The translations under genes were made by a program, and so were the position numbers. Positions 1 to 64,000 of a DNA stretch of 64,000 nt are shown one piece after another. Under the pieces are notes generated by a model. It did not search any database. It worked only from the letters and a program-made list of their open reading frames with translations, and had not been told where the DNA came from. Location of the stretch: IMG/VR virus record IMGVR_UViG_3300029286_003689, positions 1-64,000 of that record; one strand, given 5' to 3'. Origin of the DNA: a virus. How positions within the stretch are numbered: the first letter of the stretch is position 1; each line of letters opens with the position of its first letter.

Positions 1-2523
1 TTAAACGGGCTCCGCGCAAAACCGGCAACCGATAGACGAACCCGTATCCCAGCGATAGTAAGACGTAACCCGACCCCGGGAACCGCAATACACGCCGCCG
101 CCCCAATTACCGCCAGCAATCAGCTTTACATCATTGGAATAAATAGGGCGATACAACTGTCCTTTATCGCCTGGCAGATCATACCAAGCGGCTGTAACTG
201 CTGCGTCATACATCATTGTCTGCTCATCTAACCACTGCCAGAGAGCACCGCAGGCGTCTTCTACGCCTATGTTGGAAATCATACGCCTTGAGGCTGTGTC
301 TATATGGCCACCGGTAGTGCCAGGATCTCCAGCTCCATTAATGTTAGTCGCTTCGTTTGAACCTGTTGCTATTACCTGAAACTCTGGGTCAGTTAACATC
401 TTCTTCTTTACCGCTCCGCCGTCGTCAGTAAAGTCGTTCCAGTCGCGGGTGTCGGTGATCGTGGCTCCATAGACTGAGGCTGTGGATGTGCCGGTGCCGG
501 AAGCAAGGTAAATATCTACCCACTTGCTAATACCTTCACTATAAACCATACCTTCAGGCGCAGAGACTGGCCTATGGTTTAGATCCCAAATCGAAGCAGG
601 CAGAACGTCGCCAGCGACAAAATCGGTCAAGGTGTGGCCTGAAATCGTTCCTACGGCAACACAAAGCCCGTGGAAACCGCCTATTTTACGGCTGGATGTA
701 GTGCTATAGCCTGAAGGATAAGTGGTGCTGGCTGATAAGAGTATTTTAGGGGCTGTGCCAGATACGGGGACGCAAGCATAAATATAAAAGTCTTTGCCTG
801 CGCGGTTTGCAGCTGTGGTGTAATTCGTCGGGCTGGTAGTATCCCAGTTGGCCGCATTTGATACGTCTATTTCCGTCTGAGAAGTTATATAATAGACATT
901 CCCATTTATGGCAACCGATAATAAGGTTGGAGACGATATAGTGTATCTATTTACAGCTGTGCTATAAGGAGCCTTAAGCGCCCACTTATCGGCCCTGTCT
1001 CTTTGGTATAAACCAGGGAACATAGGAAGGCTTGCTTTTGTATCGGCATACGCTTTGCTACTTGGATTTAATAACTCCCATCGTGTATTCGCTAAATTAT
1101 ATTCCACGAGTGCTACATAACCAGCAGCTGGAATATCACCGGCTAATAAAGCAGATCCGCCCTGTTTGGTAACAGCATGCGCGGTTAAACCGTCTGGTGA
1201 AAAAGTCGGCGTGGTTGATGTATTGGATCCCGATGCTACAAAAGCAACTAAAGTTAAATCTGCAAGCGAAATATCCGGGCTATAATCAGCTGTTATAGCG
1301 TCTACTGTCCCAGAGGCAGTTACAATAGAAATGCTCCCAGTAGGGCCTTGTGTTCCCCTGCTTCCTGATACTGATATTGTCCAATCGGTAAAGGTGCCGG
1401 AACCGCCAATATCAAGAACATTAACTACTAAGGTTGTGCTTGAATAGCTTGTTACCTGACCGTGCATATAGTTAGCAGAGTTAGCGTCGGAGGAAATCAA
1501 AACAAATTGTCCGGCTGCAAACTGTTTTCCGGATTGAATAGTAAATGTCTTACTTCCGGTTGCTATGGCTATGCTTGAGGTTGAGGTAGCTTTAAGAGCT
1601 GCTGCGTAATTATTTGCAGCAGTAACGTCCAGGCCTGTCTGCACGCGGTCTGCGGCGGTGGCTATCTTATCTAAACCTGTTTGAACTCTGTCGGCTGCTG
1701 TAGCAACGGCATCGGCATCGGCACTATTTTTTGACGCTAAGGCTTCTCCTGCCTTTGTGGTAGCTATACCGGCCTGAGTCGTTGCAGTATCTTTATAACC
1801 TGACGTTGCTGTTTTATCTAAACCTGTCTGCACGCGGTCTGCGGCGGTTTGAACGGAGTCCGCATCTGCGCTATTCTTTGAGGATAAAGCAGCTACTGCG
1901 CTAAGCCCGGCATTTGTTTCAGCCGTCTCTGCGTTTCCTTCAGCTGTTTCTGCTGCTGTCTTGGCAACCACTGCCGCATCTCTGGCAGCCTCGCCGTCAT
2001 CAACTAAGCCACTAAGGATCTCGATATAGGCTTCAGTATCAGTACTCGTAGGTGTTTCATCTATCGGAAATTTAACACATCTTGATAATTCTTCGATATA
2101 CTGCTGAGCTATCATCGTAAGCTTATCAACCGCTTTTTCTACGTCTTCAGCATAAAACGGGCCGCCGTTCTTCCAATCAGTCTCTTGAGTAAGAAGCTCT
2201 TCGCGCGCTAAAGTGATTTTCTCGCCAGTAGCTAATAAAGGAAGACCAGAAACTACCGTCGGATAAGTAACATACTCATTATTGACATTGACAGAGTAAT
2301 TACTGGTTATCTCGGTTAAGGCCCCTGCGGTATCGGTTTTATAAAGCTTAATATCGCTTCCGTCGACTGTACTAATAGTAAAAGTAAAATCCCAATTCCT
2401 TGTGACTCCATTACCGTTATAGGTAATCTTATTCGTAGTGTCTGATATTTTCGCAAAAGCTGATGAACAAAAAATACCAAACGCCATCAATAGAATCCCA
2501 AATGAAACAAGTAGTTTCTTCAT
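1..2523 (-). CDS. Tail fibre / receptor-binding protein with C-terminal CLec (FGE-like) DGR-type variable domain and N-terminal signal-peptide-like extension
   Basis: T7 gp17-like anchor motif (YNGNGVTRNWDFTF), Ala/Thr-rich coiled repeats, C-terminus GGNW...GSR...IGCRFCAEPV homologous to 42914..45250; RBS AGGAG 9 nt before ATG. Confidence 0.85.
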   Translation of the reverse strand: MKKLLVSFGILLMAFGIFCSSAFAKISDTTNKITYNGNGVTRNWDFTFTISTVDGSDIKLYKTDTAGALTEITSNYSVNVNNEYVTYPTVVSGLPLLATGEKITLAREELLTQETDWKNGGPFYAEDVEKAVDKLTMIAQQYIEELSRCVKFPIDETPTSTDTEAYIEILSGLVDDGEAARDAAVVAKTAAETAEGNAETAETNAGLSAVAALSSKNSADADSVQTAADRVQTGLDKTATSGYKDTATTQAGIATTKAGEALASKNSADADAVATAADRVQTGLDKIATAADRVQTGLDVTAANNYAAALKATSTSSIAIATGSKTFTIQSGKQFAAGQFVLISSDANSANYMHGQVTSYSSTTLVVNVLDIGGSGTFTDWTISVSGSRGTQGPTGSISIVTASGTVDAITADYSPDISLADLTLVAFVASGSNTSTTPTFSPDGLTAHAVTKQGGSALLAGDIPAAGYVALVEYNLANTRWELLNPSSKAYADTKASLPMFPGLYQRDRADKWALKAPYSTAVNRYTISSPTLLSVAINGNVYYITSQTEIDVSNAANWDTTSPTNYTTAANRAGKDFYIYACVPVSGTAPKILLSASTTYPSGYSTTSSRKIGGFHGLCVAVGTISGHTLTDFVAGDVLPASIWDLNHRPVSAPEGMVYSEGISKWVDIYLASGTGTSTASVYGATITDTRDWNDFTDDGGAVKKKMLTDPEFQVIATGSNEATNINGAGDPGTTGGHIDTASRRMISNIGVEDACGALWQWLDEQTMMYDAAVTAAWYDLPGDKGQLYRPIYSNDVKLIAGGNWGGGVYCGSRGRVTSYYRWDTGSSIGCRFCAEPV
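11..124 (-). repeat. VR-like region of fibre A
   Basis: Aligns without gaps over 114 nt to TR 42723..42836; 17 mismatches at TR adenines and 12 at non-adenines. Confidence 0.75.
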
Positions 2524-2524
2524 T

Positions 2525-5500
2525 TTAATGCTCTCCTTTTTCTTTAGTAAATCTCTCCTTTAATTTTCTAAGTTTTATATCTGCCTGCTCTTTGGTTAAA
2601 TCACCTGATTTTACCTTTTTCCTAATTTCGCTTCGCCCTTCATAGAAGTCTCTCTCTAACCATTTTCTTACTTTCTGACGATAGGGAGATGTATCAGGTA
2701 CAATCTTAACGCCAAACATCTCACCTAATAGAGTTCTTCCGACGCCTATTTCCCGACCATATTTATCTGGCTTAGTAGATTTTATTATTCTACCTGGAGT
2801 AGAAGCGAGAATTTGAGGCGCAAGATTCTTTAAGATGTATTTCCCTTTTTCTATTGCTTTTTCATCTTCACTCAAATAATCCGGGGCTATTTTATCTTCT
2901 GTGAATGAATCGTAATTTAGAACAAAGGCATTGTAGAGAATAGGTAGTATGCCACCCATCGTTAAAGTCTGAGGCATCGCTAATTTGCCTTTCTCAACCG
3001 GATACCAACTTCCCCAAGGCAGAAAATAGGTTAAATCTATCCAATTCAGATCTCCATTTGCGTCTCGTCCCGGTAATAACAATACTGATTTACCACGTAT
3101 ATAATCAGGTTTTAACCTTTCTTCATCATCTTTACCTATGCCTAAGAGTCCTCTTGATAAAGCATTAAGCGTTGCCATGCCAGCAGAGAATAATATGAAT
3201 TTTTCAGGTTTACGTATGGCAAACTCAACTAAACGCGGAAGTACCTTGGCTGACCAAGTGATGAATGGAAAAAAGCTCTGTCTTGCATAACCCACTACTT
3301 CTGATGTTTGAGAATAATCAAAAAGTAGTTTATCGGCGAATTTTACTGCTTCTTCTGGAGATCCCCCTTGATCTAACACGTAACGGGCAATAACGGTTTT
3401 TGAAGCATCTTCTACTGCGCCGTATAGTACTGCCGGCGAATGCACAACTTCAGCTATATTATTGGCCCATATCTGAATTTGCTTATAAGGATTGCTGGGG
3501 TCTTCGTCTATATGAAAAGCTAACTCTTTTAATTCCTGCGCAGAGTAAGTATTGTGATAAAGCCCTCTATCTCTGAGTAATTTATAAGCCTCGTCTTTTG
3601 CTACGAATGATTTAATCCCCTTGGCTGCTACTACAGGATTATAAATAGGGACATCTCCCATCCAAGCCATAAGGGTATTAGTAACTATGTTCCGGGAGAC
3701 TGCCGCGGGGCTATAGGGAACCTTAAATAGCTTCCATATACTGTTGGCGTCTCTCCACATCTTGCCGAATTCGGATTGCATCGTATTCCACTTAGATACC
3801 TCTTTTACTAAATCTACCGGGACGTACTGCTCAGCCAGCACCCCATATTTCTTACCGGAAGGCATCTTGTCAAAGCCTTCTACTCCCTTATGTCCTATAA
3901 TGCCGGGTAAAGTCGCTATGGTATTAAATGCCTTGACCGTATAGACCATCTCTATCATTCCAAAAAGGCGTTTTTGTAAAGGATAGGCGGCAGTTTTAAT
4001 AAGCCCTAACTCTTCCCGGGCGTTTCTGCCTAATTCAATTAACTCTTCTTGGGAATACTCGGCTATTTTCTTTTTTGCTGATGGCCATGTACCGTATTGT
4101 GCTTCTAAAACCTTGCGGCCAAATTCTTCATCCGTCATCTTATGCTTCAAGCTTTCAAACCTTGCGCGGATAGCTTTCGACGGAAAATAACCAAAATTAC
4201 GCTTATTTTTCTCAAACTCCTTTGTGTCGTAGAAGAACGGAAAATACTGACCTACGTTATTCCAGAATATCTCGTCGTTAAGAAGCCCTAATTTTCTGGC
4301 TTCATTACCCCATACAGCTAATTCCTGCCGGGCTCCTTCAGTTAATTTACTCAATTCAGTATCTTTTACGGTGTCGCCAAACCTCTGTAAGCTCTCGGCT
4401 ATATACTGCTGTTCTTCTTTACTTAATTCACTTATTGGCTCAATAAGTTCCTCTCTTAATTTCTGCTGCTGGCCCTGGACAAGCTTTCTTCTTTGTCTCA
4501 ATATTTCCATTGCCGTATCATTAAGCCCGCCTCTCTCAAAAAAAGCAGAAGCATGAAGTTTTTTTCCAAGATTCTCTATGGCCTTGCTATAAACATTCCA
4601 AGCTTTATCTCTTGCTTTCTCGCTATAAAATGGCAACCTAAGGCCTCCTCTTTCAATCCATTCCTTGAGTTGAGGTTGTATTTCAGGAATTCTGCGAAGA
4701 GAAAGAACGTATTCCTTTAAGGGTTTCATTGCTGTTTCAAAATCACGTAACTTAGTGATTACATACTGCCATTCTTTATCTTGCCCTATGGTAGTCTCTA
4801 TTTGTGCGGTAAAATTGGGGGCCAATTTGCGGCAGATCTCCGGATCCATAGTGTAAGCGGCCACATAGTCAGCGAAGAGTTCAGGTTTGCTATTGCGGTA
4901 TGATTTAAAGGATTTTGATACGGAAGCAGGATCAAACGGCCTCATCTGTTGAGAAACCGCTTTTAATTCATCCCTAACGGCTTTCTTTTTGGATATCTGG
5001 TAGTCTCCCAGAACATCGTCGAGAAAATGCCCGGTTTCATGAAACAAGGTTTTTTCATCAGCAACGCTTCTTACCCGGATAAGCCCATTCTCTCCGAGCA
5101 TAGGGTAATATACGCCAAGCCACTTCTTCATACGCTTGGACACCTGTAGCTTTGGGCCTATCTCACGCTCAAAAACTCCGGTAATATCCCTGCCCTGATT
5201 TACCTTCCAAGCTTCGTTCTTCTCCCACTCCATATTACCTATAGCAGTAGAAGGCGGGACAGTCTTAGGTTTAACGCCTAATTTTCCTGATACGGATGCC
5301 TTGGATTCTTCTTCGGGTGATGCTGAGGGAAACGCGGAAGATTGCTTTTCTGGAAGGATATAGCTTACTTCTATTTCTTCGGGGGATCTGCGGACTATCT
5401 CAGCCTGTCCGCCCTTATCTTCTACATCGGTAATAAACGCTTCAACTTCTTCATCGGTCTTAAATAATTTGCTTCCTGCTAACTCAACGCCTTCAGCAGC

Positions 5501-8122
5501 AATTTCACTTTGTGCTTCCTCTTCTGCGATACGAACAATTTGCTCAATTTCGGATTCGTCATAACCTTGCTTTTTAAGTTCTTCCCGGAATTTTTCATCA
5601 GTTACCTCCTCTTCAAGAACCTCTGACTCTTTTTGTAGAGAATCTTTATATCCATTTATTAAATCTTCAAATATCGCCTGCTGCTTCTGTGTAACAGGGT
5701 TACCGTTTAATACCTTGTCTATTATAGCAAGGGTATTCTTTTTGGTATAGCCTTTATCTCTAAAATAATCTGGGAATGTAGAAGAGACTCCTATCCATTG
5801 CCCGGATTCAGTAGGCATGCGTTTGCCGGCTTCTCCTTCAGCAATCTGCTGACGCATTACCTTAGCATGCTCTAAATCCTCAGAGAGTACATTAACAACA
5901 CTCTTGATAATTTTTGCTTTGACAATCTTCTGTGCTTTAATCAGCGGAGTTTCGCTGCCTTGAGTAGGTATCTCAACATGAACGTGATAAGGCGTTTGCT
6001 CAGTATCTTCTACTGCTAAACCTAAATCTTGAGCAGCTTTAACCACCTCTTCATGAGTTAACCCAGTTCCTTTAATCTTGATATCTGCTGCGCGGCCAGT
6101 TAAATGAGTGCTATTTTCAGCCGGTTTGTATCCGCGTTTCTTTAAATCCTCGTTATATTCTTTCGTCCGGTATCCGCTGCTAATCGTTACCTGCTTTCCG
6201 AGTGCTTCCTGCAGTTTATTTATTTTAAAAAGAAGTTCTTCGTCAACCTTTACCTGCTCAATAGGCAGTGGTTTTTTAGCTTGATTAAAATTCTCTTTGG
6301 TTATCGGCTTTAAACCTTTCTTGCTTAAAACTTCATTGGTTTCTTCAGAAGCCTTCTTATTGTTTCTCTCAATAAACTGATCTTGTAATTCCGCTTGCCG
6401 TTTATTGATTGCCTCTAACCTGGCTTTAACCTCTGGGGTTTGCTTTTCTTTCTTTAATCGTATTTCCTCATCGATTAAATCTCCATGCTCTTTTCCTTCA
6501 TTATTAAGCCAATCTTCCTCGGATAAATCCGCTTCTTCAGGCTGCGCGACTGGATTAGCTTCTTTTATCTCGTTATATAATTCCTTCAGGTTAAATATTT
6601 CAGCCTTCTCCAGCTGCTTATCGCCAATCTTCATAATGGCTATCTTGTCATTACCTAATTTCTTGCCATCTACATAACCGCCTATTTGAGCTGAGTATTT
6701 ACCTCCTGCAGCCCCCATGTTGGCTAAGCTCTCTACGGCGTCGCCTCTTAAAACATAACCTTTAATGAAATCTGCCGCGGCTTCTCTGGGAGTTAATGTA
6801 GCATCTGATATTATGTTTCTTGTCTTGTCTAATAATTCCTTTGGGACTTCCGGCAAGCTATCTAAAGGCGCGCCACCTTTACTATCAGGAAGCTTCATAG
6901 CTTGATACTTGCCTTCGGCGTCCATAATTCCTACATCTTGAACGTCATCAGGGTTCACATCGTTATTAGTAACAATATCGGCATGCATATTAGCTGTCTC
7001 GTCGGTAATAACCGTTCCGTCTTTGAGGCGGATAGCAAGAGGGACGGGAGATTTTTCTTCAAAACCTATTGTTTTATTTATAACCTCATCAACTTTATCT
7101 ATCGTCTGGCTGATTTCATCTTCAGTTAATCCTTGTTTTAATCCCTCGTTGATAACTTGGCTATGTAGATCGTAACGAATATCATCTATGTGGGGGGCCT
7201 CAAATACGCCCAAGGCACCACCTGATACAGTTCCTGCCAAAATACTCTCCGCAAGCCCATCGGTAAGCCTATCCCATAAAGGACGCGGCTCTTTCCAATT
7301 AAGTACTTTAAGCGAATTCTCAAATACCTGCTGGCTGCCTTCTTCAATTAAGCCCTCTTGTAAGGCGGTTCTAAATACTCTTTTTAAGATATGGCCGCCC
7401 TTCATCCAGTTGCCTAAAACAGTATTCTCAAGAGCAGTTTGTACGGCGCCATCTAATACTGCCAAATCTGTGGCTTTCAGAGGATCAACGCCGTTTTTGA
7501 TTGATTCCTCATACATATCACCGGAAATAGCAGGAAAGAATGTTGCTGCGCCAGCAACGGGAGATCTTGTAAGTGCTGTAACACCGGCAGCTACTCCAAG
7601 CATAGGCAGGTTTTCAGCTGCCAAAGCCATTGTTTTTCTAAAAGGATGCTTCCAACCTAACAAGACTGCAGGGTTCGGGCTTTCTATGCCTTTGTTTGCA
7701 GCTTCATTGAAGAAATTCTTTACATCTCCTCCTATCTCTGCTATTGAATCACCAAACTTGAGAAAAAAATTATCAATAGCATCTCCGGCTTTACTGTTCT
7801 TACCTTTTTCTATGCGTAACCATGGAATGCTTTTTAAACCGGGGAAAGGTACTAAGGGGATGGTTTTTGATTTAGTCTCCTCGACAATATCCTTACCAAT
7901 AAACTCCATACCTGAGCCAAGCCCTGCAGGGATCCTCTCTACCCCTCTAAATAACGCTTTAGCCGAATCCATCCAGACATTGGCGGTATCTAAGGCGCGA
8001 AAAGTAACCTCTTCCGGTGAAGATGTAGGTTTTGCAGAGCCGATATCAAAACCAGTATCTAACTCCTCTGCGCCGTTTTCATTTTCTTTTATTGGGATAG
8101 CACTGGTAACATCAAAAGACAT
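2525..8122 (-). CDS. Large internal virion / DNA-ejection polyvalent protein with peptidase M15-like and HExxH domains
   Basis: Position of T7 gp16; SGYR...STHLTGRAADI...HVHVE (M15-type zinc peptidase) and LFHETGH motifs. Confidence 0.7.
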   Translation of the reverse strand: MSFDVTSAIPIKENENGAEELDTGFDIGSAKPTSSPEEVTFRALDTANVWMDSAKALFRGVERIPAGLGSGMEFIGKDIVEETKSKTIPLVPFPGLKSIPWLRIEKGKNSKAGDAIDNFFLKFGDSIAEIGGDVKNFFNEAANKGIESPNPAVLLGWKHPFRKTMALAAENLPMLGVAAGVTALTRSPVAGAATFFPAISGDMYEESIKNGVDPLKATDLAVLDGAVQTALENTVLGNWMKGGHILKRVFRTALQEGLIEEGSQQVFENSLKVLNWKEPRPLWDRLTDGLAESILAGTVSGGALGVFEAPHIDDIRYDLHSQVINEGLKQGLTEDEISQTIDKVDEVINKTIGFEEKSPVPLAIRLKDGTVITDETANMHADIVTNNDVNPDDVQDVGIMDAEGKYQAMKLPDSKGGAPLDSLPEVPKELLDKTRNIISDATLTPREAAADFIKGYVLRGDAVESLANMGAAGGKYSAQIGGYVDGKKLGNDKIAIMKIGDKQLEKAEIFNLKELYNEIKEANPVAQPEEADLSEEDWLNNEGKEHGDLIDEEIRLKKEKQTPEVKARLEAINKRQAELQDQFIERNNKKASEETNEVLSKKGLKPITKENFNQAKKPLPIEQVKVDEELLFKINKLQEALGKQVTISSGYRTKEYNEDLKKRGYKPAENSTHLTGRAADIKIKGTGLTHEEVVKAAQDLGLAVEDTEQTPYHVHVEIPTQGSETPLIKAQKIVKAKIIKSVVNVLSEDLEHAKVMRQQIAEGEAGKRMPTESGQWIGVSSTFPDYFRDKGYTKKNTLAIIDKVLNGNPVTQKQQAIFEDLINGYKDSLQKESEVLEEEVTDEKFREELKKQGYDESEIEQIVRIAEEEAQSEIAAEGVELAGSKLFKTDEEVEAFITDVEDKGGQAEIVRRSPEEIEVSYILPEKQSSAFPSASPEEESKASVSGKLGVKPKTVPPSTAIGNMEWEKNEAWKVNQGRDITGVFEREIGPKLQVSKRMKKWLGVYYPMLGENGLIRVRSVADEKTLFHETGHFLDDVLGDYQISKKKAVRDELKAVSQQMRPFDPASVSKSFKSYRNSKPELFADYVAAYTMDPEICRKLAPNFTAQIETTIGQDKEWQYVITKLRDFETAMKPLKEYVLSLRRIPEIQPQLKEWIERGGLRLPFYSEKARDKAWNVYSKAIENLGKKLHASAFFERGGLNDTAMEILRQRRKLVQGQQQKLREELIEPISELSKEEQQYIAESLQRFGDTVKDTELSKLTEGARQELAVWGNEARKLGLLNDEIFWNNVGQYFPFFYDTKEFEKNKRNFGYFPSKAIRARFESLKHKMTDEEFGRKVLEAQYGTWPSAKKKIAEYSQEELIELGRNAREELGLIKTAAYPLQKRLFGMIEMVYTVKAFNTIATLPGIIGHKGVEGFDKMPSGKKYGVLAEQYVPVDLVKEVSKWNTMQSEFGKMWRDANSIWKLFKVPYSPAAVSRNIVTNTLMAWMGDVPIYNPVVAAKGIKSFVAKDEAYKLLRDRGLYHNTYSAQELKELAFHIDEDPSNPYKQIQIWANNIAEVVHSPAVLYGAVEDASKTVIARYVLDQGGSPEEAVKFADKLLFDYSQTSEVVGYARQSFFPFITWSAKVLPRLVEFAIRKPEKFILFSAGMATLNALSRGLLGIGKDDEERLKPDYIRGKSVLLLPGRDANGDLNWIDLTYFLPWGSWYPVEKGKLAMPQTLTMGGILPILYNAFVLNYDSFTEDKIAPDYLSEDEKAIEKGKYILKNLAPQILASTPGRIIKSTKPDKYGREIGVGRTLLGEMFGVKIVPDTSPYRQKVRKWLERDFYEGRSEIRKKVKSGDLTKEQADIKLRKLKERFTKEKGEH

Positions 8123-8133
8123 TTCTCCTCCGA

Positions 8134-9672
8134 CTACTTTTTCTCCCGCTGCTCTTTATGCGTAAAATCCCCGGCCTTGCTCATTACCTCTTCAAAACTT
8201 CCGTCAGGATAAACTATTGCTTTGTTGCCAAATTTATCGTAACAAAGCTTACCTTTTTTCGGGAATGCTGTAATGTCCGGGTTATCTTGCAACCGCTGCT
8301 TCCTTATTTCATCATGCGCTATCTGAATAACCTGCTCACCCTGGGCATTCTCTGTCTTGGCTCTCTTGATGGTATTCATTAACACAAAAGGAGCAGTGAT
8401 TGGATTGGTTAACTGTATTGCATCCCAAGCTCCACTCCAAAATCCACGCTGTGGATTAGCCCCCTTCTTATTTCCCGACGATAAAGGTAACTCTTTAGCT
8501 TTTTCTGTGGCCGCGTCTACTAATATAGCCAGCCTATCGCGGCTTATATTCTTGTTGTCTTTTAAAGCTTGAAGCAAGAATTTACTGATTCCTTCAGTAT
8601 CTTTTGCAGTAAAAATATCTTTTGCTAAACCTTGAAACCCTTCATTATTAAAATCTTCGGCAAGATACCCGCCACCCTTAGATTCAAATACCTTTTTCAT
8701 TGCTTCAGCCATTTCAGGGTCTTTAGTGGCAACGCTTCTTATAGTCTCAGTAGAATTTTCCCAGTTTAAATCTCCGTTAGCTATCTTGCCTATGTAATCA
8801 AATCTATCTTTTACCCTACTCTCCAGCCTGATTTTCTCCGCCTCTGACTGTAAAGCATCATAGCCTTTAACAAGCTTAGATTTTAATTCATCGTAGCCGG
8901 TTTGACTGATCTTATCTTTTACGCTGTCTAAAAGGCCCTGAGATGCCTCTAAGTTCCCGGTATTCTTCAGAGTAGAGATAGTAGATGATTCAATAATCTT
9001 CTTTGCTATTTCTTCATTGTTTACTTCTCGCGTAGCTTTATCAAACCGGCTACTGTAGGGTATGGCAGAGTTAACCGCATCATCTATTGCAAACCCTAAA
9101 GACTTCCCGTCCCGAATTGTGGCCGCATCGTTAGTTTTTTGAGTGATATTTGACTCAATACTATTCTTTAAATTCTGCCTGTATTGCTCTGCTTCATGGC
9201 TCACTAAGCCATTACGTACAGAAGAATAATAGGTATCTAAGGCAGGGGCTAATTTGTTGTACTGATATTGCGATAACCCGTCGAGATACTGTTTTTTTAC
9301 ATCTTGAAATGTAATGTCAGCCTCTTTAGTTACGCCATCTGCATGCCCTAATTCACGCACTAAATATCCTCTTGGGCGCTGTATGTCTTGACCGTTAGTA
9401 TCCTTAACTGTCTCTTCATTTTTATTGTAAAGACGATTCTGCCAATCTTGACGGAAAGCAGTCTCGCGATTCAAAACTTCCATATCCTGCTTTTCGTAGG
9501 CTATTCTTGTAATGTGCTGGGCTATTTTTTCTCCTACTGCTCCAAAATTCTGCAGCGCTCTTCCTGAATCCCCACCAAACGCTTCATCTGGGGGTCTTAA
9601 CCGAGAAGGGCCGGATAGGCTGGGAACAACTGTGTCTACTTTTCTTTCATACGTAGGTACTTTAATGCCCAT
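8134..9672 (-). CDS. Internal virion (ejection) protein, gp15-like position
   Basis: Synteny, helical low-complexity composition. Confidence 0.55.
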   Translation of the reverse strand: MGIKVPTYERKVDTVVPSLSGPSRLRPPDEAFGGDSGRALQNFGAVGEKIAQHITRIAYEKQDMEVLNRETAFRQDWQNRLYNKNEETVKDTNGQDIQRPRGYLVRELGHADGVTKEADITFQDVKKQYLDGLSQYQYNKLAPALDTYYSSVRNGLVSHEAEQYRQNLKNSIESNITQKTNDAATIRDGKSLGFAIDDAVNSAIPYSSRFDKATREVNNEEIAKKIIESSTISTLKNTGNLEASQGLLDSVKDKISQTGYDELKSKLVKGYDALQSEAEKIRLESRVKDRFDYIGKIANGDLNWENSTETIRSVATKDPEMAEAMKKVFESKGGGYLAEDFNNEGFQGLAKDIFTAKDTEGISKFLLQALKDNKNISRDRLAILVDAATEKAKELPLSSGNKKGANPQRGFWSGAWDAIQLTNPITAPFVLMNTIKRAKTENAQGEQVIQIAHDEIRKQRLQDNPDITAFPKKGKLCYDKFGNKAIVYPDGSFEEVMSKAGDFTHKEQREKK

Positions 9673-9682
9673 TTATTTTCTC

Positions 9683-10306
9683 CTAATTAAGCTTATAAGG
9701 ACTCCATGCTGTGGTAAAACTATGTCCGCCAACGCTCTGTTTTCCTGTATTAACTAACTTCCCTCCACTTGCCAGGGTTCCTCCCATTGCAAACATAGAT
9801 CCAGCCGTTCCTAATAGCGTAGATGTCATATTTATTCCTGCAGCGCGCTTAGCTTCTTTCCCTGCGAATTTATATAAACCAGCCTGAGATCTCAAAACAT
9901 TCGCCTGCTCATTTGCTTCAGTATTTATGTTCCACGACTCAATATTTGCGTTATACCTAACATTTGCTTCATCAAGCTTTCCTTTGGCAAAGGTATCTCC
10001 TGCGATATCTTCCGCAGTTACGCCATATATACCCATTGCCGCCATAGTGGCTTTCTGCGCTCCTGCAGTTTTTGCTATTGAATTCTTAAGGTCTTTGGCA
10101 TCTCTGGCCGCCTTATCTTGAACAAGGGTTACTTGATTCTCTGCCGTTTTCTCTAAAACAGTTGCTTCGCGTTCATTCTCATCGGCTAAATATTTATAGT
10201 ATTTATTCTTAGATTCCCCCTCAGCATATTGTCCATAAGCCATCATTCCGCCAGCTGCGGCAGTAACAACTAAACCAGTAACAGTTAAAGAGACCGGGTC
10301 GCACAT
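9683..10306 (-). CDS. Internal virion protein, gp14-like
   Basis: MCDPVS start, hydrophobic Gly/Ala termini, coiled core, synteny. Confidence 0.65.
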   Translation of the reverse strand: MCDPVSLTVTGLVVTAAAGGMMAYGQYAEGESKNKYYKYLADENEREATVLEKTAENQVTLVQDKAARDAKDLKNSIAKTAGAQKATMAAMGIYGVTAEDIAGDTFAKGKLDEANVRYNANIESWNINTEANEQANVLRSQAGLYKFAGKEAKRAAGINMTSTLLGTAGSMFAMGGTLASGGKLVNTGKQSVGGHSFTTAWSPYKLN

Positions 10307-10308
10307 CG

Positions 10309-10788
10309 CTATCTTCTCCTAAGAGTAAAATAATGAAACAGAATATTATCTATGCCATAAGGCTCAGGTGGTTCTATCTTGGCGCCACACATCTTGAGCC
10401 ATTTTATAGACTGCGTATTGCGAGTATCTACATAATTCTCCAGCGTCGGGTATACCTCAAGGAAGAGATCAATAAATTTTCTGCTTTCTTTTACTATAGC
10501 TTTACTGATTTTCTTAAATTCATCAGTTGCTAAAAGCCATACCGTCGCACTCTCAGCTAACAGCGTCGCAGGGACTATTCCAAACATAGCAATAACTTTA
10601 TCTTTGTATTCGATGCTTAAACACTTAACCGACATTTCAACAGATAAACGCAAAGCCGCTTCTGGAGTATGATGATGACTGGCCCATATCTCATCTATGT
10701 CTGATTGACGCAGGTTGTCCTTCATTGTTTCTACGTCCCCTGTCTTAGAATTTCTTACGATGATTCCGTTTTTATTGTAGTAATTCAT
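10309..10788 (-). CDS. T7 gp13-like GNAT-fold virion assembly protein
   Basis: LRQSDIDEI...NYVDTRNTQSIKWLKMCG motif; synteny. Confidence 0.7.
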   Translation of the reverse strand: MNYYNKNGIIVRNSKTGDVETMKDNLRQSDIDEIWASHHHTPEAALRLSVEMSVKCLSIEYKDKVIAMFGIVPATLLAESATVWLLATDEFKKISKAIVKESRKFIDLFLEVYPTLENYVDTRNTQSIKWLKMCGAKIEPPEPYGIDNILFHYFTLRRR

Positions 10789-13461
10789 TTAACCACCAAG
10801 AATTGTGACGGGAACGATTGATAAAATAGTAAAAGGAAATGGCGCTGTTTGTCTAAAAAACACCCTTCCGCTCTTCTTGTAACCACCTGGTATTGCCTGC
10901 TCGTGAAAACCAGAGAATAACTCTATCGGTTCACCTATTGCTTCACTGGTACGTCCTATCTTTATAGGGTCAAGGCTATTTTCAGATGATCCGATAAAAC
11001 CGCCTCTTGAATTAAGTAAATGCATTCTTAATCTTGCAACATTAGCAAGCTTTCCGTGAGTCGTTCCGACGTCAGTATTGATATCCCCATCTAAAGGTTC
11101 TACGTCGCATATATACGGCAGGCCCACATGAATAATTGAAGCTGGGTTAGATAACACTATCTCTCCGTCTTCAACCACCATTCCTTCTATCCAGTTTCCG
11201 TCAGCAACTACTGAAACGGTTTTGCCTTCAAGGTGGTCTAAATCAGGGACTGTCGTGATTGTTTTTCTAACCTCGCCGTCTTCTTCATAAGCCGTATACT
11301 CTGTGCCATCTATATCGCTATCGTCTTCCGGGTCAGTTAGTTCAAAGGCATTAGCAGAAGCGTTTGCAACCTTAAACCTTTTTCCGTTTAATTCAGTCAT
11401 ACCCTTTACTTCCAAGATGTCTACGAGGTCACCGTTTGCAAAACCATGCGCTTCTTCAGTGGTAATTACTACCGGACTGGCCTGAGTAGCTCCGGTTATT
11501 GTCATCGGATTATCGTAACTTATCCCGCAGTCTACGAAGAATTGCTTACGCGGATCCGTTGAGATCATCCGTTTAACCATCTTCTCAATAAATCTTTCTG
11601 TGCCGCGTTTTATAACCATCCAAACCTCATCATATCCAACAGTGGCATTAGGTATCGTCCAAATAGACTCTACCTGTCCGTCGGTATCATGCCAAGCCCA
11701 AGCAACTATTTCTTGCTCTCTAAGATAAGTCATAGACAATAACATGCCGTCATCCCTTACCAACCAAACCAAGCTATCAGGTTCTTTTTGGTAAGCCATA
11801 TCTATAATTCTGTGTCCTTCAAAGAGTTGATTTGAAAGCAAACTTAAAGGATCTCCTGTATAGCCGTCCGAGATATAATCGTATCCTAAATCCCAAACTA
11901 CTGTCCCCATGGGCTGAACGTATATAACCCTATTGCCTATCACTACCGGCAACACCTTTGAGCTACCGCGGCCTTCCTGAAGCTTTGGATAAACGGTTGT
12001 AGGGGTTAAGACTCCTTCCGATGATGAACCTATGCTCCATGCCCTTGAAGACGTAAAGGCAAGAATATCTCCTAATAAAATAAAGCTCTTTACGGCGTCC
12101 ATTTTTCGGCTGGGTAAACGTATACTTATGCCATCAGAATCAACCAGGGGGTCGCTTCTGCCAAAATTTATGTAATTATTTGTCCTTGTACTCCAAACCC
12201 CAAGAATTTCAGACTTCGTTGCACCAAAGACTAACCTGTCTTGCTCAAACATACAAGTAGCCGGATAACCTCTCTTTTCCGACCATGAACCCTCTGACCA
12301 AAACTCTGTTGCCGCGGTCGCTCCGACTTCCTTCAATACTTCCGCAGTTACCACTGTCGCGCTTGTAAATGCAGTTATTTTTACTATCCCGACCTGTGTA
12401 AAAGCATCTGTGCTCAAATCAACATTTATCGTCCCGCTTGTAAAAATAGTACATTTTACCCGGACAAGAACGGCATCGTCTTCATCAAAATCCCCGTAAG
12501 TATTGTGGTTGATGTCCCCATCGTAAGAAGTAAAACTCCTTACAGAAGACCAAGTTGTGCCACCGTCTATTGACTTCTCTATTTTAATAGTGCCTGTCCA
12601 GATTCCATGTGTAACAAGACGCCACGTGCCATTAGGCCCGCATTTTATTGAAGTAGTTTCTCCGACGGCAGTAAAGGCTTTTGAAACGAATTGACTTTCT
12701 ATATTATGCTCAAGTTTAAATAAGGCTCCTATGTGACCTACTTCAAATAATGCTTTACTTGCCGTAAGTGTAATTCCGCTACCTGTCACGGCGTTGGCGG
12801 TAAGAGTTAAATCCTCGTCTATGTTTTGCTGCATAAACGGGCCTTCTTCAAATGGATATAAGGCAATTCGCCAGCTATAATGAGAATATCTTGTAATAGT
12901 CCGGGGGCAAAAATCATTGTGGGTAACGTAGAGTACATCAGCCGATTGAGTGAATTGAAGGTCTTCCAGATCATCTTCAGCGTACGGTGTTTCTATTTCG
13001 TATATGTCTGAGGCTTCCCAATCAGTGACGTTGCCTGGAGGGGTTGCGTGGCCAGCGCCAGAGGTATGATTCGTCTTTGAACGATAAACAATACCGCCTA
13101 CCTTAACAAAATCTCCTATGTAGTAAACTGTGGCTGTTACCCATGCCGCTGTTGTCGTCGGGGCTATGAGCTGTCCGTCATTCATGTAAAATCGGCAATA
13201 ATACTCTCCGAATTCTATTGAATATACCTGATCAGCAGAAAATTCAAATCCTACTCCCCGGCATTTCTTATCGCTGTATTTTGGCTTCTTGATGAAATAG
13301 AGACCTGGTCTATTAGAGGCACCGCCATGGGGATGAGGAAAGGTGTTGCGTAGCCTGCGGCATCCTGAACCATAACGCTGCAGGTCTATGCGTGACCATA
13401 GGCTTGGAGCAAACTCTCCTCCGGTAAAAGCCGGCTTTAGTACTTCTATTTTCTGCGCCAT
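10789..13461 (-). CDS. Tail tubular protein B (nozzle, gp12-like)
   Basis: FTGGEFAP start, QSADVLY, AWAWHDT motifs; 890 aa. Confidence 0.85.
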   Translation of the reverse strand: MAQKIEVLKPAFTGGEFAPSLWSRIDLQRYGSGCRRLRNTFPHPHGGASNRPGLYFIKKPKYSDKKCRGVGFEFSADQVYSIEFGEYYCRFYMNDGQLIAPTTTAAWVTATVYYIGDFVKVGGIVYRSKTNHTSGAGHATPPGNVTDWEASDIYEIETPYAEDDLEDLQFTQSADVLYVTHNDFCPRTITRYSHYSWRIALYPFEEGPFMQQNIDEDLTLTANAVTGSGITLTASKALFEVGHIGALFKLEHNIESQFVSKAFTAVGETTSIKCGPNGTWRLVTHGIWTGTIKIEKSIDGGTTWSSVRSFTSYDGDINHNTYGDFDEDDAVLVRVKCTIFTSGTINVDLSTDAFTQVGIVKITAFTSATVVTAEVLKEVGATAATEFWSEGSWSEKRGYPATCMFEQDRLVFGATKSEILGVWSTRTNNYINFGRSDPLVDSDGISIRLPSRKMDAVKSFILLGDILAFTSSRAWSIGSSSEGVLTPTTVYPKLQEGRGSSKVLPVVIGNRVIYVQPMGTVVWDLGYDYISDGYTGDPLSLLSNQLFEGHRIIDMAYQKEPDSLVWLVRDDGMLLSMTYLREQEIVAWAWHDTDGQVESIWTIPNATVGYDEVWMVIKRGTERFIEKMVKRMISTDPRKQFFVDCGISYDNPMTITGATQASPVVITTEEAHGFANGDLVDILEVKGMTELNGKRFKVANASANAFELTDPEDDSDIDGTEYTAYEEDGEVRKTITTVPDLDHLEGKTVSVVADGNWIEGMVVEDGEIVLSNPASIIHVGLPYICDVEPLDGDINTDVGTTHGKLANVARLRMHLLNSRGGFIGSSENSLDPIKIGRTSEAIGEPIELFSGFHEQAIPGGYKKSGRVFFRQTAPFPFTILSIVPVTILGG

Positions 13462-13462
13462 A

Positions 13463-13747
13463 TTAGCTTAAAAGAGTACTTTCTCCGTCTTTAGTTTTTT
13501 TCTTGTCTTTCCCTACTATCTCGCCTTCTTTTAACTCAAAGGTGACTATCTTGCGCCATTCATTGTCTTCATAGCCGCATATCCTGGCCTTTATCTTGAT
13601 CTCTACTTCATCGTCGCGTTTAACGTCTTTGCCTTCGATAAAAGACAACGGTAAATCTACTTTCGGAAAAGTTTCCTTCGGGAAATCCGCTTCTGATGCA
13701 GGGTGGTCAATAAACTTATTATCTCTTTTTGTTCCTAAGCTTTTCAT
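13463..13747 (-). CDS. Hypothetical virion-module protein
   Basis: ORF tightly packed in the structural operon. Confidence 0.5.
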   Translation of the reverse strand: MKSLGTKRDNKFIDHPASEADFPKETFPKVDLPLSFIEGKDVKRDDEVEIKIKARICGYEDNEWRKIVTFELKEGEIVGKDKKKTKDGESTLLS

Positions 13748-13756
13748 GGCTATCTC

Positions 13757-14362
13757 CTATCTTGAGTCCTCAAACGATGAGGTTTGTTTCTGTTTTACAT
13801 TACTCTCTCCGTCATTTATCCTGGCGGCATCACTTACCATTGACAAATATATACTAAGCAGGGTTTTCATCTTATCCTGATCTCCTGTTAGTGGGATTGC
13901 TGCATGAGTGGCTACAAGAAAAGATAATGCCATGGCAGCTGAGACATCAAATTTTGAAACATCGGTTACTTGATAGGTAAATTCTATGTAGGCTTCTTCA
14001 GAATTGCAGGCAATAACTTCTTGATTTAATTCGGGTATAAATACTTTCTCATGCTCAATAGGTTTTGGGTCAGGATCACCTGTATCAAGAAACACCTTTC
14101 TAACACACAGGCATTTTGCGGGAATAGCATAAACGTAACTCCAACCCGGAATCTCTTGGTCATCCAATTCAACAAGAAGTTCCTTTACCTTGGCAAAACC
14201 CCAATTCTTAGCTCTAAGAACATTATCCCGGCAGAATGGAAAAATACGATTAAGAGTCCTAACTTTTTTATCTGTAATATCTTCTAAAGAATCAAGCGGG
14301 TCTTCGTTTAGGTGCCCGAGAGCTATGTTGCTAATTACTAAATCATCTACTGTCTTTGGCAT
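13757..14362 (-). CDS. Tail tubular protein A (adaptor, gp11-like)
   Basis: ISNIALGHL...W.FA...YAIPAKCL motifs. Confidence 0.85.
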   Translation of the reverse strand: MPKTVDDLVISNIALGHLNEDPLDSLEDITDKKVRTLNRIFPFCRDNVLRAKNWGFAKVKELLVELDDQEIPGWSYVYAIPAKCLCVRKVFLDTGDPDPKPIEHEKVFIPELNQEVIACNSEEAYIEFTYQVTDVSKFDVSAAMALSFLVATHAAIPLTGDQDKMKTLLSIYLSMVSDAARINDGESNVKQKQTSSFEDSR

Positions 14363-14381
14363 TTTTACCCTCGAAAATTAA

Positions 14382-14405
14382 GGGGGCTACCAAAAAGTAG
14401 CCCCC
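14382..14405. terminator. GC-rich hairpin (GGGGGCTAC-N6-GTAGCCCCC), probable terminator
   Basis: Perfect 9-bp inverted repeat after the 114-aa ORF. Confidence 0.55.
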
Positions 14406-14411
14406 GTTAAT

Positions 14412-14756
14412 CTATTTTTTCTGTCTCTCTTTAGCCTTTTTGACAATAGCCCTTATCTTCTGCTGGCTTATGTCTTTCGCCAATACTTCCAGTAACTCAT
14501 CGTTATTCAACACTTCCGCGTCTTTAATACCGCGGCTCTTGGCTTCATCAACCAATTCTAAACGCGCGGCTTCCGCAGCGTTTGCCGGCTCCTGTTGGCC
14601 AGAAGCTTCTTTTGCCGGGGCCGCCAGATGCTTCTCATCTAAAAGCTTAAAATGCTTTGGCGGATTCTCTTTAGGATCAGCCTCAACTATCTGGCCTTTC
14701 TCATAAAAAGAATTCCGGAACCCGTAACAATCTTTCAAAACCTCATATTTTGCCAC
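14412..14756 (-). CDS. Hypothetical head-module protein
   Basis: GTG start with AGGAGG RBS. Confidence 0.6.
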   Translation of the reverse strand: MAKYEVLKDCYGFRNSFYEKGQIVEADPKENPPKHFKLLDEKHLAAPAKEASGQQEPANAAEAARLELVDEAKSRGIKDAEVLNNDELLEVLAKDISQQKIRAIVKKAKERQKK

Positions 14757-14801
14757 AGCTACCTCCTTTTTTTACCCTCGAAAATTAAGGGATTTTATTT
14801 A

Positions 14802-14945
14802 TCAGGTTTGAACTGCTGTCCTTGAAACTTCATACCAGTGAGAACCATTAGAAACAAAGGTGACTACGTAATACTTTCCTGCAGATGTCCCCAGTGTTAA
14901 TGTCCCTACTGAACTCACTAAGGTTGCATGAAAAGTAATAACCTC
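14802..14945 (-). pseudogene. Start-less 47-aa C-terminal gene remnant (EVITFHATLVSSVGTLTLGTSAGKYYVVTFVSNGSHWYEVSRTAVQT)
   Basis: Protein-like beta-rich frame fused directly onto an AAGGAGG RBS; in-frame stop 5 codons upstream. Confidence 0.55.
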
Positions 14946-15005
14946 CTTTATAGCGGATTAGCCCGGAAGGTTTTTAAGGCTTCCGGGCCATCCTGCTTGG
15001 TTTGC

Positions 15006-15407
15006 TTAGGCTATATTAACGTCCGGTGTTAAGAACGCATCTATCGTACCGCCGGTGAAAGCATGGTTTCCTTCGGTAAAATACAACCTTAAGAATCTCT
15101 TAAGGCCCGGAGGAAGCTTAATCTTCCAGACGATGGTATTAGCCGCTAATTCGGCCTCAGTGAGGTCTTTCTCGGCTAAGTTAACCGCGGCAACGTTAAA
15201 GGCTTCGGCGGAATCGGTCTGAATAGCAATATTCAGCGTTCCGTCATCTTCAGCGGTTGCTCCGGCTGTCCCTACCCTCACAACCAGGTAGAGTTCTTCT
15301 CCTACTGCGTCACCGGCTTTGCTTAAGTCAATGACGTTGGTACTGGCGCCGGTAAAACTCGTCATTAACTGGCCTTCTGCTAAGATCAAATGCGCGTCTT
15401 TAATCAT
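15006..15407 (-). CDS. Capsid cement/decoration protein (Bbp16-like)
   Basis: MIKD...STNVIDL...RFLRL motif directly after the MCP. Confidence 0.8.
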   Translation of the reverse strand: MIKDAHLILAEGQLMTSFTGASTNVIDLSKAGDAVGEELYLVVRVGTAGATAEDDGTLNIAIQTDSAEAFNVAAVNLAEKDLTEAELAANTIVWKIKLPPGLKRFLRLYFTEGNHAFTGGTIDAFLTPDVNIA

Positions 15408-15475
15408 GATATTTCTCCTTTTTTTAACGTTGTTAACGTTCGCTTTTATGCTACTTATTTATTTGCAACCTACTT

Positions 15476-16498
15476 TTACGCTGTGACTATTGACTCAGAA
15501 TTCAGGATCTTATCGCAACGGCGAATAGGTATACCCATGAACGTGGTCAGGGATTTACCATTCTCAAGCTCGCGGATAGTCAAATTCACATTGCTCTTGT
15601 TGTACGCTTTGATATCCAGAGCGGTCTTAACTTCTTTGTTGCAATACCACGCTGCGCGGCCAGAAGCTAAGCTCGGAACTTTATTCATCGCCTGAATCAT
15701 GAACTTAATCAGGTTAGCTGAACCGTCAACTTGATCACCGGCTTGCGCTAAGAGAGAAATATCCAGGTTGGCGATACGAACGGCGAATCTCCAGTCTCTC
15801 ACGCAAAGACCTAAGTCCTGGTAGAACTGGTCAACGAAAGCCAGATACTGCCCTGCAGGAGTCTGGTCATCGTTTACAAGCTGTTTACCCAAGTCGTTAT
15901 GGGTAATGCCTGCCTTGGTTGCGCGGGGATAAAACGCGTGGATGGTATTCTCTCCCCAGATTACTAACCACATAGACGTAACATCGGTCTGGCCAGCTAT
16001 GGCTCCGCCGTCTATTACGTTCTCGGAAGAAGCTACGGCTGCGGCGAGAGACGAGTAATACGGAGATAAACCTGTAAACCTCTCCGGATTGGTCTCTACA
16101 TTGCCGTAGAAGAGCGTAGTGGCCATTTCTTGAGACAATGCCTCAATGAATGGCGCGTTTTCGGAAATTCTGAAAGCCGCCTTGTCAACCGCGATATTGA
16201 CAAGCAATTCATCAATTTTACCCATGCCTTCAAGGTGCCCTGCGGTAAAAAGCTGCTGCCTTGTCTGGGATTTAGAGGGCTGAACGCCTCGGTTAATCTG
16301 TCTCCACGCAACGGTAGGAAGGCCCGTACGTATTGTGGATTTGTGCCCGGTGGTCGTGTTACCTTCAATGAACACGAGATCGGAAAGTATCTCGTTCTTT
16401 TCGTTCATCATTTCTGAAATACGTGCTATCTTTCCGTTCGGGTCAAGCCTTCTGGCATGATCCATTAGTGTTAAATTCGTATTGCCGATAGTACTCAT
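15476..16498 (-). CDS. Major capsid protein (BPP-1 Bbp17-like)
   Basis: RTGLP..WR..N.GV, DWRFAVRIANLD, FMGIPIRRCD motifs. Confidence 0.9.
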   Translation of the reverse strand: MSTIGNTNLTLMDHARRLDPNGKIARISEMMNEKNEILSDLVFIEGNTTTGHKSTIRTGLPTVAWRQINRGVQPSKSQTRQQLFTAGHLEGMGKIDELLVNIAVDKAAFRISENAPFIEALSQEMATTLFYGNVETNPERFTGLSPYYSSLAAAVASSENVIDGGAIAGQTDVTSMWLVIWGENTIHAFYPRATKAGITHNDLGKQLVNDDQTPAGQYLAFVDQFYQDLGLCVRDWRFAVRIANLDISLLAQAGDQVDGSANLIKFMIQAMNKVPSLASGRAAWYCNKEVKTALDIKAYNKSNVNLTIRELENGKSLTTFMGIPIRRCDKILNSESIVTA

Positions 16499-16521
16499 GG
16501 GTTCTTTCCTTTCTTTTTAGG

Positions 16522-17343
16522 CTACTTCATTGAGTCGCCGTAGAATAAGGCGCCGTCTGATTTTTCGCCTGTTTTGTTTTTACCATCTATAAGTTTATCT
16601 TCGCTTATGGCTTTCCCTACTTTCAGGAAGAAGTTAACCATCTCTTTCTGGTTGCCTACTCCTGTTTGATTCAGAAACTTGCGCAAATCTGGAGTACCAA
16701 AACGCTCAATCGCCTTACTGGCAAAAATAAGCTCTTTTTGATAATCCACAATACCGGCTTCTTTCAGGGTAGCAATAGTTGCTTCTTTCCATTCCTTTTT
16801 GGTTTGGTTAAATGTTTCAACTAAACCATCTTGAAAGGATTGAATATGCTTTACCTGAAGGTCAATTAACCTCTGGGCCTTTTCTTGAGAGAGGTCTAAT
16901 TCCTTAGCCACTGTCTTGAATTCCTCAAGCATCGGCTGGTTAACCTTCATCCCATCAGGCACTGTGAAATCGGTATAGGCTTCGGGTGCGCCTTTACCTG
17001 ACGCTAATTTCTTTGCATCTTCTTTAGCCTTTAGAAGCGCCGCCTGCTTAACCTGATCTTCCGCGGAGAGCTGGTCTTTAGGGGTATCAAGAAGGCGTTT
17101 CTCTTCTTTAGCCGTCTCAAGTTCAGTCCTCTTGGCTTTCTCAGCATCATTCAGGGTTGTCGGATCTGCTTCTAATATTCGCTTCTCTTCTGCTACTTGA
17201 GCTTCCTTTTCAGCGGTTATTTCTTCTGCTGTCTTTGCCGCAGCCGGAGCTGCGCCAGAGGCCTCAGCCTTATTCTCGCCCCCAAGTAAACTCTCTTCTT
17301 CTTTGATCTCATCTGCTGGTGCTACTGCTGTTGGTTCTGGCAT
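16522..17343 (-). CDS. Capsid scaffolding protein
   Basis: Acidic N-terminus, APEAYTDF..P, LSQEKAQ, GKAISED motifs; upstream of MCP. Confidence 0.75.
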   Translation of the reverse strand: MPEPTAVAPADEIKEEESLLGGENKAEASGAAPAAAKTAEEITAEKEAQVAEEKRILEADPTTLNDAEKAKRTELETAKEEKRLLDTPKDQLSAEDQVKQAALLKAKEDAKKLASGKGAPEAYTDFTVPDGMKVNQPMLEEFKTVAKELDLSQEKAQRLIDLQVKHIQSFQDGLVETFNQTKKEWKEATIATLKEAGIVDYQKELIFASKAIERFGTPDLRKFLNQTGVGNQKEMVNFFLKVGKAISEDKLIDGKNKTGEKSDGALFYGDSMK

Positions 17344-17386
17344 TTCTCTCTCCTTTGTTTGCTCCTGCCGGGGATATACGAATCAG

Positions 17387-17704
17387 TTAAATATCGTCTG
17401 TCTCCGGAGGAATTTCTTTTTTAAGACTTTCTTGTTCTGATTTATATTCGTTCTGCATTTGCAGAAAAGCTTCTGGGGTTATATCAGCCCAGAAGAGTTG
17501 ACCTATAGATTGTTTTCCACAATTAAAATCTGTTTTGTTGTCGCCGGCAAAAGGGTTACGTAACACGCCGGATACACTCAACAAACGCCACATTAACCGT
17601 CTACCTTCAGCTAAACGCAAGACCCGGACAATATCACTAAGCTCGCGTTCCCTGAGCCTCTTGTCTCGTTCAGCTATTTTTTTACCTCTCTCTTCAGCGT
17701 TCAT
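17387..17704 (-). CDS. Bbp19-like head protein
   Basis: EGRRLMWRLL...FNCGKQSIG motif between portal and scaffold. Confidence 0.7.
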   Translation of the reverse strand: MNAEERGKKIAERDKRLRERELSDIVRVLRLAEGRRLMWRLLSVSGVLRNPFAGDNKTDFNCGKQSIGQLFWADITPEAFLQMQNEYKSEQESLKKEIPPETDDI

Positions 17705-19446
17705 TATTTCTTACCCTCTTGAACCTTTTGAGGAACGTCTTTGCCGGTTAAAGCTTTTATCACTGCATCAAGAGCAGTTCCCTCTCCCACTTTTGCTTGA
17801 GAAAGAGTCTTGGCGCCTTCAGCTGCTTGCATGCCTGACTGCATCTGTTGCTGCTTTAGAAGAGCTTCTTGTTTAGCCTTACGCATAGCAGCCACAATTT
17901 CAGCACTCCGTACAAGCCTTGCTGGAACACCCTTCATTTCGCTAAATGTCTCTATAATTTCATCAATATCAATCTTGTCTTCTGGCCCAGATTCCGGGAA
18001 TACCTTTCTTAACTCACCTACGAATTGACACAACTCTTGGATAGCCTGCGTCCCTATAGCCTTTTGAGCTTGCGAAAGTACTGAGATAAAATCGATCTTA
18101 ATATCCTGACCTTGTAGTTCTTCGGGAATCTCTGGAATCATGCCAAGAGCGAGCATTATTAAAAATGTTCTGCTTATCAATAAATCAAGGAAGTCTTCAA
18201 TTACGTCAAGCACCGGGCCGAGCATCATTAGCTTCTCTTCATACTTCTTTGCTATCTCTTCGGCGGTTACCTGTCTGCGATCAGACTGAAGAAGCATGAG
18301 AAATAAATCGGTATAGAAAGCCCTGCTTACTGAAGCGCGCGTATTCTCAATACTCTTGTCTACATCTGCAAGGCTAATCTGGACTTGATACGCAGGTCTT
18401 ACACCGGCGTCCGGAAGGTTAGAAGAGGATGTGGTTATTCCGCCAGGAGCAGTGTTTACCTCTCCTGAAACATTAGCGTCTTTTTGCAGTGGGGGCTTTA
18501 ACTGTAAGTCAAGAGCAAGATACCTGTCTTTCTGTAGCTTCTGAAGGCCTTTAGAAGCACCTAAAGCAAGCCAGCCCGGAGCACCCTTGCCATAAATATC
18601 CGCTGAAGTAGTAACTCCCCAGACAGCAGTCAAAACAGGGAAATCGTTATAACCACCTATGCGTAAGAAAGTATCTGCTGGGGATCCTGACTCCCATTGA
18701 ATTGACCGGTATTTCATATTCTGGAAATCTGCCTTATCCGGCACCCGGTCATCATTTTCTTCAATAAGATGGATTACTTTAATCCATTGACCTAATTCAG
18801 CCGCCCTCTTTGATTCATAGGATTTCTTTACGGTATCGCTTACGTTGTCTTTGCCAAACTCCTTAACGAGTTGGTCAACGGTCATCCAGAATTCACGCGC
18901 GAATCCGTTAACTCTTCCATCTGGGCCAACGCTTAAGAAATATTCGCCTGCGGTAAAATTCCTGGCTCTAACAACAGAATCAAAATCTTCCCCGATATAC
19001 ATTGCCGCTGTCCCAAAGCTTCCCAACTCTTCAAAGAACGAAGTCAATGCCCCGTAGATATTTGAGCGCTGGAAAACATTACGCATACGCTCTTCCACGG
19101 TATCAAGCCACAGTTTAACGTTTTGATTATCCATTAAGTCTTGGTCAGATACTCCAAGCTTAAACCAAGGCCTGACCTGAGAAGTCATACCGCTTGAGAT
19201 ACCAGAGCCAAGAGTCCTGCTACAATATTGAGGGTGCTCGTCAAGAAGCGTCTTATGATCTATAGCCTTTCCGTCATTAGGCTGATCATCAAAAAAGCCC
19301 CGTGTGGGGGCCTCATAGAGTTTGATATCTTTATACGTCGGCCAATACCGTTGACCTTCGCTCTTCATTGCGCTAACGCGCTGCTCAAACATTGCCCTGA
19401 GCAATCCTATACCAACCTTCTTTTTTTCTACTACTGCTTCAGGCAT
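17704..19446 (-). CDS. Portal (head-tail connector)
   Basis: RPWFKL, FGTA, TAEEI...LGPV motifs; 580 aa. Confidence 0.9.
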   Translation of the reverse strand: MPEAVVEKKKVGIGLLRAMFEQRVSAMKSEGQRYWPTYKDIKLYEAPTRGFFDDQPNDGKAIDHKTLLDEHPQYCSRTLGSGISSGMTSQVRPWFKLGVSDQDLMDNQNVKLWLDTVEERMRNVFQRSNIYGALTSFFEELGSFGTAAMYIGEDFDSVVRARNFTAGEYFLSVGPDGRVNGFAREFWMTVDQLVKEFGKDNVSDTVKKSYESKRAAELGQWIKVIHLIEENDDRVPDKADFQNMKYRSIQWESGSPADTFLRIGGYNDFPVLTAVWGVTTSADIYGKGAPGWLALGASKGLQKLQKDRYLALDLQLKPPLQKDANVSGEVNTAPGGITTSSSNLPDAGVRPAYQVQISLADVDKSIENTRASVSRAFYTDLFLMLLQSDRRQVTAEEIAKKYEEKLMMLGPVLDVIEDFLDLLISRTFLIMLALGMIPEIPEELQGQDIKIDFISVLSQAQKAIGTQAIQELCQFVGELRKVFPESGPEDKIDIDEIIETFSEMKGVPARLVRSAEIVAAMRKAKQEALLKQQQMQSGMQAAEGAKTLSQAKVGEGTALDAVIKALTGKDVPQKVQEGKK

Positions 19447-19448
19447 AT

Positions 19449-19697
19449 TTATCCTAACTTAGTTTTCTGGCCGCCTAAAATGGCAGGCATAAGAAGATTA
19501 ACTCCTGATGTATCACCGGAGTCCGATGTCTTAACTGTGCTACTTATACCGTATTTAACAGCTGCGACTTGCCGTCTTTTCTTTTCTGCAAGATTAGAAG
19601 AAGTAACATCTGTGGAAGATTTTATTGCCGTTGAAGGAGGAGGTGTCGCTGTTTTAGATGTTGTGGTGCTTGGAGTATCTCCGCCACCGAAACACAT
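19449..19697 (-). CDS. Small pre-portal virion protein
   Basis: MCFGGG start, KTKLG end, typical of podovirus pre-portal gene. Confidence 0.65.
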   Translation of the reverse strand: MCFGGGDTPSTTTSKTATPPPSTAIKSSTDVTSSNLAEKKRRQVAAVKYGISSTVKTSDSGDTSGVNLLMPAILGGQKTKLG

Positions 19698-19721
19698 ATT
19701 TCACTCCTTTGTTTGAGAGTT

Positions 19722-19865
19722 AAAAAAATAGGGCTGTCCCCGCTCGTCGACGAGAACAGCCCAAAAAAATAACCAACCTGCTGTGCACAGATTGGTTAAA
19801 ATGATTTGTGAGGCGCTACCTCACGCGTAATTATTTTATATCATCTACTTGTCATTTTGTCAAGT
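19722..19865 (-). promoter_or_regulatory. Head-operon promoter (TTGACA-17-TATAAA) followed by three hairpins, two with U-tracts
   Basis: -35 at 19858-19863, -10 at 19835-19840; hairpins at 19808-19824, 19771-19797 and 19731-19762. Confidence 0.65.
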
Positions 19866-19866
19866 C

Positions 19867-21360
19867 CTATTTGTTTGCGAAGGGGTCGTAATCGTTCTTG
19901 GCGAATTGAGGCTGTTCGTTAGACTTCTTTTTAGTAATGGGAAAGGCAAAGGTAATTGCGGGAGCATCTGCCCTGCTTGGTGAAGCAAGACCCCTATCTT
20001 TCATTGTCTTTTTAGACTCAAGGACTATCTCGCCTTTTAAATTTGGATAAGATTCCGGGCCAGTTAAATCGTCAATTAACTTTTGGTCATCAGGAACACA
20101 ACCGCCTTCTTCAAGCCACTTCTTCATCTTGCCCCACATCTCAGCGCGCTTATTAGCATATCCGGGCGTTGTTGATTTAGAGCCAAAAGAACAAAGCAGC
20201 CATTGCCGATTCATCTGTTTACCAAAAGAATAAACGCCTGTGCCGTAACCTAAGTCAATAATAACTCCGTCGGCTTTCTCTCTATCTTCCCATGCGGCCA
20301 CTGCTGCCGCTATCAAAGCGTCATTGTCATTCTTCTGGAATGTTTGCAGTTGCCGATATACCAAGCCTTGTCGTATACCAATAACTATTTCATCCCCGCC
20401 AGTCCAAGCCATATCTACGCCGATTATTTTGGGAGCAAAATTATATTTATGCGCTTCTATCTGCCTGCCGCGGGCTGCCTCTGCTAAATCAGTAGGAATA
20501 AATTGCAGATCTCCAGCTTTAGGAAAAAGCCCAAGCACGTGCACACGCACCCAGTCGCTATCTATTCCTAAGTCATCAATCCACTCTCTAACCTTTTTTT
20601 GGTTAACGAGCATTGACTTACGAATATCAAGCTGCCATTGCTTCCAGCGATGCCGCATCTTTCCCCAGCATTCACGAAAGCGGCCGGTATTTCTGGTAGG
20701 GTTTCCAAAGACAAGCCACAGTATCTGAGTTCCTAAGTCAGTTAACGCACCTTCTGCTGTCTCCCATATCTTGTCAGGAATAGCTGAAGCCTCATCAAAA
20801 ACAAGGAGTATGCGCTTGCCTTTATTGTGTAAGCCGGCAAAAGCCTCAACATTATGCTCACTCCAAGGAACCTGATCTATTCTCCAGGTACGCTCATGCT
20901 CTTTGCTCTTGGCGTATATGGCTGTAGCTGTAAGTTCAAACCAGTGCTTAGCTATAAAAAGCCTGTACCATTTACTAAGTTCAGCCCACGTCTTAGTGCG
21001 CAGCTGAGTCTCTGTGTTAGCAGTAACAACTCCGCGCGTATCTTCAAAGGTCGATAAAGCCCAAAGGATAATCCAAGCAACCAGCGCGCTCTTACCAGGC
21101 CCATTACCTGAAGCCACCGAAATCTGGACAACATAGCTTACAGCTTCCTGAACCGTCTTTTTACCGGCTTGCAACTGATCCCGAATGTACTTTAAAACCT
21201 CTTCCTGCCATTTATCCGGGCCTGTGTATCCTTCAAGCTCATCTTCACCCCACCTAAAAGAAAAAAGAACCCAGCCGTACGGATCCTTTTCAAATGAAGC
21301 CATGTCTTCAACAAGCTGAAGTTCGGCTTTTATTTCTTCTTCGCGGTCGAGCTCTGGCAT
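19867..21360 (-). CDS. terL: Terminase large subunit
   Basis: Walker A SGNGPGKS, Walker B LLVFDEAS, FGNPTR, nuclease GVDMA and SRADA. Confidence 0.92.
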   Translation of the reverse strand: MPELDREEEIKAELQLVEDMASFEKDPYGWVLFSFRWGEDELEGYTGPDKWQEEVLKYIRDQLQAGKKTVQEAVSYVVQISVASGNGPGKSALVAWIILWALSTFEDTRGVVTANTETQLRTKTWAELSKWYRLFIAKHWFELTATAIYAKSKEHERTWRIDQVPWSEHNVEAFAGLHNKGKRILLVFDEASAIPDKIWETAEGALTDLGTQILWLVFGNPTRNTGRFRECWGKMRHRWKQWQLDIRKSMLVNQKKVREWIDDLGIDSDWVRVHVLGLFPKAGDLQFIPTDLAEAARGRQIEAHKYNFAPKIIGVDMAWTGGDEIVIGIRQGLVYRQLQTFQKNDNDALIAAAVAAWEDREKADGVIIDLGYGTGVYSFGKQMNRQWLLCSFGSKSTTPGYANKRAEMWGKMKKWLEEGGCVPDDQKLIDDLTGPESYPNLKGEIVLESKKTMKDRGLASPSRADAPAITFAFPITKKKSNEQPQFAKNDYDPFANK

Positions 21361-21920
21361 GTTCTTTGCCTTGCTTTCTTTAATTGTTCTGCGAGATTTT
21401 CTAAGCCTCTGTGTTCAGTGATATCGGTGAACATTTTTAAATGTTTACCCAAGAGTTCTTGAGCCCTCAGTCTATCAACAACCTTTATTGTTTTTGCCGT
21501 ACCGATATGCTCACGGTCTTTACCATAACCATCAAACAATTCTTCTGTTTTTATTTCTGATATTACTTTTGCAAGAGGCTCAGGCATATCCTTAACCGGT
21601 AGAAGATTACCGTCTTCATCATAAGCCATCCTGATATCGATTTCCGCCGCTTTTAATAAACCCCTTAAAATCCTGTTTACATCAAGCTTAACGACTTTGA
21701 AGCGCTCTTCCAGTAATTCATTGATTCTTCCTCTAATCATAACATTTGTTAACAGCCGGGAAGCCTGCGCTTGCGCTGTGTGCGCTGAATACCTTGCTCT
21801 TATGGCTGCTTGCGTACCGTTATAATCTTTAATATACTGCAAGCAAAAATCCTCTTGCTGTGCTGAAAGAGGACGGGCTTTTTCTTTTTTTTGTTTTTTA
21901 TCTTTAAGTTCTTTGCTCAT
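21330..21920 (-). CDS. terS: Terminase small subunit
   Basis: FCLQYIKDYNGTQAAIRARYS...ASRLL, ELLGKHLKMF. Confidence 0.9.
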   Translation of the reverse strand: MSKELKDKKQKKEKARPLSAQQEDFCLQYIKDYNGTQAAIRARYSAHTAQAQASRLLTNVMIRGRINELLEERFKVVKLDVNRILRGLLKAAEIDIRMAYDEDGNLLPVKDMPEPLAKVISEIKTEELFDGYGKDREHIGTAKTIKVVDRLRAQELLGKHLKMFTDITEHRGLENLAEQLKKARQRTCQSSTAKKK

Positions 21921-22120
21921 GGTTTAAACATCCTTATACTTTCAATGAGAGGTATCCCGTTACACTTAACGCTCTCGCCAATCTCATTATTATAAAAATA
22001 AGCTCGTTTTGCTTTTAAATTACCTTCTTCAATCTTAAAACCAACAACTACTGAAAACCCCCTTAGTATAGCTACACATGCCTTAATACGATTTATTAAC
22101 CTTCCCCGGTGGTTACCCAT
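21917..22120 (-). CDS. Hypothetical protein
   Basis: Overlaps terS start (ATGA). Confidence 0.45.
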   Translation of the reverse strand: MGNHRGRLINRIKACVAILRGFSVVVGFKIEEGNLKAKRAYFYNNEIGESVKCNGIPLIESIRMFKP

Positions 22121-22297
22121 CTACCCCTCGCGCTTACTAAGGCGTAAGCTAATCCGGGCTATTTTGAGTTCACGCTTGGCTACCGCCAACATCATCTTCG
22201 TATATATGATCTCAAAATAATCGCCTACCGCTAACCTTACTATTTCCTCTCCAACTGCTATCATTCTTCCCCTCCCGTTAATCTCGGCTTATCATAA

Positions 22298-22316
22298 ACT
22301 TGTCATTTTGTCAAGT
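22298..22316. promoter_or_regulatory. 19-bp quasi-palindromic operator-like site, identical to 19847-19865
   Basis: ACTTGTCATTTTGTCAAGT exact repeat. Confidence 0.65.
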
Positions 22317-22319
22317 TGT

Positions 22320-22739
22320 TTACGCGACATCCAATCTTATAAGTTCTCTTTCAATTACGCTTAGATATAAATTCTGCCACGCCAATGCCTCTCTCTTCTG
22401 AAAATTCTTGCAGTTAGAAATATAACTCATATATGGCCACTCATCTTTGACATAAGCCAAGCCAAACGGTTTTGGGATTTCCTCTTTTTTTATTAGGCCT
22501 TCAGGACAAACTATACAGAGAGAAGAAAGAAACTTTGAATATTCTTGCCATTTACAGTCTTGTAAAAAATCGGCGCGAGACACTTTTATTTCAAAGCCCC
22601 TAAGCCAACGATGTTCCGTATCCACAAGCATAGCGTCAATCCTTAAAGATCCATAAGTATACTCAGGAACCAAAATCTGTCCCCAATGGCAGGCCTCAAA
22701 TTTCTTTTTCATTAACCCATAAACTTCTTCAGAGGTCAT
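22320..22739 (-). CDS. MmcB-like PD-(D/E)xK nuclease
   Basis: RIDAM...GFEIKVSRADFLQD.KW..Y. Confidence 0.7.
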   Translation of the reverse strand: MTSEEVYGLMKKKFEACHWGQILVPEYTYGSLRIDAMLVDTEHRWLRGFEIKVSRADFLQDCKWQEYSKFLSSLCIVCPEGLIKKEEIPKPFGLAYVKDEWPYMSYISNCKNFQKREALAWQNLYLSVIERELIRLDVA

Positions 22740-22945
22740 ACTTCTACCTCTTTCTTTTTTTTAAATTCAATCTTCTTCCAAGCAGGGGGAAAAGGAGACA
22801 TAAAAATCACTGTTCCTTTTTCAATCCGCTCACACCTTTCGCAATACCGTGTCATATCCGCAAAGAGGAGATCAAGCTCAAGAAACCCGGAAGGAGTTGT
22901 TTTGTATTTCCATCTATGCAGGCCCAGCTTACAGAGTAAGCTCAT
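22736..22945 (-). CDS. DUF1660-like small Cys/His phage protein
   Basis: LLCKLGLHRW...CERC. Confidence 0.55.
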   Translation of the reverse strand: MSLLCKLGLHRWKYKTTPSGFLELDLLFADMTRYCERCERIEKGTVIFMSPFPPAWKKIEFKKKKEVEV

Positions 22946-23295
22946 TTTCTTCTTCTCCTTAAAAGCTCCTCTACAGCATCGCTTCCGCCTAAAAACATAT
23001 CTATAGAGACGCCGAGAGAAACTGCTTCTTTGATTCTCTTACGAACTTCTGGCTTTCTTAGTTCTTTATTCACGAGCTGCTCAGTTTCTTTTAGCCACTT
23101 CCTAACCTTGGAAGATTTAAGCAGCTTCCTGTGTGGTTCTTTAATACTTAACCCGACCTGTAACACTGGTAACTCCGAAGATATTATTTTTAATTTTTCC
23201 ATCGCTCCCCCTTTATAATAATCACACTCAAAAACCTCAGTGTCGGATTCTTTGCATAGCTTCTTAAAAATACAGGTCTCGCAAAGACTTTTCAT
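22942..23295 (-). CDS. Hypothetical protein
   Basis: ORF with overlapping start and stop in operon. Confidence 0.45.
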   Translation of the reverse strand: MKSLCETCIFKKLCKESDTEVFECDYYKGGAMEKLKIISSELPVLQVGLSIKEPHRKLLKSSKVRKWLKETEQLVNKELRKPEVRKRIKEAVSLGVSIDMFLGGSDAVEELLRRRRK

Positions 23296-23843
23296 TTCAG
23301 TACCTCATCAATATTGATATCACTCTCTACTTCATTGCCCCAGGCGTCCCAACCAATCGCTCTCTCACGTGCGAAAAGTTCAATTTTACTAATACCCCCC
23401 CCCAGCAAAGAAACAATCTTATCGCGCGCCTCTTCCGGTTTTTGGCTATGTTTCCTGAGTGGGGATGCTATTATTTGAGAAACTGAGTTGTCTACTCTCC
23501 GGGGGTGTCCTTTGGTAGCCAATAGGCAAGGCTCTGTGTTTCCCCGGGTCCACCGGCCTAAGCCAAAAAAGTATTTACCGTTTTTCTTATTGAGCTTTAC
23601 CCATTGGAAAGCGATTGTTTTATATTTGAATCCCCAAGCGCTTATTACTTCCAAGGCTTCTTTGAGCATCGGATAAGTAGCCCAAAGAAATAAAACAGCA
23701 TCCTCCGAAGTAATATCTTTTACCGGGAGTGCTTTAATATCCTCTAAGCGCATCCCCTTGTAGTGATTAGCCATAGTCCCCTGGCAACCTTGATCTTGAT
23801 AATTCCAAGGTGGATCAGCATATATAATTTGGTATTTTTTCAT
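23292..23843 (-). CDS. MT-A70 family adenine methyltransferase
   Basis: IIYADPPW, LFLWAT, HSQKP, IELFAR, GWDAWGNE. Confidence 0.9.
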   Translation of the reverse strand: MKKYQIIYADPPWNYQDQGCQGTMANHYKGMRLEDIKALPVKDITSEDAVLFLWATYPMLKEALEVISAWGFKYKTIAFQWVKLNKKNGKYFFGLGRWTRGNTEPCLLATKGHPRRVDNSVSQIIASPLRKHSQKPEEARDKIVSLLGGGISKIELFARERAIGWDAWGNEVESDINIDEVLK

Positions 23844-24151
23844 AGATATTTAATTTTTATTCCTAACTCTTTAGCTCTCGTTATCTCTGCCCGCGTTCCT
23901 TTGCTATTTTCGCTATTAGGTAACACCCAAACCTCATCCGATACCTCAAGCCAAGCCATAGAATAACGGTAATAATCTTCAATGGTTAATGTCTTGTCAA
24001 AAAAGTGAAATTGGTAATCAAGCCACGGACAAAAAGGAGCATCCCCTTGTTTTAAAACTTCAACACTTTTTTTTATCCCGTCGTGGATATTGCTGAGACA
24101 GCCTAAAATATTATCTGCACTATACTTACCTGCAATGTAAATTCTTTTCAT
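23840..24151 (-). CDS. DUF4406/DUF1937-like nucleoside deoxyribosyltransferase-fold protein
   Basis: IYIAGKYS...SKGTRAEI. Confidence 0.7.
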   Translation of the reverse strand: MKRIYIAGKYSADNILGCLSNIHDGIKKSVEVLKQGDAPFCPWLDYQFHFFDKTLTIEDYYRYSMAWLEVSDEVWVLPNSENSKGTRAEITRAKELGIKIKYL

Positions 24152-24177
24152 ACTATCTACCTTTTTTAAGGCCTCCT

Positions 24178-24417
24178 TTATCCGTATTGTCTCTTCTCGT
24201 AATCACCACCACCCGCGGCTTTCCGATAGATATTTTCAGTGGCTGTAGACTGCTTATAACTTAAGGGCTTATTCGGATCTCTTTGCGCCAATGTCAATAT
24301 GCTCAAGATAAAACCCTTTTCCCAGTCATTAGCCTTATAGCCTAAATCTTTAACCTGCTTAAGTAAAATTATAGCTTCTTTGCATAGCATATTAGTGCAT
24401 GCTCCCAGCTGCGCCAT
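24178..24417 (-). CDS. Hypothetical protein, homologue of 63412..63630
   Basis: N.WE..F..SI...LS.KQ...YRK..GGG shared. Confidence 0.6.
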   Translation of the reverse strand: MAQLGACTNMLCKEAIILLKQVKDLGYKANDWEKGFILSILTLAQRDPNKPLSYKQSTATENIYRKAAGGGDYEKRQYG

Positions 24418-24561
24418 ATCCTGCGCGCTTGCCCTGTCTTATCCCAGCCGTTTGTTTTTTCTTATACTGATTTTCGCATTTCTTAGGCGCAGGACAAAAC
24501 AACAATCCTTCACTTATTTGCCGGCCACAATTCCAACAAAAACCCGTAGGTTCTAAAGCCA

Positions 24562-24831
24562 TTATCTAATTACCACGGCTATCCGGGCCTCTGGCAGCGC
24601 AAAATAATGCTCTTTGTCGTAGTCAAACTCAGTTGAAGCTGGCGCGGATATGATTATCTGATCGTTACGCTTAATGCCACTTTTGCACTGCGCGCCTACA
24701 TCTATAACCCGAAATACTGAACCGGATTTAATTACCCCCTTAGCGATATCCGGTACTACTATTTGCCCACCTTCTTCTTCAATCAGCTGCACAATTACAA
24801 ATTCACCTATTGCTTTTGGTCTTTTGCTCAC
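24562..24831 (-). CDS. GroES/Cpn10-like co-chaperonin
   Basis: KAIGEFVIV...GGQIVVPD...VIDVG...IKRND...E..I pattern, 89 aa. Confidence 0.7.
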   Translation of the reverse strand: MSKRPKAIGEFVIVQLIEEEGGQIVVPDIAKGVIKSGSVFRVIDVGAQCKSGIKRNDQIIISAPASTEFDYDKEHYFALPEARIAVVIR

Positions 24832-24848
24832 TTGATACTCCTTTCTGT

Positions 24849-25715
24849 TTAGTTAAACAATCTCTTGAATGCGCTATGATGTTTAATTTGTGGCCAATTA
24901 TTCTTAGCTCTCGTATTGATAATTGCCGGTCGACTCCAAGCACACGCAAATAACTTATATTCCTGGGAATATTTTATCTTCCCCTCTGGATCCCGGTAGA
25001 GCTGCGCGAAAGGAGTAGCCCCGGCTTCATAGATCCTCCGACACCTGTTTTCTTCTTTCTGCATATCTTTTCCAACCACCGTATAGCAATATATTTTATG
25101 TTGATTGAAACCTGCCTCATTCAATATAGCCACGGCGTCCTCTAAAACCCCTATTTCCTTTGTATTATCACAAGCAAGAAAAATCTGCTCTATGCTCAAA
25201 CCTTTAATTGCAGAGGCAAATTTCTTAGTCAAAAGGTATTTATCTAACCCGCCCGCAAATTTTATTCTGTGTTGGGTTTCAAGCATGCTTAAAACTTTCC
25301 CTATATGATTATCGCTACACTGGATAAAATTATTGTCTTGTAGTATGTTTCCAGCGGGAAAATCGTCAAACTCTATTATCCCTTTACTCACACGACAGTT
25401 TTTGCAATAGCCAGGGCCCCAACCTACCTTGTCACAACCGCGTGAAGTTATCGTTATACCTTGTTTCAGAAACTTCCCAGCTGAAAAAGGTTCCCTACTC
25501 TCTCCATCTATGGCAGGGCCACCTATTTTCACAGTTGAAGCATTATTTTTCCACGCCTCAGCTAATCTCTGAGCCTTAACTTTATCCCATGTAAAAGCTA
25601 CTGAAATAAGAGCAAAATCGTAATAAGGAGTAAAGAGCCCTGGCTCATCAAAATAAGCATCCTGATCAGTAGGAGAAAACTTAGTTTTGCTTGGGAATAT
25701 CCGTGCAACCTTCAA
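24849..25715 (-). CDS. Radical-SAM-like protein with CX9CX2C motif
   Basis: GGPA, TSRGC-X9-CKNC, DNNF, PFAQLY. Confidence 0.65.
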   Translation of the reverse strand: MKVARIFPSKTKFSPTDQDAYFDEPGLFTPYYDFALISVAFTWDKVKAQRLAEAWKNNASTVKIGGPAIDGESREPFSAGKFLKQGITITSRGCDKVGWGPGYCKNCRVSKGIIEFDDFPAGNILQDNNFIQCSDNHIGKVLSMLETQHRIKFAGGLDKYLLTKKFASAIKGLSIEQIFLACDNTKEIGVLEDAVAILNEAGFNQHKIYCYTVVGKDMQKEENRCRRIYEAGATPFAQLYRDPEGKIKYSQEYKLFACAWSRPAIINTRAKNNWPQIKHHSAFKRLFN

Positions 25716-27274
25716 TTTAATAACTCCTTACATAGCGCTTTCGCGAGCTCAACCGGAACGGCATTGCCTATCTGCTTAACCTGCTCTTCTCTGTTGCCTT
25801 CAAATTTATAGTCATCTCCGAAGGACATTGCACGCGCCAACTCGTGAGGTTTAAGCATGCGGAAATGAATATCCAGTTTTTTCCCGTTAATTATTGGTTG
25901 AATTAAAGATATTGCTCCGGCTCCCGCTACTGTCATAATTGGTTTGTCTACTGACCGGGGAGCTGAGCAACTTTGTTGACCTAAAACGAAAGGCTCGCAT
26001 AAAGCAAATTCTTCTTTAGTGCAAAGTGTAGGAACTGGGGAGTCTATGGAACGGATGCGTTTTCCTCCTCCGGTTTGAGTTATCCCTACTAAGAAAGGTT
26101 GTACTAAGGCCCCTGCCCCATGCCCCGTAACCGCAGGAAGCGGTTTATTTATACTACGACAACGTGGATGTTGTCCTTTGCGTTCAGTAAAATTAGGAAC
26201 AATAAACGGTTCGCATACTGCAAACCTATCTTTTGTGGTAACTGTGGGCGTTGGTTTATCAATTGAATGGGCCTTGCCGTTGCCATAATATTCCACAAGA
26301 AACGGACTACAAACTCCGAAATGTTCTTTTGTAGTTTGAGCCGGCAATGGCTCTTTAACTGAAACCGGCTTACTATTGCGATTGAACTGGACAATAAAAG
26401 GCTCACAAAGTGCAGCGTGATTCCCACTGGTAGTAACTGTAGGCATTGGACGGTTTATTGAACGGGCATCATTCGTTCCGTAAAGCATTACCAAAAAAGG
26501 CTCAAGCTCTTTACTGGAGAATTTTCTTAAGCCAGCATAAATCCTATTCATAGTATTCTGACTTAAGGGTTTCTTTCGGGAGAATATACTCTGCCCTGGA
26601 ATACTCCAGTCTATGATTTCCCGCGCCGTTCTCCAAGGCTTAGTCTTACCAAACAAATTACTGCTGCCGTCAGGCGTATGCGTAGGATCCGGCCAGTTGA
26701 TTTTCCTATTTCCTCTCCGGGCAATAATAAATAGCCTTTCGCGCGTGGTAGGATCCCCGTAGTAAGCTGCATTAAGTACCCGAAAATCTACCTTGTAGCC
26801 TAAAGACTCTAAAGCAATTATAAATGCCCGGAAAGTTTCGCCCTTACGGCTTTTCATTGGACGTCCGCGCTTATCGAGGGGCCCCCAAGACTGAAACTCC
26901 TTGACGTTTTCTATAAGAATGTTCTCAATGTATAAAGCTTCAGCCCAGCGCACAATCTGCCAGGCTGACGCCCTGGATTGATCAGAACACGGCTTCCCAC
27001 CGCGGGCGTTAGAGTGATGGGTACATTCTGGGGAAGCAACGAGTATTCCTAAGCGACCGCCAGGAACAACTTTTCTGGGATTGACGTTGTCTATATTCTC
27101 GCAAATATGCTTTGCGTAAGAATGATTAGCTGAATGTGTAGCAATAGCAATCCCCCAATGATTGATAGCAATAAGCTTAAGTATAAGCCCTAAAGATTCA
27201 CATGCTTTTTTAAGCCCGGTTGAAGTGCCACCGCCGCCGCAAAAAAGATCAACTGCAAGGATAGTTTTATCCAT
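25712..27274 (-). CDS. C5 cytosine DNA methyltransferase with repetitive variable region
   Basis: DLFCGGGG, SPEC, ENV, RERLF, QIGNAV; about 6 S(I/V)xxPxPT-type repeats. Confidence 0.92.
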   Translation of the reverse strand: MDKTILAVDLFCGGGGTSTGLKKACESLGLILKLIAINHWGIAIATHSANHSYAKHICENIDNVNPRKVVPGGRLGILVASPECTHHSNARGGKPCSDQSRASAWQIVRWAEALYIENILIENVKEFQSWGPLDKRGRPMKSRKGETFRAFIIALESLGYKVDFRVLNAAYYGDPTTRERLFIIARRGNRKINWPDPTHTPDGSSNLFGKTKPWRTAREIIDWSIPGQSIFSRKKPLSQNTMNRIYAGLRKFSSKELEPFLVMLYGTNDARSINRPMPTVTTSGNHAALCEPFIVQFNRNSKPVSVKEPLPAQTTKEHFGVCSPFLVEYYGNGKAHSIDKPTPTVTTKDRFAVCEPFIVPNFTERKGQHPRCRSINKPLPAVTGHGAGALVQPFLVGITQTGGGKRIRSIDSPVPTLCTKEEFALCEPFVLGQQSCSAPRSVDKPIMTVAGAGAISLIQPIINGKKLDIHFRMLKPHELARAMSFGDDYKFEGNREEQVKQIGNAVPVELAKALCKELLN

Positions 27275-27436
27275 TAAGACGCTTCTCCCCTGTTAATTTC
27301 TTTAGCCTTTGATAATTCCTGCGTGCCTTGCTGGCATGGATCTCGCCTGTTGAACCGTTTTTATAATACTCTCCTGTGGTAGTTGGAATACCGCGTAAAA
27401 ACAAACTCTTCCTAATCTTCTTTGCTCTCCTATGGC

Positions 27437-28000
27437 TCATTTTTTCTCCTCAGCTTTCTCTTGAAGTGTGGCTATCTCGTCGCAAAAATACATAAGCTTA
27501 ACGATAGGATAATGAAACCAAGCATTAGCCATTCCTTCATTTCTCAGGTTATACTCACCCTTGTGCTCTTGCCCTGGATCCTGAAACTCCACTAAGCCAT
27601 ATACTCCCATGTGATAGAGAATCATCTTCTCTTCCAATTCGGTAAGCTCTATAAACTTCTTAATTCTCTCCAGCGATAACTTAGCATGGCCTGCAGGCTG
27701 CATTTTGTTAAAAGAATACGGTTTCTCTTTCCCAATATAGGCCCCTATCTTACAGACATCATGAAGCAGGGTGGCAATGACAACCGAATACACCGGGACT
27801 TCTAAATGAAGTGCATCAATAAATCTTCTAAGGTTCTTGAGTACGTTGAGTGAATGGGTAGCTAAGCCTCCTGAATAACAGCCGTGAAATCTTGTAGAGG
27901 CAGGGGATTCAAAAAACCCATCTTTAATAAGCCACTCTATCAGCTTATCCATGCCTTCCCGCTTAGTTAACTCCAGTAGCTTAATGATCTCTTCCTTCAC
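27437..28000 (-). CDS. HD-domain phosphohydrolase
   Basis: PASTRFH...GGLATHS...LLHDVCK. Confidence 0.85.
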   Translation of the reverse strand: MKEEIIKLLELTKREGMDKLIEWLIKDGFFESPASTRFHGCYSGGLATHSLNVLKNLRRFIDALHLEVPVYSVVIATLLHDVCKIGAYIGKEKPYSFNKMQPAGHAKLSLERIKKFIELTELEEKMILYHMGVYGLVEFQDPGQEHKGEYNLRNEGMANAWFHYPIVKLMYFCDEIATLQEKAEEKK

Positions 28001-28795
28001 TTAACCCTCCTTGTTTAGAATTATGATTTTAGTATTAACCTTAGTCCCGCTTTCTTCAAAAGAGCAGTCCGGCAAATCAATTACCTCGCTTATCAAAGAC
28101 TGTACTGCTCTGTATTTTTTCTGCAATTTCTCTGTTATCATTGAAGGCGCCACCGCAACAATACGCCCACTCTTTTTAAGCAGAGAATAAGCGTGAAGAA
28201 TATGGCTTACATCTTGCCCAGAGGTAAAAGGCGGATTCATTATAATCCTATCAAACTTCTTCTCTGTATAAGTCAAGAAATCCTGACAGATAGGAGCAAA
28301 GCCTAATGCTTTTAATTTGGCGCACTTCTCATTATCCACTTCAATAAGAGTGCTTCCTTTGGGAAGATATTTTGCTATTGCTCCATGCCCAGCGCTTGGT
28401 TCAAGAACGTCATCGCCCTCTAAGATTTCAGCAAGATTTATCAGTTCCATAGCCACTTCATCAGGAGTTTCAAAAAACTGGTAAGTCTTTTTCTTGTCAA
28501 TTACCCTACCTTCTTCTAAGACTTCTTTTAATTGTGAGGCTATGCTATCTTGAAAAATATGACACTTAGCGGAGCGATTCCACTTACCGCCGAGCAATTC
28601 GAGTATTTTATTAACTTCTAAATACATTTTTCTATCAAGCTGTTGTGGCGGTAAATAATAATTACTGCCTGAAACCTTACCTGCTTTTAAGACCAATTTT
28701 ACTTCTGTTGATATTTCAACATTAAATATTTTCACCCTTCTCTCCTTATTGTTTGGCAAACTTCGCAGCTGTCCGGGTAATAAAGATGATCGCAA
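28001..28795 (-). CDS. Amino-methyltransferase (N6-adenine type); true start probably near 28735
   Basis: FFETP, VLEPSAGHG, IIMNPPF. Confidence 0.8.
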   Translation of the reverse strand: MRSSLLPGQLRSLPNNKERRVKIFNVEISTEVKLVLKAGKVSGSNYYLPPQQLDRKMYLEVNKILELLGGKWNRSAKCHIFQDSIASQLKEVLEEGRVIDKKKTYQFFETPDEVAMELINLAEILEGDDVLEPSAGHGAIAKYLPKGSTLIEVDNEKCAKLKALGFAPICQDFLTYTEKKFDRIIMNPPFTSGQDVSHILHAYSLLKKSGRIVAVAPSMITEKLQKKYRAVQSLISEVIDLPDCSFEESGTKVNTKIIILNKEG

Positions 28796-29343
28796 TATCC
28801 TGATGGATTGCGGATAGCTTTATCCAGAAAACAATGCGGGCAGGTTTGCTCTGGTGTTGGCCGCTTAATCTGTCCCAAGAGATAACGGCTTGTCTCTTTT
28901 TCTAAGTATTCTCTTGCTTCGGGGAAATCAAATTTTCCAGGTACAATAATTGCGTAAAAACCGCGTTTTAATAATTCATCTCTCCATTTTTTTTGTTCTT
29001 CACTGGGAGAAGATTTGACCTTCAACTCCGTAAACATACCGTGCCAACCGGCGCGCGGCTCCAAGATAGTCACATCAGGATAACCTGCCTTATACCCCAT
29101 ACGCTTAAGCTTGATAGCTACGCCCCTGCTTAATTTCATGCCTTGAGTAGAAGCGCAAAATAAAATACTCCAAGAATTCAATAAAAATACATACCACTCT
29201 TGGAGCGTCTGTTCTTCATGCTTGCGAATAAGTACTCTTTCTTCTCCGCCAAATTTTCTATTGCGATATCCAAATCTTCTCATTTTATCTTCATCCCTGC
29301 CAGTAACTGCGCTATAAGTGGAGACACTGGAGTCTTCTTCCAT
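28732..29343 (-). CDS. VRR-NUC family nuclease; true start probably near 29283
   Basis: GYKAGYPDV...ELK...SEEQKKW. Confidence 0.8.
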   Translation of the reverse strand: MEEDSSVSTYSAVTGRDEDKMRRFGYRNRKFGGEERVLIRKHEEQTLQEWYVFLLNSWSILFCASTQGMKLSRGVAIKLKRMGYKAGYPDVTILEPRAGWHGMFTELKVKSSPSEEQKKWRDELLKRGFYAIIVPGKFDFPEAREYLEKETSRYLLGQIKRPTPEQTCPHCFLDKAIRNPSGYCDHLYYPDSCEVCQTIRREG

Positions 29344-30056
29344 TCTTCACCTTCTTTAATCTGCTGACCAACGTGCCAAACTTCCCATTCCTTCTTGGCA
29401 GTTACCAAGAACCAGGGCCAAAGCTTTTTTATTCCTGCCTTATTTTTTATATAGCTTGCACAAATTCTATTAACAACTTCTTCGGGGACTTCTACGCCTC
29501 TCATTTTTTTAAGCTTTCCTAAGAGCTTATAAACATTAAATCCCTTACTTACTTCTTCCATCTGTTTTTGAGATTCTTCTTTAAAAGCAGCCCAATAAGG
29601 CTGTGTTCTTTCTCTATTCTTCTCTATTCTATTCAATTCTATTCTTCGTGAGGACTCGCTGAGCACACTGTGAGGGCTCATTGAGGAGTCATTGAGTTTC
29701 CTTATTTTCTCTGGGATTAACTCAAGATATGGGGAAGGTGGTAATGGTAGGTGCGATCTTGACGGCCATTGTATAATTTGCCGGTTGTGGAACCCTTTAA
29801 TAAAAGCATAAATCTTATTGTCTACCCGGTATTCTATGTATTTTCCGTTGTTTCTTATCTGACTATAAAGAGGTTCGGTGTCAATTATATCGTGAGGGAA
29901 TATCTGGGCTTTAAGGGTTAGGTGTTTTACCTCAAAGACTCCGGTATCTTCACAGTTACACCAAGTACCTGCATAAAATAGTCGCCCGGAGAAAGGAAGC
30001 ACCGCTATCTCTTCATCCGTAAAGAATTCCGGATCAAGCTGTCTTTTTCTGGCCAC
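29280..30056 (-). CDS. Phage replication initiator protein
   Basis: MARKRQLDPEFFTDE N-terminus; internal iterons; next to ssb. Confidence 0.7.
   Translation of the reverse strand: MARKRQLDPEFFTDEEIAVLPFSGRLFYAGTWCNCEDTGVFEVKHLTLKAQIFPHDIIDTEPLYSQIRNNGKYIEYRVDNKIYAFIKGFHNRQIIQWPSRSHLPLPPSPYLELIPEKIRKLNDSSMSPHSVLSESSRRIELNRIEKNRERTQPYWAAFKEESQKQMEEVSKGFNVYKLLGKLKKMRGVEVPEEVVNRICASYIKNKAGIKKLWPWFLVTAKKEWEVWHVGQQIKEGEEWKKTPVSPLIAQLLAGMKIK
29605..29700. repeat. Putative replication origin: five TGAG-cored iterons at exact 11-bp spacing plus a TATTC-rich tract
   Basis: TGAG at 29649, 29660, 29671, 29682 and 29693, inside the initiator gene. Confidence 0.6.
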
Positions 30057-30057
30057 G

Positions 30058-30417
30058 TTATTCTCCCGGTTCTTCCTCTGATGAAGTTCCCTCTTTTATC
30101 CGATCAAGGAACTGAATGTCTTCTACGTGCAATTCTATAACTGATCTCTTTTGCTCATCCTGCTCCCATGACCGAGTAACCAGCCGGCCTTCAACAAATA
30201 CGTGGCTGCCTTTCTTAAGGTATTTAGCGCAGTTTTCCGCGCGTTTAGCCCATACAGTAGCAGTAATAAAAAGCACCTCTTCTTTATCCTGTCCGTCCTT
30301 TTTCTTAATGATGTGATTTGACGCTATCCTTAAATTACAAACTGCGGTATCTTGCGGAGTAAATCTTAATTCAGGTTCTTTGGCTAAGTTTCCAACAATA
30401 AACGTTCTATTAAACAT
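30058..30417 (-). CDS. ssb: Single-stranded DNA-binding protein
   Basis: VGNLAKEPELRFTP...YLKKGSHVFVEGRL. Confidence 0.93.
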   Translation of the reverse strand: MFNRTFIVGNLAKEPELRFTPQDTAVCNLRIASNHIIKKKDGQDKEEVLFITATVWAKRAENCAKYLKKGSHVFVEGRLVTRSWEQDEQKRSVIELHVEDIQFLDRIKEGTSSEEEPGE

Positions 30418-30428
30418 GCTTCCTCCGG

Positions 30429-30728
30429 TTATAATAGATGCAGTTGTTCCTCTTTTATGTGCTCTGTTTGATTTTGGTAAATTCTTACAGCCCGTACGTG
30501 ACTACACTCTAACCCCTTACGACCTCTTTGACAGTTGCACGCCAAACGACCCATAAGCTCTCTTATGGTATAGGTAGTTATGTTGTAGCCCGGAATAGGC
30601 AGGCATTGGTAGAGACCATCAGTTATTTTGCGAACCAGCCCTAACTCAAGAAGCTTTTTTATTTTCTGACTAACTGGTTGTTCAAAAGTTCTTGTCCCTG
30701 CGTTATAATGCTGAATAGTCTCTACCAT
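30429..30728 (-). CDS. SWIM zinc-finger protein
   Basis: CNC...CSH motif. Confidence 0.6.
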   Translation of the reverse strand: MVETIQHYNAGTRTFEQPVSQKIKKLLELGLVRKITDGLYQCLPIPGYNITTYTIRELMGRLACNCQRGRKGLECSHVRAVRIYQNQTEHIKEEQLHLL

Positions 30729-30739
30729 ACCTCTCCTTT

Positions 30740-31780
30740 CTATTGGCTTGCGTATGCCTTACTTACTTCCCTGATTAACTCATTAGCTTTATCAATATTC
30801 GGTATCTCCTCTACTTTTTCAAAGCCTAACCCGCCGAGAATAGCAGTAAATCTTTCTTCATTGTTCAGTTTCTTCCTGCAATTTTCAATCGTAATCAGAA
30901 TATTTTTTGACAGTGGAGATACTATTGCCGGCCCTAACTCCTTTTTTTCTTTAAGCGGCGCCCCAGTTGTTTCTATTGCAGGCTCTTCCCAGGTTGTAGT
31001 AACTGGAAGATCAAGGGCGTTATCAATGCCTTTACGGTATTCGCGGCTGGTCTCATCGATGGATATGGCGCGCTGCATTTCTACGGACAGAGGCAAAAGC
31101 TTAGCCAGCTGTATCAAAACCGTCTTCATGCACATTGCGTCAGGATCCTTGGCCCAGGGAGAGCTTGGGTAAAAATTATTCTTATCTTTATCGTATGTCT
31201 TGGAATGCTTCTTACCATGTTCTATACACTCTGCTTTTGACATAAACCGGAATACGCAACCGCCAGATTTCATTTTGGCAATAGCGTAATATCCTACTGC
31301 GGGCCCGCGATCTCCCAGTACCGGCTTATGCTTAATAAAGCTATCCGTACCGTAGTTATAGTCAAACTGGTCTTTCTCATGCACGGTCTGCATTTCAATG
31401 GAGAGAGTACTTGCGTGCCGATAAAATAACTCAGCTAAGCCCTTGTATCCTATAAGTGCCTGTACCTCTGGAATAACCACCCAGTTTTCGCCTATCTTGC
31501 GCTTATTTTTAAACGGCAAGAGGTACGCGCGGCCAGCAATAGGCTCAAGCCCAAGCTGAGCAAGCACAAATAAACTACCCATAAAGCTTTCCGGTGTGCA
31601 CTTAAGCAACTCCGGATTAAGTCTTATTGATGTCAATGCTATTCCAACAAGTCTCTCCGGACTCATGAATGCCGGCAATGTTTGAGCAAAATCCTTAGAT
31701 GCTCCTCTAATTAACGCCTCTAAACTCTTTTGATCTGTCGCTTTACTTATCGCTCCCGCTACATCTGTTTGTTTAGCCAT
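30740..31780 (-). CDS. recT: RecT-family recombinase
   Basis: LGLEP..GRAYLLPF, IGYKGL, M..KTV. Confidence 0.9.
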   Translation of the reverse strand: MAKQTDVAGAISKATDQKSLEALIRGASKDFAQTLPAFMSPERLVGIALTSIRLNPELLKCTPESFMGSLFVLAQLGLEPIAGRAYLLPFKNKRKIGENWVVIPEVQALIGYKGLAELFYRHASTLSIEMQTVHEKDQFDYNYGTDSFIKHKPVLGDRGPAVGYYAIAKMKSGGCVFRFMSKAECIEHGKKHSKTYDKDKNNFYPSSPWAKDPDAMCMKTVLIQLAKLLPLSVEMQRAISIDETSREYRKGIDNALDLPVTTTWEEPAIETTGAPLKEKKELGPAIVSPLSKNILITIENCRKKLNNEERFTAILGGLGFEKVEEIPNIDKANELIREVSKAYASQ

Positions 31781-31790
31781 TTGTTCCTCC

Positions 31791-32759
31791 TCACTTTTTT
31801 ACTGAAATCCGTAATACTCGTTTTTCTTTTGGTTTCGCATACTTCTCGTATAAACCCGGTTCTTCTCTTTTGAATAATTCGACGTCAACCCTCCTCTCTT
31901 TCTGGTTTTTCCAGGTAATTCTGTATTTTGCTGTTACGCCAGTTTCGTAAGTTTTTAGCATTGCCCGCAGCGTATTCTTTTGCTCGTCAATTTCTTTTTC
32001 AAGCACTGCGTAGTCTGCCTGCATAGAATCAAGGCTCTCGCATACGCGACTGGCATCATCGCCAAGCTCTATAATGCTTTCACTGGCAGCTTGCGGATAG
32101 AGCCTATAGAGGATATCGTCATCTTGTGAAGTTACCTGCATAGGCATAACCTTCGGGACAATAAAGGTATTCCAGAAATAAACTTCTTTTTCTACGATAT
32201 TATTAAGAGTCTCTGGAGCAACTATATTGATGTACTCTTTAGGCATATCAGGAAGGTTAACCTTTGCATCCGCTCTGACAAAAACTTTCCACAGAAAAGC
32301 TGTGTTTCCGATAAGCACCGCGATGTACCAGATAGGCAATCCGGTTACAGCCATATAGTGAAGGCATTGTACCTGGTATTCTTGTGGGATCTCTTCTACC
32401 TGCCACTCGCTCATCTTGAATTGATTGGCCGTTTTACACTCAAGCCCTGCAGGTTCACCAACCACAAGACGGTCTATATTGGCCCCAAGGAATGAGTATT
32501 TTGGATGGAAAAACATCTTTTCCGCCGGCACTACCTTCTTACCTGTTTCATCCATAAAAAACTCAGCTACGGCCTGCTCAAGCTTATTGCCGAGCTTTAC
32601 AGGAGTATTATCGGAAATATCAAGCGGGGTAACCTGTCCTGTCTTAATAGCCCATACCTCAAGAGGGGTTCTGTACCTGGAGAGACCAAGAATTGCCGCG
32701 GCATCGCTTCCGCCGATGTAGGTTTTACGCGCTTCTATTTGTTCTTTTGTCCAATCCAT
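31791..32759 (-). CDS. YqaJ-like exonuclease
   Basis: IGGSDAAAILG, ANIDR, LECKT, QCLHYM. Confidence 0.9.
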   Translation of the reverse strand: MDWTKEQIEARKTYIGGSDAAAILGLSRYRTPLEVWAIKTGQVTPLDISDNTPVKLGNKLEQAVAEFFMDETGKKVVPAEKMFFHPKYSFLGANIDRLVVGEPAGLECKTANQFKMSEWQVEEIPQEYQVQCLHYMAVTGLPIWYIAVLIGNTAFLWKVFVRADAKVNLPDMPKEYINIVAPETLNNIVEKEVYFWNTFIVPKVMPMQVTSQDDDILYRLYPQAASESIIELGDDASRVCESLDSMQADYAVLEKEIDEQKNTLRAMLKTYETGVTAKYRITWKNQKERRVDVELFKREEPGLYEKYAKPKEKRVLRISVKK

Positions 32760-32939
32760 TTATTACTCCTTTTAGTTTATTGATACGAGAGTCCGCGCTT
32801 GTATCGGAACCACCCGTCTTTACATAGGCGCGGTACTCTCTCGATGATTCTTTCCTCATGGCACGTCCGGGGAGACGTTCATCTAATTGCCACTTCTTAT
32901 TTCCGGGCTGTGGTTAGCAGACCCTCACCACCCTATTTA

Positions 32940-33011
32940 TTGCGGGGGTGGGAATCGAACCCACGCTTATCCGGGTATGAACCGGACGCCTTTCCGCTTG
33001 GCTACCCCGCG
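32940..33011 (-). tRNA. tRNA with CAU anticodon, fMet-like acceptor stem, no encoded CCA
   Basis: Full cloverleaf CGCGGGG...TCCGG-TTCATAC-CCGGA...GTGGG-TTCGATT-CCCAC-CCCCGCA-A; C1.A72 mismatch. Confidence 0.88.
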
Positions 33012-33091
33012 AGATCTTAGTTTTCGCTTCAATTTCTTTATAAGCCTAAGACTATTTTGCAAAACAATATAAGCACCTATGCCAGTAATCG

Positions 33092-34660
33092 TCATTTCGT
33101 CTCTACGAGTAATTCTCCGTCAGTAACGATAGTCACGAAGAATTGAAACTCTTTATCTGCCTCTATCTGCTGTAGGAATTCTGCCCGGACAGTTTCATCA
33201 AGATGTTCAAGCTTATCCACGCAGATCAATTTAAGTGGATTGTCTTTTGCGAGAATACGAGCAATATCAAGACAGGTAGTTACTTGTTTGGCTGTGGATA
33301 GGTTTGACAGAGGCAAACCATTTATCGTTACAATTCCGCGTCCATCAACCCCAAGGCCCTTAACCGGTAATTCTACTGTGGCAAGCAAATCATGCGGTTT
33401 AAGCCTGGCTATCTCAACGCATTTATCGTAATGCTCAGCCTTAGCCATTTCTTCTTTTAGCCGGGCCTGTAGCGCGCCTACTTCTTTAGCTAAAGGAATA
33501 AAAGACTTCATATATTCGGCTTCTGTGCAGCGGTTATTTATCGGGGCTATATCAATAGGCTGATGTACGTCAATAAAAAACTCGGCTTCCTTTTTCTTAG
33601 TTTTAAGCCGAGCGAATTCTTCCTCTTTATTCTTAGCGATATTTTTTGTTTTTTCCAGTGTTGTAGCGGCAATAGTACCGCTTCTTTCTCTTAGAGTAAC
33701 CTTTACCAATACGTCAGCTTTTGATACGAGATCATCCCTCTGCTTTTCAAGCTTTTGTATTTGGCTATTGATATCATCAACTTCTTGGCTAATGGCACTC
33801 AGCTGTTCATCAATATCTTCCTTTATTTTCTTTAAATCAGAGGCTTCTTGCTCATAAGCCTCTTTTACCTGCAAACCATATTTATTATCTATGGCTTCTA
33901 CTTCTGTTTCGTATGCCTCTAATACCTTACGATTTTCTACAATGTCCCTGTTTGTTTCTTGAGCGGCGTTGAGCTCTGCAAATAGTTCTCCGAGGTTTAC
34001 CTTCTCCCAAACGCCTATCTCGTAGTTATCCGGCAACCTTTTTGCTATGGCCAAGCATTCATCATCTGTAGCCTTTACCTTAGAGTTTGCTTCACGCCTT
34101 GCTTCATAAAACCACTCTTCCAAGGCTTTTAACACTTGCAGACCATGCTTCTCGTAATTTACCTTTGGGGCTTCTCCAAACCATTTTAGAGCTTCATTCG
34201 ATGTTACAGTGATAGGCAGAAGGCTAAGCAAAATATCCGTCTGCTCAGTATCCTTTTTTTGCATGAAGTCGACCGGATTAAAAGCGAATACATCTTTACC
34301 CCGTTTTCCGTTAGTCCCAAATAAATCCTTAAGGAAGGTCTCAGGGGCCTTTACCGGCACCCCACCCTGCGTTACTTTAACCGAACCTTCATCTAAGCCA
34401 GCTTCATCCTCTTTAACAGTCCGGCGTATATTTATCCCGTTGTCGGTTTCCAGTTCAATGTATGCCTTGTCTGCGCCCGTACGCACAAAGCGCGCGCGGC
34501 GCTTAGTGTTATAAAGGGCCTTTTCTATAGTCTCAAGAATTGAAGTTTTACCTCGCTCATTGCCGCCAGATATCACATTTACTTTACCGGGATTGATAGC
34601 AAGTTCTTCAATCCCCAAACAATCCTTAATTACCAGTCTCTTAATCATTGTCTCCTCCAA
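33092..34660 (-). CDS. SMC/Rad50-like coiled-coil ATPase
   Basis: Walker A GGNERGKT, long coiled coil, LSTA signature, ICVDKLE. Confidence 0.8.
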   Translation of the reverse strand: MEETMIKRLVIKDCLGIEELAINPGKVNVISGGNERGKTSILETIEKALYNTKRRARFVRTGADKAYIELETDNGINIRRTVKEDEAGLDEGSVKVTQGGVPVKAPETFLKDLFGTNGKRGKDVFAFNPVDFMQKKDTEQTDILLSLLPITVTSNEALKWFGEAPKVNYEKHGLQVLKALEEWFYEARREANSKVKATDDECLAIAKRLPDNYEIGVWEKVNLGELFAELNAAQETNRDIVENRKVLEAYETEVEAIDNKYGLQVKEAYEQEASDLKKIKEDIDEQLSAISQEVDDINSQIQKLEKQRDDLVSKADVLVKVTLRERSGTIAATTLEKTKNIAKNKEEEFARLKTKKKEAEFFIDVHQPIDIAPINNRCTEAEYMKSFIPLAKEVGALQARLKEEMAKAEHYDKCVEIARLKPHDLLATVELPVKGLGVDGRGIVTINGLPLSNLSTAKQVTTCLDIARILAKDNPLKLICVDKLEHLDETVRAEFLQQIEADKEFQFFVTIVTDGELLVETK

Positions 34661-34665
34661 TCCCG

Positions 34666-34854
34666 TTAATGAAATATAGCCCTTAAAACTAAAAGAATCC
34701 CTGCTATCGCTATGCTCCCCAGCACAACCACCGCATTAAATGGGGATTCTTCTATCCTCTGCCTATAGTAATCGTTCATACTAATCCTCTCTGATGTCTC
34801 TTTCGTGTCCGGGGTCATCCGGATCATACTGCTCTTCTTCATCAAAAATTTCAT
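34666..34854 (-). CDS. Small membrane-anchored hypothetical protein
   Basis: C-terminal hydrophobic segment. Confidence 0.4.
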   Translation of the reverse strand: MKFLMKKSSMIRMTPDTKETSERISMNDYYRQRIEESPFNAVVVLGSIAIAGILLVLRAIFH

Positions 34855-34862
34855 TAGGCATC

Positions 34863-35087
34863 TTATTTTGGCTGCAAAAACAACTGCTTAAACTCGTCCC
34901 GGAAAAACAAAAGTTTTCTTTGCTTAGCTCTCGTTTTCTGTGGTTTTAGCCCAGGAAGTATATCTGTCCAGTTGTTCCGAACGTATCCAAGGCTAAGGTG
35001 TAATTCTGCTGCTATTTCTTCAACTCCTATAAATTCGCTTTGCATGTCAAGACTTCTCTTTCTTATAGCGACGACACTTGGCAACAT
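34863..35087 (-). CDS. Excisionase-like winged-helix protein
   Basis: FIGVEEIAAELHLS...LLFFRDEF. Confidence 0.55.
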   Translation of the reverse strand: MLPSVVAIRKRSLDMQSEFIGVEEIAAELHLSLGYVRNNWTDILPGLKPQKTRAKQRKLLFFRDEFKQLFLQPK

Positions 35088-35319
35088 AACAAACTTTTTC
35101 GCGAGCTAATTTCCTATCTCTTTTCATCCTTTCATGCGCTATAACCGCCATCATTTTGCCATTCAAGTCGTTTAATGTTTTGTTCTTCGACTGTCTTATC
35201 CAATCAAGAACGATTCCAAAGACAAAACATTCTAAACTTACTAAATCTGCGTTACACACTTCCCTGTTATTTCTTTGGATATAATTTTTAACTGCATCCT
35301 TATTAATAAAATTAGCCAC
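35047..35319 (-). CDS. Hypothetical protein
   Basis: GTG start with GGAGGGG RBS. Confidence 0.45.
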   Translation of the reverse strand: MANFINKDAVKNYIQRNNREVCNADLVSLECFVFGIVLDWIRQSKNKTLNDLNGKMMAVIAHERMKRDRKLAREKVCYVAKCRRYKKEKS

Positions 35320-35341
35320 TTATCCCCTCCTGCAATCTTTG

Positions 35342-35536
35342 TTAAGTTTCGTCAACCTTTCTTACTTGACGCTTATAGAATCCTGGTTTAAACTTGGTAA
35401 CATAAAGCCCCTGTTCTATGAGATACTGGATTTCTTGGGTTAATGTACGCATATTGGCTTCGGCCTCATGTTCTATGCTTTTACGTAAGGCTGCTGGTAA
35501 TCTTAAATAAATGATTTCAGTACGTTTATCAGACAT
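35342..35536 (-). CDS. Arc-like ribbon-helix-helix regulator
   Basis: IYLRLP..LR..IE.EA..NMRTLTQEI. Confidence 0.75.
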   Translation of the reverse strand: MSDKRTEIIYLRLPAALRKSIEHEAEANMRTLTQEIQYLIEQGLYVTKFKPGFYKRQVRKVDET

Positions 35537-35551
35537 AAAAAAACTGCTACT

Positions 35552-35827
35552 TTAAGCAGTAGCTAATTGTTCTTTGACAAAAGGGCCTAAATTTGCCCCA
35601 CAATCAATTTTCTCAGTTTTGGCTACCCTTGTATTATTTGCTAAAACGCGTGTCACTATGGGACTCTGGTGCGTTTCGCTATGCTTGAAGGGTATACCCC
35701 TATTTGAATATGGCAGAAGCCTCTGGTTACTTTGAAAACAAAGGCATGAAACAACGGTAATTTGTTTCCATTGCTTACATTTTTCTGTACATTGCGCACA
35801 AAGTTTATTTACTCCAGATAGAGGCAT
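35552..35827 (-). CDS. Hypothetical Cys-rich protein
   Basis: CxxCxxxC N-terminus, follows cro. Confidence 0.4.
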   Translation of the reverse strand: MPLSGVNKLCAQCTEKCKQWKQITVVSCLCFQSNQRLLPYSNRGIPFKHSETHQSPIVTRVLANNTRVAKTEKIDCGANLGPFVKEQLATA

Positions 35828-36076
35828 TTAATTAACCTCACCATTTAGGTGTTGTTTCTGATCAAAAAAATATTGAATAGGCTTATTAAAAAAATTAGCT
35901 AATGTAGCAATTTCATTAGCGTCTGGGGTGGTTACGCCAGTTTCCCAATTTATAAGCGTCGGACGTGATATGCGCAAACCTATTTTATCTAATTTAAACA
36001 TCAGATCAGTTTGGGTGAGTTCTTTCTCTTCCCGGCATTTTCTTAATTTCTCGGCGATAAACATTTTACTAAGCAC
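35828..36076 (-). CDS. Cro-like XRE HTH protein
   Basis: LTQTDL...ISRPTLINWETG..TP; divergent from cI. Confidence 0.85.
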   Translation of the reverse strand: MLSKMFIAEKLRKCREEKELTQTDLMFKLDKIGLRISRPTLINWETGVTTPDANEIATLANFFNKPIQYFFDQKQHLNGEVN

Positions 36077-36099
36077 CTCCTTTTTCTTTAACTGTTTTA

Positions 36100-36182
36100 A
36101 GTATACTACACCAGTTAGGTTTTGTCAAGTATTTTTTTACAATATTTTTTATCTTGCAACATTACAAAAAGAGGAGTAAAAT
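36100..36182. promoter_or_regulatory. Divergent sigma70 promoters of the lysis/lysogeny switch
   Basis: Minus strand: TTGACA(36128-36123)-17-TATACT(36105-36100); plus strand: TTGCAA(36154-36159)-17-TAAAAT(36177-36182). Confidence 0.75.
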
Positions 36183-36189
36183 TACGAGT

Positions 36190-36744
36190 ATGAACATGAA
36201 AACTACATTGAAATTTAAAGACTTGTTAGCTAAATATCGCGACCGCGAAAACTTGTCAAAAACTGATATTGCTCAAAAGATAGATGTAACGGTTAGCTAT
36301 ATCATCGATATTGAAGCTGGCAGGAAGAAACCGCCAACATTGGAGAAATGCCAAAAACTGATAGAAGTTTTAAAATTAACTGCTGAAGAAGCGGGGGGAT
36401 TCATTAAATCCGCACTTTATGAAAGGGCCTCTAAAGAAATACTGGAATTTCTAAAATTGCAATCTGAACTTAAAGATTTGTTTGTGGATAAAGCTATACG
36501 AGGGGTTTCTTCTGTTAAGGAAGATCGCAATACTCTGTTCGTGCAAGTTCCTAAAGAATTTGCTTATATTATCAAAAAACATCCAGAGATATTTGCCGCC
36601 ATCCAAGACCCAATCGCCATTAATGCGTTGCTTATTACCTTTAAAAATACGCAAGATATTAAGAATACTATTAAGGCCCTTTTGGAGACTATACCGAGTC
36701 TTACTCCGGAAAAGAGGCGGGCGTTATTAGCATTATGTAGATGA
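36190..36744 (+). CDS. CI-like XRE repressor (start re-assigned to ATG 36190; no S24 peptidase domain visible)
   Basis: LSKTDIAQKIDVTVSYIIDIEAGRKKPP HTH. Confidence 0.8.
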   Translation: MNMKTTLKFKDLLAKYRDRENLSKTDIAQKIDVTVSYIIDIEAGRKKPPTLEKCQKLIEVLKLTAEEAGGFIKSALYERASKEILEFLKLQSELKDLFVDKAIRGVSSVKEDRNTLFVQVPKEFAYIIKKHPEIFAAIQDPIAINALLITFKNTQDIKNTIKALLETIPSLTPEKRRALLALCR

Positions 36745-36757
36745 AGAGGGATAAGTT

Positions 36758-37048
36758 TTGAAGATTGGCGGATGGGAAGTTAATAAGTTAGAGGTAATAG
36801 TAGGCGCTTCTTTGCTACTGTTAATCTTATTAGGATTTTTACTTACGATTGGGACTATCTTTGGCATCCCGAACAAGCTGTCAAATGCCTTGATGGCTGG
36901 AGGCTTAATAGTAGGTATCCCCTATTTTCTGTGTATAGTGGTTGGTACGCTTTTTCTGCTTCCCGTATTTCTATTCTATATACTTAAAACCTTGTACATT
37001 ATTTTTACTAACCCACGCCCAATTAAAAAAACAAAATGGAAAGAGTAA
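36758..37048 (+). CDS. Membrane protein (lysogenic cargo)
   Basis: 2-3 hydrophobic segments, co-oriented with cI. Confidence 0.55.
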   Translation: MKIGGWEVNKLEVIVGASLLLLILLGFLLTIGTIFGIPNKLSNALMAGGLIVGIPYFLCIVVGTLFLLPVFLFYILKTLYIIFTNPRPIKKTKWKE

Positions 37049-37548
37049 TTTCATTCTTATTGATATTGCTTATCTCTGGCTGCGCAACGCTATCTTCCTT
37101 ACCACAGAAGACATCCGAAGTTGACTTTAATTCCCTCAATACTGGTCGTACTGCAATGTGGACTTATGAAGACAGTACCTTCTTTGACAATATGGACAAG
37201 GAGATGATCTTTCTTGCAGCTAAGCATGGTTTATCTGTAAATGATTTTATTATCCGTAGGGCTTCTTTTGAGGAGGGGGTTTTATTTGGATATCACGATT
37301 CTACTGCCCACGATTGGAATGTAGTAGCTGGAGTCTATATTAAACAGTTCGAAAAAAAGACTGCGGTTAAAGTGATAGCAAAAACCTCAAAAGATTTCTC
37401 TCTGGTTGGAAATATTGGAGACACTACCTCTGCCGGTTGGCCGCAACTTATTATTAGCGCGATGCAAGATTATATCGTAAAGGAATCATTAACTTCTAAT
37501 AGACCTACAAAACATTTAAGAGTAGATGAATCCAAAAGACAGGATTAG
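37036..37548 (+). CDS. Lipoprotein (possible superinfection exclusion)
   Basis: Signal peptide with lipobox LISGC. Confidence 0.7.
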   Translation: MERVISFLLILLISGCATLSSLPQKTSEVDFNSLNTGRTAMWTYEDSTFFDNMDKEMIFLAAKHGLSVNDFIIRRASFEEGVLFGYHDSTAHDWNVVAGVYIKQFEKKTAVKVIAKTSKDFSLVGNIGDTTSAGWPQLIISAMQDYIVKESLTSNRPTKHLRVDESKRQD

Positions 37549-37554
37549 GATATT

Positions 37555-37755
37555 ATGGAGCTAAAAGATAGGATAAAAATACTCAGAAAAGAAAAACACT
37601 TAACCATGTTGCAACTTGGCAAGGGAGCTAAAGTAGCTGAGTGTACTGTCTCTTATTGGGAAAAGGGCCGTCAGGAACCTAATACTATGCAAAGAAGACG
37701 GCTATGTCGCTTCCTCGGAATTACTCAATCTGAATTATTTAAAGGGGTAACCTGA
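37555..37755 (+). CDS. XRE HTH protein coupled to the integrase
   Basis: HTH motif; TGATG overlap with int. Confidence 0.8.
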   Translation: MELKDRIKILRKEKHLTMLQLGKGAKVAECTVSYWEKGRQEPNTMQRRRLCRFLGITQSELFKGVT

Positions 37756-38747
37756 TGTCATCTCTCTACCGCAGAAAAGAGATCTACTGGCTCTCCTTCC
37801 GGTACCATGGAAAAGCCTACTGTATAAGTCTTGGTACTCGGGATCGCTCCACTGCCATCTATCTAAAGGCCAAAAAAGACCAAGAAATGGCTGAAGGTAA
37901 ATATATCATTCGCCAGGATGTTTCTTGTGAGGAAGTACTGAAAGACTACATGGAAACTTCGCAGCATCGTAAAACAAAAAAAACTAACGATAACGATGAG
38001 TCCAGGATAGAAAAATTTCTAAAGCAGAGCGGGATAACTAAGGTTAATCAGATAACAGAGAAAAGGCTGCAGGAATACCTTAACCATCGCATCAATAAAG
38101 ATGGGCTTGCGCTTTCATCAGCTAACCGGCTTATAGCTACCTTTAAGGCATGGCTTAATTTCGCTGTCAGGCGCAAGATTATCTTTGAGAATCCTATACG
38201 ATATTTTAAAGGATATAACCCGGGCCAACGGCATTTTAAATTATTGACGCTTGATGAGATTAAAACAATAATAGATTCAGCAGAAAAAAATCCACGAGTG
38301 GAACTTGCTATTTGGTCTGGACTATATGCTGGGATGAGAATAGAAGAAGCCTATGGGTTAGAGTGGCCAGACATAGATTTTGAGAATGACGATATAACAA
38401 TCAAACGAGGCGGGGAAGTTATAACTAAATCCAAAAAAGAGCGCATTGTCCCTATGACAGAAAAATTCAGGGAAAAGCTTCTATCGGCCAGAAAAAATTC
38501 AGGTCGATGCTTTGATTCTGTCAATCACAAACGCATAGTCGCAAACTTCATAAAATCGACTAAGATAAAGGGTATTAATTTTAAAAGCTTTCGGCATGCT
38601 TATGCTTCTTATTTATTAATGAGTGGAGTTGATCTCTATACTGTATCTCAGCTTTTAGGACATTCCAGCGTGAGGGTAACCGAACAGCACTACGCACACC
38701 TGATAAAGGATCATAAAAAAGCCTCAGTAAAGAAGCTTCCTTATTAA
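37755..38747 (+). CDS. int: Tyrosine recombinase (phage integrase)
   Basis: GMR, SFRH, LLGH, HYAH catalytic motifs. Confidence 0.95.
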   Translation: MSSLYRRKEIYWLSFRYHGKAYCISLGTRDRSTAIYLKAKKDQEMAEGKYIIRQDVSCEEVLKDYMETSQHRKTKKTNDNDESRIEKFLKQSGITKVNQITEKRLQEYLNHRINKDGLALSSANRLIATFKAWLNFAVRRKIIFENPIRYFKGYNPGQRHFKLLTLDEIKTIIDSAEKNPRVELAIWSGLYAGMRIEEAYGLEWPDIDFENDDITIKRGGEVITKSKKERIVPMTEKFREKLLSARKNSGRCFDSVNHKRIVANFIKSTKIKGINFKSFRHAYASYLLMSGVDLYTVSQLLGHSSVRVTEQHYAHLIKDHKKASVKKLPY

Positions 38748-38750
38748 GAT

Positions 38751-45816: not shown

Positions 45817-48800
45817 AAAGCCTCCCAAATATCTGTTCCCATTGAGTCCCGCCTGGAGTATTTAGAAGAATTGCCCTAATAAAGTTGTTTATCTTTTTAT
45901 CATCATCTTCCGCTCTAAACGATGTGCTCAACTTACGAAAAAATTTATTACTAAATTCCACGGCCGGTATCGGATTAGAACCGTATTTAAATGACTGAAT
46001 TACGGTTCCAAAAAAAGGAACAGTCTGTAGTCCATTTTCTACTATTTCCTGTTCTATCGTTTTCTCTTCATCGTCTGGCTCTTCGCCACTCATAGCATCT
46101 ATAAGCGCCCTGATCCCACGTCTAATCCCTACCTCTGTAATAGTAGCGAGGCTTAGAAAGAAGAAAATATTCATCGCCTGACTCATACGACCTTCTTTTA
46201 TACCAGCTCGCCATAAGTCATGTCGGACAAGGCTCCAACGGTTCAACATAAAAGACTGGAACTGAAAAATCAGCTTATTCACCGATTTATAATGTGTTAT
46301 TTTATCTCGCGTTAGAATGGCTGGGGCATCTTTAAAAAATGAACTGGATTGTGTTCTCCGAACTATCCTTTGAGCATAGTCTATCCCGTCCGGGTTAGGA
46401 TTAGAAAAATCGACCTCAATATTGTTTTCATTGCAGTATTTCTTATAGGCCCCAGCAGCGATTGAAGAAGCAGTTAAACGGTCGAGATTTTGCAATGCCC
46501 AAAAGCCTGCCTTTTCGACTTCTGATACAACTCCCTTTCCTTCCCCAAATTCCAGAAAGGCGGGATCATCTCCAATTCTTTCTTTTACCTCTGGGAAATT
46601 ATCCAAAATAAACTTTCGCCAGTCTTTATTACCGGCTATGGCGTACGCTCCTTCAAATGCGTAGTTCCCAATTAAAGCCGCCCCATCCATAAGGGCGGTC
46701 GGCTGAATAAGCGTTGAAGAAAGCCTATACGCGAGGACTGCCGCACCGGTATGCTTTCTAAGTGTGTCTAAAATATTATGCCTCTCTCCGGCGATTTTGC
46801 CTTTCCGCGCTATTAAATCAACCCAGTCTCTCACTATTTCTTGACCTAATTCACCTACTGCTTCGGCGTATTCCTCCGAAGAAGCCAATTCTCCAAGCCA
46901 CTTTGTTTCTTTACCCACAGTTACAAAATAAGCAGCGTTATCAACGTGCTTAAGGAATACCTCCATTGCATTAAGCTTAATCTTTTGCTTCCCGCCAACC
47001 CTACGCATAGCAAAACCATGCTTAACGTTCTTTTTAGGAGCAAGACCAAATTGTTCGACACTATCGCCAAAGCGTGATCGTATTTCAGAAGCGCTCATCT
47101 TCTCGAAATCCGTCATAAACGGAAAGTAGTTTTTGACTGCGTAAAAAGGTTCGTTATAGACAAGACGCATAATTTCCGAAATAAGGGGCCTAAATGTTTC
47201 AAGCTTTTCTCGCATTAAGTCATAAAATTTCGTTTCTTCGTCGGTAAGTATGATATTTTCTATTTCCTGTTCGGTTAACCCCATATTGATAAGCTTCTCT
47301 GTCCCGCCTTCCTGCATTTTTGCGGCGTACACGCCTATACGTTCAAAATTAAGGACATCAAGCTTTAATTTAGTAGCCAACTCTTTAACCGTATCCTCTG
47401 CGTCATTTTTAAGCTGTAAATACGTAGTAAAAGCCTTATCTATAGTCTGTTTAAATGTTTGGTAGTTTGCCCCCGCATACTTCTTAAAACCATCAAGTAA
47501 GTCAAAAATTACATCCATAGGAGTTATGGCGAGGTCAAGGTCTTGGAGCTTATTAAGGGCGTCTGTGTATTTATTTTTAAGTTTCTCTCCGGCATTAAGC
47601 TTTTCGCCTATTGGCGCCCGGGTAGATTCTTTTTCTTCGAGAGGCTTGGCGTCTCTCCGGATTTCTGCAAGTGCGGCCTGCTTTCTTTGTTCTTCCGCCA
47701 TCTGCCGTAATCGTAACTTAGCTTGTCCGATACGCCCCAACTCATCTATCGTATCTGATAATTCCTCCAACTCTTCGGTAGATATATCGGCTAAGGGCTT
47801 GCGCTCCAGAATATCTAATTGTTTTAATACCTCTTTAGGCATTTCTATTTCTTTACCCTCTTTTATTGCCCGTTCGATATATTCCCTTGTGCCTTGCAGG
47901 GCCTCTATGGTTTCGGTTCTATGCCCCTGTAACTCAAACTCGTTGACGAGCGCATCGATCGTCTGAGCGTATTCGACGGCTATGGTATTTGATGATTTTG
48001 CGCGTTCGGTAGATTTTTTAATATTACCCACTATCTCCGAACGTGTCTGTTTCTCCTTCATCTGACGCAGGCGCGTTACCACCTTTGGCAATTCTCTTGC
48101 CAAATCTTCTTTGGTTTGAATATTCTTTATAAGCCGTAAGAATTTACCTCTTTCATCAAGAGGAAGTCTTGCGGCTTCTATCATCTCAATAAGTTCACCC
48201 TGAACCTTTGAAATTTCTTCTTTTGTCTGTATCCGGCCTTCTTTTATCCCTTGCTCTGTGGCCTTAATCTTCTCGTTAAGAAGCGTGGTCTCGCGTTTAG
48301 TGATTAACTCCGGCCGGTTAGATTTTATCTCATCAATTAGGTCTTTTCGTGACCTTTCAAGTCCCTGTAAATACTCCTTAAGGCCAACCTCGTCATTAAC
48401 CTCTACTCCGAAATGATTGCGTAGCTCCTCCATAGCCTCGTCTGGCTTTAATCCGCCCTCTTTAGTAATATAAAAAGCTGGCGTGCCTTGTAACTCTTCT
48501 TTCAGATAAGCGTCTCTGTATTTTGTTATCCTGCCCTTAAAATACTGCCGAACAGTATCAATCTCCTGTAAAGCGTCCTTTGAGATTTCTACGCGCGCCT
48601 GGCGCTCTTCCATACCCTGTATTTGGCGCTGTAATGGGGTAATGCCAGAAACATCTGGCTTAGATTTTTCAGGCTTGATAAACTCTGAAACCTGTTTTTC
48701 TTTAGGCTTAGCCTCCTCTTCCTTAATCCCAATACTTTCCCTAAACTGTTTTATTATCTCTCCGCGCTTATTTATGTCTTTTTCTTGTGCTAAATCCTGG

Positions 48801-49885
48801 ACAAGCGTCTCAACTTCTTTTTTTATGGCTTCTCTTTTTATTGTCTGGGTTTCTCCTCTTGCCTCAATGACCGCTCCAGGTAATGATAAAAGACCTAAGC
48901 CGGCGGCCATCCTTGGGGCTGAATCAAGGAGCTGAGCTTTCCATTCCTCAAGAGACGGCTGGGCGTCCGGATTCTTTTCAATGGTTGCAGCAAGAGATTG
49001 ACCGCCGAGTTGGATTGCGTTTTGTATCTCTTCCTCTGCGATTTCCATTCCTACCGTCTTGGCGTATTTTTTTATGAAGTTAAAGATAAAGGTTTGACCG
49101 GCTTTAGTGCTCAGGGTTTTGGCTACCTGTTTACGTATTAACCCTCCGAAAGTCTTTTTTACTACTGGACCGCCTACTAAGAACATCTCCCCAAGCTCAA
49201 CAACTCCGGTAAGTGTCCCCGCTACTAAAGCTATGGGCTGGGCGGTTTTTCTGGATATGCCCTTTCCCACCATATCCAAATACATTGATCCACCTTCGCG
49301 CTCAAGGATGTTCTTTATTACACCGTAGGCAAAACCAGTTTTCATACCAGCGACAAATGCTCCGGGAACGGTTATGATCTCTTCCGGAAAAGCTACTTGC
49401 GGGCCTGCCTGGCCTGCTACGGCTGCAATCGTCCCAAAGCCCATGCCCATAGGAAAGCCCCATTTAAGACCTTCAAAGGTTGAACTAATCATATAAGGTA
49501 TTTGCTGGGCGGCCTCTCCGATAGTGCCTTTAATCGGATGCTCCACAAGAGAAAGGTCTTTATAAGGTCCGGCCATAGTAATATGGTAATCTCTTTCTTT
49601 CGTGCCCTTTTGCAGAGCTTCTTCGTCGGACATCTTACCCTGCATAGCCGAGGCGCCGTAAAGGCTGTATGTTTTCTGAGCAGTATCCATGCCGATTTTG
49701 TATCTTATATAGTTAGGCAAAGAAACATAGTCAGGCTCTTTGACAAGAAGCTTGCCTTCTTCCAGAACACCCTCCGCAGAAACACCGCCAAACTCCGCAA
49801 ATGGGTCGTTCTTAACAGGGGGCACGGATTCTTGTCCTTCTTCAAGAGCCACTCCGCCAAATTCTTCAAAAGGATTATTTGGCAC
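45803..49885 (-). CDS. Large internal virion / ejection protein (gp16 position)
   Basis: Synteny, size, NPFEEFGG N-terminal repeats. Confidence 0.65.
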   Translation of the reverse strand: MPNNPFEEFGGVALEEGQESVPPVKNDPFAEFGGVSAEGVLEEGKLLVKEPDYVSLPNYIRYKIGMDTAQKTYSLYGASAMQGKMSDEEALQKGTKERDYHITMAGPYKDLSLVEHPIKGTIGEAAQQIPYMISSTFEGLKWGFPMGMGFGTIAAVAGQAGPQVAFPEEIITVPGAFVAGMKTGFAYGVIKNILEREGGSMYLDMVGKGISRKTAQPIALVAGTLTGVVELGEMFLVGGPVVKKTFGGLIRKQVAKTLSTKAGQTFIFNFIKKYAKTVGMEIAEEEIQNAIQLGGQSLAATIEKNPDAQPSLEEWKAQLLDSAPRMAAGLGLLSLPGAVIEARGETQTIKREAIKKEVETLVQDLAQEKDINKRGEIIKQFRESIGIKEEEAKPKEKQVSEFIKPEKSKPDVSGITPLQRQIQGMEERQARVEISKDALQEIDTVRQYFKGRITKYRDAYLKEELQGTPAFYITKEGGLKPDEAMEELRNHFGVEVNDEVGLKEYLQGLERSRKDLIDEIKSNRPELITKRETTLLNEKIKATEQGIKEGRIQTKEEISKVQGELIEMIEAARLPLDERGKFLRLIKNIQTKEDLARELPKVVTRLRQMKEKQTRSEIVGNIKKSTERAKSSNTIAVEYAQTIDALVNEFELQGHRTETIEALQGTREYIERAIKEGKEIEMPKEVLKQLDILERKPLADISTEELEELSDTIDELGRIGQAKLRLRQMAEEQRKQAALAEIRRDAKPLEEKESTRAPIGEKLNAGEKLKNKYTDALNKLQDLDLAITPMDVIFDLLDGFKKYAGANYQTFKQTIDKAFTTYLQLKNDAEDTVKELATKLKLDVLNFERIGVYAAKMQEGGTEKLINMGLTEQEIENIILTDEETKFYDLMREKLETFRPLISEIMRLVYNEPFYAVKNYFPFMTDFEKMSASEIRSRFGDSVEQFGLAPKKNVKHGFAMRRVGGKQKIKLNAMEVFLKHVDNAAYFVTVGKETKWLGELASSEEYAEAVGELGQEIVRDWVDLIARKGKIAGERHNILDTLRKHTGAAVLAYRLSSTLIQPTALMDGAALIGNYAFEGAYAIAGNKDWRKFILDNFPEVKERIGDDPAFLEFGEGKGVVSEVEKAGFWALQNLDRLTASSIAAGAYKKYCNENNIEVDFSNPNPDGIDYAQRIVRRTQSSSFFKDAPAILTRDKITHYKSVNKLIFQFQSFMLNRWSLVRHDLWRAGIKEGRMSQAMNIFFFLSLATITEVGIRRGIRALIDAMSGEEPDDEEKTIEQEIVENGLQTVPFFGTVIQSFKYGSNPIPAVEFSNKFFRKLSTSFRAEDDDKKINNFIRAILLNTPGGTQWEQIFGRLSTND

Positions 49886-51335
49886 GCTTTAAACCTTTCT
49901 TTTCTGCTTCGGCTACTTTATCTTTTGGAATAAATCCAATAGTTCCATCGGAAGCCACCATTTTTACGGTATCTTTCGGCTGGACTTTTGGTATGGCTTT
50001 TTCGTGGTAAGCTTCGGTATTTTTAACGGCTTCACTCAGTTCGTTCTTGATATATTCCGTGGAAACCTCTAAAGCGGCTTCGTCCGGGTCTTTACCGGCT
50101 CTCACCTTATCCATAAGCATAGACCACATCTCGTATTGTGCCTCGATGCGCTTTGACTTAAGACCGTAGACAGAGGATTGTGCCTTAAGGGTATCTAATG
50201 CCCGGTTGAAATTTGGCTTTTTTATGAAGAGACTATCAACGCCATATTTGGTATCGGTAAGCAAATCAACCATCTGCGATTTTTCTATCTTGCCATCTGA
50301 ATATGCCGAAATAATATTCGCACGAAAACGGGCGAGTTCATCAAAACTGGCTTTATTAAAGAAACGCCTTTTGTGTAAATCTTTAGCTTGAGTAACTAAC
50401 TTGACGTATTCCTCCGGATCAGTTTTCGCCCTTACCGTCTTAGAGCTTAGGATAGCGTTTCTCATCTGTTTGGCGAACTCCGGACGTATCTGTTTAGCCT
50501 CAAGCGCCTTATCAACTGTCAAGATGTCTACCTTAGAACTGTCTAATAGGTAATTCGTCAGTAGATTATCTTCCGCTTCATTCTGGGACTTCAACAGCCC
50601 TTCTTCTCTTAGCTTTTTGTTCTTCTCGACTATACTGCGAAGAGTAGTCATATCCTCCGGGCTGTCAATATCGTTCTGTATGTCCTGTTGATTAAGTAAA
50701 AGCTCTGCTTTGTCGGGATCGCTTTCGGCAGCGCCATACATAAACATTTTCATTGAGTCGCGGTGGTAATTCTTTAGCAACTTATCTGTTTTGTCTTTTC
50801 CGATGGTTCCTGTGGCAGATGTCTCCAATGCCTCACGGGTTAACTGATAAGAATTCTTTAATTTATTGGTGTCAAAGGTTCTTCCCAACTGCCTGAACAT
50901 CTCTAAATTTTTATCGATGCTGTCGTTTGTGCTGCTTTCAACATTAACCACTGTCTGCTTAATCCCCCACTCCGCATTGTCAAGCTGATATTGGCTCTTA
51001 AGCCGGTCGCTGCTTCTTAACCATTCCCCACGAGAAAGAAGGCCGACCTTCTCATTGTATTGGCTGAGTATCTTATCGTAATCCGCGTGGAGCTTGCCAA
51101 GAGACTCTTGGTTGGTTGGGTCGCTTTCGTTGGATATGCGCCACTTATTCGTAGCGTCGAGCATTTGCATATTAGCATCTGCCAAGTAATCATTTATATT
51201 GGCAAGGTCTTTCCTCTTCTCCAACTCCGCAAACCCTAAAGCTGTATCTGCGAGACTGGCTAATCCCTCGGCCGTCCTGTCCTGCGGAATCGTAACGTCT
51301 GTAACTTCTCTCTTGGCTAATTGCCTGCGTGCCAT
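49875..51335 (-). CDS. Internal virion protein (gp15 position)
   Basis: Synteny. Confidence 0.55.
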   Translation of the reverse strand: MARRQLAKREVTDVTIPQDRTAEGLASLADTALGFAELEKRKDLANINDYLADANMQMLDATNKWRISNESDPTNQESLGKLHADYDKILSQYNEKVGLLSRGEWLRSSDRLKSQYQLDNAEWGIKQTVVNVESSTNDSIDKNLEMFRQLGRTFDTNKLKNSYQLTREALETSATGTIGKDKTDKLLKNYHRDSMKMFMYGAAESDPDKAELLLNQQDIQNDIDSPEDMTTLRSIVEKNKKLREEGLLKSQNEAEDNLLTNYLLDSSKVDILTVDKALEAKQIRPEFAKQMRNAILSSKTVRAKTDPEEYVKLVTQAKDLHKRRFFNKASFDELARFRANIISAYSDGKIEKSQMVDLLTDTKYGVDSLFIKKPNFNRALDTLKAQSSVYGLKSKRIEAQYEMWSMLMDKVRAGKDPDEAALEVSTEYIKNELSEAVKNTEAYHEKAIPKVQPKDTVKMVASDGTIGFIPKDKVAEAEKKGLKRAK

Positions 51336-51346
51336 ATATATCCTCG

Positions 51347-51739
51347 CTAACTAAATAATTTTCCCATTCCCAAAGACAAGTTTCCTAAGCCGCTCAATAA
51401 CTGGGTCCGGGCCTGTGAATATACGTTTTCTATCTGGGTATCGTAATTATCTTTAATCTGGCCTATATCTTCCTTGCCTTTCCTGAACGTACTGGTTAAG
51501 ACACCCATAGGCGTATCATCTTCTCCGGTCAAAGATATGCCTGAATTCAAGAAAGAAACCTTCTGCGCTGCGGCCAAGGCGTTTGTTTCCCGCGCTCTTT
51601 CGGTTGCTTTAAGTTCGCCTTCCTTCTTTAGCGCCTCAGCTTGCTTCTTGGCGCTGGAATTGGATGAGGCCATGCCTGCGGCTGATAAGCCTAATCCGGC
51701 ACCTACCAAACCCCCCATCAAAATAGTCTCTAATCCCAT
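51347..51739 (-). CDS. Internal virion protein (gp14-like)
   Basis: Gly/Ala hydrophobic termini, synteny. Confidence 0.6.
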   Translation of the reverse strand: MGLETILMGGLVGAGLGLSAAGMASSNSSAKKQAEALKKEGELKATERARETNALAAAQKVSFLNSGISLTGEDDTPMGVLTSTFRKGKEDIGQIKDNYDTQIENVYSQARTQLLSGLGNLSLGMGKLFS

Positions 51740-51740
51740 G

Positions 51741-52154
51741 TTAAGCCTCCTGGAATACCATAGCCCACATTTTATAATCTCTATTTTTAAGGAATTTTAT
51801 CTTTGTCCCTTCGCAAATAAACCCTAAGAATTTATGCCACTTATTTAACTCTTCGCAGTCAAGGCTCAAGGTCTCAATGCGTTTGGCGCCTATCCTGTCT
51901 TTTAATTTATGGATAAAGTCTTTTATCTCCTGGCCGTCAAAGCTGTTCATCAATACCGAACACACCAGAAATCCCTCATAGTTTTTCTCGGCGTAATTGC
52001 GGTAAAAAATGATAGCCTTGACTATGCCTTCTTTTTCTAATGTCCAACCTTCATACATCTTCAAAATGGACTTTAGCTTATTGACTAAATCTCCGTCTCC
52101 AAAATCATTTAGTTCTATATTGGATAAATCCTCTTCTACGAATTCCCGTATCAT
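51741..52154 (-). CDS. gp13-like GNAT-fold protein (start re-assigned to the ATGA overlap)
   Basis: KWHKFLGFICEG motif, synteny. Confidence 0.65.
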   Translation of the reverse strand: MIREFVEEDLSNIELNDFGDGDLVNKLKSILKMYEGWTLEKEGIVKAIIFYRNYAEKNYEGFLVCSVLMNSFDGQEIKDFIHKLKDRIGAKRIETLSLDCEELNKWHKFLGFICEGTKIKFLKNRDYKMWAMVFQEA

Positions 52155-54190
52155 AGTTTTGTCCCGTAATTGGCATCGCACATAATTGCCGTAATATGCA
52201 AAGGAAGCGGCTCTCTTTGCCTGACATAAAGACATTTTTCGGTCTCAAAGCTGTCGTCAAAAACTATTTCCCTGCTATCTCCATCCATAGGCAGAGGCGG
52301 CAGATCGTAGTATCCGGCTGGGTCAAAATTCTGTATTTTCTCCATCCTATACAAGGAAGGCCCTATCTCTCCACCGGCTGAGGCAACAAACCTTAGTTTC
52401 GCTTTATTTATGTTCTTAACCAATGTCTGGGTATTAAGGCCCTGTATCATAAAGCCAAGATTGAATGTTTTAATAAGCCCTTCGTATAATATGCCGATAC
52501 AGGCAACGGTAACTTCCCGGTCAAGCGTTAATACTCCGCCAGCCGAAACGGTATATTCGCCTAAATAACCGCCATCTCCGACGACAGATACTTCCATATT
52601 GGCGTAATCGGTTAGTCCGGATATCGTGCTTGCGCTTTTATACCATGAGGAGTAACTGTTCTGTGTAGGAGTAGTCAAGACTTCAACCTTAACAGTCGTT
52701 GCGTTTACATATTCAGTTATCTCAAAAATTCCTTTCTCAACACCTGTTGCGGTTTTATAATGAATCCGTCTGCCGACATCAGAAGCAGAAAAATCGTTCT
52801 CCGAAGAGGTTATTGCATCTGTCCCGTTAAAGGTAATCGTGCTGTCATATAAATCCTTGAACACTACGGAATTATCAAGATAAATGCAGTCTTTCATAAG
52901 TTCGGCTACATACCGCCAGTATGCCTCTCGATCCGCTTCTTCGCTCTCCTCGTCGGTATAGAATTCGTGGCGCAAAGGAAACTCTACCTCGCTGGCAAGA
53001 CGCTCAATGAACACGCCGTTGTCTCTTTCAATAAGAGCGAACAGGTCATCTTCGCCGGTATTTGGGTTATACATCTTGGCTATATCAAGAAATACGCCTT
53101 CCGTGTCGTGTTCATGCCAACCGACTATTCTCTCAATTTGATTAAAGTTCAACGATAAGAGCGCTCCGTCGTTCCTGAGCATAAAAACAAGGTCATTGCG
53201 GCCTTTGATGTAAACCAACTTCTTAATGCCGGTTTTCGTAATGTCGTAGCTGACAAAATTAGTATCGTCGGACTTAAAGCTTTCAGTAAGCAGGTCATAA
53301 GAAAAGTAGTCTACATTACGACCGAGGGCGTTAATATAGAACAGGAAGAGGTCTTTTCTTATCGGTTGCGTATTGTCTGTTCCGTCGGTATTCGTGATCG
53401 TGGCTTCTACCGAAGCAGGGGTTATCGGTTCGCTAACTGAGCCTCCGTTTACCGCAATCAAGGCTTGGGAAGAGCCTACAATAAGGCTATTTGAACCCCC
53501 CATAAGCCATATAATGGCCTCTGTAAGGTCTGAAATCGCAAAAATAACGGCATCATCGTCGTCAACCTCAGCCGGGACCGTAAAATCATCGTAAGAACCG
53601 GCTACGCTGCCGTAGATATTGGTCTTTTTCTTGCTGGGGCCTCCATACCAAAGCCTGCCCTTGTAAAAGCGTACACAGGCAGGCCAGCCGGTGGATCCGC
53701 TTGAGGGATCGTCAAATGGGTCGGAAGTTCTGGTAAAGGTGGCTAAGGTAAAGCTGGTTGCGCTTACCCGTGTAAGCTTCCTTGGTTCATAGCTATTGTG
53801 CACCGCATACATCACGTCGGCGTTTTGGTCGTATGATAATTCCTTACAGTGAGCCAGAGTATAAGGTGAAGCTACGTCTAAATCGCTGCCTCCACTCTGG
53901 ACAAGTCCGATATCTCCATTCTCATCGTAACTTAAAAATTTTATGTGGCCGTTATAGAAAAGTGCTATATAATCCTGTTCATTAGAGAATTTAAACTCTA
54001 CAAAACGGCAATCTTGAAATTTAAAGATAGTTTCAAAGCCTGGCCGGTAAATCGCATTACCCTTAAAATTGGAAAAGAAATTCCTAAAGACATCCGCCCC
54101 GCTTGTATAAATAGGCAGATCATACCGGCCGTTAAGATCGTGGTCTAATTTGCCTCTTGAGAAATTATTAAAGCCAGTGGATATCTTCAT
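52151..54190 (-). CDS. Tail tubular protein B
   Basis: NNFSRGKL, QNADVMY, GWHEHDT. Confidence 0.85.
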   Translation of the reverse strand: MKISTGFNNFSRGKLDHDLNGRYDLPIYTSGADVFRNFFSNFKGNAIYRPGFETIFKFQDCRFVEFKFSNEQDYIALFYNGHIKFLSYDENGDIGLVQSGGSDLDVASPYTLAHCKELSYDQNADVMYAVHNSYEPRKLTRVSATSFTLATFTRTSDPFDDPSSGSTGWPACVRFYKGRLWYGGPSKKKTNIYGSVAGSYDDFTVPAEVDDDDAVIFAISDLTEAIIWLMGGSNSLIVGSSQALIAVNGGSVSEPITPASVEATITNTDGTDNTQPIRKDLFLFYINALGRNVDYFSYDLLTESFKSDDTNFVSYDITKTGIKKLVYIKGRNDLVFMLRNDGALLSLNFNQIERIVGWHEHDTEGVFLDIAKMYNPNTGEDDLFALIERDNGVFIERLASEVEFPLRHEFYTDEESEEADREAYWRYVAELMKDCIYLDNSVVFKDLYDSTITFNGTDAITSSENDFSASDVGRRIHYKTATGVEKGIFEITEYVNATTVKVEVLTTPTQNSYSSWYKSASTISGLTDYANMEVSVVGDGGYLGEYTVSAGGVLTLDREVTVACIGILYEGLIKTFNLGFMIQGLNTQTLVKNINKAKLRFVASAGGEIGPSLYRMEKIQNFDPAGYYDLPPLPMDGDSREIVFDDSFETEKCLYVRQREPLPLHITAIMCDANYGTKL

Positions 54191-54798
54191 CTCTTATTAA
54201 AGTTCTCCGGATTATCGGCTGTCCTTGCCTGCTTGAATTTAGACCTATTTATCCTTATAGGACGGTTTTCTTGCCCGTTTAATGCGCTTGCCTCTGCCTG
54301 ATCTGACCTCTTAAGGGTATTTAAAGCAGTGAGTTTGTCCGGGTCCTGCGTAAGCTGCAAAGACACCTTCTCACCTAATTCGGCGCTCAGTGCCATGATA
54401 AACTCTGCGGAAAATTTAGTAACGTCGGTTTCGTCTTTGATGTATCTTACTTCCATACCTTCGTCATATTCCTCGTCGGTAAGTATCTGGTTTCCCTCAA
54501 CTGAATAATTATTTTCCTTATCCTGAACCTCACCAATACCTAAAAGCTTAAGGCAGTCCTTGGGATATTCATAGGCGTAGGCATAACCGAAGGCAGGGGT
54601 CTCTTCTAATTGAGCCACAACCTTTCGGCCAAGGGCAAAATTAGGCATAAGCTTCTTAAGCATAAACTGGCGGCAGATGTCATACCAGATTGCGAATACA
54701 CGCTCTACCGCAGTCTGCGGGTTATCTAAGCTATTTATGCTTTCTTTGCCTCCTAAGCGACTATATGCAAGATTACAAATCTGTTCTGGTGAATTCAT
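54187..54798 (-). CDS. Tail tubular protein A
   Basis: ICNLAYSRLG, YEYPKDCL. Confidence 0.85.
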   Translation of the reverse strand: MNSPEQICNLAYSRLGGKESINSLDNPQTAVERVFAIWYDICRQFMLKKLMPNFALGRKVVAQLEETPAFGYAYAYEYPKDCLKLLGIGEVQDKENNYSVEGNQILTDEEYDEGMEVRYIKDETDVTKFSAEFIMALSAELGEKVSLQLTQDPDKLTALNTLKRSDQAEASALNGQENRPIRINRSKFKQARTADNPENFNKR

Positions 54799-54909
54799 AT
54801 TCTCACCTCTTATCTCCTAATGAATCCGATTAAATATCTATCTTTAGGGGCGGGAGAGAGGAGCCGGAAAACCCCTCTCCCCCTCGCCTAAGCTTAGACT
54901 AACTGATTG

Positions 54910-55386
54910 CTACGCAGGAAACTGTATTAAAATCTCCGCTTCAATCGTACCTACGCCAGCACCTTGGGTATTTACCGTGGCGGTTACATTAACTCCGCCT
55001 GATGGTTCTGATTCTGGGGATACACCAAGAAGCTCGGCAATGGTCTTAGTTTTATCCGCAGAAAGTATATCAATCGCATACGTTCTTGCAGCCGCGAAAG
55101 AAATACCATCGACAAGGATATCCTTGTCGACTACTGCGTTGTTATCTGACCGATGAAGCCCAAAATCAACATCAGTCAAATCGGTTACTACCGCACTTCC
55201 GAACGGGAAACGAATACCGATAATCTTTGCAGAATAGGGTAAGTTTCTCGCCAGAATATGGACGTCTCCATCCGCGGCACCAGACGTAATACTAATTGCT
55301 GCCTGAACTATGCGCGGATAAATCCCGTTACCATATAACGGGTCTTTAGGTTTTGCTGTATATCCTAACGTGTTAACAATAGCCAT
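54910..55386 (-). CDS. Probable capsid decoration protein
   Basis: Beta-rich 158 aa immediately after the MCP. Confidence 0.55.
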   Translation of the reverse strand: MAIVNTLGYTAKPKDPLYGNGIYPRIVQAAISITSGAADGDVHILARNLPYSAKIIGIRFPFGSAVVTDLTDVDFGLHRSDNNAVVDKDILVDGISFAAARTYAIDILSADKTKTIAELLGVSPESEPSGGVNVTATVNTQGAGVGTIEAEILIQFPA

Positions 55387-55445
55387 CTCAAACCTCCTTA
55401 TTTAGCCAGGCGCTCAAGCTTTAAGCTCAAGCGCCTGACGATTGT

Positions 55446-56381
55446 TTATATTGTGGTCGTTACGATTATTACCCTGGCACCCTCAGTCCTCATAGCGTTG
55501 ATCCAGAGGTCTATGGTGATATCCATTGAGTTGACCTTATTCGGGTTTTTCTCAACAGACAGGTCTCCTATTTCCATAGCAACGGCTACGGATTCAGGAG
55601 TTAGCGCAAGGCAGTTCCTTACGGTCCCGCTTGAAGGAGTTTCATCAAGCACGGGGCTTGTAACGGTAAGGCCCGTTTCGCTACCGGCGAACAAAGCCAC
55701 TTCAAACAAACCGGCTTTGCTAATTTTCCCGTCGGCAATCGGTTTTGCGTCCATATACAGGCTGTTGATAAACTTATCATCAGCCATTAACGCGCTGTTT
55801 TCCTTGCCCGTGATACAAAGCACGGAACCGCGTATCAGATCATACGGCAGATCGTTGTTGATGAACTTCTGGATAACCCCGTTGAGAATCGTGGAAGAGA
55901 TACCAGCAGTTCCGGCAACGGTAAGAACGCCATCAGTAGCAGCGCTGACTGATGTAGGAGCTGCGTCGGGCTGTCCGATAAGGACGGCGCCCTGAGCGGC
56001 TGAGGCGATAACGCGGTCAATCACGCGCTCTTTAGCGTTAACTAATTGTTTCAGGATGTCACTGGTGGGGTCTTTTAGAAGCTCATTGATGTCATATTTC
56101 GCATCGATGGTGATGGTTTTGGTGAACCGGCGCTTTGTTAACTGCCTGTTATCCACCGAATAATCGCCGTAGGACTTATTCGGGTTGCGGGTTGACACTT
56201 CTTCCAGCTCAATGCGGCCAATGCGAGCCAGATTGTTTGTTTTGCCTTTGGAAGGCAGATACGTTACTACCTTTGACCCTCCCAAAAGGGATTTGGTCTG
56301 CTGAGCCAACTCCATAAAGTTATCCTGGAAGATGAGCTTAGCAGCCTGGTCGATGCTCGGACTGTAAGTGTTGCTTGCCAT
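55446..56381 (-). CDS. Major capsid protein (family distinct from phage A MCP)
   Basis: F...F..LAQQ..S.L start, AMRTEGARV end; follows scaffold. Confidence 0.8.
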   Translation of the reverse strand: MASNTYSPSIDQAAKLIFQDNFMELAQQTKSLLGGSKVVTYLPSKGKTNNLARIGRIELEEVSTRNPNKSYGDYSVDNRQLTKRRFTKTITIDAKYDINELLKDPTSDILKQLVNAKERVIDRVIASAAQGAVLIGQPDAAPTSVSAATDGVLTVAGTAGISSTILNGVIQKFINNDLPYDLIRGSVLCITGKENSALMADDKFINSLYMDAKPIADGKISKAGLFEVALFAGSETGLTVTSPVLDETPSSGTVRNCLALTPESVAVAMEIGDLSVEKNPNKVNSMDITIDLWINAMRTEGARVIIVTTTI

Positions 56382-56419
56382 CTGTTACCTCCTGTTTAAG
56401 TTGTTTAACTACTTACTCA

Positions 56420-56520
56420 CCTGGTCGAAAAGTGTCCGCGTTTCAGCGGGTTTTCTTGATGTTCTTAGGTGAACATCCAAGACCTTTCGCACCGGGCTTC
56501 TTAAACAGAAGGTGTCCGGG
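56420..56520 (-). promoter_or_regulatory. Structured leader upstream of MCP-B
   Basis: Three hairpins, two sharing a GGACAC/CCC internal loop. Confidence 0.5.
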
Positions 56521-56543
56521 CATTTCTTTGTTGCTAAAAATTC

Positions 56544-57203
56544 CTAACCAATTACTAACTTATACGCCTTCTCGTAGCTGACGTTTGCCGGTAATTTAAT
56601 CCCTTTTTCCTTGGCTATCTTCTTTAATTCGGCCAAGGTAAAGGTCTTGTCGGCCCCGGGTCCTGCCCCCGTGTTATCCTGCTCTTCTTTAAGAGCCTCT
56701 TCGTTTGTTTGCGGCTTGGGGCTTGCGGCCTTCTTTTCGCTACCGTCCACAAACAAATTAGGAAGTTCGACGAAGTTATATCCTTTCGCCTCTTTATCAA
56801 TATCTTTTCCGAGTATGTGTTTAGAATACTCAATGTAGGCGATTTCCCGGGCGTGGCGTAAATCAGAAGCCCTATACGCCGGAATAAGCCTTAAATTCTT
56901 ATAGCAGGCCAATTCCTGTAATTCTTCCCAGCTTAAGTCTTTGATGTTCTTGCCGACGACAGAAGGTTTTCCTTCTATCTTTTCGACTTTATCTATATAC
57001 ACGCTTCTAAACATCTCAAACCTCTGCGTAAATCTCTTGTCGCCCTTAATAGCGATCTGCAACAACCTATTCTGTACGTTAGGCATGATGAAATCTTCGT
57101 GGCACTCAGGCATAATGACTATCACGCCTTCAAAATCCACAATGTCGCTTCCCAGTTTACCGCTTGTCCTGTAATCTCCGCTTATCGTAACTTTTAGTAA
57201 CAT
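56544..57203 (-). CDS. Hypothetical protein with C-terminal Rho-N/HeH-like helix pair
   Basis: TLAELKKIAKEKGIKLP. Confidence 0.55.
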   Translation of the reverse strand: MLLKVTISGDYRTSGKLGSDIVDFEGVIVIMPECHEDFIMPNVQNRLLQIAIKGDKRFTQRFEMFRSVYIDKVEKIEGKPSVVGKNIKDLSWEELQELACYKNLRLIPAYRASDLRHAREIAYIEYSKHILGKDIDKEAKGYNFVELPNLFVDGSEKKAASPKPQTNEEALKEEQDNTGAGPGADKTFTLAELKKIAKEKGIKLPANVSYEKAYKLVIG

Positions 57204-57214
57204 TTTCGCCCCCT

Positions 57215-58093
57215 TTATTTTTTGTATGTTGCTTCTAATTTATCAATTAACTTCTGCTTTTCTTCCGCTGTATGAGAACGCTGGCTAAGAGCCGCGATCT
57301 CCGCCCTTATTGATTTCCTGGTCGCTTCAACATCTCCGCCACCACCTGCGCCACCCCCTCCACCTCCGCCATCAATTTCTGGTTTAATTCCGTAGGCTTT
57401 GATGAAGTTGTTTGTAAAGCGATAGATAATCCCCAAATGTTCATTAGGTATTTTCTCTAAAGCTTTGCGATCCTCGGCTGAAAGATGTTTTGCCAAAACA
57501 TTAGCTGTCTCTCCGGCGGTTTTTTGATAATCTGCACCGTCTTTACCAAAAGACTCTTTCAAGATTGCTTCCATTCCGTCCTTTGAGTATCTTTGCGCGA
57601 CAACGCTCTTCTCAAGTTCCGAGTAGGAAGCTATAATCTTATTACCGATTGCCTTTGGAGTTCCGTTGTCGTAAAGCATTTTCGCTATCTTACCGGCAAT
57701 CTCTTTATTTGCTCCCTCCGGAAACTTATAGTCCTCTATCTTGGTATCTCCGCGAAGAGTAGCGAGGTAAGCATTGATTACTTCGGGAGTATCTTTCTCA
57801 AAATCCGGCACGACCATCTTTTTACCGGCCAAGCCATCTAAGTTATCAATGAGCTTAAAGACATCTTCCTGCGTCTTTATTTTCTTAGCCCAACCTTTTT
57901 CGGCGTATTCCTTGGGAACGCTGAATTGCTGCGCCCCTTGACCTGCGCCTTCACCGGACCCGGCACCGCCTTGTCCTTCACCAGCGCCAGCCCCCGCGCC
58001 TGCTCCGCTGCCTGTTCCTGCACCGGCCGCACCGGCGCCTGCTCCGGCTCCTGTCCCTGCTCCCGTGCCTTCTTGTTTCTGTTCCTCTGCCAT
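57215..58093 (-). CDS. Capsid scaffolding protein with Gly/Ala-rich N-terminus
   Basis: Synteny; (GA)n tract, LRG....DYKFP. Confidence 0.7.
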   Translation of the reverse strand: MAEEQKQEGTGAGTGAGAGAGAAGAGTGSGAGAGAGAGEGQGGAGSGEGAGQGAQQFSVPKEYAEKGWAKKIKTQEDVFKLIDNLDGLAGKKMVVPDFEKDTPEVINAYLATLRGDTKIEDYKFPEGANKEIAGKIAKMLYDNGTPKAIGNKIIASYSELEKSVVAQRYSKDGMEAILKESFGKDGADYQKTAGETANVLAKHLSAEDRKALEKIPNEHLGIIYRFTNNFIKAYGIKPEIDGGGGGGGAGGGGDVEATRKSIRAEIAALSQRSHTAEEKQKLIDKLEATYKK

Positions 58094-58407
58094 TATTCGC
58101 CCCTTTCTATTGCGGATAAGACATCCTTATCCAATATTTTCCGGAAAAATAAGATATATAAAGTTTCCATCCCCTTTTGAAATGCTAACTGCTGACCTTC
58201 TAATGCCTGCGGATTATGAGCAAAATCCGGCGCTTCAAATATCCCCGAAGTCTGATATATTGCCCGCGCAAAGAACTTTCCGTCATCCGTAGAGAATAGA
58301 CGGTTAGCGCAATCCTTTAACATCTTAACCTGCTCGGCTCTCTTTGCGTCCAACTCGGCCTTTAACTTAGCCGCGTCTTGAAGCTTGTCTACTGTGCTTT
58401 TTTCCAT
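58093..58407 (-). CDS. Bbp19-like head protein
   Basis: LFSTDDGK...AFQKG. Confidence 0.6.
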   Translation of the reverse strand: MEKSTVDKLQDAAKLKAELDAKRAEQVKMLKDCANRLFSTDDGKFFARAIYQTSGIFEAPDFAHNPQALEGQQLAFQKGMETLYILFFRKILDKDVLSAIERGE

Positions 58408-60206
58408 TACCTTCCCTCCTCCGTTTTTGTTGCTGCCACGTCTTTTTTCGCCCCCGCTATATTTCCGGCTATCTCCGAGCCGGTCTTACCAGCCTGTAAC
58501 TGTAACATCTGTGCCTGCATTTCGGCCTGTGCCGCAATCTTGGTTTTAAAATCATCCGCACTTATTACAAAGCTGCCTTGGATATTTAATGCCTCTTTAA
58601 AATCAGTTAAGAACTTATACCAATCAATAGCCTCAATGATGGCCGGATAAGCCCCTGCGAGAGCCATAATGATATTTAACATCTGCATAAGACCTTCAAG
58701 CTTCTCTGTCCGGGTCAATTTCTCAAGCTCATTATTGAATTTAATCTTATACCAAGGCTTACCCGCTGCTTTACACGCTAAAACAGCGTCGGGAATAATC
58801 ATCTCTGTCTTGCCACGATTTAAGAAGGCTTTGACTATATCAGGGAATAGACGAGGATTAACCCCTAATACTCCCATATCCTCAAGGATTGATACGCTTC
58901 TATGAGTTAGAGGCTCTAACATCTCCGTCTTTTGCTGCTGTATCATACCGGCCAAAGACCTGCCTCTTATCGCATACCGTTGCAACATTTCGGTTGCCGT
59001 CTTGCTCGATTTATTGTTGAAGTCAAGTAAAACGTCAATTTTAAATGCTGTGGTAATTTTTTCATTAAGATATGGGATAAGGAATTTAACTAAGTTAGAC
59101 GGATCGCCTACGTCGTGCAATGGGAATACTGGTGATCTTTCCCCTGCGGCGAAGGCTTGATTAAATACAGTCAATCCCTCGGCCGATGTGTCCAAGACGT
59201 TATCGCCGAGAATAGCATTACCCCACATACCAAGAGCTGGACTTGCCTGTTTCTCCATAATCTCAATGACCTTGCCAACCATATAGTTTACGCTGCGGAT
59301 GGTGGCAATAAGCATTGTCCCGCTGGACCGGCCGTAAACCTCACCCCTAATCTTGATTGCGCGGCACACTGAAACAGGAAGCCTCTTATAATCTTCTTCG
59401 TAGAATGGCTGATCGGCGTTATCATCCAAGAACCATACGCCTCTGTATTTTGCCCCGCGCTTACCTTCCAATTTCGGGTCAAAATCTTCTCTGGGGATAA
59501 TTCCGTGAACGATATTGAATTCTTGGTTGAAGTCTTTCTTCTTATAGGCGTCTTGGATTGCTTTAGGAAGCTTCTCCAGCATTTCTTTATTTATCTTCCC
59601 CTTATCCTTGGCAAACTCATTGACTATACGATTGGTGCGCCAGCGATACGGAACAAAGATAATATCAACCAACCCGTTCTTGCCTTCGTCAATGATGAGG
59701 TTGTCTACGCCGTAATTGCGGAATATTAGCGCGTTCTCTTCAATTCCCTGCTTAAATGAACTATTAGGGAAAGCCCCGATACCGCTTGTGCCAAATCCGG
59801 ATTGGTCGTAAAAATACGCCTTCATAGCCGTATTAAGGCCAGCCTGGCTATGGTTCATGTGGGACAATAGCTTCCTGGTGATATACTGAAAATACTTTGA
59901 TACCTTTGAGGCGTCGGCTAATTCCAAGACATCGTCGCTTGGCTCTAAGGTTAACGCTCCGTCTCCGGTCCCCCAACAAACACCCTGCAAATAGTCCCCT
60001 GCTTGGTTAACAGAGATAGCGGATGTGGGGTCGTCTATACACTCATCCCTTTGCTCGCCTTGGGTAAGCTTGCCCTGCGTAGCGTAAGTAGGCTCAACGC
60101 CAATTCCGATAATCTTGGAAATGGAATTCCAAAGAGCGACATTGCGCTCGCGATTAGTCTTTAATGTCGTGTATAAATCTTTTATGTTTTGGAAGTCTTT
60201 TTTCAT
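58407..60206 (-). CDS. Portal protein
   Basis: FGTS, EVYGRS, KTATE motifs; 599 aa. Confidence 0.88.
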   Translation of the reverse strand: MKKDFQNIKDLYTTLKTNRERNVALWNSISKIIGIGVEPTYATQGKLTQGEQRDECIDDPTSAISVNQAGDYLQGVCWGTGDGALTLEPSDDVLELADASKVSKYFQYITRKLLSHMNHSQAGLNTAMKAYFYDQSGFGTSGIGAFPNSSFKQGIEENALIFRNYGVDNLIIDEGKNGLVDIIFVPYRWRTNRIVNEFAKDKGKINKEMLEKLPKAIQDAYKKKDFNQEFNIVHGIIPREDFDPKLEGKRGAKYRGVWFLDDNADQPFYEEDYKRLPVSVCRAIKIRGEVYGRSSGTMLIATIRSVNYMVGKVIEIMEKQASPALGMWGNAILGDNVLDTSAEGLTVFNQAFAAGERSPVFPLHDVGDPSNLVKFLIPYLNEKITTAFKIDVLLDFNNKSSKTATEMLQRYAIRGRSLAGMIQQQKTEMLEPLTHRSVSILEDMGVLGVNPRLFPDIVKAFLNRGKTEMIIPDAVLACKAAGKPWYKIKFNNELEKLTRTEKLEGLMQMLNIIMALAGAYPAIIEAIDWYKFLTDFKEALNIQGSFVISADDFKTKIAAQAEMQAQMLQLQAGKTGSEIAGNIAGAKKDVAATKTEEGR

Positions 60207-60449
60207 TTAGTTCCCCAGCAATGTATCCCTTTTTTTAACGTCGCCTGATAACAACTCGGCTCCGGAACTTCCGCCGCCGGTTTTATATAATGCGCTTCTT
60301 ACGGCTTTGGCTTTCTTGGCTTCTGTTGCTACAGATGACTCTGCTTCGGATGTATCTGTGCCACCACCACCCCCGCTTGTTTCCTCTTCTTCCGGGAAGA
60401 AATAATCGCTAAAAGGCCACGTCATTACTCTGCCAAAATCTTCACCCAT
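60207..60449 (-). CDS. Small pre-portal virion protein
   Basis: TLLGN end, synteny. Confidence 0.6.
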   Translation of the reverse strand: MGEDFGRVMTWPFSDYFFPEEEETSGGGGGTDTSEAESSVATEAKKAKAVRSALYKTGGGSSGAELLSGDVKKRDTLLGN

Positions 60450-60822
60450 TTTTCCTTACCTCCTCGTATAATTGCTTTGGAGTTATGATCCACCATTTAT
60501 TGATACCTAAGAAATCCTTGCATATTCCGACGCAGGTTCTAAAGAACTTAAAACGCGGGTTAATCAACTCAACCTCACGCGCCATATATTCAGCGACAAT
60601 ATAACCGGCTTGAACTGCTTCTAAGGCCATATCGTTGGAATTTTTGGAGTAGTAATACATTCCTATCCCGCCAGTCGTCGGGTTAATCATAATGCTGGTA
60701 TTCTCAACAGGCCCGGCACACAGCAAGAAACAGTGGTTAAACTTCTTATGCAAAAACCAGTTCCACCACTTCGGCTTATTGATATTTTTAAAGACTACGT
60801 AGAATTTACGTCTATACTTCAC
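60442..60822 (-). CDS. Permuted papain-like (His-before-Cys) protein
   Basis: FNHCF...TCV..CK..LGI...TPKQLY. Confidence 0.5.
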   Translation of the reverse strand: MKYRRKFYVVFKNINKPKWWNWFLHKKFNHCFLLCAGPVENTSIMINPTTGGIGMYYYSKNSNDMALEAVQAGYIVAEYMAREVELINPRFKFFRTCVGICKDFLGINKWWIITPKQLYEEVRKNG

Positions 60823-62165
60823 TTGTGCGCTCCTACTCTATGGTTAACGCGCTTTACCTGTTGCCCAGACTCTCCTACTGCAATCTTGCCTAAGAGATAT
60901 TTAATACCGTACACGGCCATCATAACGCTGTCGGCGTGGTCCGGACTTTCTATACCGTCGTTTCTCATCTCTGGCTTAGACTGGATATAAACCTTGCCGT
61001 TCTTTTGATACTTACGCTTAATGGTTTCAAGTTGTTTAATTACCTTCTCGTGTTTGCCTAAGATAAGCCATTCCTGGTCTGTAAAGTCTTTTAAAACAAG
61101 GTAGCCGTCTGCGCGCTGGTTACCGGCGTTAATCTGTAAGCTCTCTCCAGCTCCGTCAAAGCCTTGAATATCCTTAATTGACTTTGATAATGAAACATAC
61201 ATCGGGTATCCTAAACCGCCCTTGTCAACTATTGAGAGTGTCGGCTGCCATAGGCTCTTTAACGCTATGGTCTTGCCAACGCTTAAATCTGTGTCTCTGT
61301 CGCTCCAGGCGCGTTGATCTACCAGTTCCCAATGAACATTGCTTTTACGCTGGAGTAATGAGGCAACACACATATCCCCGCCGCCACCGGAAAAATCAAC
61401 ACCCATTACGGATTGAGGAATAAATAAGTCTCCGAAGGGCTGTAAGGTCTTAGCGATATCCAGCTTGGCAAAGTTAAAAAGATAATCCTCTGCCTGGTCT
61501 AACGGCTCTCCCAGCCAGATATGGTTATAATCAGCCTCGTTGTTTCGTTTGCACTCTTCGGATTCTACGATTAAGGCTTGGGGACATTTTGGGTTATCAG
61601 TATAATTTATTTTGATATGAAGGCAGTCTGACCGGCCAGCGCAAAATACGTACACCGGGTCATTGCGGACAAACCTGTTCATCGTAAAGAATATTTTGGC
61701 GTTCTCTTTACGGATTGTCGGGATTAAAGCGTCAAGGGTTCTCTTGGTTATTGCTTGGGCCTCATCAATCCAGACAATATCAACGCCTTCCATACCCTGA
61801 ATGTTGACAGCGCCTTGCTCGCGGAAGCCGCGGAAGTTAAAGGCCGTGCCGGTCTCGCGGTGAGTTATCTTGCTTGCCAATACTTCAAAATAGAGAAAGT
61901 TCTTGCCGATTAACTCGGATAAAAGGGTATAGACTGATTCCTGAATAGTATTTTGAATTTCACGGCCGCATACGATACGCAAGCGCGATAGCTTCTCAGC
62001 CAGGTATAATAAGAGCCTTCCGACTGTCTGGGATTTGGCGCCGCCACGGCCACCCTCAATCAAAAAATACCGATACTTGTTGATGTCCGTGATTAACGGC
62101 ATCAGCTTAGACGGTATTTCTGATAAGATTTCCGGAAGCTCTAACTCCATAACAGCGCTATCCAA
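60819..62165 (-). CDS. terL: Terminase large subunit (PBSX-like ATPase)
   Basis: GGRGGAKS, CGREIQNTI, WIDEAQ, SPDHADS. Confidence 0.92.
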   Translation of the reverse strand: MDSAVMELELPEILSEIPSKLMPLITDINKYRYFLIEGGRGGAKSQTVGRLLLYLAEKLSRLRIVCGREIQNTIQESVYTLLSELIGKNFLYFEVLASKITHRETGTAFNFRGFREQGAVNIQGMEGVDIVWIDEAQAITKRTLDALIPTIRKENAKIFFTMNRFVRNDPVYVFCAGRSDCLHIKINYTDNPKCPQALIVESEECKRNNEADYNHIWLGEPLDQAEDYLFNFAKLDIAKTLQPFGDLFIPQSVMGVDFSGGGGDMCVASLLQRKSNVHWELVDQRAWSDRDTDLSVGKTIALKSLWQPTLSIVDKGGLGYPMYVSLSKSIKDIQGFDGAGESLQINAGNQRADGYLVLKDFTDQEWLILGKHEKVIKQLETIKRKYQKNGKVYIQSKPEMRNDGIESPDHADSVMMAVYGIKYLLGKIAVGESGQQVKRVNHRVGAHK

Positions 62166-62619
62166 TTTTAATCTCCAAGTTCTTACCAGCTATTTTAATA
62201 GCGGGCATTTGGGTAAATTTAACTTCACCGCTTAATTCAGTCTCAATCTTATCAACCCAACCAAAGTTCTTTAAGGCGAAGATTGCGCCGGTGCAATTTG
62301 AACCGGACAATAATCTCTCGTAATAAACAGACATTAAGGCTCGCGCTCTTTTTATAGTGTGAGTAAACTCTGGCTTTACTTCATACTCATAGAAGCTGTG
62401 TCTATCCGCAAAACCACAAAATAAAGCTAACCCTGAAATAGTAGGAGAATATTTTCTTAGAGTAGACTTACTCTTTTTTGTTCTCATTAAGCCAACGTCA
62501 ACATAAGCTTCGGTATTAAAATAGTCTCGGATTTTGTTTTCTAACTCCGCAGCAGATTTATAAAATGGCGGGCGGCCTTCGGGATTTTTTTTCTTTGGGA
62601 TTATCTTTTTCTTTTTCAT
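62158..62619 (-). CDS. terS: Terminase small subunit
   Basis: GRPPFY...PTISGLALFCGF...GAIFALKNFGW. Confidence 0.8.
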   Translation of the reverse strand: MKKKKIIPKKKNPEGRPPFYKSAAELENKIRDYFNTEAYVDVGLMRTKKSKSTLRKYSPTISGLALFCGFADRHSFYEYEVKPEFTHTIKRARALMSVYYERLLSGSNCTGAIFALKNFGWVDKIETELSGEVKFTQMPAIKIAGKNLEIKIG

Positions 62620-62631
62620 CGTCGAGCTTCC

Positions 62632-62745
62632 AATAAAAAAGCCAGTTTCCGCCGTTCGAACGGTAACTGGCTTTATAATCTATTTAGACAGGGAGCGACC
62701 CTATCTTGCCTACATTATCGCACTACCCTCTATTATAAAGCAAGG
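62632..62745 (-). promoter_or_regulatory. Packaging-operon leader: promoter-like site, pentaloop hairpin, terminator
   Basis: Hairpins at 62686-62706 and 62641-62671, the latter followed by a U-tract. Confidence 0.6.
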
Positions 62746-62772
62746 GATACTCACGAGGACTTGGGAACGAAA

Positions 62773-62970
62773 TCATCTTATAGCCAACTCCGTAGCCTGT
62801 TGCTTAACTCTCGTAATAGAAACTGATACTCTCCGGTCTGTCTTTCGTAAAAATTCATCGAAATATTTTCTCCCCTGTTCTAATTTTCTTTTATGCTGAC
62901 ATTCTGGCACTCCGCAAGTTTCTTTTATTTTTGGTCGTTTGTTACAGTAGGGACATAACCCTGCCATCAA
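62773..62970 (-). CDS. Small Cys-rich hypothetical protein
   Basis: CPYC...C....C. Confidence 0.45.
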   Translation of the reverse strand: MMAGLCPYCNKRPKIKETCGVPECQHKRKLEQGRKYFDEFLRKTDRRVSVSITRVKQQATELAIR

Positions 62971-63399
62971 TCATCTCCTTTCGCTTGAGACTAAATCTGT
63001 TATTAGTTTACCGTCCATATGGTCTATCTCGTGCTGAATAAGGCGCGCTTCAAATCCCGAAGCTTTTTTCTTTTTACCATTGCTTATATACTCAATCATC
63101 CAAGCTCGCTCAACATCGCGCCACACATTGGGGATTGATAAGCAACCTTCCTTCTGTTTATCTGTGCCCCATCTGTTTATAATTACCGGATTAAATAAAA
63201 CACGCTCTTTGCCATTATGAATATACCAGGCAAACCTTAAGGGTATGCCGATTTGAATTGCTGCCAATCCTGCGCCTTTAGTCCATGCTGTCTTATTAGC
63301 CTCTCTCAACTTCCTGATTAAATCTAATTCTGCGACCTCTTCCTGTGTCGTTTTCTTAGAGACCTGATGAAGTATCTCTTTGTCTGTTATTATTTCCAT
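62971..63399 (-). CDS. def: Peptide deformylase
   Basis: GAGLAAIQ, EGCLS and QHEIDH motifs all intact. Confidence 0.93.
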   Translation of the reverse strand: MEIITDKEILHQVSKKTTQEEVAELDLIRKLREANKTAWTKGAGLAAIQIGIPLRFAWYIHNGKERVLFNPVIINRWGTDKQKEGCLSIPNVWRDVERAWMIEYISNGKKKKASGFEARLIQHEIDHMDGKLITDLVSSERR

Positions 63400-63411
63400 C
63401 TCCGTCCTCCC

Positions 63412-63630
63412 CTAATTGCTTCTTTTTACCTTATCGCTTCCAATATAAATGCCTCCGCCCTGAGACTTCCGGTAAACCTTCTGTAATGCGTCGCCTTGTT
63501 TCTGCGATAGATTTCTTCCCTTATCAACCTGTTCTTCTATGGAGATCATAAAGTCCATCTCCCACGCGTTCAGGGTGTAGTCTGAATCCTTAATTTTCTC
63601 AATAAGTATTTTGGCGTCATTGTTTAACAT
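63412..63630 (-). CDS. Hypothetical protein, homologue of 24178..24417
   Basis: Shared motif pattern. Confidence 0.6.
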   Translation of the reverse strand: MLNNDAKILIEKIKDSDYTLNAWEMDFMISIEEQVDKGRNLSQKQGDALQKVYRKSQGGGIYIGSDKVKRSN

Positions 63631-63793
63631 TGACCGTCTCCTGTAAAATTATTTTACCTGTCCTTAAGTTCATCGTTCCTATCTTGCCGCAACGTTCACA
63701 TTTATATTCATTGAAGAAATGATGCTCTCCGAAAGCAAGATGTGTATAGACTACCCACCTATGCCAACCCAAAAGACAACGAATAAAAATCAT
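63617..63793 (-). CDS. DUF1660-like small protein (not in ORF track)
   Basis: RCLLGWHRW...CERCGK, like 22736..22945. Confidence 0.5.
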   Translation of the reverse strand: MIFIRCLLGWHRWVVYTHLAFGEHHFFNEYKCERCGKIGTMNLRTGKIILQETVNVKQ

Positions 63794-63942
63794 CCCTTGC
63801 CCTCCTCTACCTTAAAAATTCTGCCACTGCCGTCAAACTCAATCTTAAGCGTCTTTCCTTCTTGCTTAAGATACTCCGCTACTTCCGGCCAAAGCACGAA
63901 GCGTAAGTCTTTCGGCACCCCCTCTATCACCAACTTAGCCAT
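63790..63942 (-). CDS. 50-aa hypothetical protein (not in ORF track)
   Basis: AGGAG RBS; ATGA overlap with the next gene. Confidence 0.45.
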   Translation of the reverse strand: MAKLVIEGVPKDLRFVLWPEVAEYLKQEGKTLKIEFDGSGRIFKVEEGKG

Positions 63943-64000
63943 TATTTATCTCCTTTCGGTTTTTATTGTTCCCTGTAATCGTCGCACTCAAAAACTTGAG

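What the first reader, a model, noticed from the sequence alone, without database searches (positions are those of the whole stretch)
2452..2523. DGR-type phage tail fibre carrying a cleavable Sec signal peptide
Seen: fibre A begins MKKLLVSFGILLMAFGIFCSSAFA (basic n-region, hydrophobic h-region, AFA cleavage site) after a good RBS. The predicted mature start KISDTTNKITYNGNG lines up with the first residue of the sister fibre B (MIADNYTPVKTLGNG), which has no such extension. Known: podovirus fibres are assembled in the cytoplasm and lack signal peptides. Inference: the hypervariable fibre may be exported, for example as a lysogen surface adhesin, a receptor-masking decoy, or a fibre added to virions in the periplasm or after lysis. 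Alternatively the leader is a membrane tether for tail assembly. Any of these would be a new use of a DGR-diversified fibre.
Basis: partly seen in the sequence, partly recalled or inferred. Interest (0 to 1): 0.82.

Follow-up and report, generated by a model that had tools for sequence, protein, structure and literature searches.

The report
Phage tail fibre with export signal
The only host-recognition fibre of this T7-like prophage starts with a secretion signal that selection has kept. Related uncultured phages acquired similar signals several times, so the fibre probably matures outside the cytoplasm where phage particles are normally built, though no experiment shows this yet.

Summary
Fibre A (window 1-2523, minus strand, 840 aa) begins with 24 residues, MKKLLVSFGILLMAFGIFCSSAFA (2452-2523). 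They have a basic n-region, a hydrophobic core and AFA before the cut. A GGAGAG ribosome-binding site lies 7 nt upstream, and the upstream gene stops 1 nt before the ATG.

The leader is translated and under selection. A 90-98% identical phage from another metagenome carries it with 5 substitutions, all synonymous. No canonical in-frame start codon lies between codon 13 and codon 137.

The leader is not a one-off. Of 226 homologues of the anchor domain, 17 carry leaders of about 12 unrelated sequences, with at least 9 gains or losses on the anchor tree. Every leader ends A/S/V-x-A/G exactly where leaderless fibres begin (MT...). Cleavage would therefore recreate the normal N-terminus.

A complete 42.8-kb genome with terminal repeats has such a fibre as its only anchor-bearing gene. 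In the window, no other virion gene has a leader.

The leader goes with the gp17-type anchor, not with the DGR tip. Export, cleavage and late attachment to particles are inferred. No trained predictor or experiment was available.

This scan has noted signal peptides on podovirus tail parts in other genomes. I found no published description.

The parts
2531..2536 (-). Shine-Dalgarno GGAGAG, 7 nt upstream of the fibre A start codon
   Evidence: Read directly from the sequence. It is conserved in L021.
2452..2523 (-). 24-codon leader MKKLLVSFGILLMAFGIFCSSAFA, a Sec/SPase I-type signal peptide with predicted cut AFA|K
   Evidence: Searches give the sequence and the n/h/c features. Window and L021 differ at 5 leader positions, all synonymous. 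AlphaFold2 gives the leader pLDDT 50-62 and does not pack it on the anchor.
2074..2451 (-). Tail-anchor domain of the fibre (residues 25-150), T7 gp17 / Carin-1 / epsilon15 type
   Evidence: PHROG tail-fibre families match from residues 26-30. PDB 8CK1 matches at E 1e-11. AlphaFold2 pLDDT is 93-97. Foldseek hits are 8CK1_B (TMt 0.80) and T7 gp17 in 7EY9, 7BOZ and 9JZ0, all at probability 1.00.
1594..2031 (-). Ala/Thr-rich repetitive shaft (about residues 165-310), probably a coiled coil
   Evidence: Based on the translated sequence only. This is an inference.
7..900 (-). Mtd-like C-terminal receptor-binding module (residues 542-839). It includes the Mtd second domain (residues 558-647, window 583-852).
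   Evidence: phrog_11262 at E 1e-54. Pfam PF21916 at E 5e-17.
11..124 (-). DGR-type variable-region-like stretch at the fibre tip
   Evidence: It is 75% identical to TR of prophage B at 42723-42836. It differs from TR-B at about 17 adenines and also at about a dozen other bases. Its own TR and RT, if any, lie beyond the start of the record.
2525..8122 (-). Upstream late gene: a 1865-aa gp16-like internal virion protein with an M15 peptidase domain. Its stop codon is 1 nt before the fibre ATG.
42914..45250 (-). Fibre B of the second prophage. It is a leaderless comparator that starts MIADNYTPVKTLGNG at the anchor.

Best explanation
Fibre A is the receptor-binding tail fibre of a T7-like temperate podovirus. 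It has a gp17-type anchor, a shaft and an Mtd/DGR-type lectin tip. It is made as a precursor with a genuine, selected Sec-type signal peptide.

Shown here:
- The leader is translated and conserved.
- Leaders were acquired repeatedly in this fibre family.
- The leader is always positioned so that signal peptidase I cleavage (AFA|K here) would recreate the N-terminus that leaderless fibres have after loss of the initiator Met.

Inferred:
- During late gene expression the fibre is threaded through SecYEG and cut at the outer face of the inner membrane, and it folds and trimerises in the periplasm.
- It docks on cytoplasmically built, DNA-filled, tail-bearing but fibreless particles only when holin action or lysis merges the two compartments.
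- The fibre is the last and most peripheral part to be added, which would explain why it alone carries the signal in these phages.
For: - Start site: an SD 7 nt upstream, and the upstream gene's stop abutting the ATG.
- No other canonical in-frame start lies between codon 13 and codon 137, so the anchor cannot be made without the leader.
- Window versus L021, a 90-98% identical phage from another metagenome: 5 of 5 leader substitutions are synonymous, p about 0.001-0.006.
- Seventeen of 226 anchor homologues carry leaders of about 12 unrelated sequences.
- At the alignment-defined boundary, position -3 is A/S/V and position -1 is A/G in 17 of 17. The next residue is T in 14 of 17. Of 203 leaderless fibres, 147 start MT.
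[quoted passage not shown] By my count it is 11-12 after the predicted cut.
- The h-regions vary in sequence and length while the c-region and anchor are conserved.
- The anchor tree needs at least 9 gains or losses (14-17 when labels are shuffled). It contains one deep clade in which all members have leaders.
- G001 is a complete 42,787-bp genome with a 123-bp terminal repeat. Its leader-bearing fibre is its only anchor gene and its only structural protein with a leader.
- AlphaFold2 leaves the leader unstructured and off the anchor fold.
- The positive n-region (MKK) fits an N-in, body-out topology.
Against: - No trained predictor (SignalP) and no experiment was available. Export of an 816-residue trimeric fibre and late docking are untested.
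- The leader type found in the window is known from only two records, and all nine closest anchor homologues lack a leader.
- Leader-bearing fibres are a minority: 5 of the best 150 cluster representatives.
- Cysteine content does not differ between fibres with and without leaders (p 0.54), so oxidative folding gives no obvious reason for export.
- The record ends at the fibre's stop codon, so a second, leaderless fibre or a lysis cassette downstream of fibre A cannot be seen.
- A later check within this scan of the same idea on other DNA put the bold reading at about 30 in 100.
Confidence: 0.55

Rival explanations
1. The exported fibre is not the virion's fibre pool. It acts in the envelope of the producing or lysogenic cell as a receptor mask, decoy or superinfection-exclusion factor. 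Virions would take up a small unexported fraction, or another protein.
For: Envelope-targeted phage proteins that block receptors are known; T5 Llp is an example (my own knowledge). Prophage B carries an opposite-strand lipoprotein and membrane-protein pair beside its fibre gene, so envelope-directed accessory genes do occur at this locus.
Against: The complete genome G001 has no other anchor-bearing gene. The precise restoration of the docking-competent N-terminus in 17 of 17 cases makes sense only if the cleaved product must still fit the tail. Fibre A abuts the late operon, and there is no promoter signal above chance.
Confidence: 0.15
2. The leader is an uncleaved membrane anchor or a releasable (SAR-like) tether. 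It holds the fibre at the inner membrane until lysis, or it organises tail assembly at the membrane.
For: The hydrophobic core is rich in Gly, Ser and Ala. Ten of the 17 leaders contain Cys.
Against: A canonical A-x-A motif sits exactly at the anchor boundary in every leader family. With a positive n-region the body would still end up on the periplasmic side. A retained stretch of 24-37 hydrophobic residues would lengthen an N-terminus whose length is otherwise almost invariant.
Confidence: 0.1
3. The leader is a cytoplasmic pro-peptide or assembly timer that is removed by some other protease, with no export.
For: Phage capsid proteins have N-terminal pro-regions that prediction tools sometimes flag as signal peptides (Matrishin 2023, PMC10367356).
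Against: I did not look for a prohead protease; none appeared among the virion genes scanned. The n/h/c architecture and the -3/-1 rule are specific to signal peptidase I. The h-regions drift freely among hydrophobic residues, as in true signal peptides.
Confidence: 0.08
4. The leader is an artefact. Either the start codon is wrong and translation begins downstream (for example at Met13), or the leader is a recent neutral fusion in a decaying prophage.
For: The nearest homologues lack a leader. The record is a provirus cut off at the fibre stop.
Against: Substitutions before Met13 (codons 2, 3 and 8) are synonymous only. The SD lies before M1, not before M13. The L021 phage is 96% complete, and the five late genes compared are 80-98% identical to the window's. 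In the first 196 codons, 62 of 69 codon differences are synonymous. Leaders recur and persist in deep clades.
Confidence: 0.03
5. The leader is a lipoprotein signal (SPase II), and the fibre is lipid-anchored through Cys19.
For: Cys19 lies late in the leader. One relative, P0110, has a plausible lipobox, LSSC.
Against: In fibre A the residues before Cys19 are G-I-F, so position -1 is Phe, which the lipobox does not allow. Several leaders have no Cys at all (P0036, P0041, P0062, P0131, P0214).
Confidence: 0.02

Closest known systems
T7 gp17-type podovirus tail-fibre anchor (T7 gp17 N-domain in PDB 7EY9/7BOZ; Carin-1 fibre in 8CK1; epsilon15/phiV10 tailspike N-domains; Pelagibacter podophage fibres)
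   Same: The fold is the same (Foldseek probability 1.00, TMt 0.62-0.80). The sequences are related. The gene has the same position, directly after the internal virion proteins.
   Different: All cultured examples that I checked start at the anchor with no leader. Fibre A has 24 extra N-terminal residues with signal-peptide features.
Mtd of Bordetella phage BPP-1 and other phage DGR variable proteins
   Same: Fibre A has the Mtd second domain and a C-terminal lectin-type tip with a VR-like stretch that matches a TR.
   Different: Published surveys state that phage DGR targets lack signal peptides or TM segments (Benler 2018, PMC6199706). They assign signal peptides to cellular targets (Roux 2021, PMC8144416). 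Fibre A combines a virion anchor, a DGR-type tip and a signal peptide.
Bacterial Sec/SPase I (type I) signal peptides
   Same: Fibre A has a positive n-region, a hydrophobic stretch of about 15 residues, small residues at -3/-1 and no lipobox.
   Different: The signal sits on a structural protein of a tailed phage, whose particles are thought to assemble entirely in the cytoplasm.
Signal peptides on podovirus nozzle and fibre proteins noted earlier in this scan (e1-3440356, e1-371983, e1-3445941, e1-4796764)
   Same: They are Sec-type leaders on podovirus host-recognition proteins of uncultured phages, and they raise the same inferred question of extracytoplasmic maturation.
   Different: In this case only the fibre carries a leader; the nozzle and adaptor do not. 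The phage is a T7-like temperate prophage and the fibre has a DGR-type tip. No look-alike sequence was in the scan's index.

Membership tests
Sec/SPase I signal peptide | Positively charged n-region followed by a hydrophobic h-region of about 7-15 residues | tested here: met
   MKK is followed by LLVSFGILLMAFGIF. The best 9- or 10-residue KD mean is 2.8.
Sec/SPase I signal peptide | c-region with small uncharged residues at -3 and -1 (A-x-A) | tested here: met
   AFA|K in fibre A. A/S/V at -3 and A/G at -1 in 17 of 17 leader-bearing homologues, at the boundary defined by alignment.
Sec/SPase I signal peptide | No lipobox (that is, not SPase II) | tested here: met
   G-I-F precedes Cys19, and the regex scan found no lipobox.
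Sec/SPase I signal peptide | Positive call by a trained predictor (SignalP, Phobius) | not testable with these tools
Sec/SPase I signal peptide | Demonstrated export and cleavage | not testable with these tools
   This needs reporter fusions or N-terminal proteomics.
T7 gp17-type tail-fibre anchor | Fold of the N-terminal tail-docking domain | tested here: met
   AlphaFold2 pLDDT 93-97 for residues 31-110. Foldseek hits 8CK1_B, 7EY9, 7BOZ and 9JZ0 at probability 1.00.
T7 gp17-type tail-fibre anchor | Gene follows the internal virion protein genes in a T7-like late operon | tested here: met
   The order is portal, capsid, gp11-like, gp12-like, internal virion proteins, gp16-like, fibre.
T7 gp17-type tail-fibre anchor | Anchor begins at the protein's own N-terminus | tested here: not met
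   The precursor has 24 extra residues. The feature would be met only after the predicted cleavage.
T7 gp17-type tail-fibre anchor | Match to Pfam PF03906 (Phage_T7_tail) | tested here: not met
   Fibre A has no Pfam hit at E<=0.01 other than PF21916. Several anchor homologues carry a precomputed PF03906 hit.
DGR variable protein (Mtd type) | Mtd-like body with a C-terminal lectin-type tip | tested here: met
   PF21916 at E 5e-17. phrog_11262 at E 1e-54.
DGR variable protein (Mtd type) | VR differs from a cognate TR only at TR adenines | tested here: inconclusive
   Against TR-B, VR-A differs at about 17 adenines and also at about a dozen other bases. VR-B differs from TR-B only at 13 adenines.
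DGR variable protein (Mtd type) | Cognate TR and reverse transcriptase next to the target | not testable with these tools
   The record starts at the fibre's stop codon. The source contig could not be fetched.

The most novel reading that the evidence does not exclude
In a polyphyletic set of uncultured T7/epsilon15-like podoviruses, including this DGR-armed prophage, the receptor-binding fibre is exported by Sec and trimmed by signal peptidase I. It joins finished, DNA-filled particles only after the inner membrane is breached. That would be a two-compartment assembly route not described for tailed phages. It would also place a DGR-diversified phage fibre in the cell envelope before release.
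Probability: 0.35. Interest if true: 0.85.

Novelty: new variant of a known kind. Interest (0 to 1): 0.7.

Why it matters
Tailed-phage particles are taught to assemble wholly in the cytoplasm, and published DGR surveys use 'no signal peptide' as a mark of phage targets as opposed to cellular ones. This fibre family offers a clean natural experiment against both ideas. One anchor domain occurs with and without leaders, and the leaders always sit in the register that restores the native N-terminus.

If export is real, fibre attachment can be a post-lysis or periplasmic step. That would matter in three ways:
- It would change how host-range proteins fold, which bears on engineering fibres in trans.
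- It would blur the line between phage and cellular DGR targets.
- It would suggest a route by which phage fibres become bacterial surface lectins.

The idea can be tested with ordinary reporter fusions and T7 gene 17 complementation.

Tried and rejected
- An exact-match scan of metagenome contigs with a VR-A string found nothing.
- A scan with the leader DNA found only the L021 contig, in both collections.
- The search for related loci with three other leader-bearing fibres gave no useful context (P0131 and P0056: no hits; P0110: only distant hits).
- Oxidative folding as the reason for export: rejected for now, because Cys density is the same with and without leaders.
- Independent promoter or lysogenic expression of fibre A: sigma-70-like sites are at chance level and the gene abuts the upstream ORF.
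- Origin of the leader by deletion fusion with a neighbouring secreted gene: the signal-bearing genes next to fibre B lie on the opposite strand. Leaderless relatives have a different upstream gene. No origin was found.
- An apparent leader-like extension in Salmonella phage PAT1 was a tblastn run-on through stop codons.
- Three literature searches found no paper describing signal peptides on tail fibres.
Full report
WHAT IS THERE

The window is bases 1-64000 of a 75,018-bp IMG/VR provirus record. It holds two tandem T7-like prophages, with nearly all genes on the minus strand.

Prophage A has this gene order:
- repressor and integrase (36154-38747, plus strand);
- terminase (19867-21360);
- portal (17704-19446);
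- capsid (15476-16498);
- gp11-like adaptor (13757-14362);
- gp12-like nozzle (10789-13461);
- internal virion proteins;
- a 1865-aa gp16-like protein with an M15 peptidase domain (2525-8122);
- fibre A (1-2523).

The record starts exactly at fibre A's stop codon, so whatever follows the fibre cannot be seen.

Fibre A (840 aa) has the following parts:
- a 24-residue leader;
- an anchor domain that PHROG tail-fibre profiles match from residues 26-30;
- an Ala-rich shaft;
- an Mtd-like C-terminal module (PF21916, phrog_11262) that ends in a VR-like stretch.

THE OBSERVATION

The leader MKKLLVSFGILLMAFGIFCSSAFA is encoded at 2452-2523. GGAGAG lies 7 nt upstream, and the upstream gene's TAA is 1 nt from the ATG. 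The leader has two lysines, an uncharged hydrophobic stretch of about 15 residues and A-F-A before Lys25. It has no lipobox.

A rule-based scan of every ORF of 60 aa or more in the window flagged fibre A as the only same-strand phage gene with these features. The nozzle, the adaptor and the internal proteins have none.

No canonical in-frame start codon lies between codon 13 and codon 137. The anchor therefore cannot be translated without at least part of the leader.

IS IT TRANSLATED AND SELECTED?

IMG/VR holds a second phage, L021. It is a 41,176-bp contig, 96% complete, from another metagenome. Its late genes are 80-98% identical to those of prophage A.

Its fibre has the same 24 residues, but the DNA differs at five leader positions, all synonymous (codons 2, 3, 8, 18 and 20). 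Only about 25% of single substitutions in this stretch are synonymous (36% of transitions). Five out of five therefore has p of about 0.001-0.006 under neutrality.

Over the first 196 codons, 62 of 69 differing codons are synonymous. So the whole gene, leader included, is under purifying selection.

IS IT A ONE-OFF?

The nine closest anchor homologues all start MT(V/I)PAGSIKHVYNGNG, with no leader. The wider family tells a different story.
- Among IMG/VR loci, five carry a second, unrelated leader, MK(K/R)...GPxFPGPLAPALA|TVTDTY (L026, L027, L056, L057 and L058). It sits on an anchor close to fibre B's.
- A search with that fibre's N-terminus gave 46 proteins, of which 12 have leaders.
- An exhaustive HMMER search with fibre A's anchor gave 12,655 cluster representatives at E<=0.001. 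Five of the best 150 have leaders.

In all, 17 of 226 collected proteins carry leaders of about 12 unrelated sequences.

When the boundary is defined by alignment to the leaderless proteins, and not by choosing a cleavage site, the results are as follows:
- position -3 is A, S or V, and position -1 is A or G, in 17 of 17;
- the next residue is Thr in 14 of 17;
- 147 of 203 leaderless fibres start Met-Thr, and 186 of 203 have a small second residue. The established MetAP rule predicts loss of the initiator Met for these.

The N-terminus-to-GNG distance is 12-13 in nearly all leaderless proteins. By my count it is 11-12 after the predicted cut. Cleavage would thus recreate, to the residue, the N-terminus of the cytoplasmic fibres.

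Within the second leader family the h-region drifts in sequence and length, while the c-region and the anchor stay about 90% identical. That is how real signal peptides evolve.

On a FastTree tree of the anchor domains, leader presence needs at least 9 changes (14-17 when labels are shuffled). One deep clade (P0051, P0054, P0056, P0062, P0064; branch lengths above 1) is all leader-bearing, each member with a different leader sequence. So leaders were gained repeatedly and also kept for a long time.

IS IT THE VIRION'S FIBRE?

The record behind L058 (G001) is a complete 42,787-bp genome with a 123-bp direct terminal repeat. The leader-bearing fibre is its only gene with the anchor domain. It is also the only protein in the structural block (terminase to fibre) with a hydrophobic N-terminus.

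AlphaFold2 on residues 1-175 of fibre A gives pLDDT 93-97 for the anchor and 50-62, with no structure, for the leader. Foldseek places the anchor with the fibre N-domains seen docked in solved podovirus tails: Carin-1 8CK1_B (TMt 0.80), T7 gp17 (7EY9, 7BOZ, 9JZ0), Kp7/Kp9 and PhiM1.

The cultured phages I checked (epsilon15-like PAT1, Pelagibacter HTVC035P, Vibrio 1.182.O) start at the anchor.

HOW IT MOST LIKELY WORKS

The shown facts are best explained by a cleavable Sec signal. With a positive n-region the body goes out, and signal peptidase I, whose active site faces the periplasm, generates the docking-competent N-terminus.

The fibre is the outermost and last-added part of a T7-type tail. 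From my own knowledge, fibreless T7 particles can be completed with free fibres. The simplest model is therefore a periplasmic fibre pool that meets fibreless particles when holin action or lysis merges the compartments. This step is inferred, not shown.

I could not find why export would pay. Cysteine density is the same with and without leaders. Receptor masking or debris protection remains possible, and I list it as a rival.

The leader goes with the anchor, not with the DGR tip. L058 has a non-Mtd C-terminus, and other leader-bearing fibres carry pectate-lyase-type Pfam domains.

DGR STATUS

VR-B differs from TR-B only at 13 adenines. VR-A differs from TR-B at about 17 adenines and also at about a dozen other bases. 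Fibre A therefore probably has, or had, its own template beyond the end of the record. This bears on a neighbouring note from this scan (e1-6093838) rather than on the leader.

HOST

The best genome matches are Candidatus Omnitrophota MAGs. One has a DGR cassette 84% identical in DNA to prophage B's. This rests on MAG binning only.

KNOWN OR NEW

Benler et al. 2018 state that phage DGR proteins lack the TM regions and signal peptides of bacterial DGR proteins. Roux et al. 2021 assign signal peptides to cellular targets. Matrishin et al. 2023 report signal peptides on some Porphyromonas phage genes, but in the passages I read they name only capsid proteins, spanins and genes of unknown function. 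Three full-text searches found no description of signal peptides on tail fibres.

Within this scan the general phenomenon, Sec-type leaders on podovirus nozzles and fibres, has been reported on other DNA. A later check put the observation at 93 in 100 and the bold export reading at about 30 in 100. No look-alike of this fibre was indexed.

This case adds three things:
- a family-wide register test;
- a fibre-only pattern in T7-like phages;
- the combination with a DGR-type tip.

LIMITS

- No trained signal-peptide predictor and no experiment was available.
- The window's leader type is known from only two records.
- The record is truncated at the fibre.

Noticed in passing
window 45311-45816 (+ strand): Two opposite-strand small genes lie between the gp16-like gene and fibre B of prophage B. 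One encodes a 109-aa protein with a lipoprotein-type start (MKKLFIMLLLIPFIQGC). The other encodes a 57-aa protein with one TM segment. They look like a moron pair, possibly for exclusion or spanin-like. Neither matches a PHROG family.
   Followed up: partly
window 1-160 versus 42690-42870: VR-A differs from TR-B at about 17 adenines and also at about a dozen non-adenine positions, whereas VR-B differs from TR-B only at 13 adenines. Fibre A therefore probably has its own template outside the record. The provirus boundary cuts prophage A exactly at the fibre stop.
   Followed up: partly
L058 9940-10000; the same place in L026 and L027: A conserved TTGACA-16 nt-TAnnnT motif lies in the 52-nt gap upstream of the second-type leader-bearing fibre genes. 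It may be a dedicated promoter. The consensus scan did not flag it.
   Followed up: no
L026 9362-11747: An Mtd-type fibre ending ...GCRFCAEPV is followed directly by a homologue of window ORF 40950-41267, with no TR or RT in between. The DGR cassette seems to be missing or located elsewhere in that phage.
   Followed up: no
leaders of P0001, P0037, P0038, P0051, P0052, P0054, P0056, P0064, P0098, P0110, P0112: Eleven of the 17 leaders contain one or two Cys residues, 5-10 residues before the A-x-A site. Only P0110 (LSSC) resembles a lipobox. I have no explanation.
   Followed up: partly
window 2525-8122 (-): The gp16-like internal virion protein (1865 aa) carries an M15-family peptidase domain (residues 617-716), where T7 gp16 has a lytic transglycosylase.
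   Followed up: no
L056 10001-11824 versus L057/L058: The L056 fibre is identical to the L057/L058 fibre for about 560 residues. It then diverges and ends at 607 aa instead of 785. This looks like a frameshift or a swapped tip.
   Followed up: no
L006 (Omnitrophota MAG JAPLLY010000054.1) 10885-12916: This stretch is 84% identical in DNA to prophage B's fibre-end, TR and RT region (window 41014-43046). It hints that the host is an Omnitrophota bacterium.
   Followed up: partly

Follow-up and report, generated by a model that had tools for sequence, protein, structure and literature searches.

Organisation of the two phages

The window analysed here is a stretch of 64,000 nucleotides, corresponding to positions 1 to 64,000 of the 75-kb record IMGVR_UViG_3300029286_003689, which is classed as a provirus in IMG/VR and is trimmed at both ends. 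According to PHROGs, two complete sets of terminase, portal, capsid and tail genes lie side by side in the window, and we refer to them as phages A and B. The record opens with the tail fibre gene of phage A (positions 1-2523, minus strand, 840 aa), the stop codon of which constitutes its first three bases. The late genes of phage A follow on the same strand at 2525-21360 and encode a 1865-aa tail protein with a lysin-like domain, a tail protein of the family phrog_376 (10789-13461), the major head protein (15476-16498), a phrog_332 protein (17704-19446) and the large terminase (19867-21360). The early region (21917-35827, minus strand) contains genes for a methyltransferase, RecT/RecE-like proteins and an SbcC-like protein, along with a tRNA-Met predicted by ARAGORN (32939-33012), and the right end carries a gene for a tyrosine integrase on the plus strand (37755-38747; Pfam Phage_integrase, E = 3e-23). 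Both the late and the early region are colinear with contig IMGVR_UViG_3300014204_000335, referred to as G001, a close relative of phage A that is 87-92% identical to it in nucleotide sequence over positions 838-35040.

The segment between the integrase gene and phage B (38748-39386) contains no recognisable host DNA and is colinear by blastn with the region from the late end to the integrase, including attP, in the single-phage relatives L012, L013 and L014. Thereafter, all on the minus strand, come six small genes (39387-41592), a reverse transcriptase (RT) gene (41561-42592), the fibre gene of phage B (42914-45250, 778 aa) and the late genes at 45803-62165. The latter encode a 1360-aa tail protein, a phrog_376 tail protein (52151-54190), the major head protein (55446-56381), a phrog_332 protein (58407-60206) and the large terminase (60819-62165). 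The phrog_332 proteins are named head-tail adaptors in PHROGs and were taken here as the portals.

A first-pass annotation of the window had described A and B as two unrelated prophages with very different head and terminase genes. The difference was borne out, in that the terminases, portals and major capsid proteins gave no BLASTP match between the two phages at a threshold of 1e-5, but the term unrelated is too strong since both full structural sets are drawn from the same PHROG families, including phrog_2 for the terminase, phrog_332 and phrog_376. On these comparisons A and B are distinct mosaic phages with distant kinship, and the record may be described as a trimmed provirus in which two such temperate phages would be arranged head-to-tail. 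The closest matches at the genome level fall in metagenome-assembled genomes (MAGs) of Omnitrophota, and the host is probably an Omnitrophota bacterium.

Mtd-like fibres and the diversity-generating cassette of phage B

The C-terminal halves of the two fibres are closely similar, as had been claimed, with 305 of 471 residues identical by BLASTP (65%), and the two peptides that had been singled out as identical are indeed shared by A and B; the identity at the DNA level is only about 75-80%. The Pfam domain mtd_2nd was identified in both fibres (E = 5e-17 for fibre A). A profile built from the C-terminal domains of seven family members matched the structure of the receptor-binding protein Mtd over residues 93-372 (1YU4, E = 1.6e-18; 1YU2, 1YU0 and 2IOU, E about 1e-18), while phmmer, run against PDB with fibre A as the only query sequence, gave no match. 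The two fibres are thus Mtd homologues, receptor-binding proteins of the Mtd type.

The fibre gene of phage B ends in a variable repeat (VR-B) of 114 nt (42924-43037), which differs from a template repeat (TR-B) of the same length located at 42723-42836 at 13 sites, all of which correspond to adenines in the template. With 27 adenines in TR-B, the probability of obtaining this pattern by chance is 4.6e-10. The two repeats are identical up to the motif GCGCGGA and diverge thereafter, as expected for an initiation of mutagenic homing element in the target (IMH) and its counterpart in the template (IMH*). The RT encoded next to TR-B (343 aa; Pfam RVT_1, E = 4e-18) is of the DGR type, with the motifs IGNYTSQ and YCDD, and is 81-90% identical to the RTs of its nearest relatives. 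Inspection of the sequence 11 nt past the stop codon of fibre B revealed a short hairpin (42874-42903, minus strand), with the stem CGGAC/GTCCG, a loop of 9 nt and a run of T, which is a candidate for the DGR target hairpin, a terminator or both. In related phages the stem is CCGAAC/GTTCGG, CGGAC/GTCCG or GCCGAA/TTCGGC, so that its two arms covary, and the loop ACGNANYAC is retained. Folded as single DNA sequences, the hairpins scored no better than shuffled ones (z from -0.05 to -1.3), and RNAalifold returned no structure for the region after the VR because the register of the hairpin shifts between variants.

Accessory protein Avd is common in DGRs, although not universal, and no bAvd domain was found by Pfam in any of the genes between 39.4 and 42.9 kb. 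Taken together, the adenine-only repeat pair, the adjacent RT of the DGR type and the IMH followed by a hairpin indicate that the phage B cassette is a complete DGR that lacks Avd. The six small genes downstream of the RT gene gave no significant match to Pfam or PHROGs; their homologues still adjoin the VR in the relatives L010, L017 and L012, which have lost TR and RT. The order VR, IMH, short hairpin, TR and RT would be common to the family to which both phages belong, and the cassette appears to be modular and to circulate widely.

The system resembles the DGR of Bordetella phage BPP-1 (Mtd, avd, TR and brt) in that the target is an Mtd homologue with the VR at the extreme 3' end of its gene, in that substitutions are confined to adenines of the TR, in the identity of TR and VR up to a G/C-rich stretch with divergence afterwards, in the short hairpin that follows the VR, and in an RT with IGxxxSQ and YxDD motifs. 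Unlike in BPP-1, there is no avd gene between the target and the TR, which are separated by a gap of only about 75 nt, and the order is target, TR and RT followed by the small genes without assigned functions; the loop and stem of the hairpin also differ, as does the host lineage, here Omnitrophota. We regard the system as an ordinary new representative of the phage DGRs of the Mtd type.

A homing end shared across the phage family

The 27 nt at positions 1-27 (minus strand) comprise the 3' end of the variable repeat of phage A (VR-A), an IMH-like element and the stop codon, and we confirmed that they are identical to positions 42914-42940 at the end of fibre B. This is the longest exact string common to the two halves of the record. 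In the first-pass annotation this identity was taken as a specific link between A and B. That interpretation did not hold, since the exact 27-mer was also found in eight other IMG/VR contigs from six samples, not counting the record itself, and in an Omnitrophota MAG (locus L095). Because it adjoins at least five different types of TR in these contigs and the MAG, we interpret it as the conserved IMH of the phage family. The element would be kept constant throughout the family because the retrohoming machinery needs it, and it gives no sign of an exchange between A and B.

The template of VR-A

To identify the type of template from which VR-A (114 nt, 11-124, minus strand) was derived, substitutions were counted in the 114-nt register that ends in GCGCGGA. 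The comparison with TR-B reproduced the 17 differences at adenine sites and 12 at other sites that had been given previously, the latter being located at positions 7, 25, 30, 33, 38, 39, 40, 43, 50, 59, 70 and 97. It had also been stated that only two non-adenine differences fall in the 3' half and that both are synonymous. Positions 70 and 97 are indeed synonymous third-base changes, but position 59 lies at the midpoint, so the count of two varies with the boundary chosen for the half.

A TR type that fully accounts for VR-A was found in L013 (IMGVR_UViG_3300049911_000188) and L095 (Omnitrophota MAG JAPLLY010000054.1). All 15 differences between this TR and VR-A are located at adenines, with none at other sites (chance probability 3.7e-12). 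This agrees with the earlier suggestion that VR-A was written by a related but different TR, and the sequence predicted at that stage for the template of phage A nearly matches the actual TR in L013 and L095. Since VR-A differs from this TR at adenines only, its last writer was a TR of the L013/L095 type rather than TR-B. No TR that differs from VR-A exclusively at adenines is present anywhere within the 75-kb record. The phages in L013, L095 and G001 are all single, unlike the pair in this record.

A comparison of non-adenine markers against a panel of TRs from the family thus offers a simple means of assigning an orphan VR to a missing template, and the same comparison can be used to test claims of homing in trans from consensus sequences.

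Weighing the alternatives

We consider it likely that two head-to-tail phages each carry an Mtd-type fibre diversified by a modular DGR, that VR-A was written by its own cognate TR and VR-B by TR-B, and that the shared 27 nt represent the homing element of the family rather than an exchange between A and B. True tandem integration of the two genomes is what we infer from their arrangement, although no host flank, duplication of att or integrase on the B side was seen within the record. The same join could arise through chimeric assembly or from a circular cointegrate of two phages that occur together, and this would agree with the colinearity of the junction (38.7-39.4 kb) with the intact segment from the late end through attP to the integrase of L012, L013 and L014, with the lack of visible host DNA in the record and with the many relatives that share samples with each other. 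However, in site-specific recombination of the lambda type, sequential integration at a single att site also reconstitutes an attP between the prophages, the longest exact repeat between A and B of 27 nt is not long enough to cause a misassembly within the record, and IMG/VR assigns the record to the provirus class, all of which make a chimeric or cointegrate origin improbable. None of the related contigs retrieved contained two copies of the fibre gene or the pair of A and B, and those of larger size that were checked for this arrangement, G006 (75.9 kb) and G007-G009, had no match to either terminase.

Since the record begins at the stop codon of fibre A, the cassette of phage A is not visible. 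The first-pass annotation placed a TR and an RT just to the left, and although neither is contained in the record itself, we infer that both are present there; a TR of the L013/L095 type would be located immediately to the left of base 1, beyond the cut. Contig G001 starts in the middle of the fibre gene and ends, at the expected place downstream of the fibre, in an RT gene (C-terminal 107 aa; 85% identity to RT-B), which suggests that phages of the A type carry an RT of their own. Likewise, a TR and an RT directly follow the fibre gene in most relatives whose contigs extend far enough downstream, and the differences are confined to adenines in 11 of the 15 loci in which both repeats could be scored. 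In L007, L010 and L017, however, the TR and RT have been cleanly deleted, and in L012 only a 43-nt stub of the TR and an inverted fragment of the RT gene remain, while the VRs of all four still look intact, so VR-A could in principle be a frozen orphan with the left end of the record close to the true end of the prophage. These four relatives extend at least 5 kb past the VR, the orphan VRs of L012 and L007 match the L013-type TR with 0-1 non-adenine changes, such that an intact-looking VR is no proof of a nearby cassette, and the cut made by the provirus caller falls exactly at the fibre gene. We nevertheless regard a loss of the cassette in phage A as unlikely, given that G001, its closest relative over the whole genome (87-92%), has an RT in the expected place and that contigs of this family are frequently broken within the VR/TR module (G001, L096). 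Furthermore, homologues of the small genes that follow the RT gene of phage B are retained after the VR in the cassette-less relatives. In either case, phage genes are therefore expected beyond base 1 on the left side, so that the cut would not be the true end of the prophage.

The 60-mer just upstream of VR-A had a single match among the metagenome contigs, L086, a 5.5-kb contig from a different phage (the same phage as L009; 78% identical). The second RT of the record (70269-71363) was considered as the missing RT of phage A and rejected, as it belongs to another DGR (70.3-73.7 kb) with an unrelated TR of its own, two VRs and an Avd, the latter representing the only bAvd in the record (71577-71942).

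Proposed homing between the two phages

It had further been proposed that each cassette might also mutagenise the fibre of the other phage in the double lysogen, by virtue of the shared IMH; close kinship of the RTs would favour this as well. The IMH ends of VR-A and VR-B are identical, and RT-B shares 87-90% identity with the RTs associated with the two TR types. In BPP-1 the IMH and the downstream hairpin are reported to suffice for targeting a heterologous gene (PMC3240598), and avd, TR and brt function in trans from a plasmid, as summarised in PMC5758913. The action of one RT and TR on more than one VR per cell is also established for DGRs with several or non-adjacent targets in Treponema, Legionella and others, and the additional targets of prophage DGRs are usually less than 50 kb away, as described in that survey (Wu et al. 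2017, PMC5758913). Another DGR in the present record, at 70.3-73.7 kb, likewise has two such targets. In the multi-target systems that the survey describes, however, every VR differs from a single TR at adenines only, whereas VR-A differs from TR-B at 12 other sites, and the survey's own criterion excludes it as a non-adjacent target of the phage B DGR.

The non-adenine markers bear directly on this proposal. Measured against TR-B, VR-B has no non-adenine differences, as opposed to 13 against the L013-type TR, and VR-A shows the reverse preference, so that in each VR the most recent homing event to become fixed was a cognate one. The mismatches between VR-A and TR-B include position 97, immediately next to the shared 27-mer and of the own type in both VRs, arguing against cross-writing in the consensus and against VR-A as a target in trans of the phage B cassette. 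In addition, the scaffold residues specified by the two TRs differ (NGVNCGSRGR versus NAANAGSRYR, for example), so that cross-written fibres may be counter-selected, and the hairpin downstream of VR-A lies outside the record. The literature consulted, including keyword look-ups, yielded nothing on homing between prophages. Homing from one prophage into the other is hence mechanistically plausible, with no trace in the consensus sequence, where each VR shows only the markers of its own TR type, and we consider it very doubtful that it took place here. Rare or counter-selected cross-writing would escape a consensus sequence. If it did occur, co-resident prophages would share a single diversification machinery, which would constitute a new DGR route for shuffling receptor-binding scaffolds, of relevance for research on DGRs and the host range of phages. 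There is correspondingly little reason to expect, more generally, that a shared IMH and hairpin let cassettes in double lysogens occasionally write the other fibre, with hybrid VRs as the result and polylysogeny as a source of new scaffolds.

The data instead show that a modular DGR cassette of the Mtd type, in which the homing end is strictly conserved, circulates among Omnitrophota phages and is often swapped or lost. Each VR is a record of its last TR type. Mismatched pairs of VR and TR were observed in L014 (11 non-adenine differences) and L018/L019 (16 non-adenine differences), and, if cross-writing did occur, could in part be its footprints, beside those of DNA recombination. That these pairs prove homing in trans was considered and rejected as the principal explanation. 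Retrohoming does not transfer the hairpin or the VR-specific tail, and both co-vary with the type of the adjacent TR, which points to DNA recombination within the conserved 3' end of the VR that swapped the whole cassette.

The two fibres and their repeats

The genes for the Mtd-like receptor-binding tail fibres of the head-to-tail phages A and B both lie on the minus strand, fibre A as an 840-aa ORF at 1..2523 and fibre B (778 aa) at 42914..45250. Both match Pfam mtd_2nd, and a family profile matches the Bordetella phage Mtd structures with E ~1e-18 and extends into the end that bears the variable region (VR), by which fibres A and B are true Mtd homologues. The C-terminal halves are identical at 305 of 471 residues (BLASTP) and at about 75-80% of the DNA, and both peptides quoted from them in the first-pass annotation are indeed the same in A and B. 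So are the 27 nt at the 3' end of each gene, which form the longest exact string common to both record halves; the next in length measure 26 and 25 nt.

Aligned over 114 nt up to and including GCGCGGA, VR-A is located at 11-124, VR-B at 42924-43037 and the template repeat of phage B, TR-B, at 42723-42836. All 13 differences between TR-B and VR-B fall on TR adenines, whereas VR-A differs from TR-B at 17 adenine and 12 non-adenine sites, which reproduces the earlier counts.

In both phages the set of structural genes is complete, with large terminase, portal, major head protein and tail proteins. The phages had been called unrelated, and their sets yield no mutual BLASTP match at 1e-5; but their proteins are assigned to the same PHROG families, so the phages are better described as distinct and distantly related. 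The 1865-aa tail protein of phage A (2525-8122) contains an endolysin-like segment (phrog_894, residues 617-700) and is probably a tail-associated lysin. The early region of phage A also contains a tRNA-Met (CAT) gene (32939-33012), which is kept in two relatives, G001 and L014.

Conservation of the homing end

A search with fibre A recovered 125 related viral loci. Among the best 80 of these, the closer relatives share the VR-terminal motif TGCCGGTT(T/C)TGCGCGGAGCC(C/A)GTTTA(A/G). Exact copies of the 27-mer are present in 8 further IMG/VR contigs, which come from 6 samples, and in the Omnitrophota MAG JAPLLY010000054.1 (L095), in fibres with as little as 66-70% DNA identity to A or B and next to at least 5 different TR sequences. 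Since the 27-mer is found in many relatives beside differing TRs, the identity of A and B at this end is what functional constraint would predict and carries no information particular to this pair; the proposal of a homing end specially shared by these two phages is not supported.

The homing end is followed in the relatives by a short hairpin and a T-run. Stem variants are compensated (CCGAAC/GTTCGG, CGGAC/GTCCG, GCCGAA/TTCGGC) and the loop ACGNANYAC is conserved; the predicted stability is no better than that of shuffled sequence. This order of homing element (IMH) and hairpin matches the target requirements of BPP-1, an IMH and a downstream hairpin (PMC3240598).

Templates of the variable regions

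Among all TRs recovered from the phage family, the best fit to VR-A was the TR of L013 (IMGVR_UViG_3300049911_000188), which is identical to that of L095: its 15 differences to VR-A are all at adenines and none at other bases, and the chance that 15 of 15 differences would fall on the 26 adenines of this TR is 3.7e-12. The next best, the L009-type TR, has 4 non-adenine differences and TR-B has 12. The first-pass annotation had proposed that VR-A was written by a related but different TR, and this part of its interpretation is supported: VR-A derives from a different TR, of the cognate type. VR-B, by the same count of non-adenine differences, has 0 against TR-B and 13 against the L013 type.

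It had further been suggested, as the main claim, that the reverse transcriptase (RT) and TR of each phage might also mutagenise the fibre of the other. Such cross-homing would be reasonable in principle because the IMH is shared, the RTs are close (RT-B shares 87-90% identity with those of the two TR types) and DGR components function in trans (PMC5758913). There are 18 positions at which TR-B and the L013-type TR differ; the one nearest the 3' end, position 97, lies immediately beside the shared 27-mer. Information transfer in BPP-1 has its 3' boundary within the G/C-rich portion of the IMH, so that a cross-written VR should bear the foreign base at position 97. A crossover interval in this boundary region has been described (PMC11601372). 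Neither consensus carries a foreign base there: VR-A has the L013-type base and VR-B that of TR-B. Judged by the consensus, the most recent homing event to become fixed was thus cognate at both VRs, and the consensus sequences, in which rare events might go unnoticed, lend no support to cross-phage retrohoming. The invariant scaffold residues encoded by the two TRs differ, and selection might therefore act against cross-written fibres. The literature searched contained nothing on homing between co-resident prophages. The fibre DGRs of A and B are of the known Mtd type of phage DGR, in phages of probably Omnitrophota hosts.

A probable cassette of phage A

The full record is 75,018 bp, is classed as a provirus in IMG/VR and has the window as its first 64000 bases. 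Base 1 is the start of the fibre A stop codon. A random contig end very rarely falls on a gene boundary, so the most fitting reading of the left end is a cut made at a gene boundary by the provirus caller, with the sequence downstream of fibre A lying outside the record.

Indirect evidence makes it probable that phage A has a TR and RT of its own, to the left of base 1. Contig G001 (IMGVR_UViG_3300014204_000335; 41,176 bp, 96% complete) matches phage A colinearly between 838 and 35040, with 87-92% identity; it starts midway through the fibre gene and stops inside the final 107 codons of an RT 85% identical to RT-B. G001 is therefore a circularly permuted A-type genome with the assembly broken across the fibre-tip/TR/RT module (ends at L005, L093 and L094). 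The more distant A-like genome L013, rated 100% complete, retains the full order of fibre, VR, TR and RT. Both genomes argue against an orphan VR-A in a phage lacking TR and RT, which we regard as unlikely even though such losses have occurred in the family. In L007:2075-2400, L010:11356-11700 and L017:1687-2000 the TR and RT are cleanly deleted, and the VR and hairpin are joined directly to genes that follow the RT in B; in L012:11010-11300 all that is left is a 43-nt stub of the TR and a piece of the RT in inverted orientation. Even as orphans, the VRs of L012 and L007 fit the L013-type TR, with 0 and 1 non-adenine changes, so an intact-looking VR is no proof of a nearby cassette. A search of metagenome contigs with sequence near VR-A matched only a different phage.

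A 167-kb Omnitrophota contig, L096, ends inside its own TR (L096:11090-11160); together with G001, this indicates that breaks in the module are common. Such breaks may also account for where the record of the window ends.

Probable exchange of cassettes among relatives

The family-level picture of these Omnitrophota phage DGRs is one of cassettes swapped and lost. At L014:1024-1357, L018:2146-2479 and L019:7060-7393 the VR backbone is unlike the adjacent TR, with 11 non-adenine differences in L014 and 16 in L018 and L019. Writing by a foreign TR is disfavoured, since the VR tail after GCGCGGA and the hairpin, which retrohoming does not copy, are of the type matching the adjacent TR. For the same reason homologous DNA recombination with its crossover in the conserved VR 3' end, replacing the whole downstream cassette, is the simpler explanation suggested by these loci. 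One L009-type TR, identical base for base, is found beside six different VRs, as fits a mobile cassette.

Junction, small genes and a second DGR

The A/B junction (38748-39386) directly follows the phage A integrase (37755-38747, Pfam) and is colinear with the region from the late end to the integrase in the single-phage genomes L012, L013 and L014. It looks like an intact attP, which would be expected equally from sequential integration at the same att site, a chimeric join or a cointegrate. Between the record halves there is no exact repeat >27 nt by which an assembler could have been misled inside this record, and neither a phage B integrase nor a host flank was found in the record.

None of the six small genes after RT-B (39387-41592) matches Pfam or PHROGs. 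The RT gene is overlapped at its end by the first of them (41281-41592); homologues of the next two (40950-41267 and 40338-40676) directly follow the VR in relatives lacking TR and RT. The phage B fibre DGR has no Avd.

A second DGR, unrelated to that of the fibre, is located beyond the window in the phage B early region (L004:6269-9703, record 70269-73703). It consists of a 364-aa RT 36% identical to RT-B, a TR (71338-71447), a bAvd gene (71577-71942) and, where two small proteins end, a VR each (71975-72085 and 73180-73288), with all core TR/VR differences at TR adenines. The L013 genome likewise carries a second RT.
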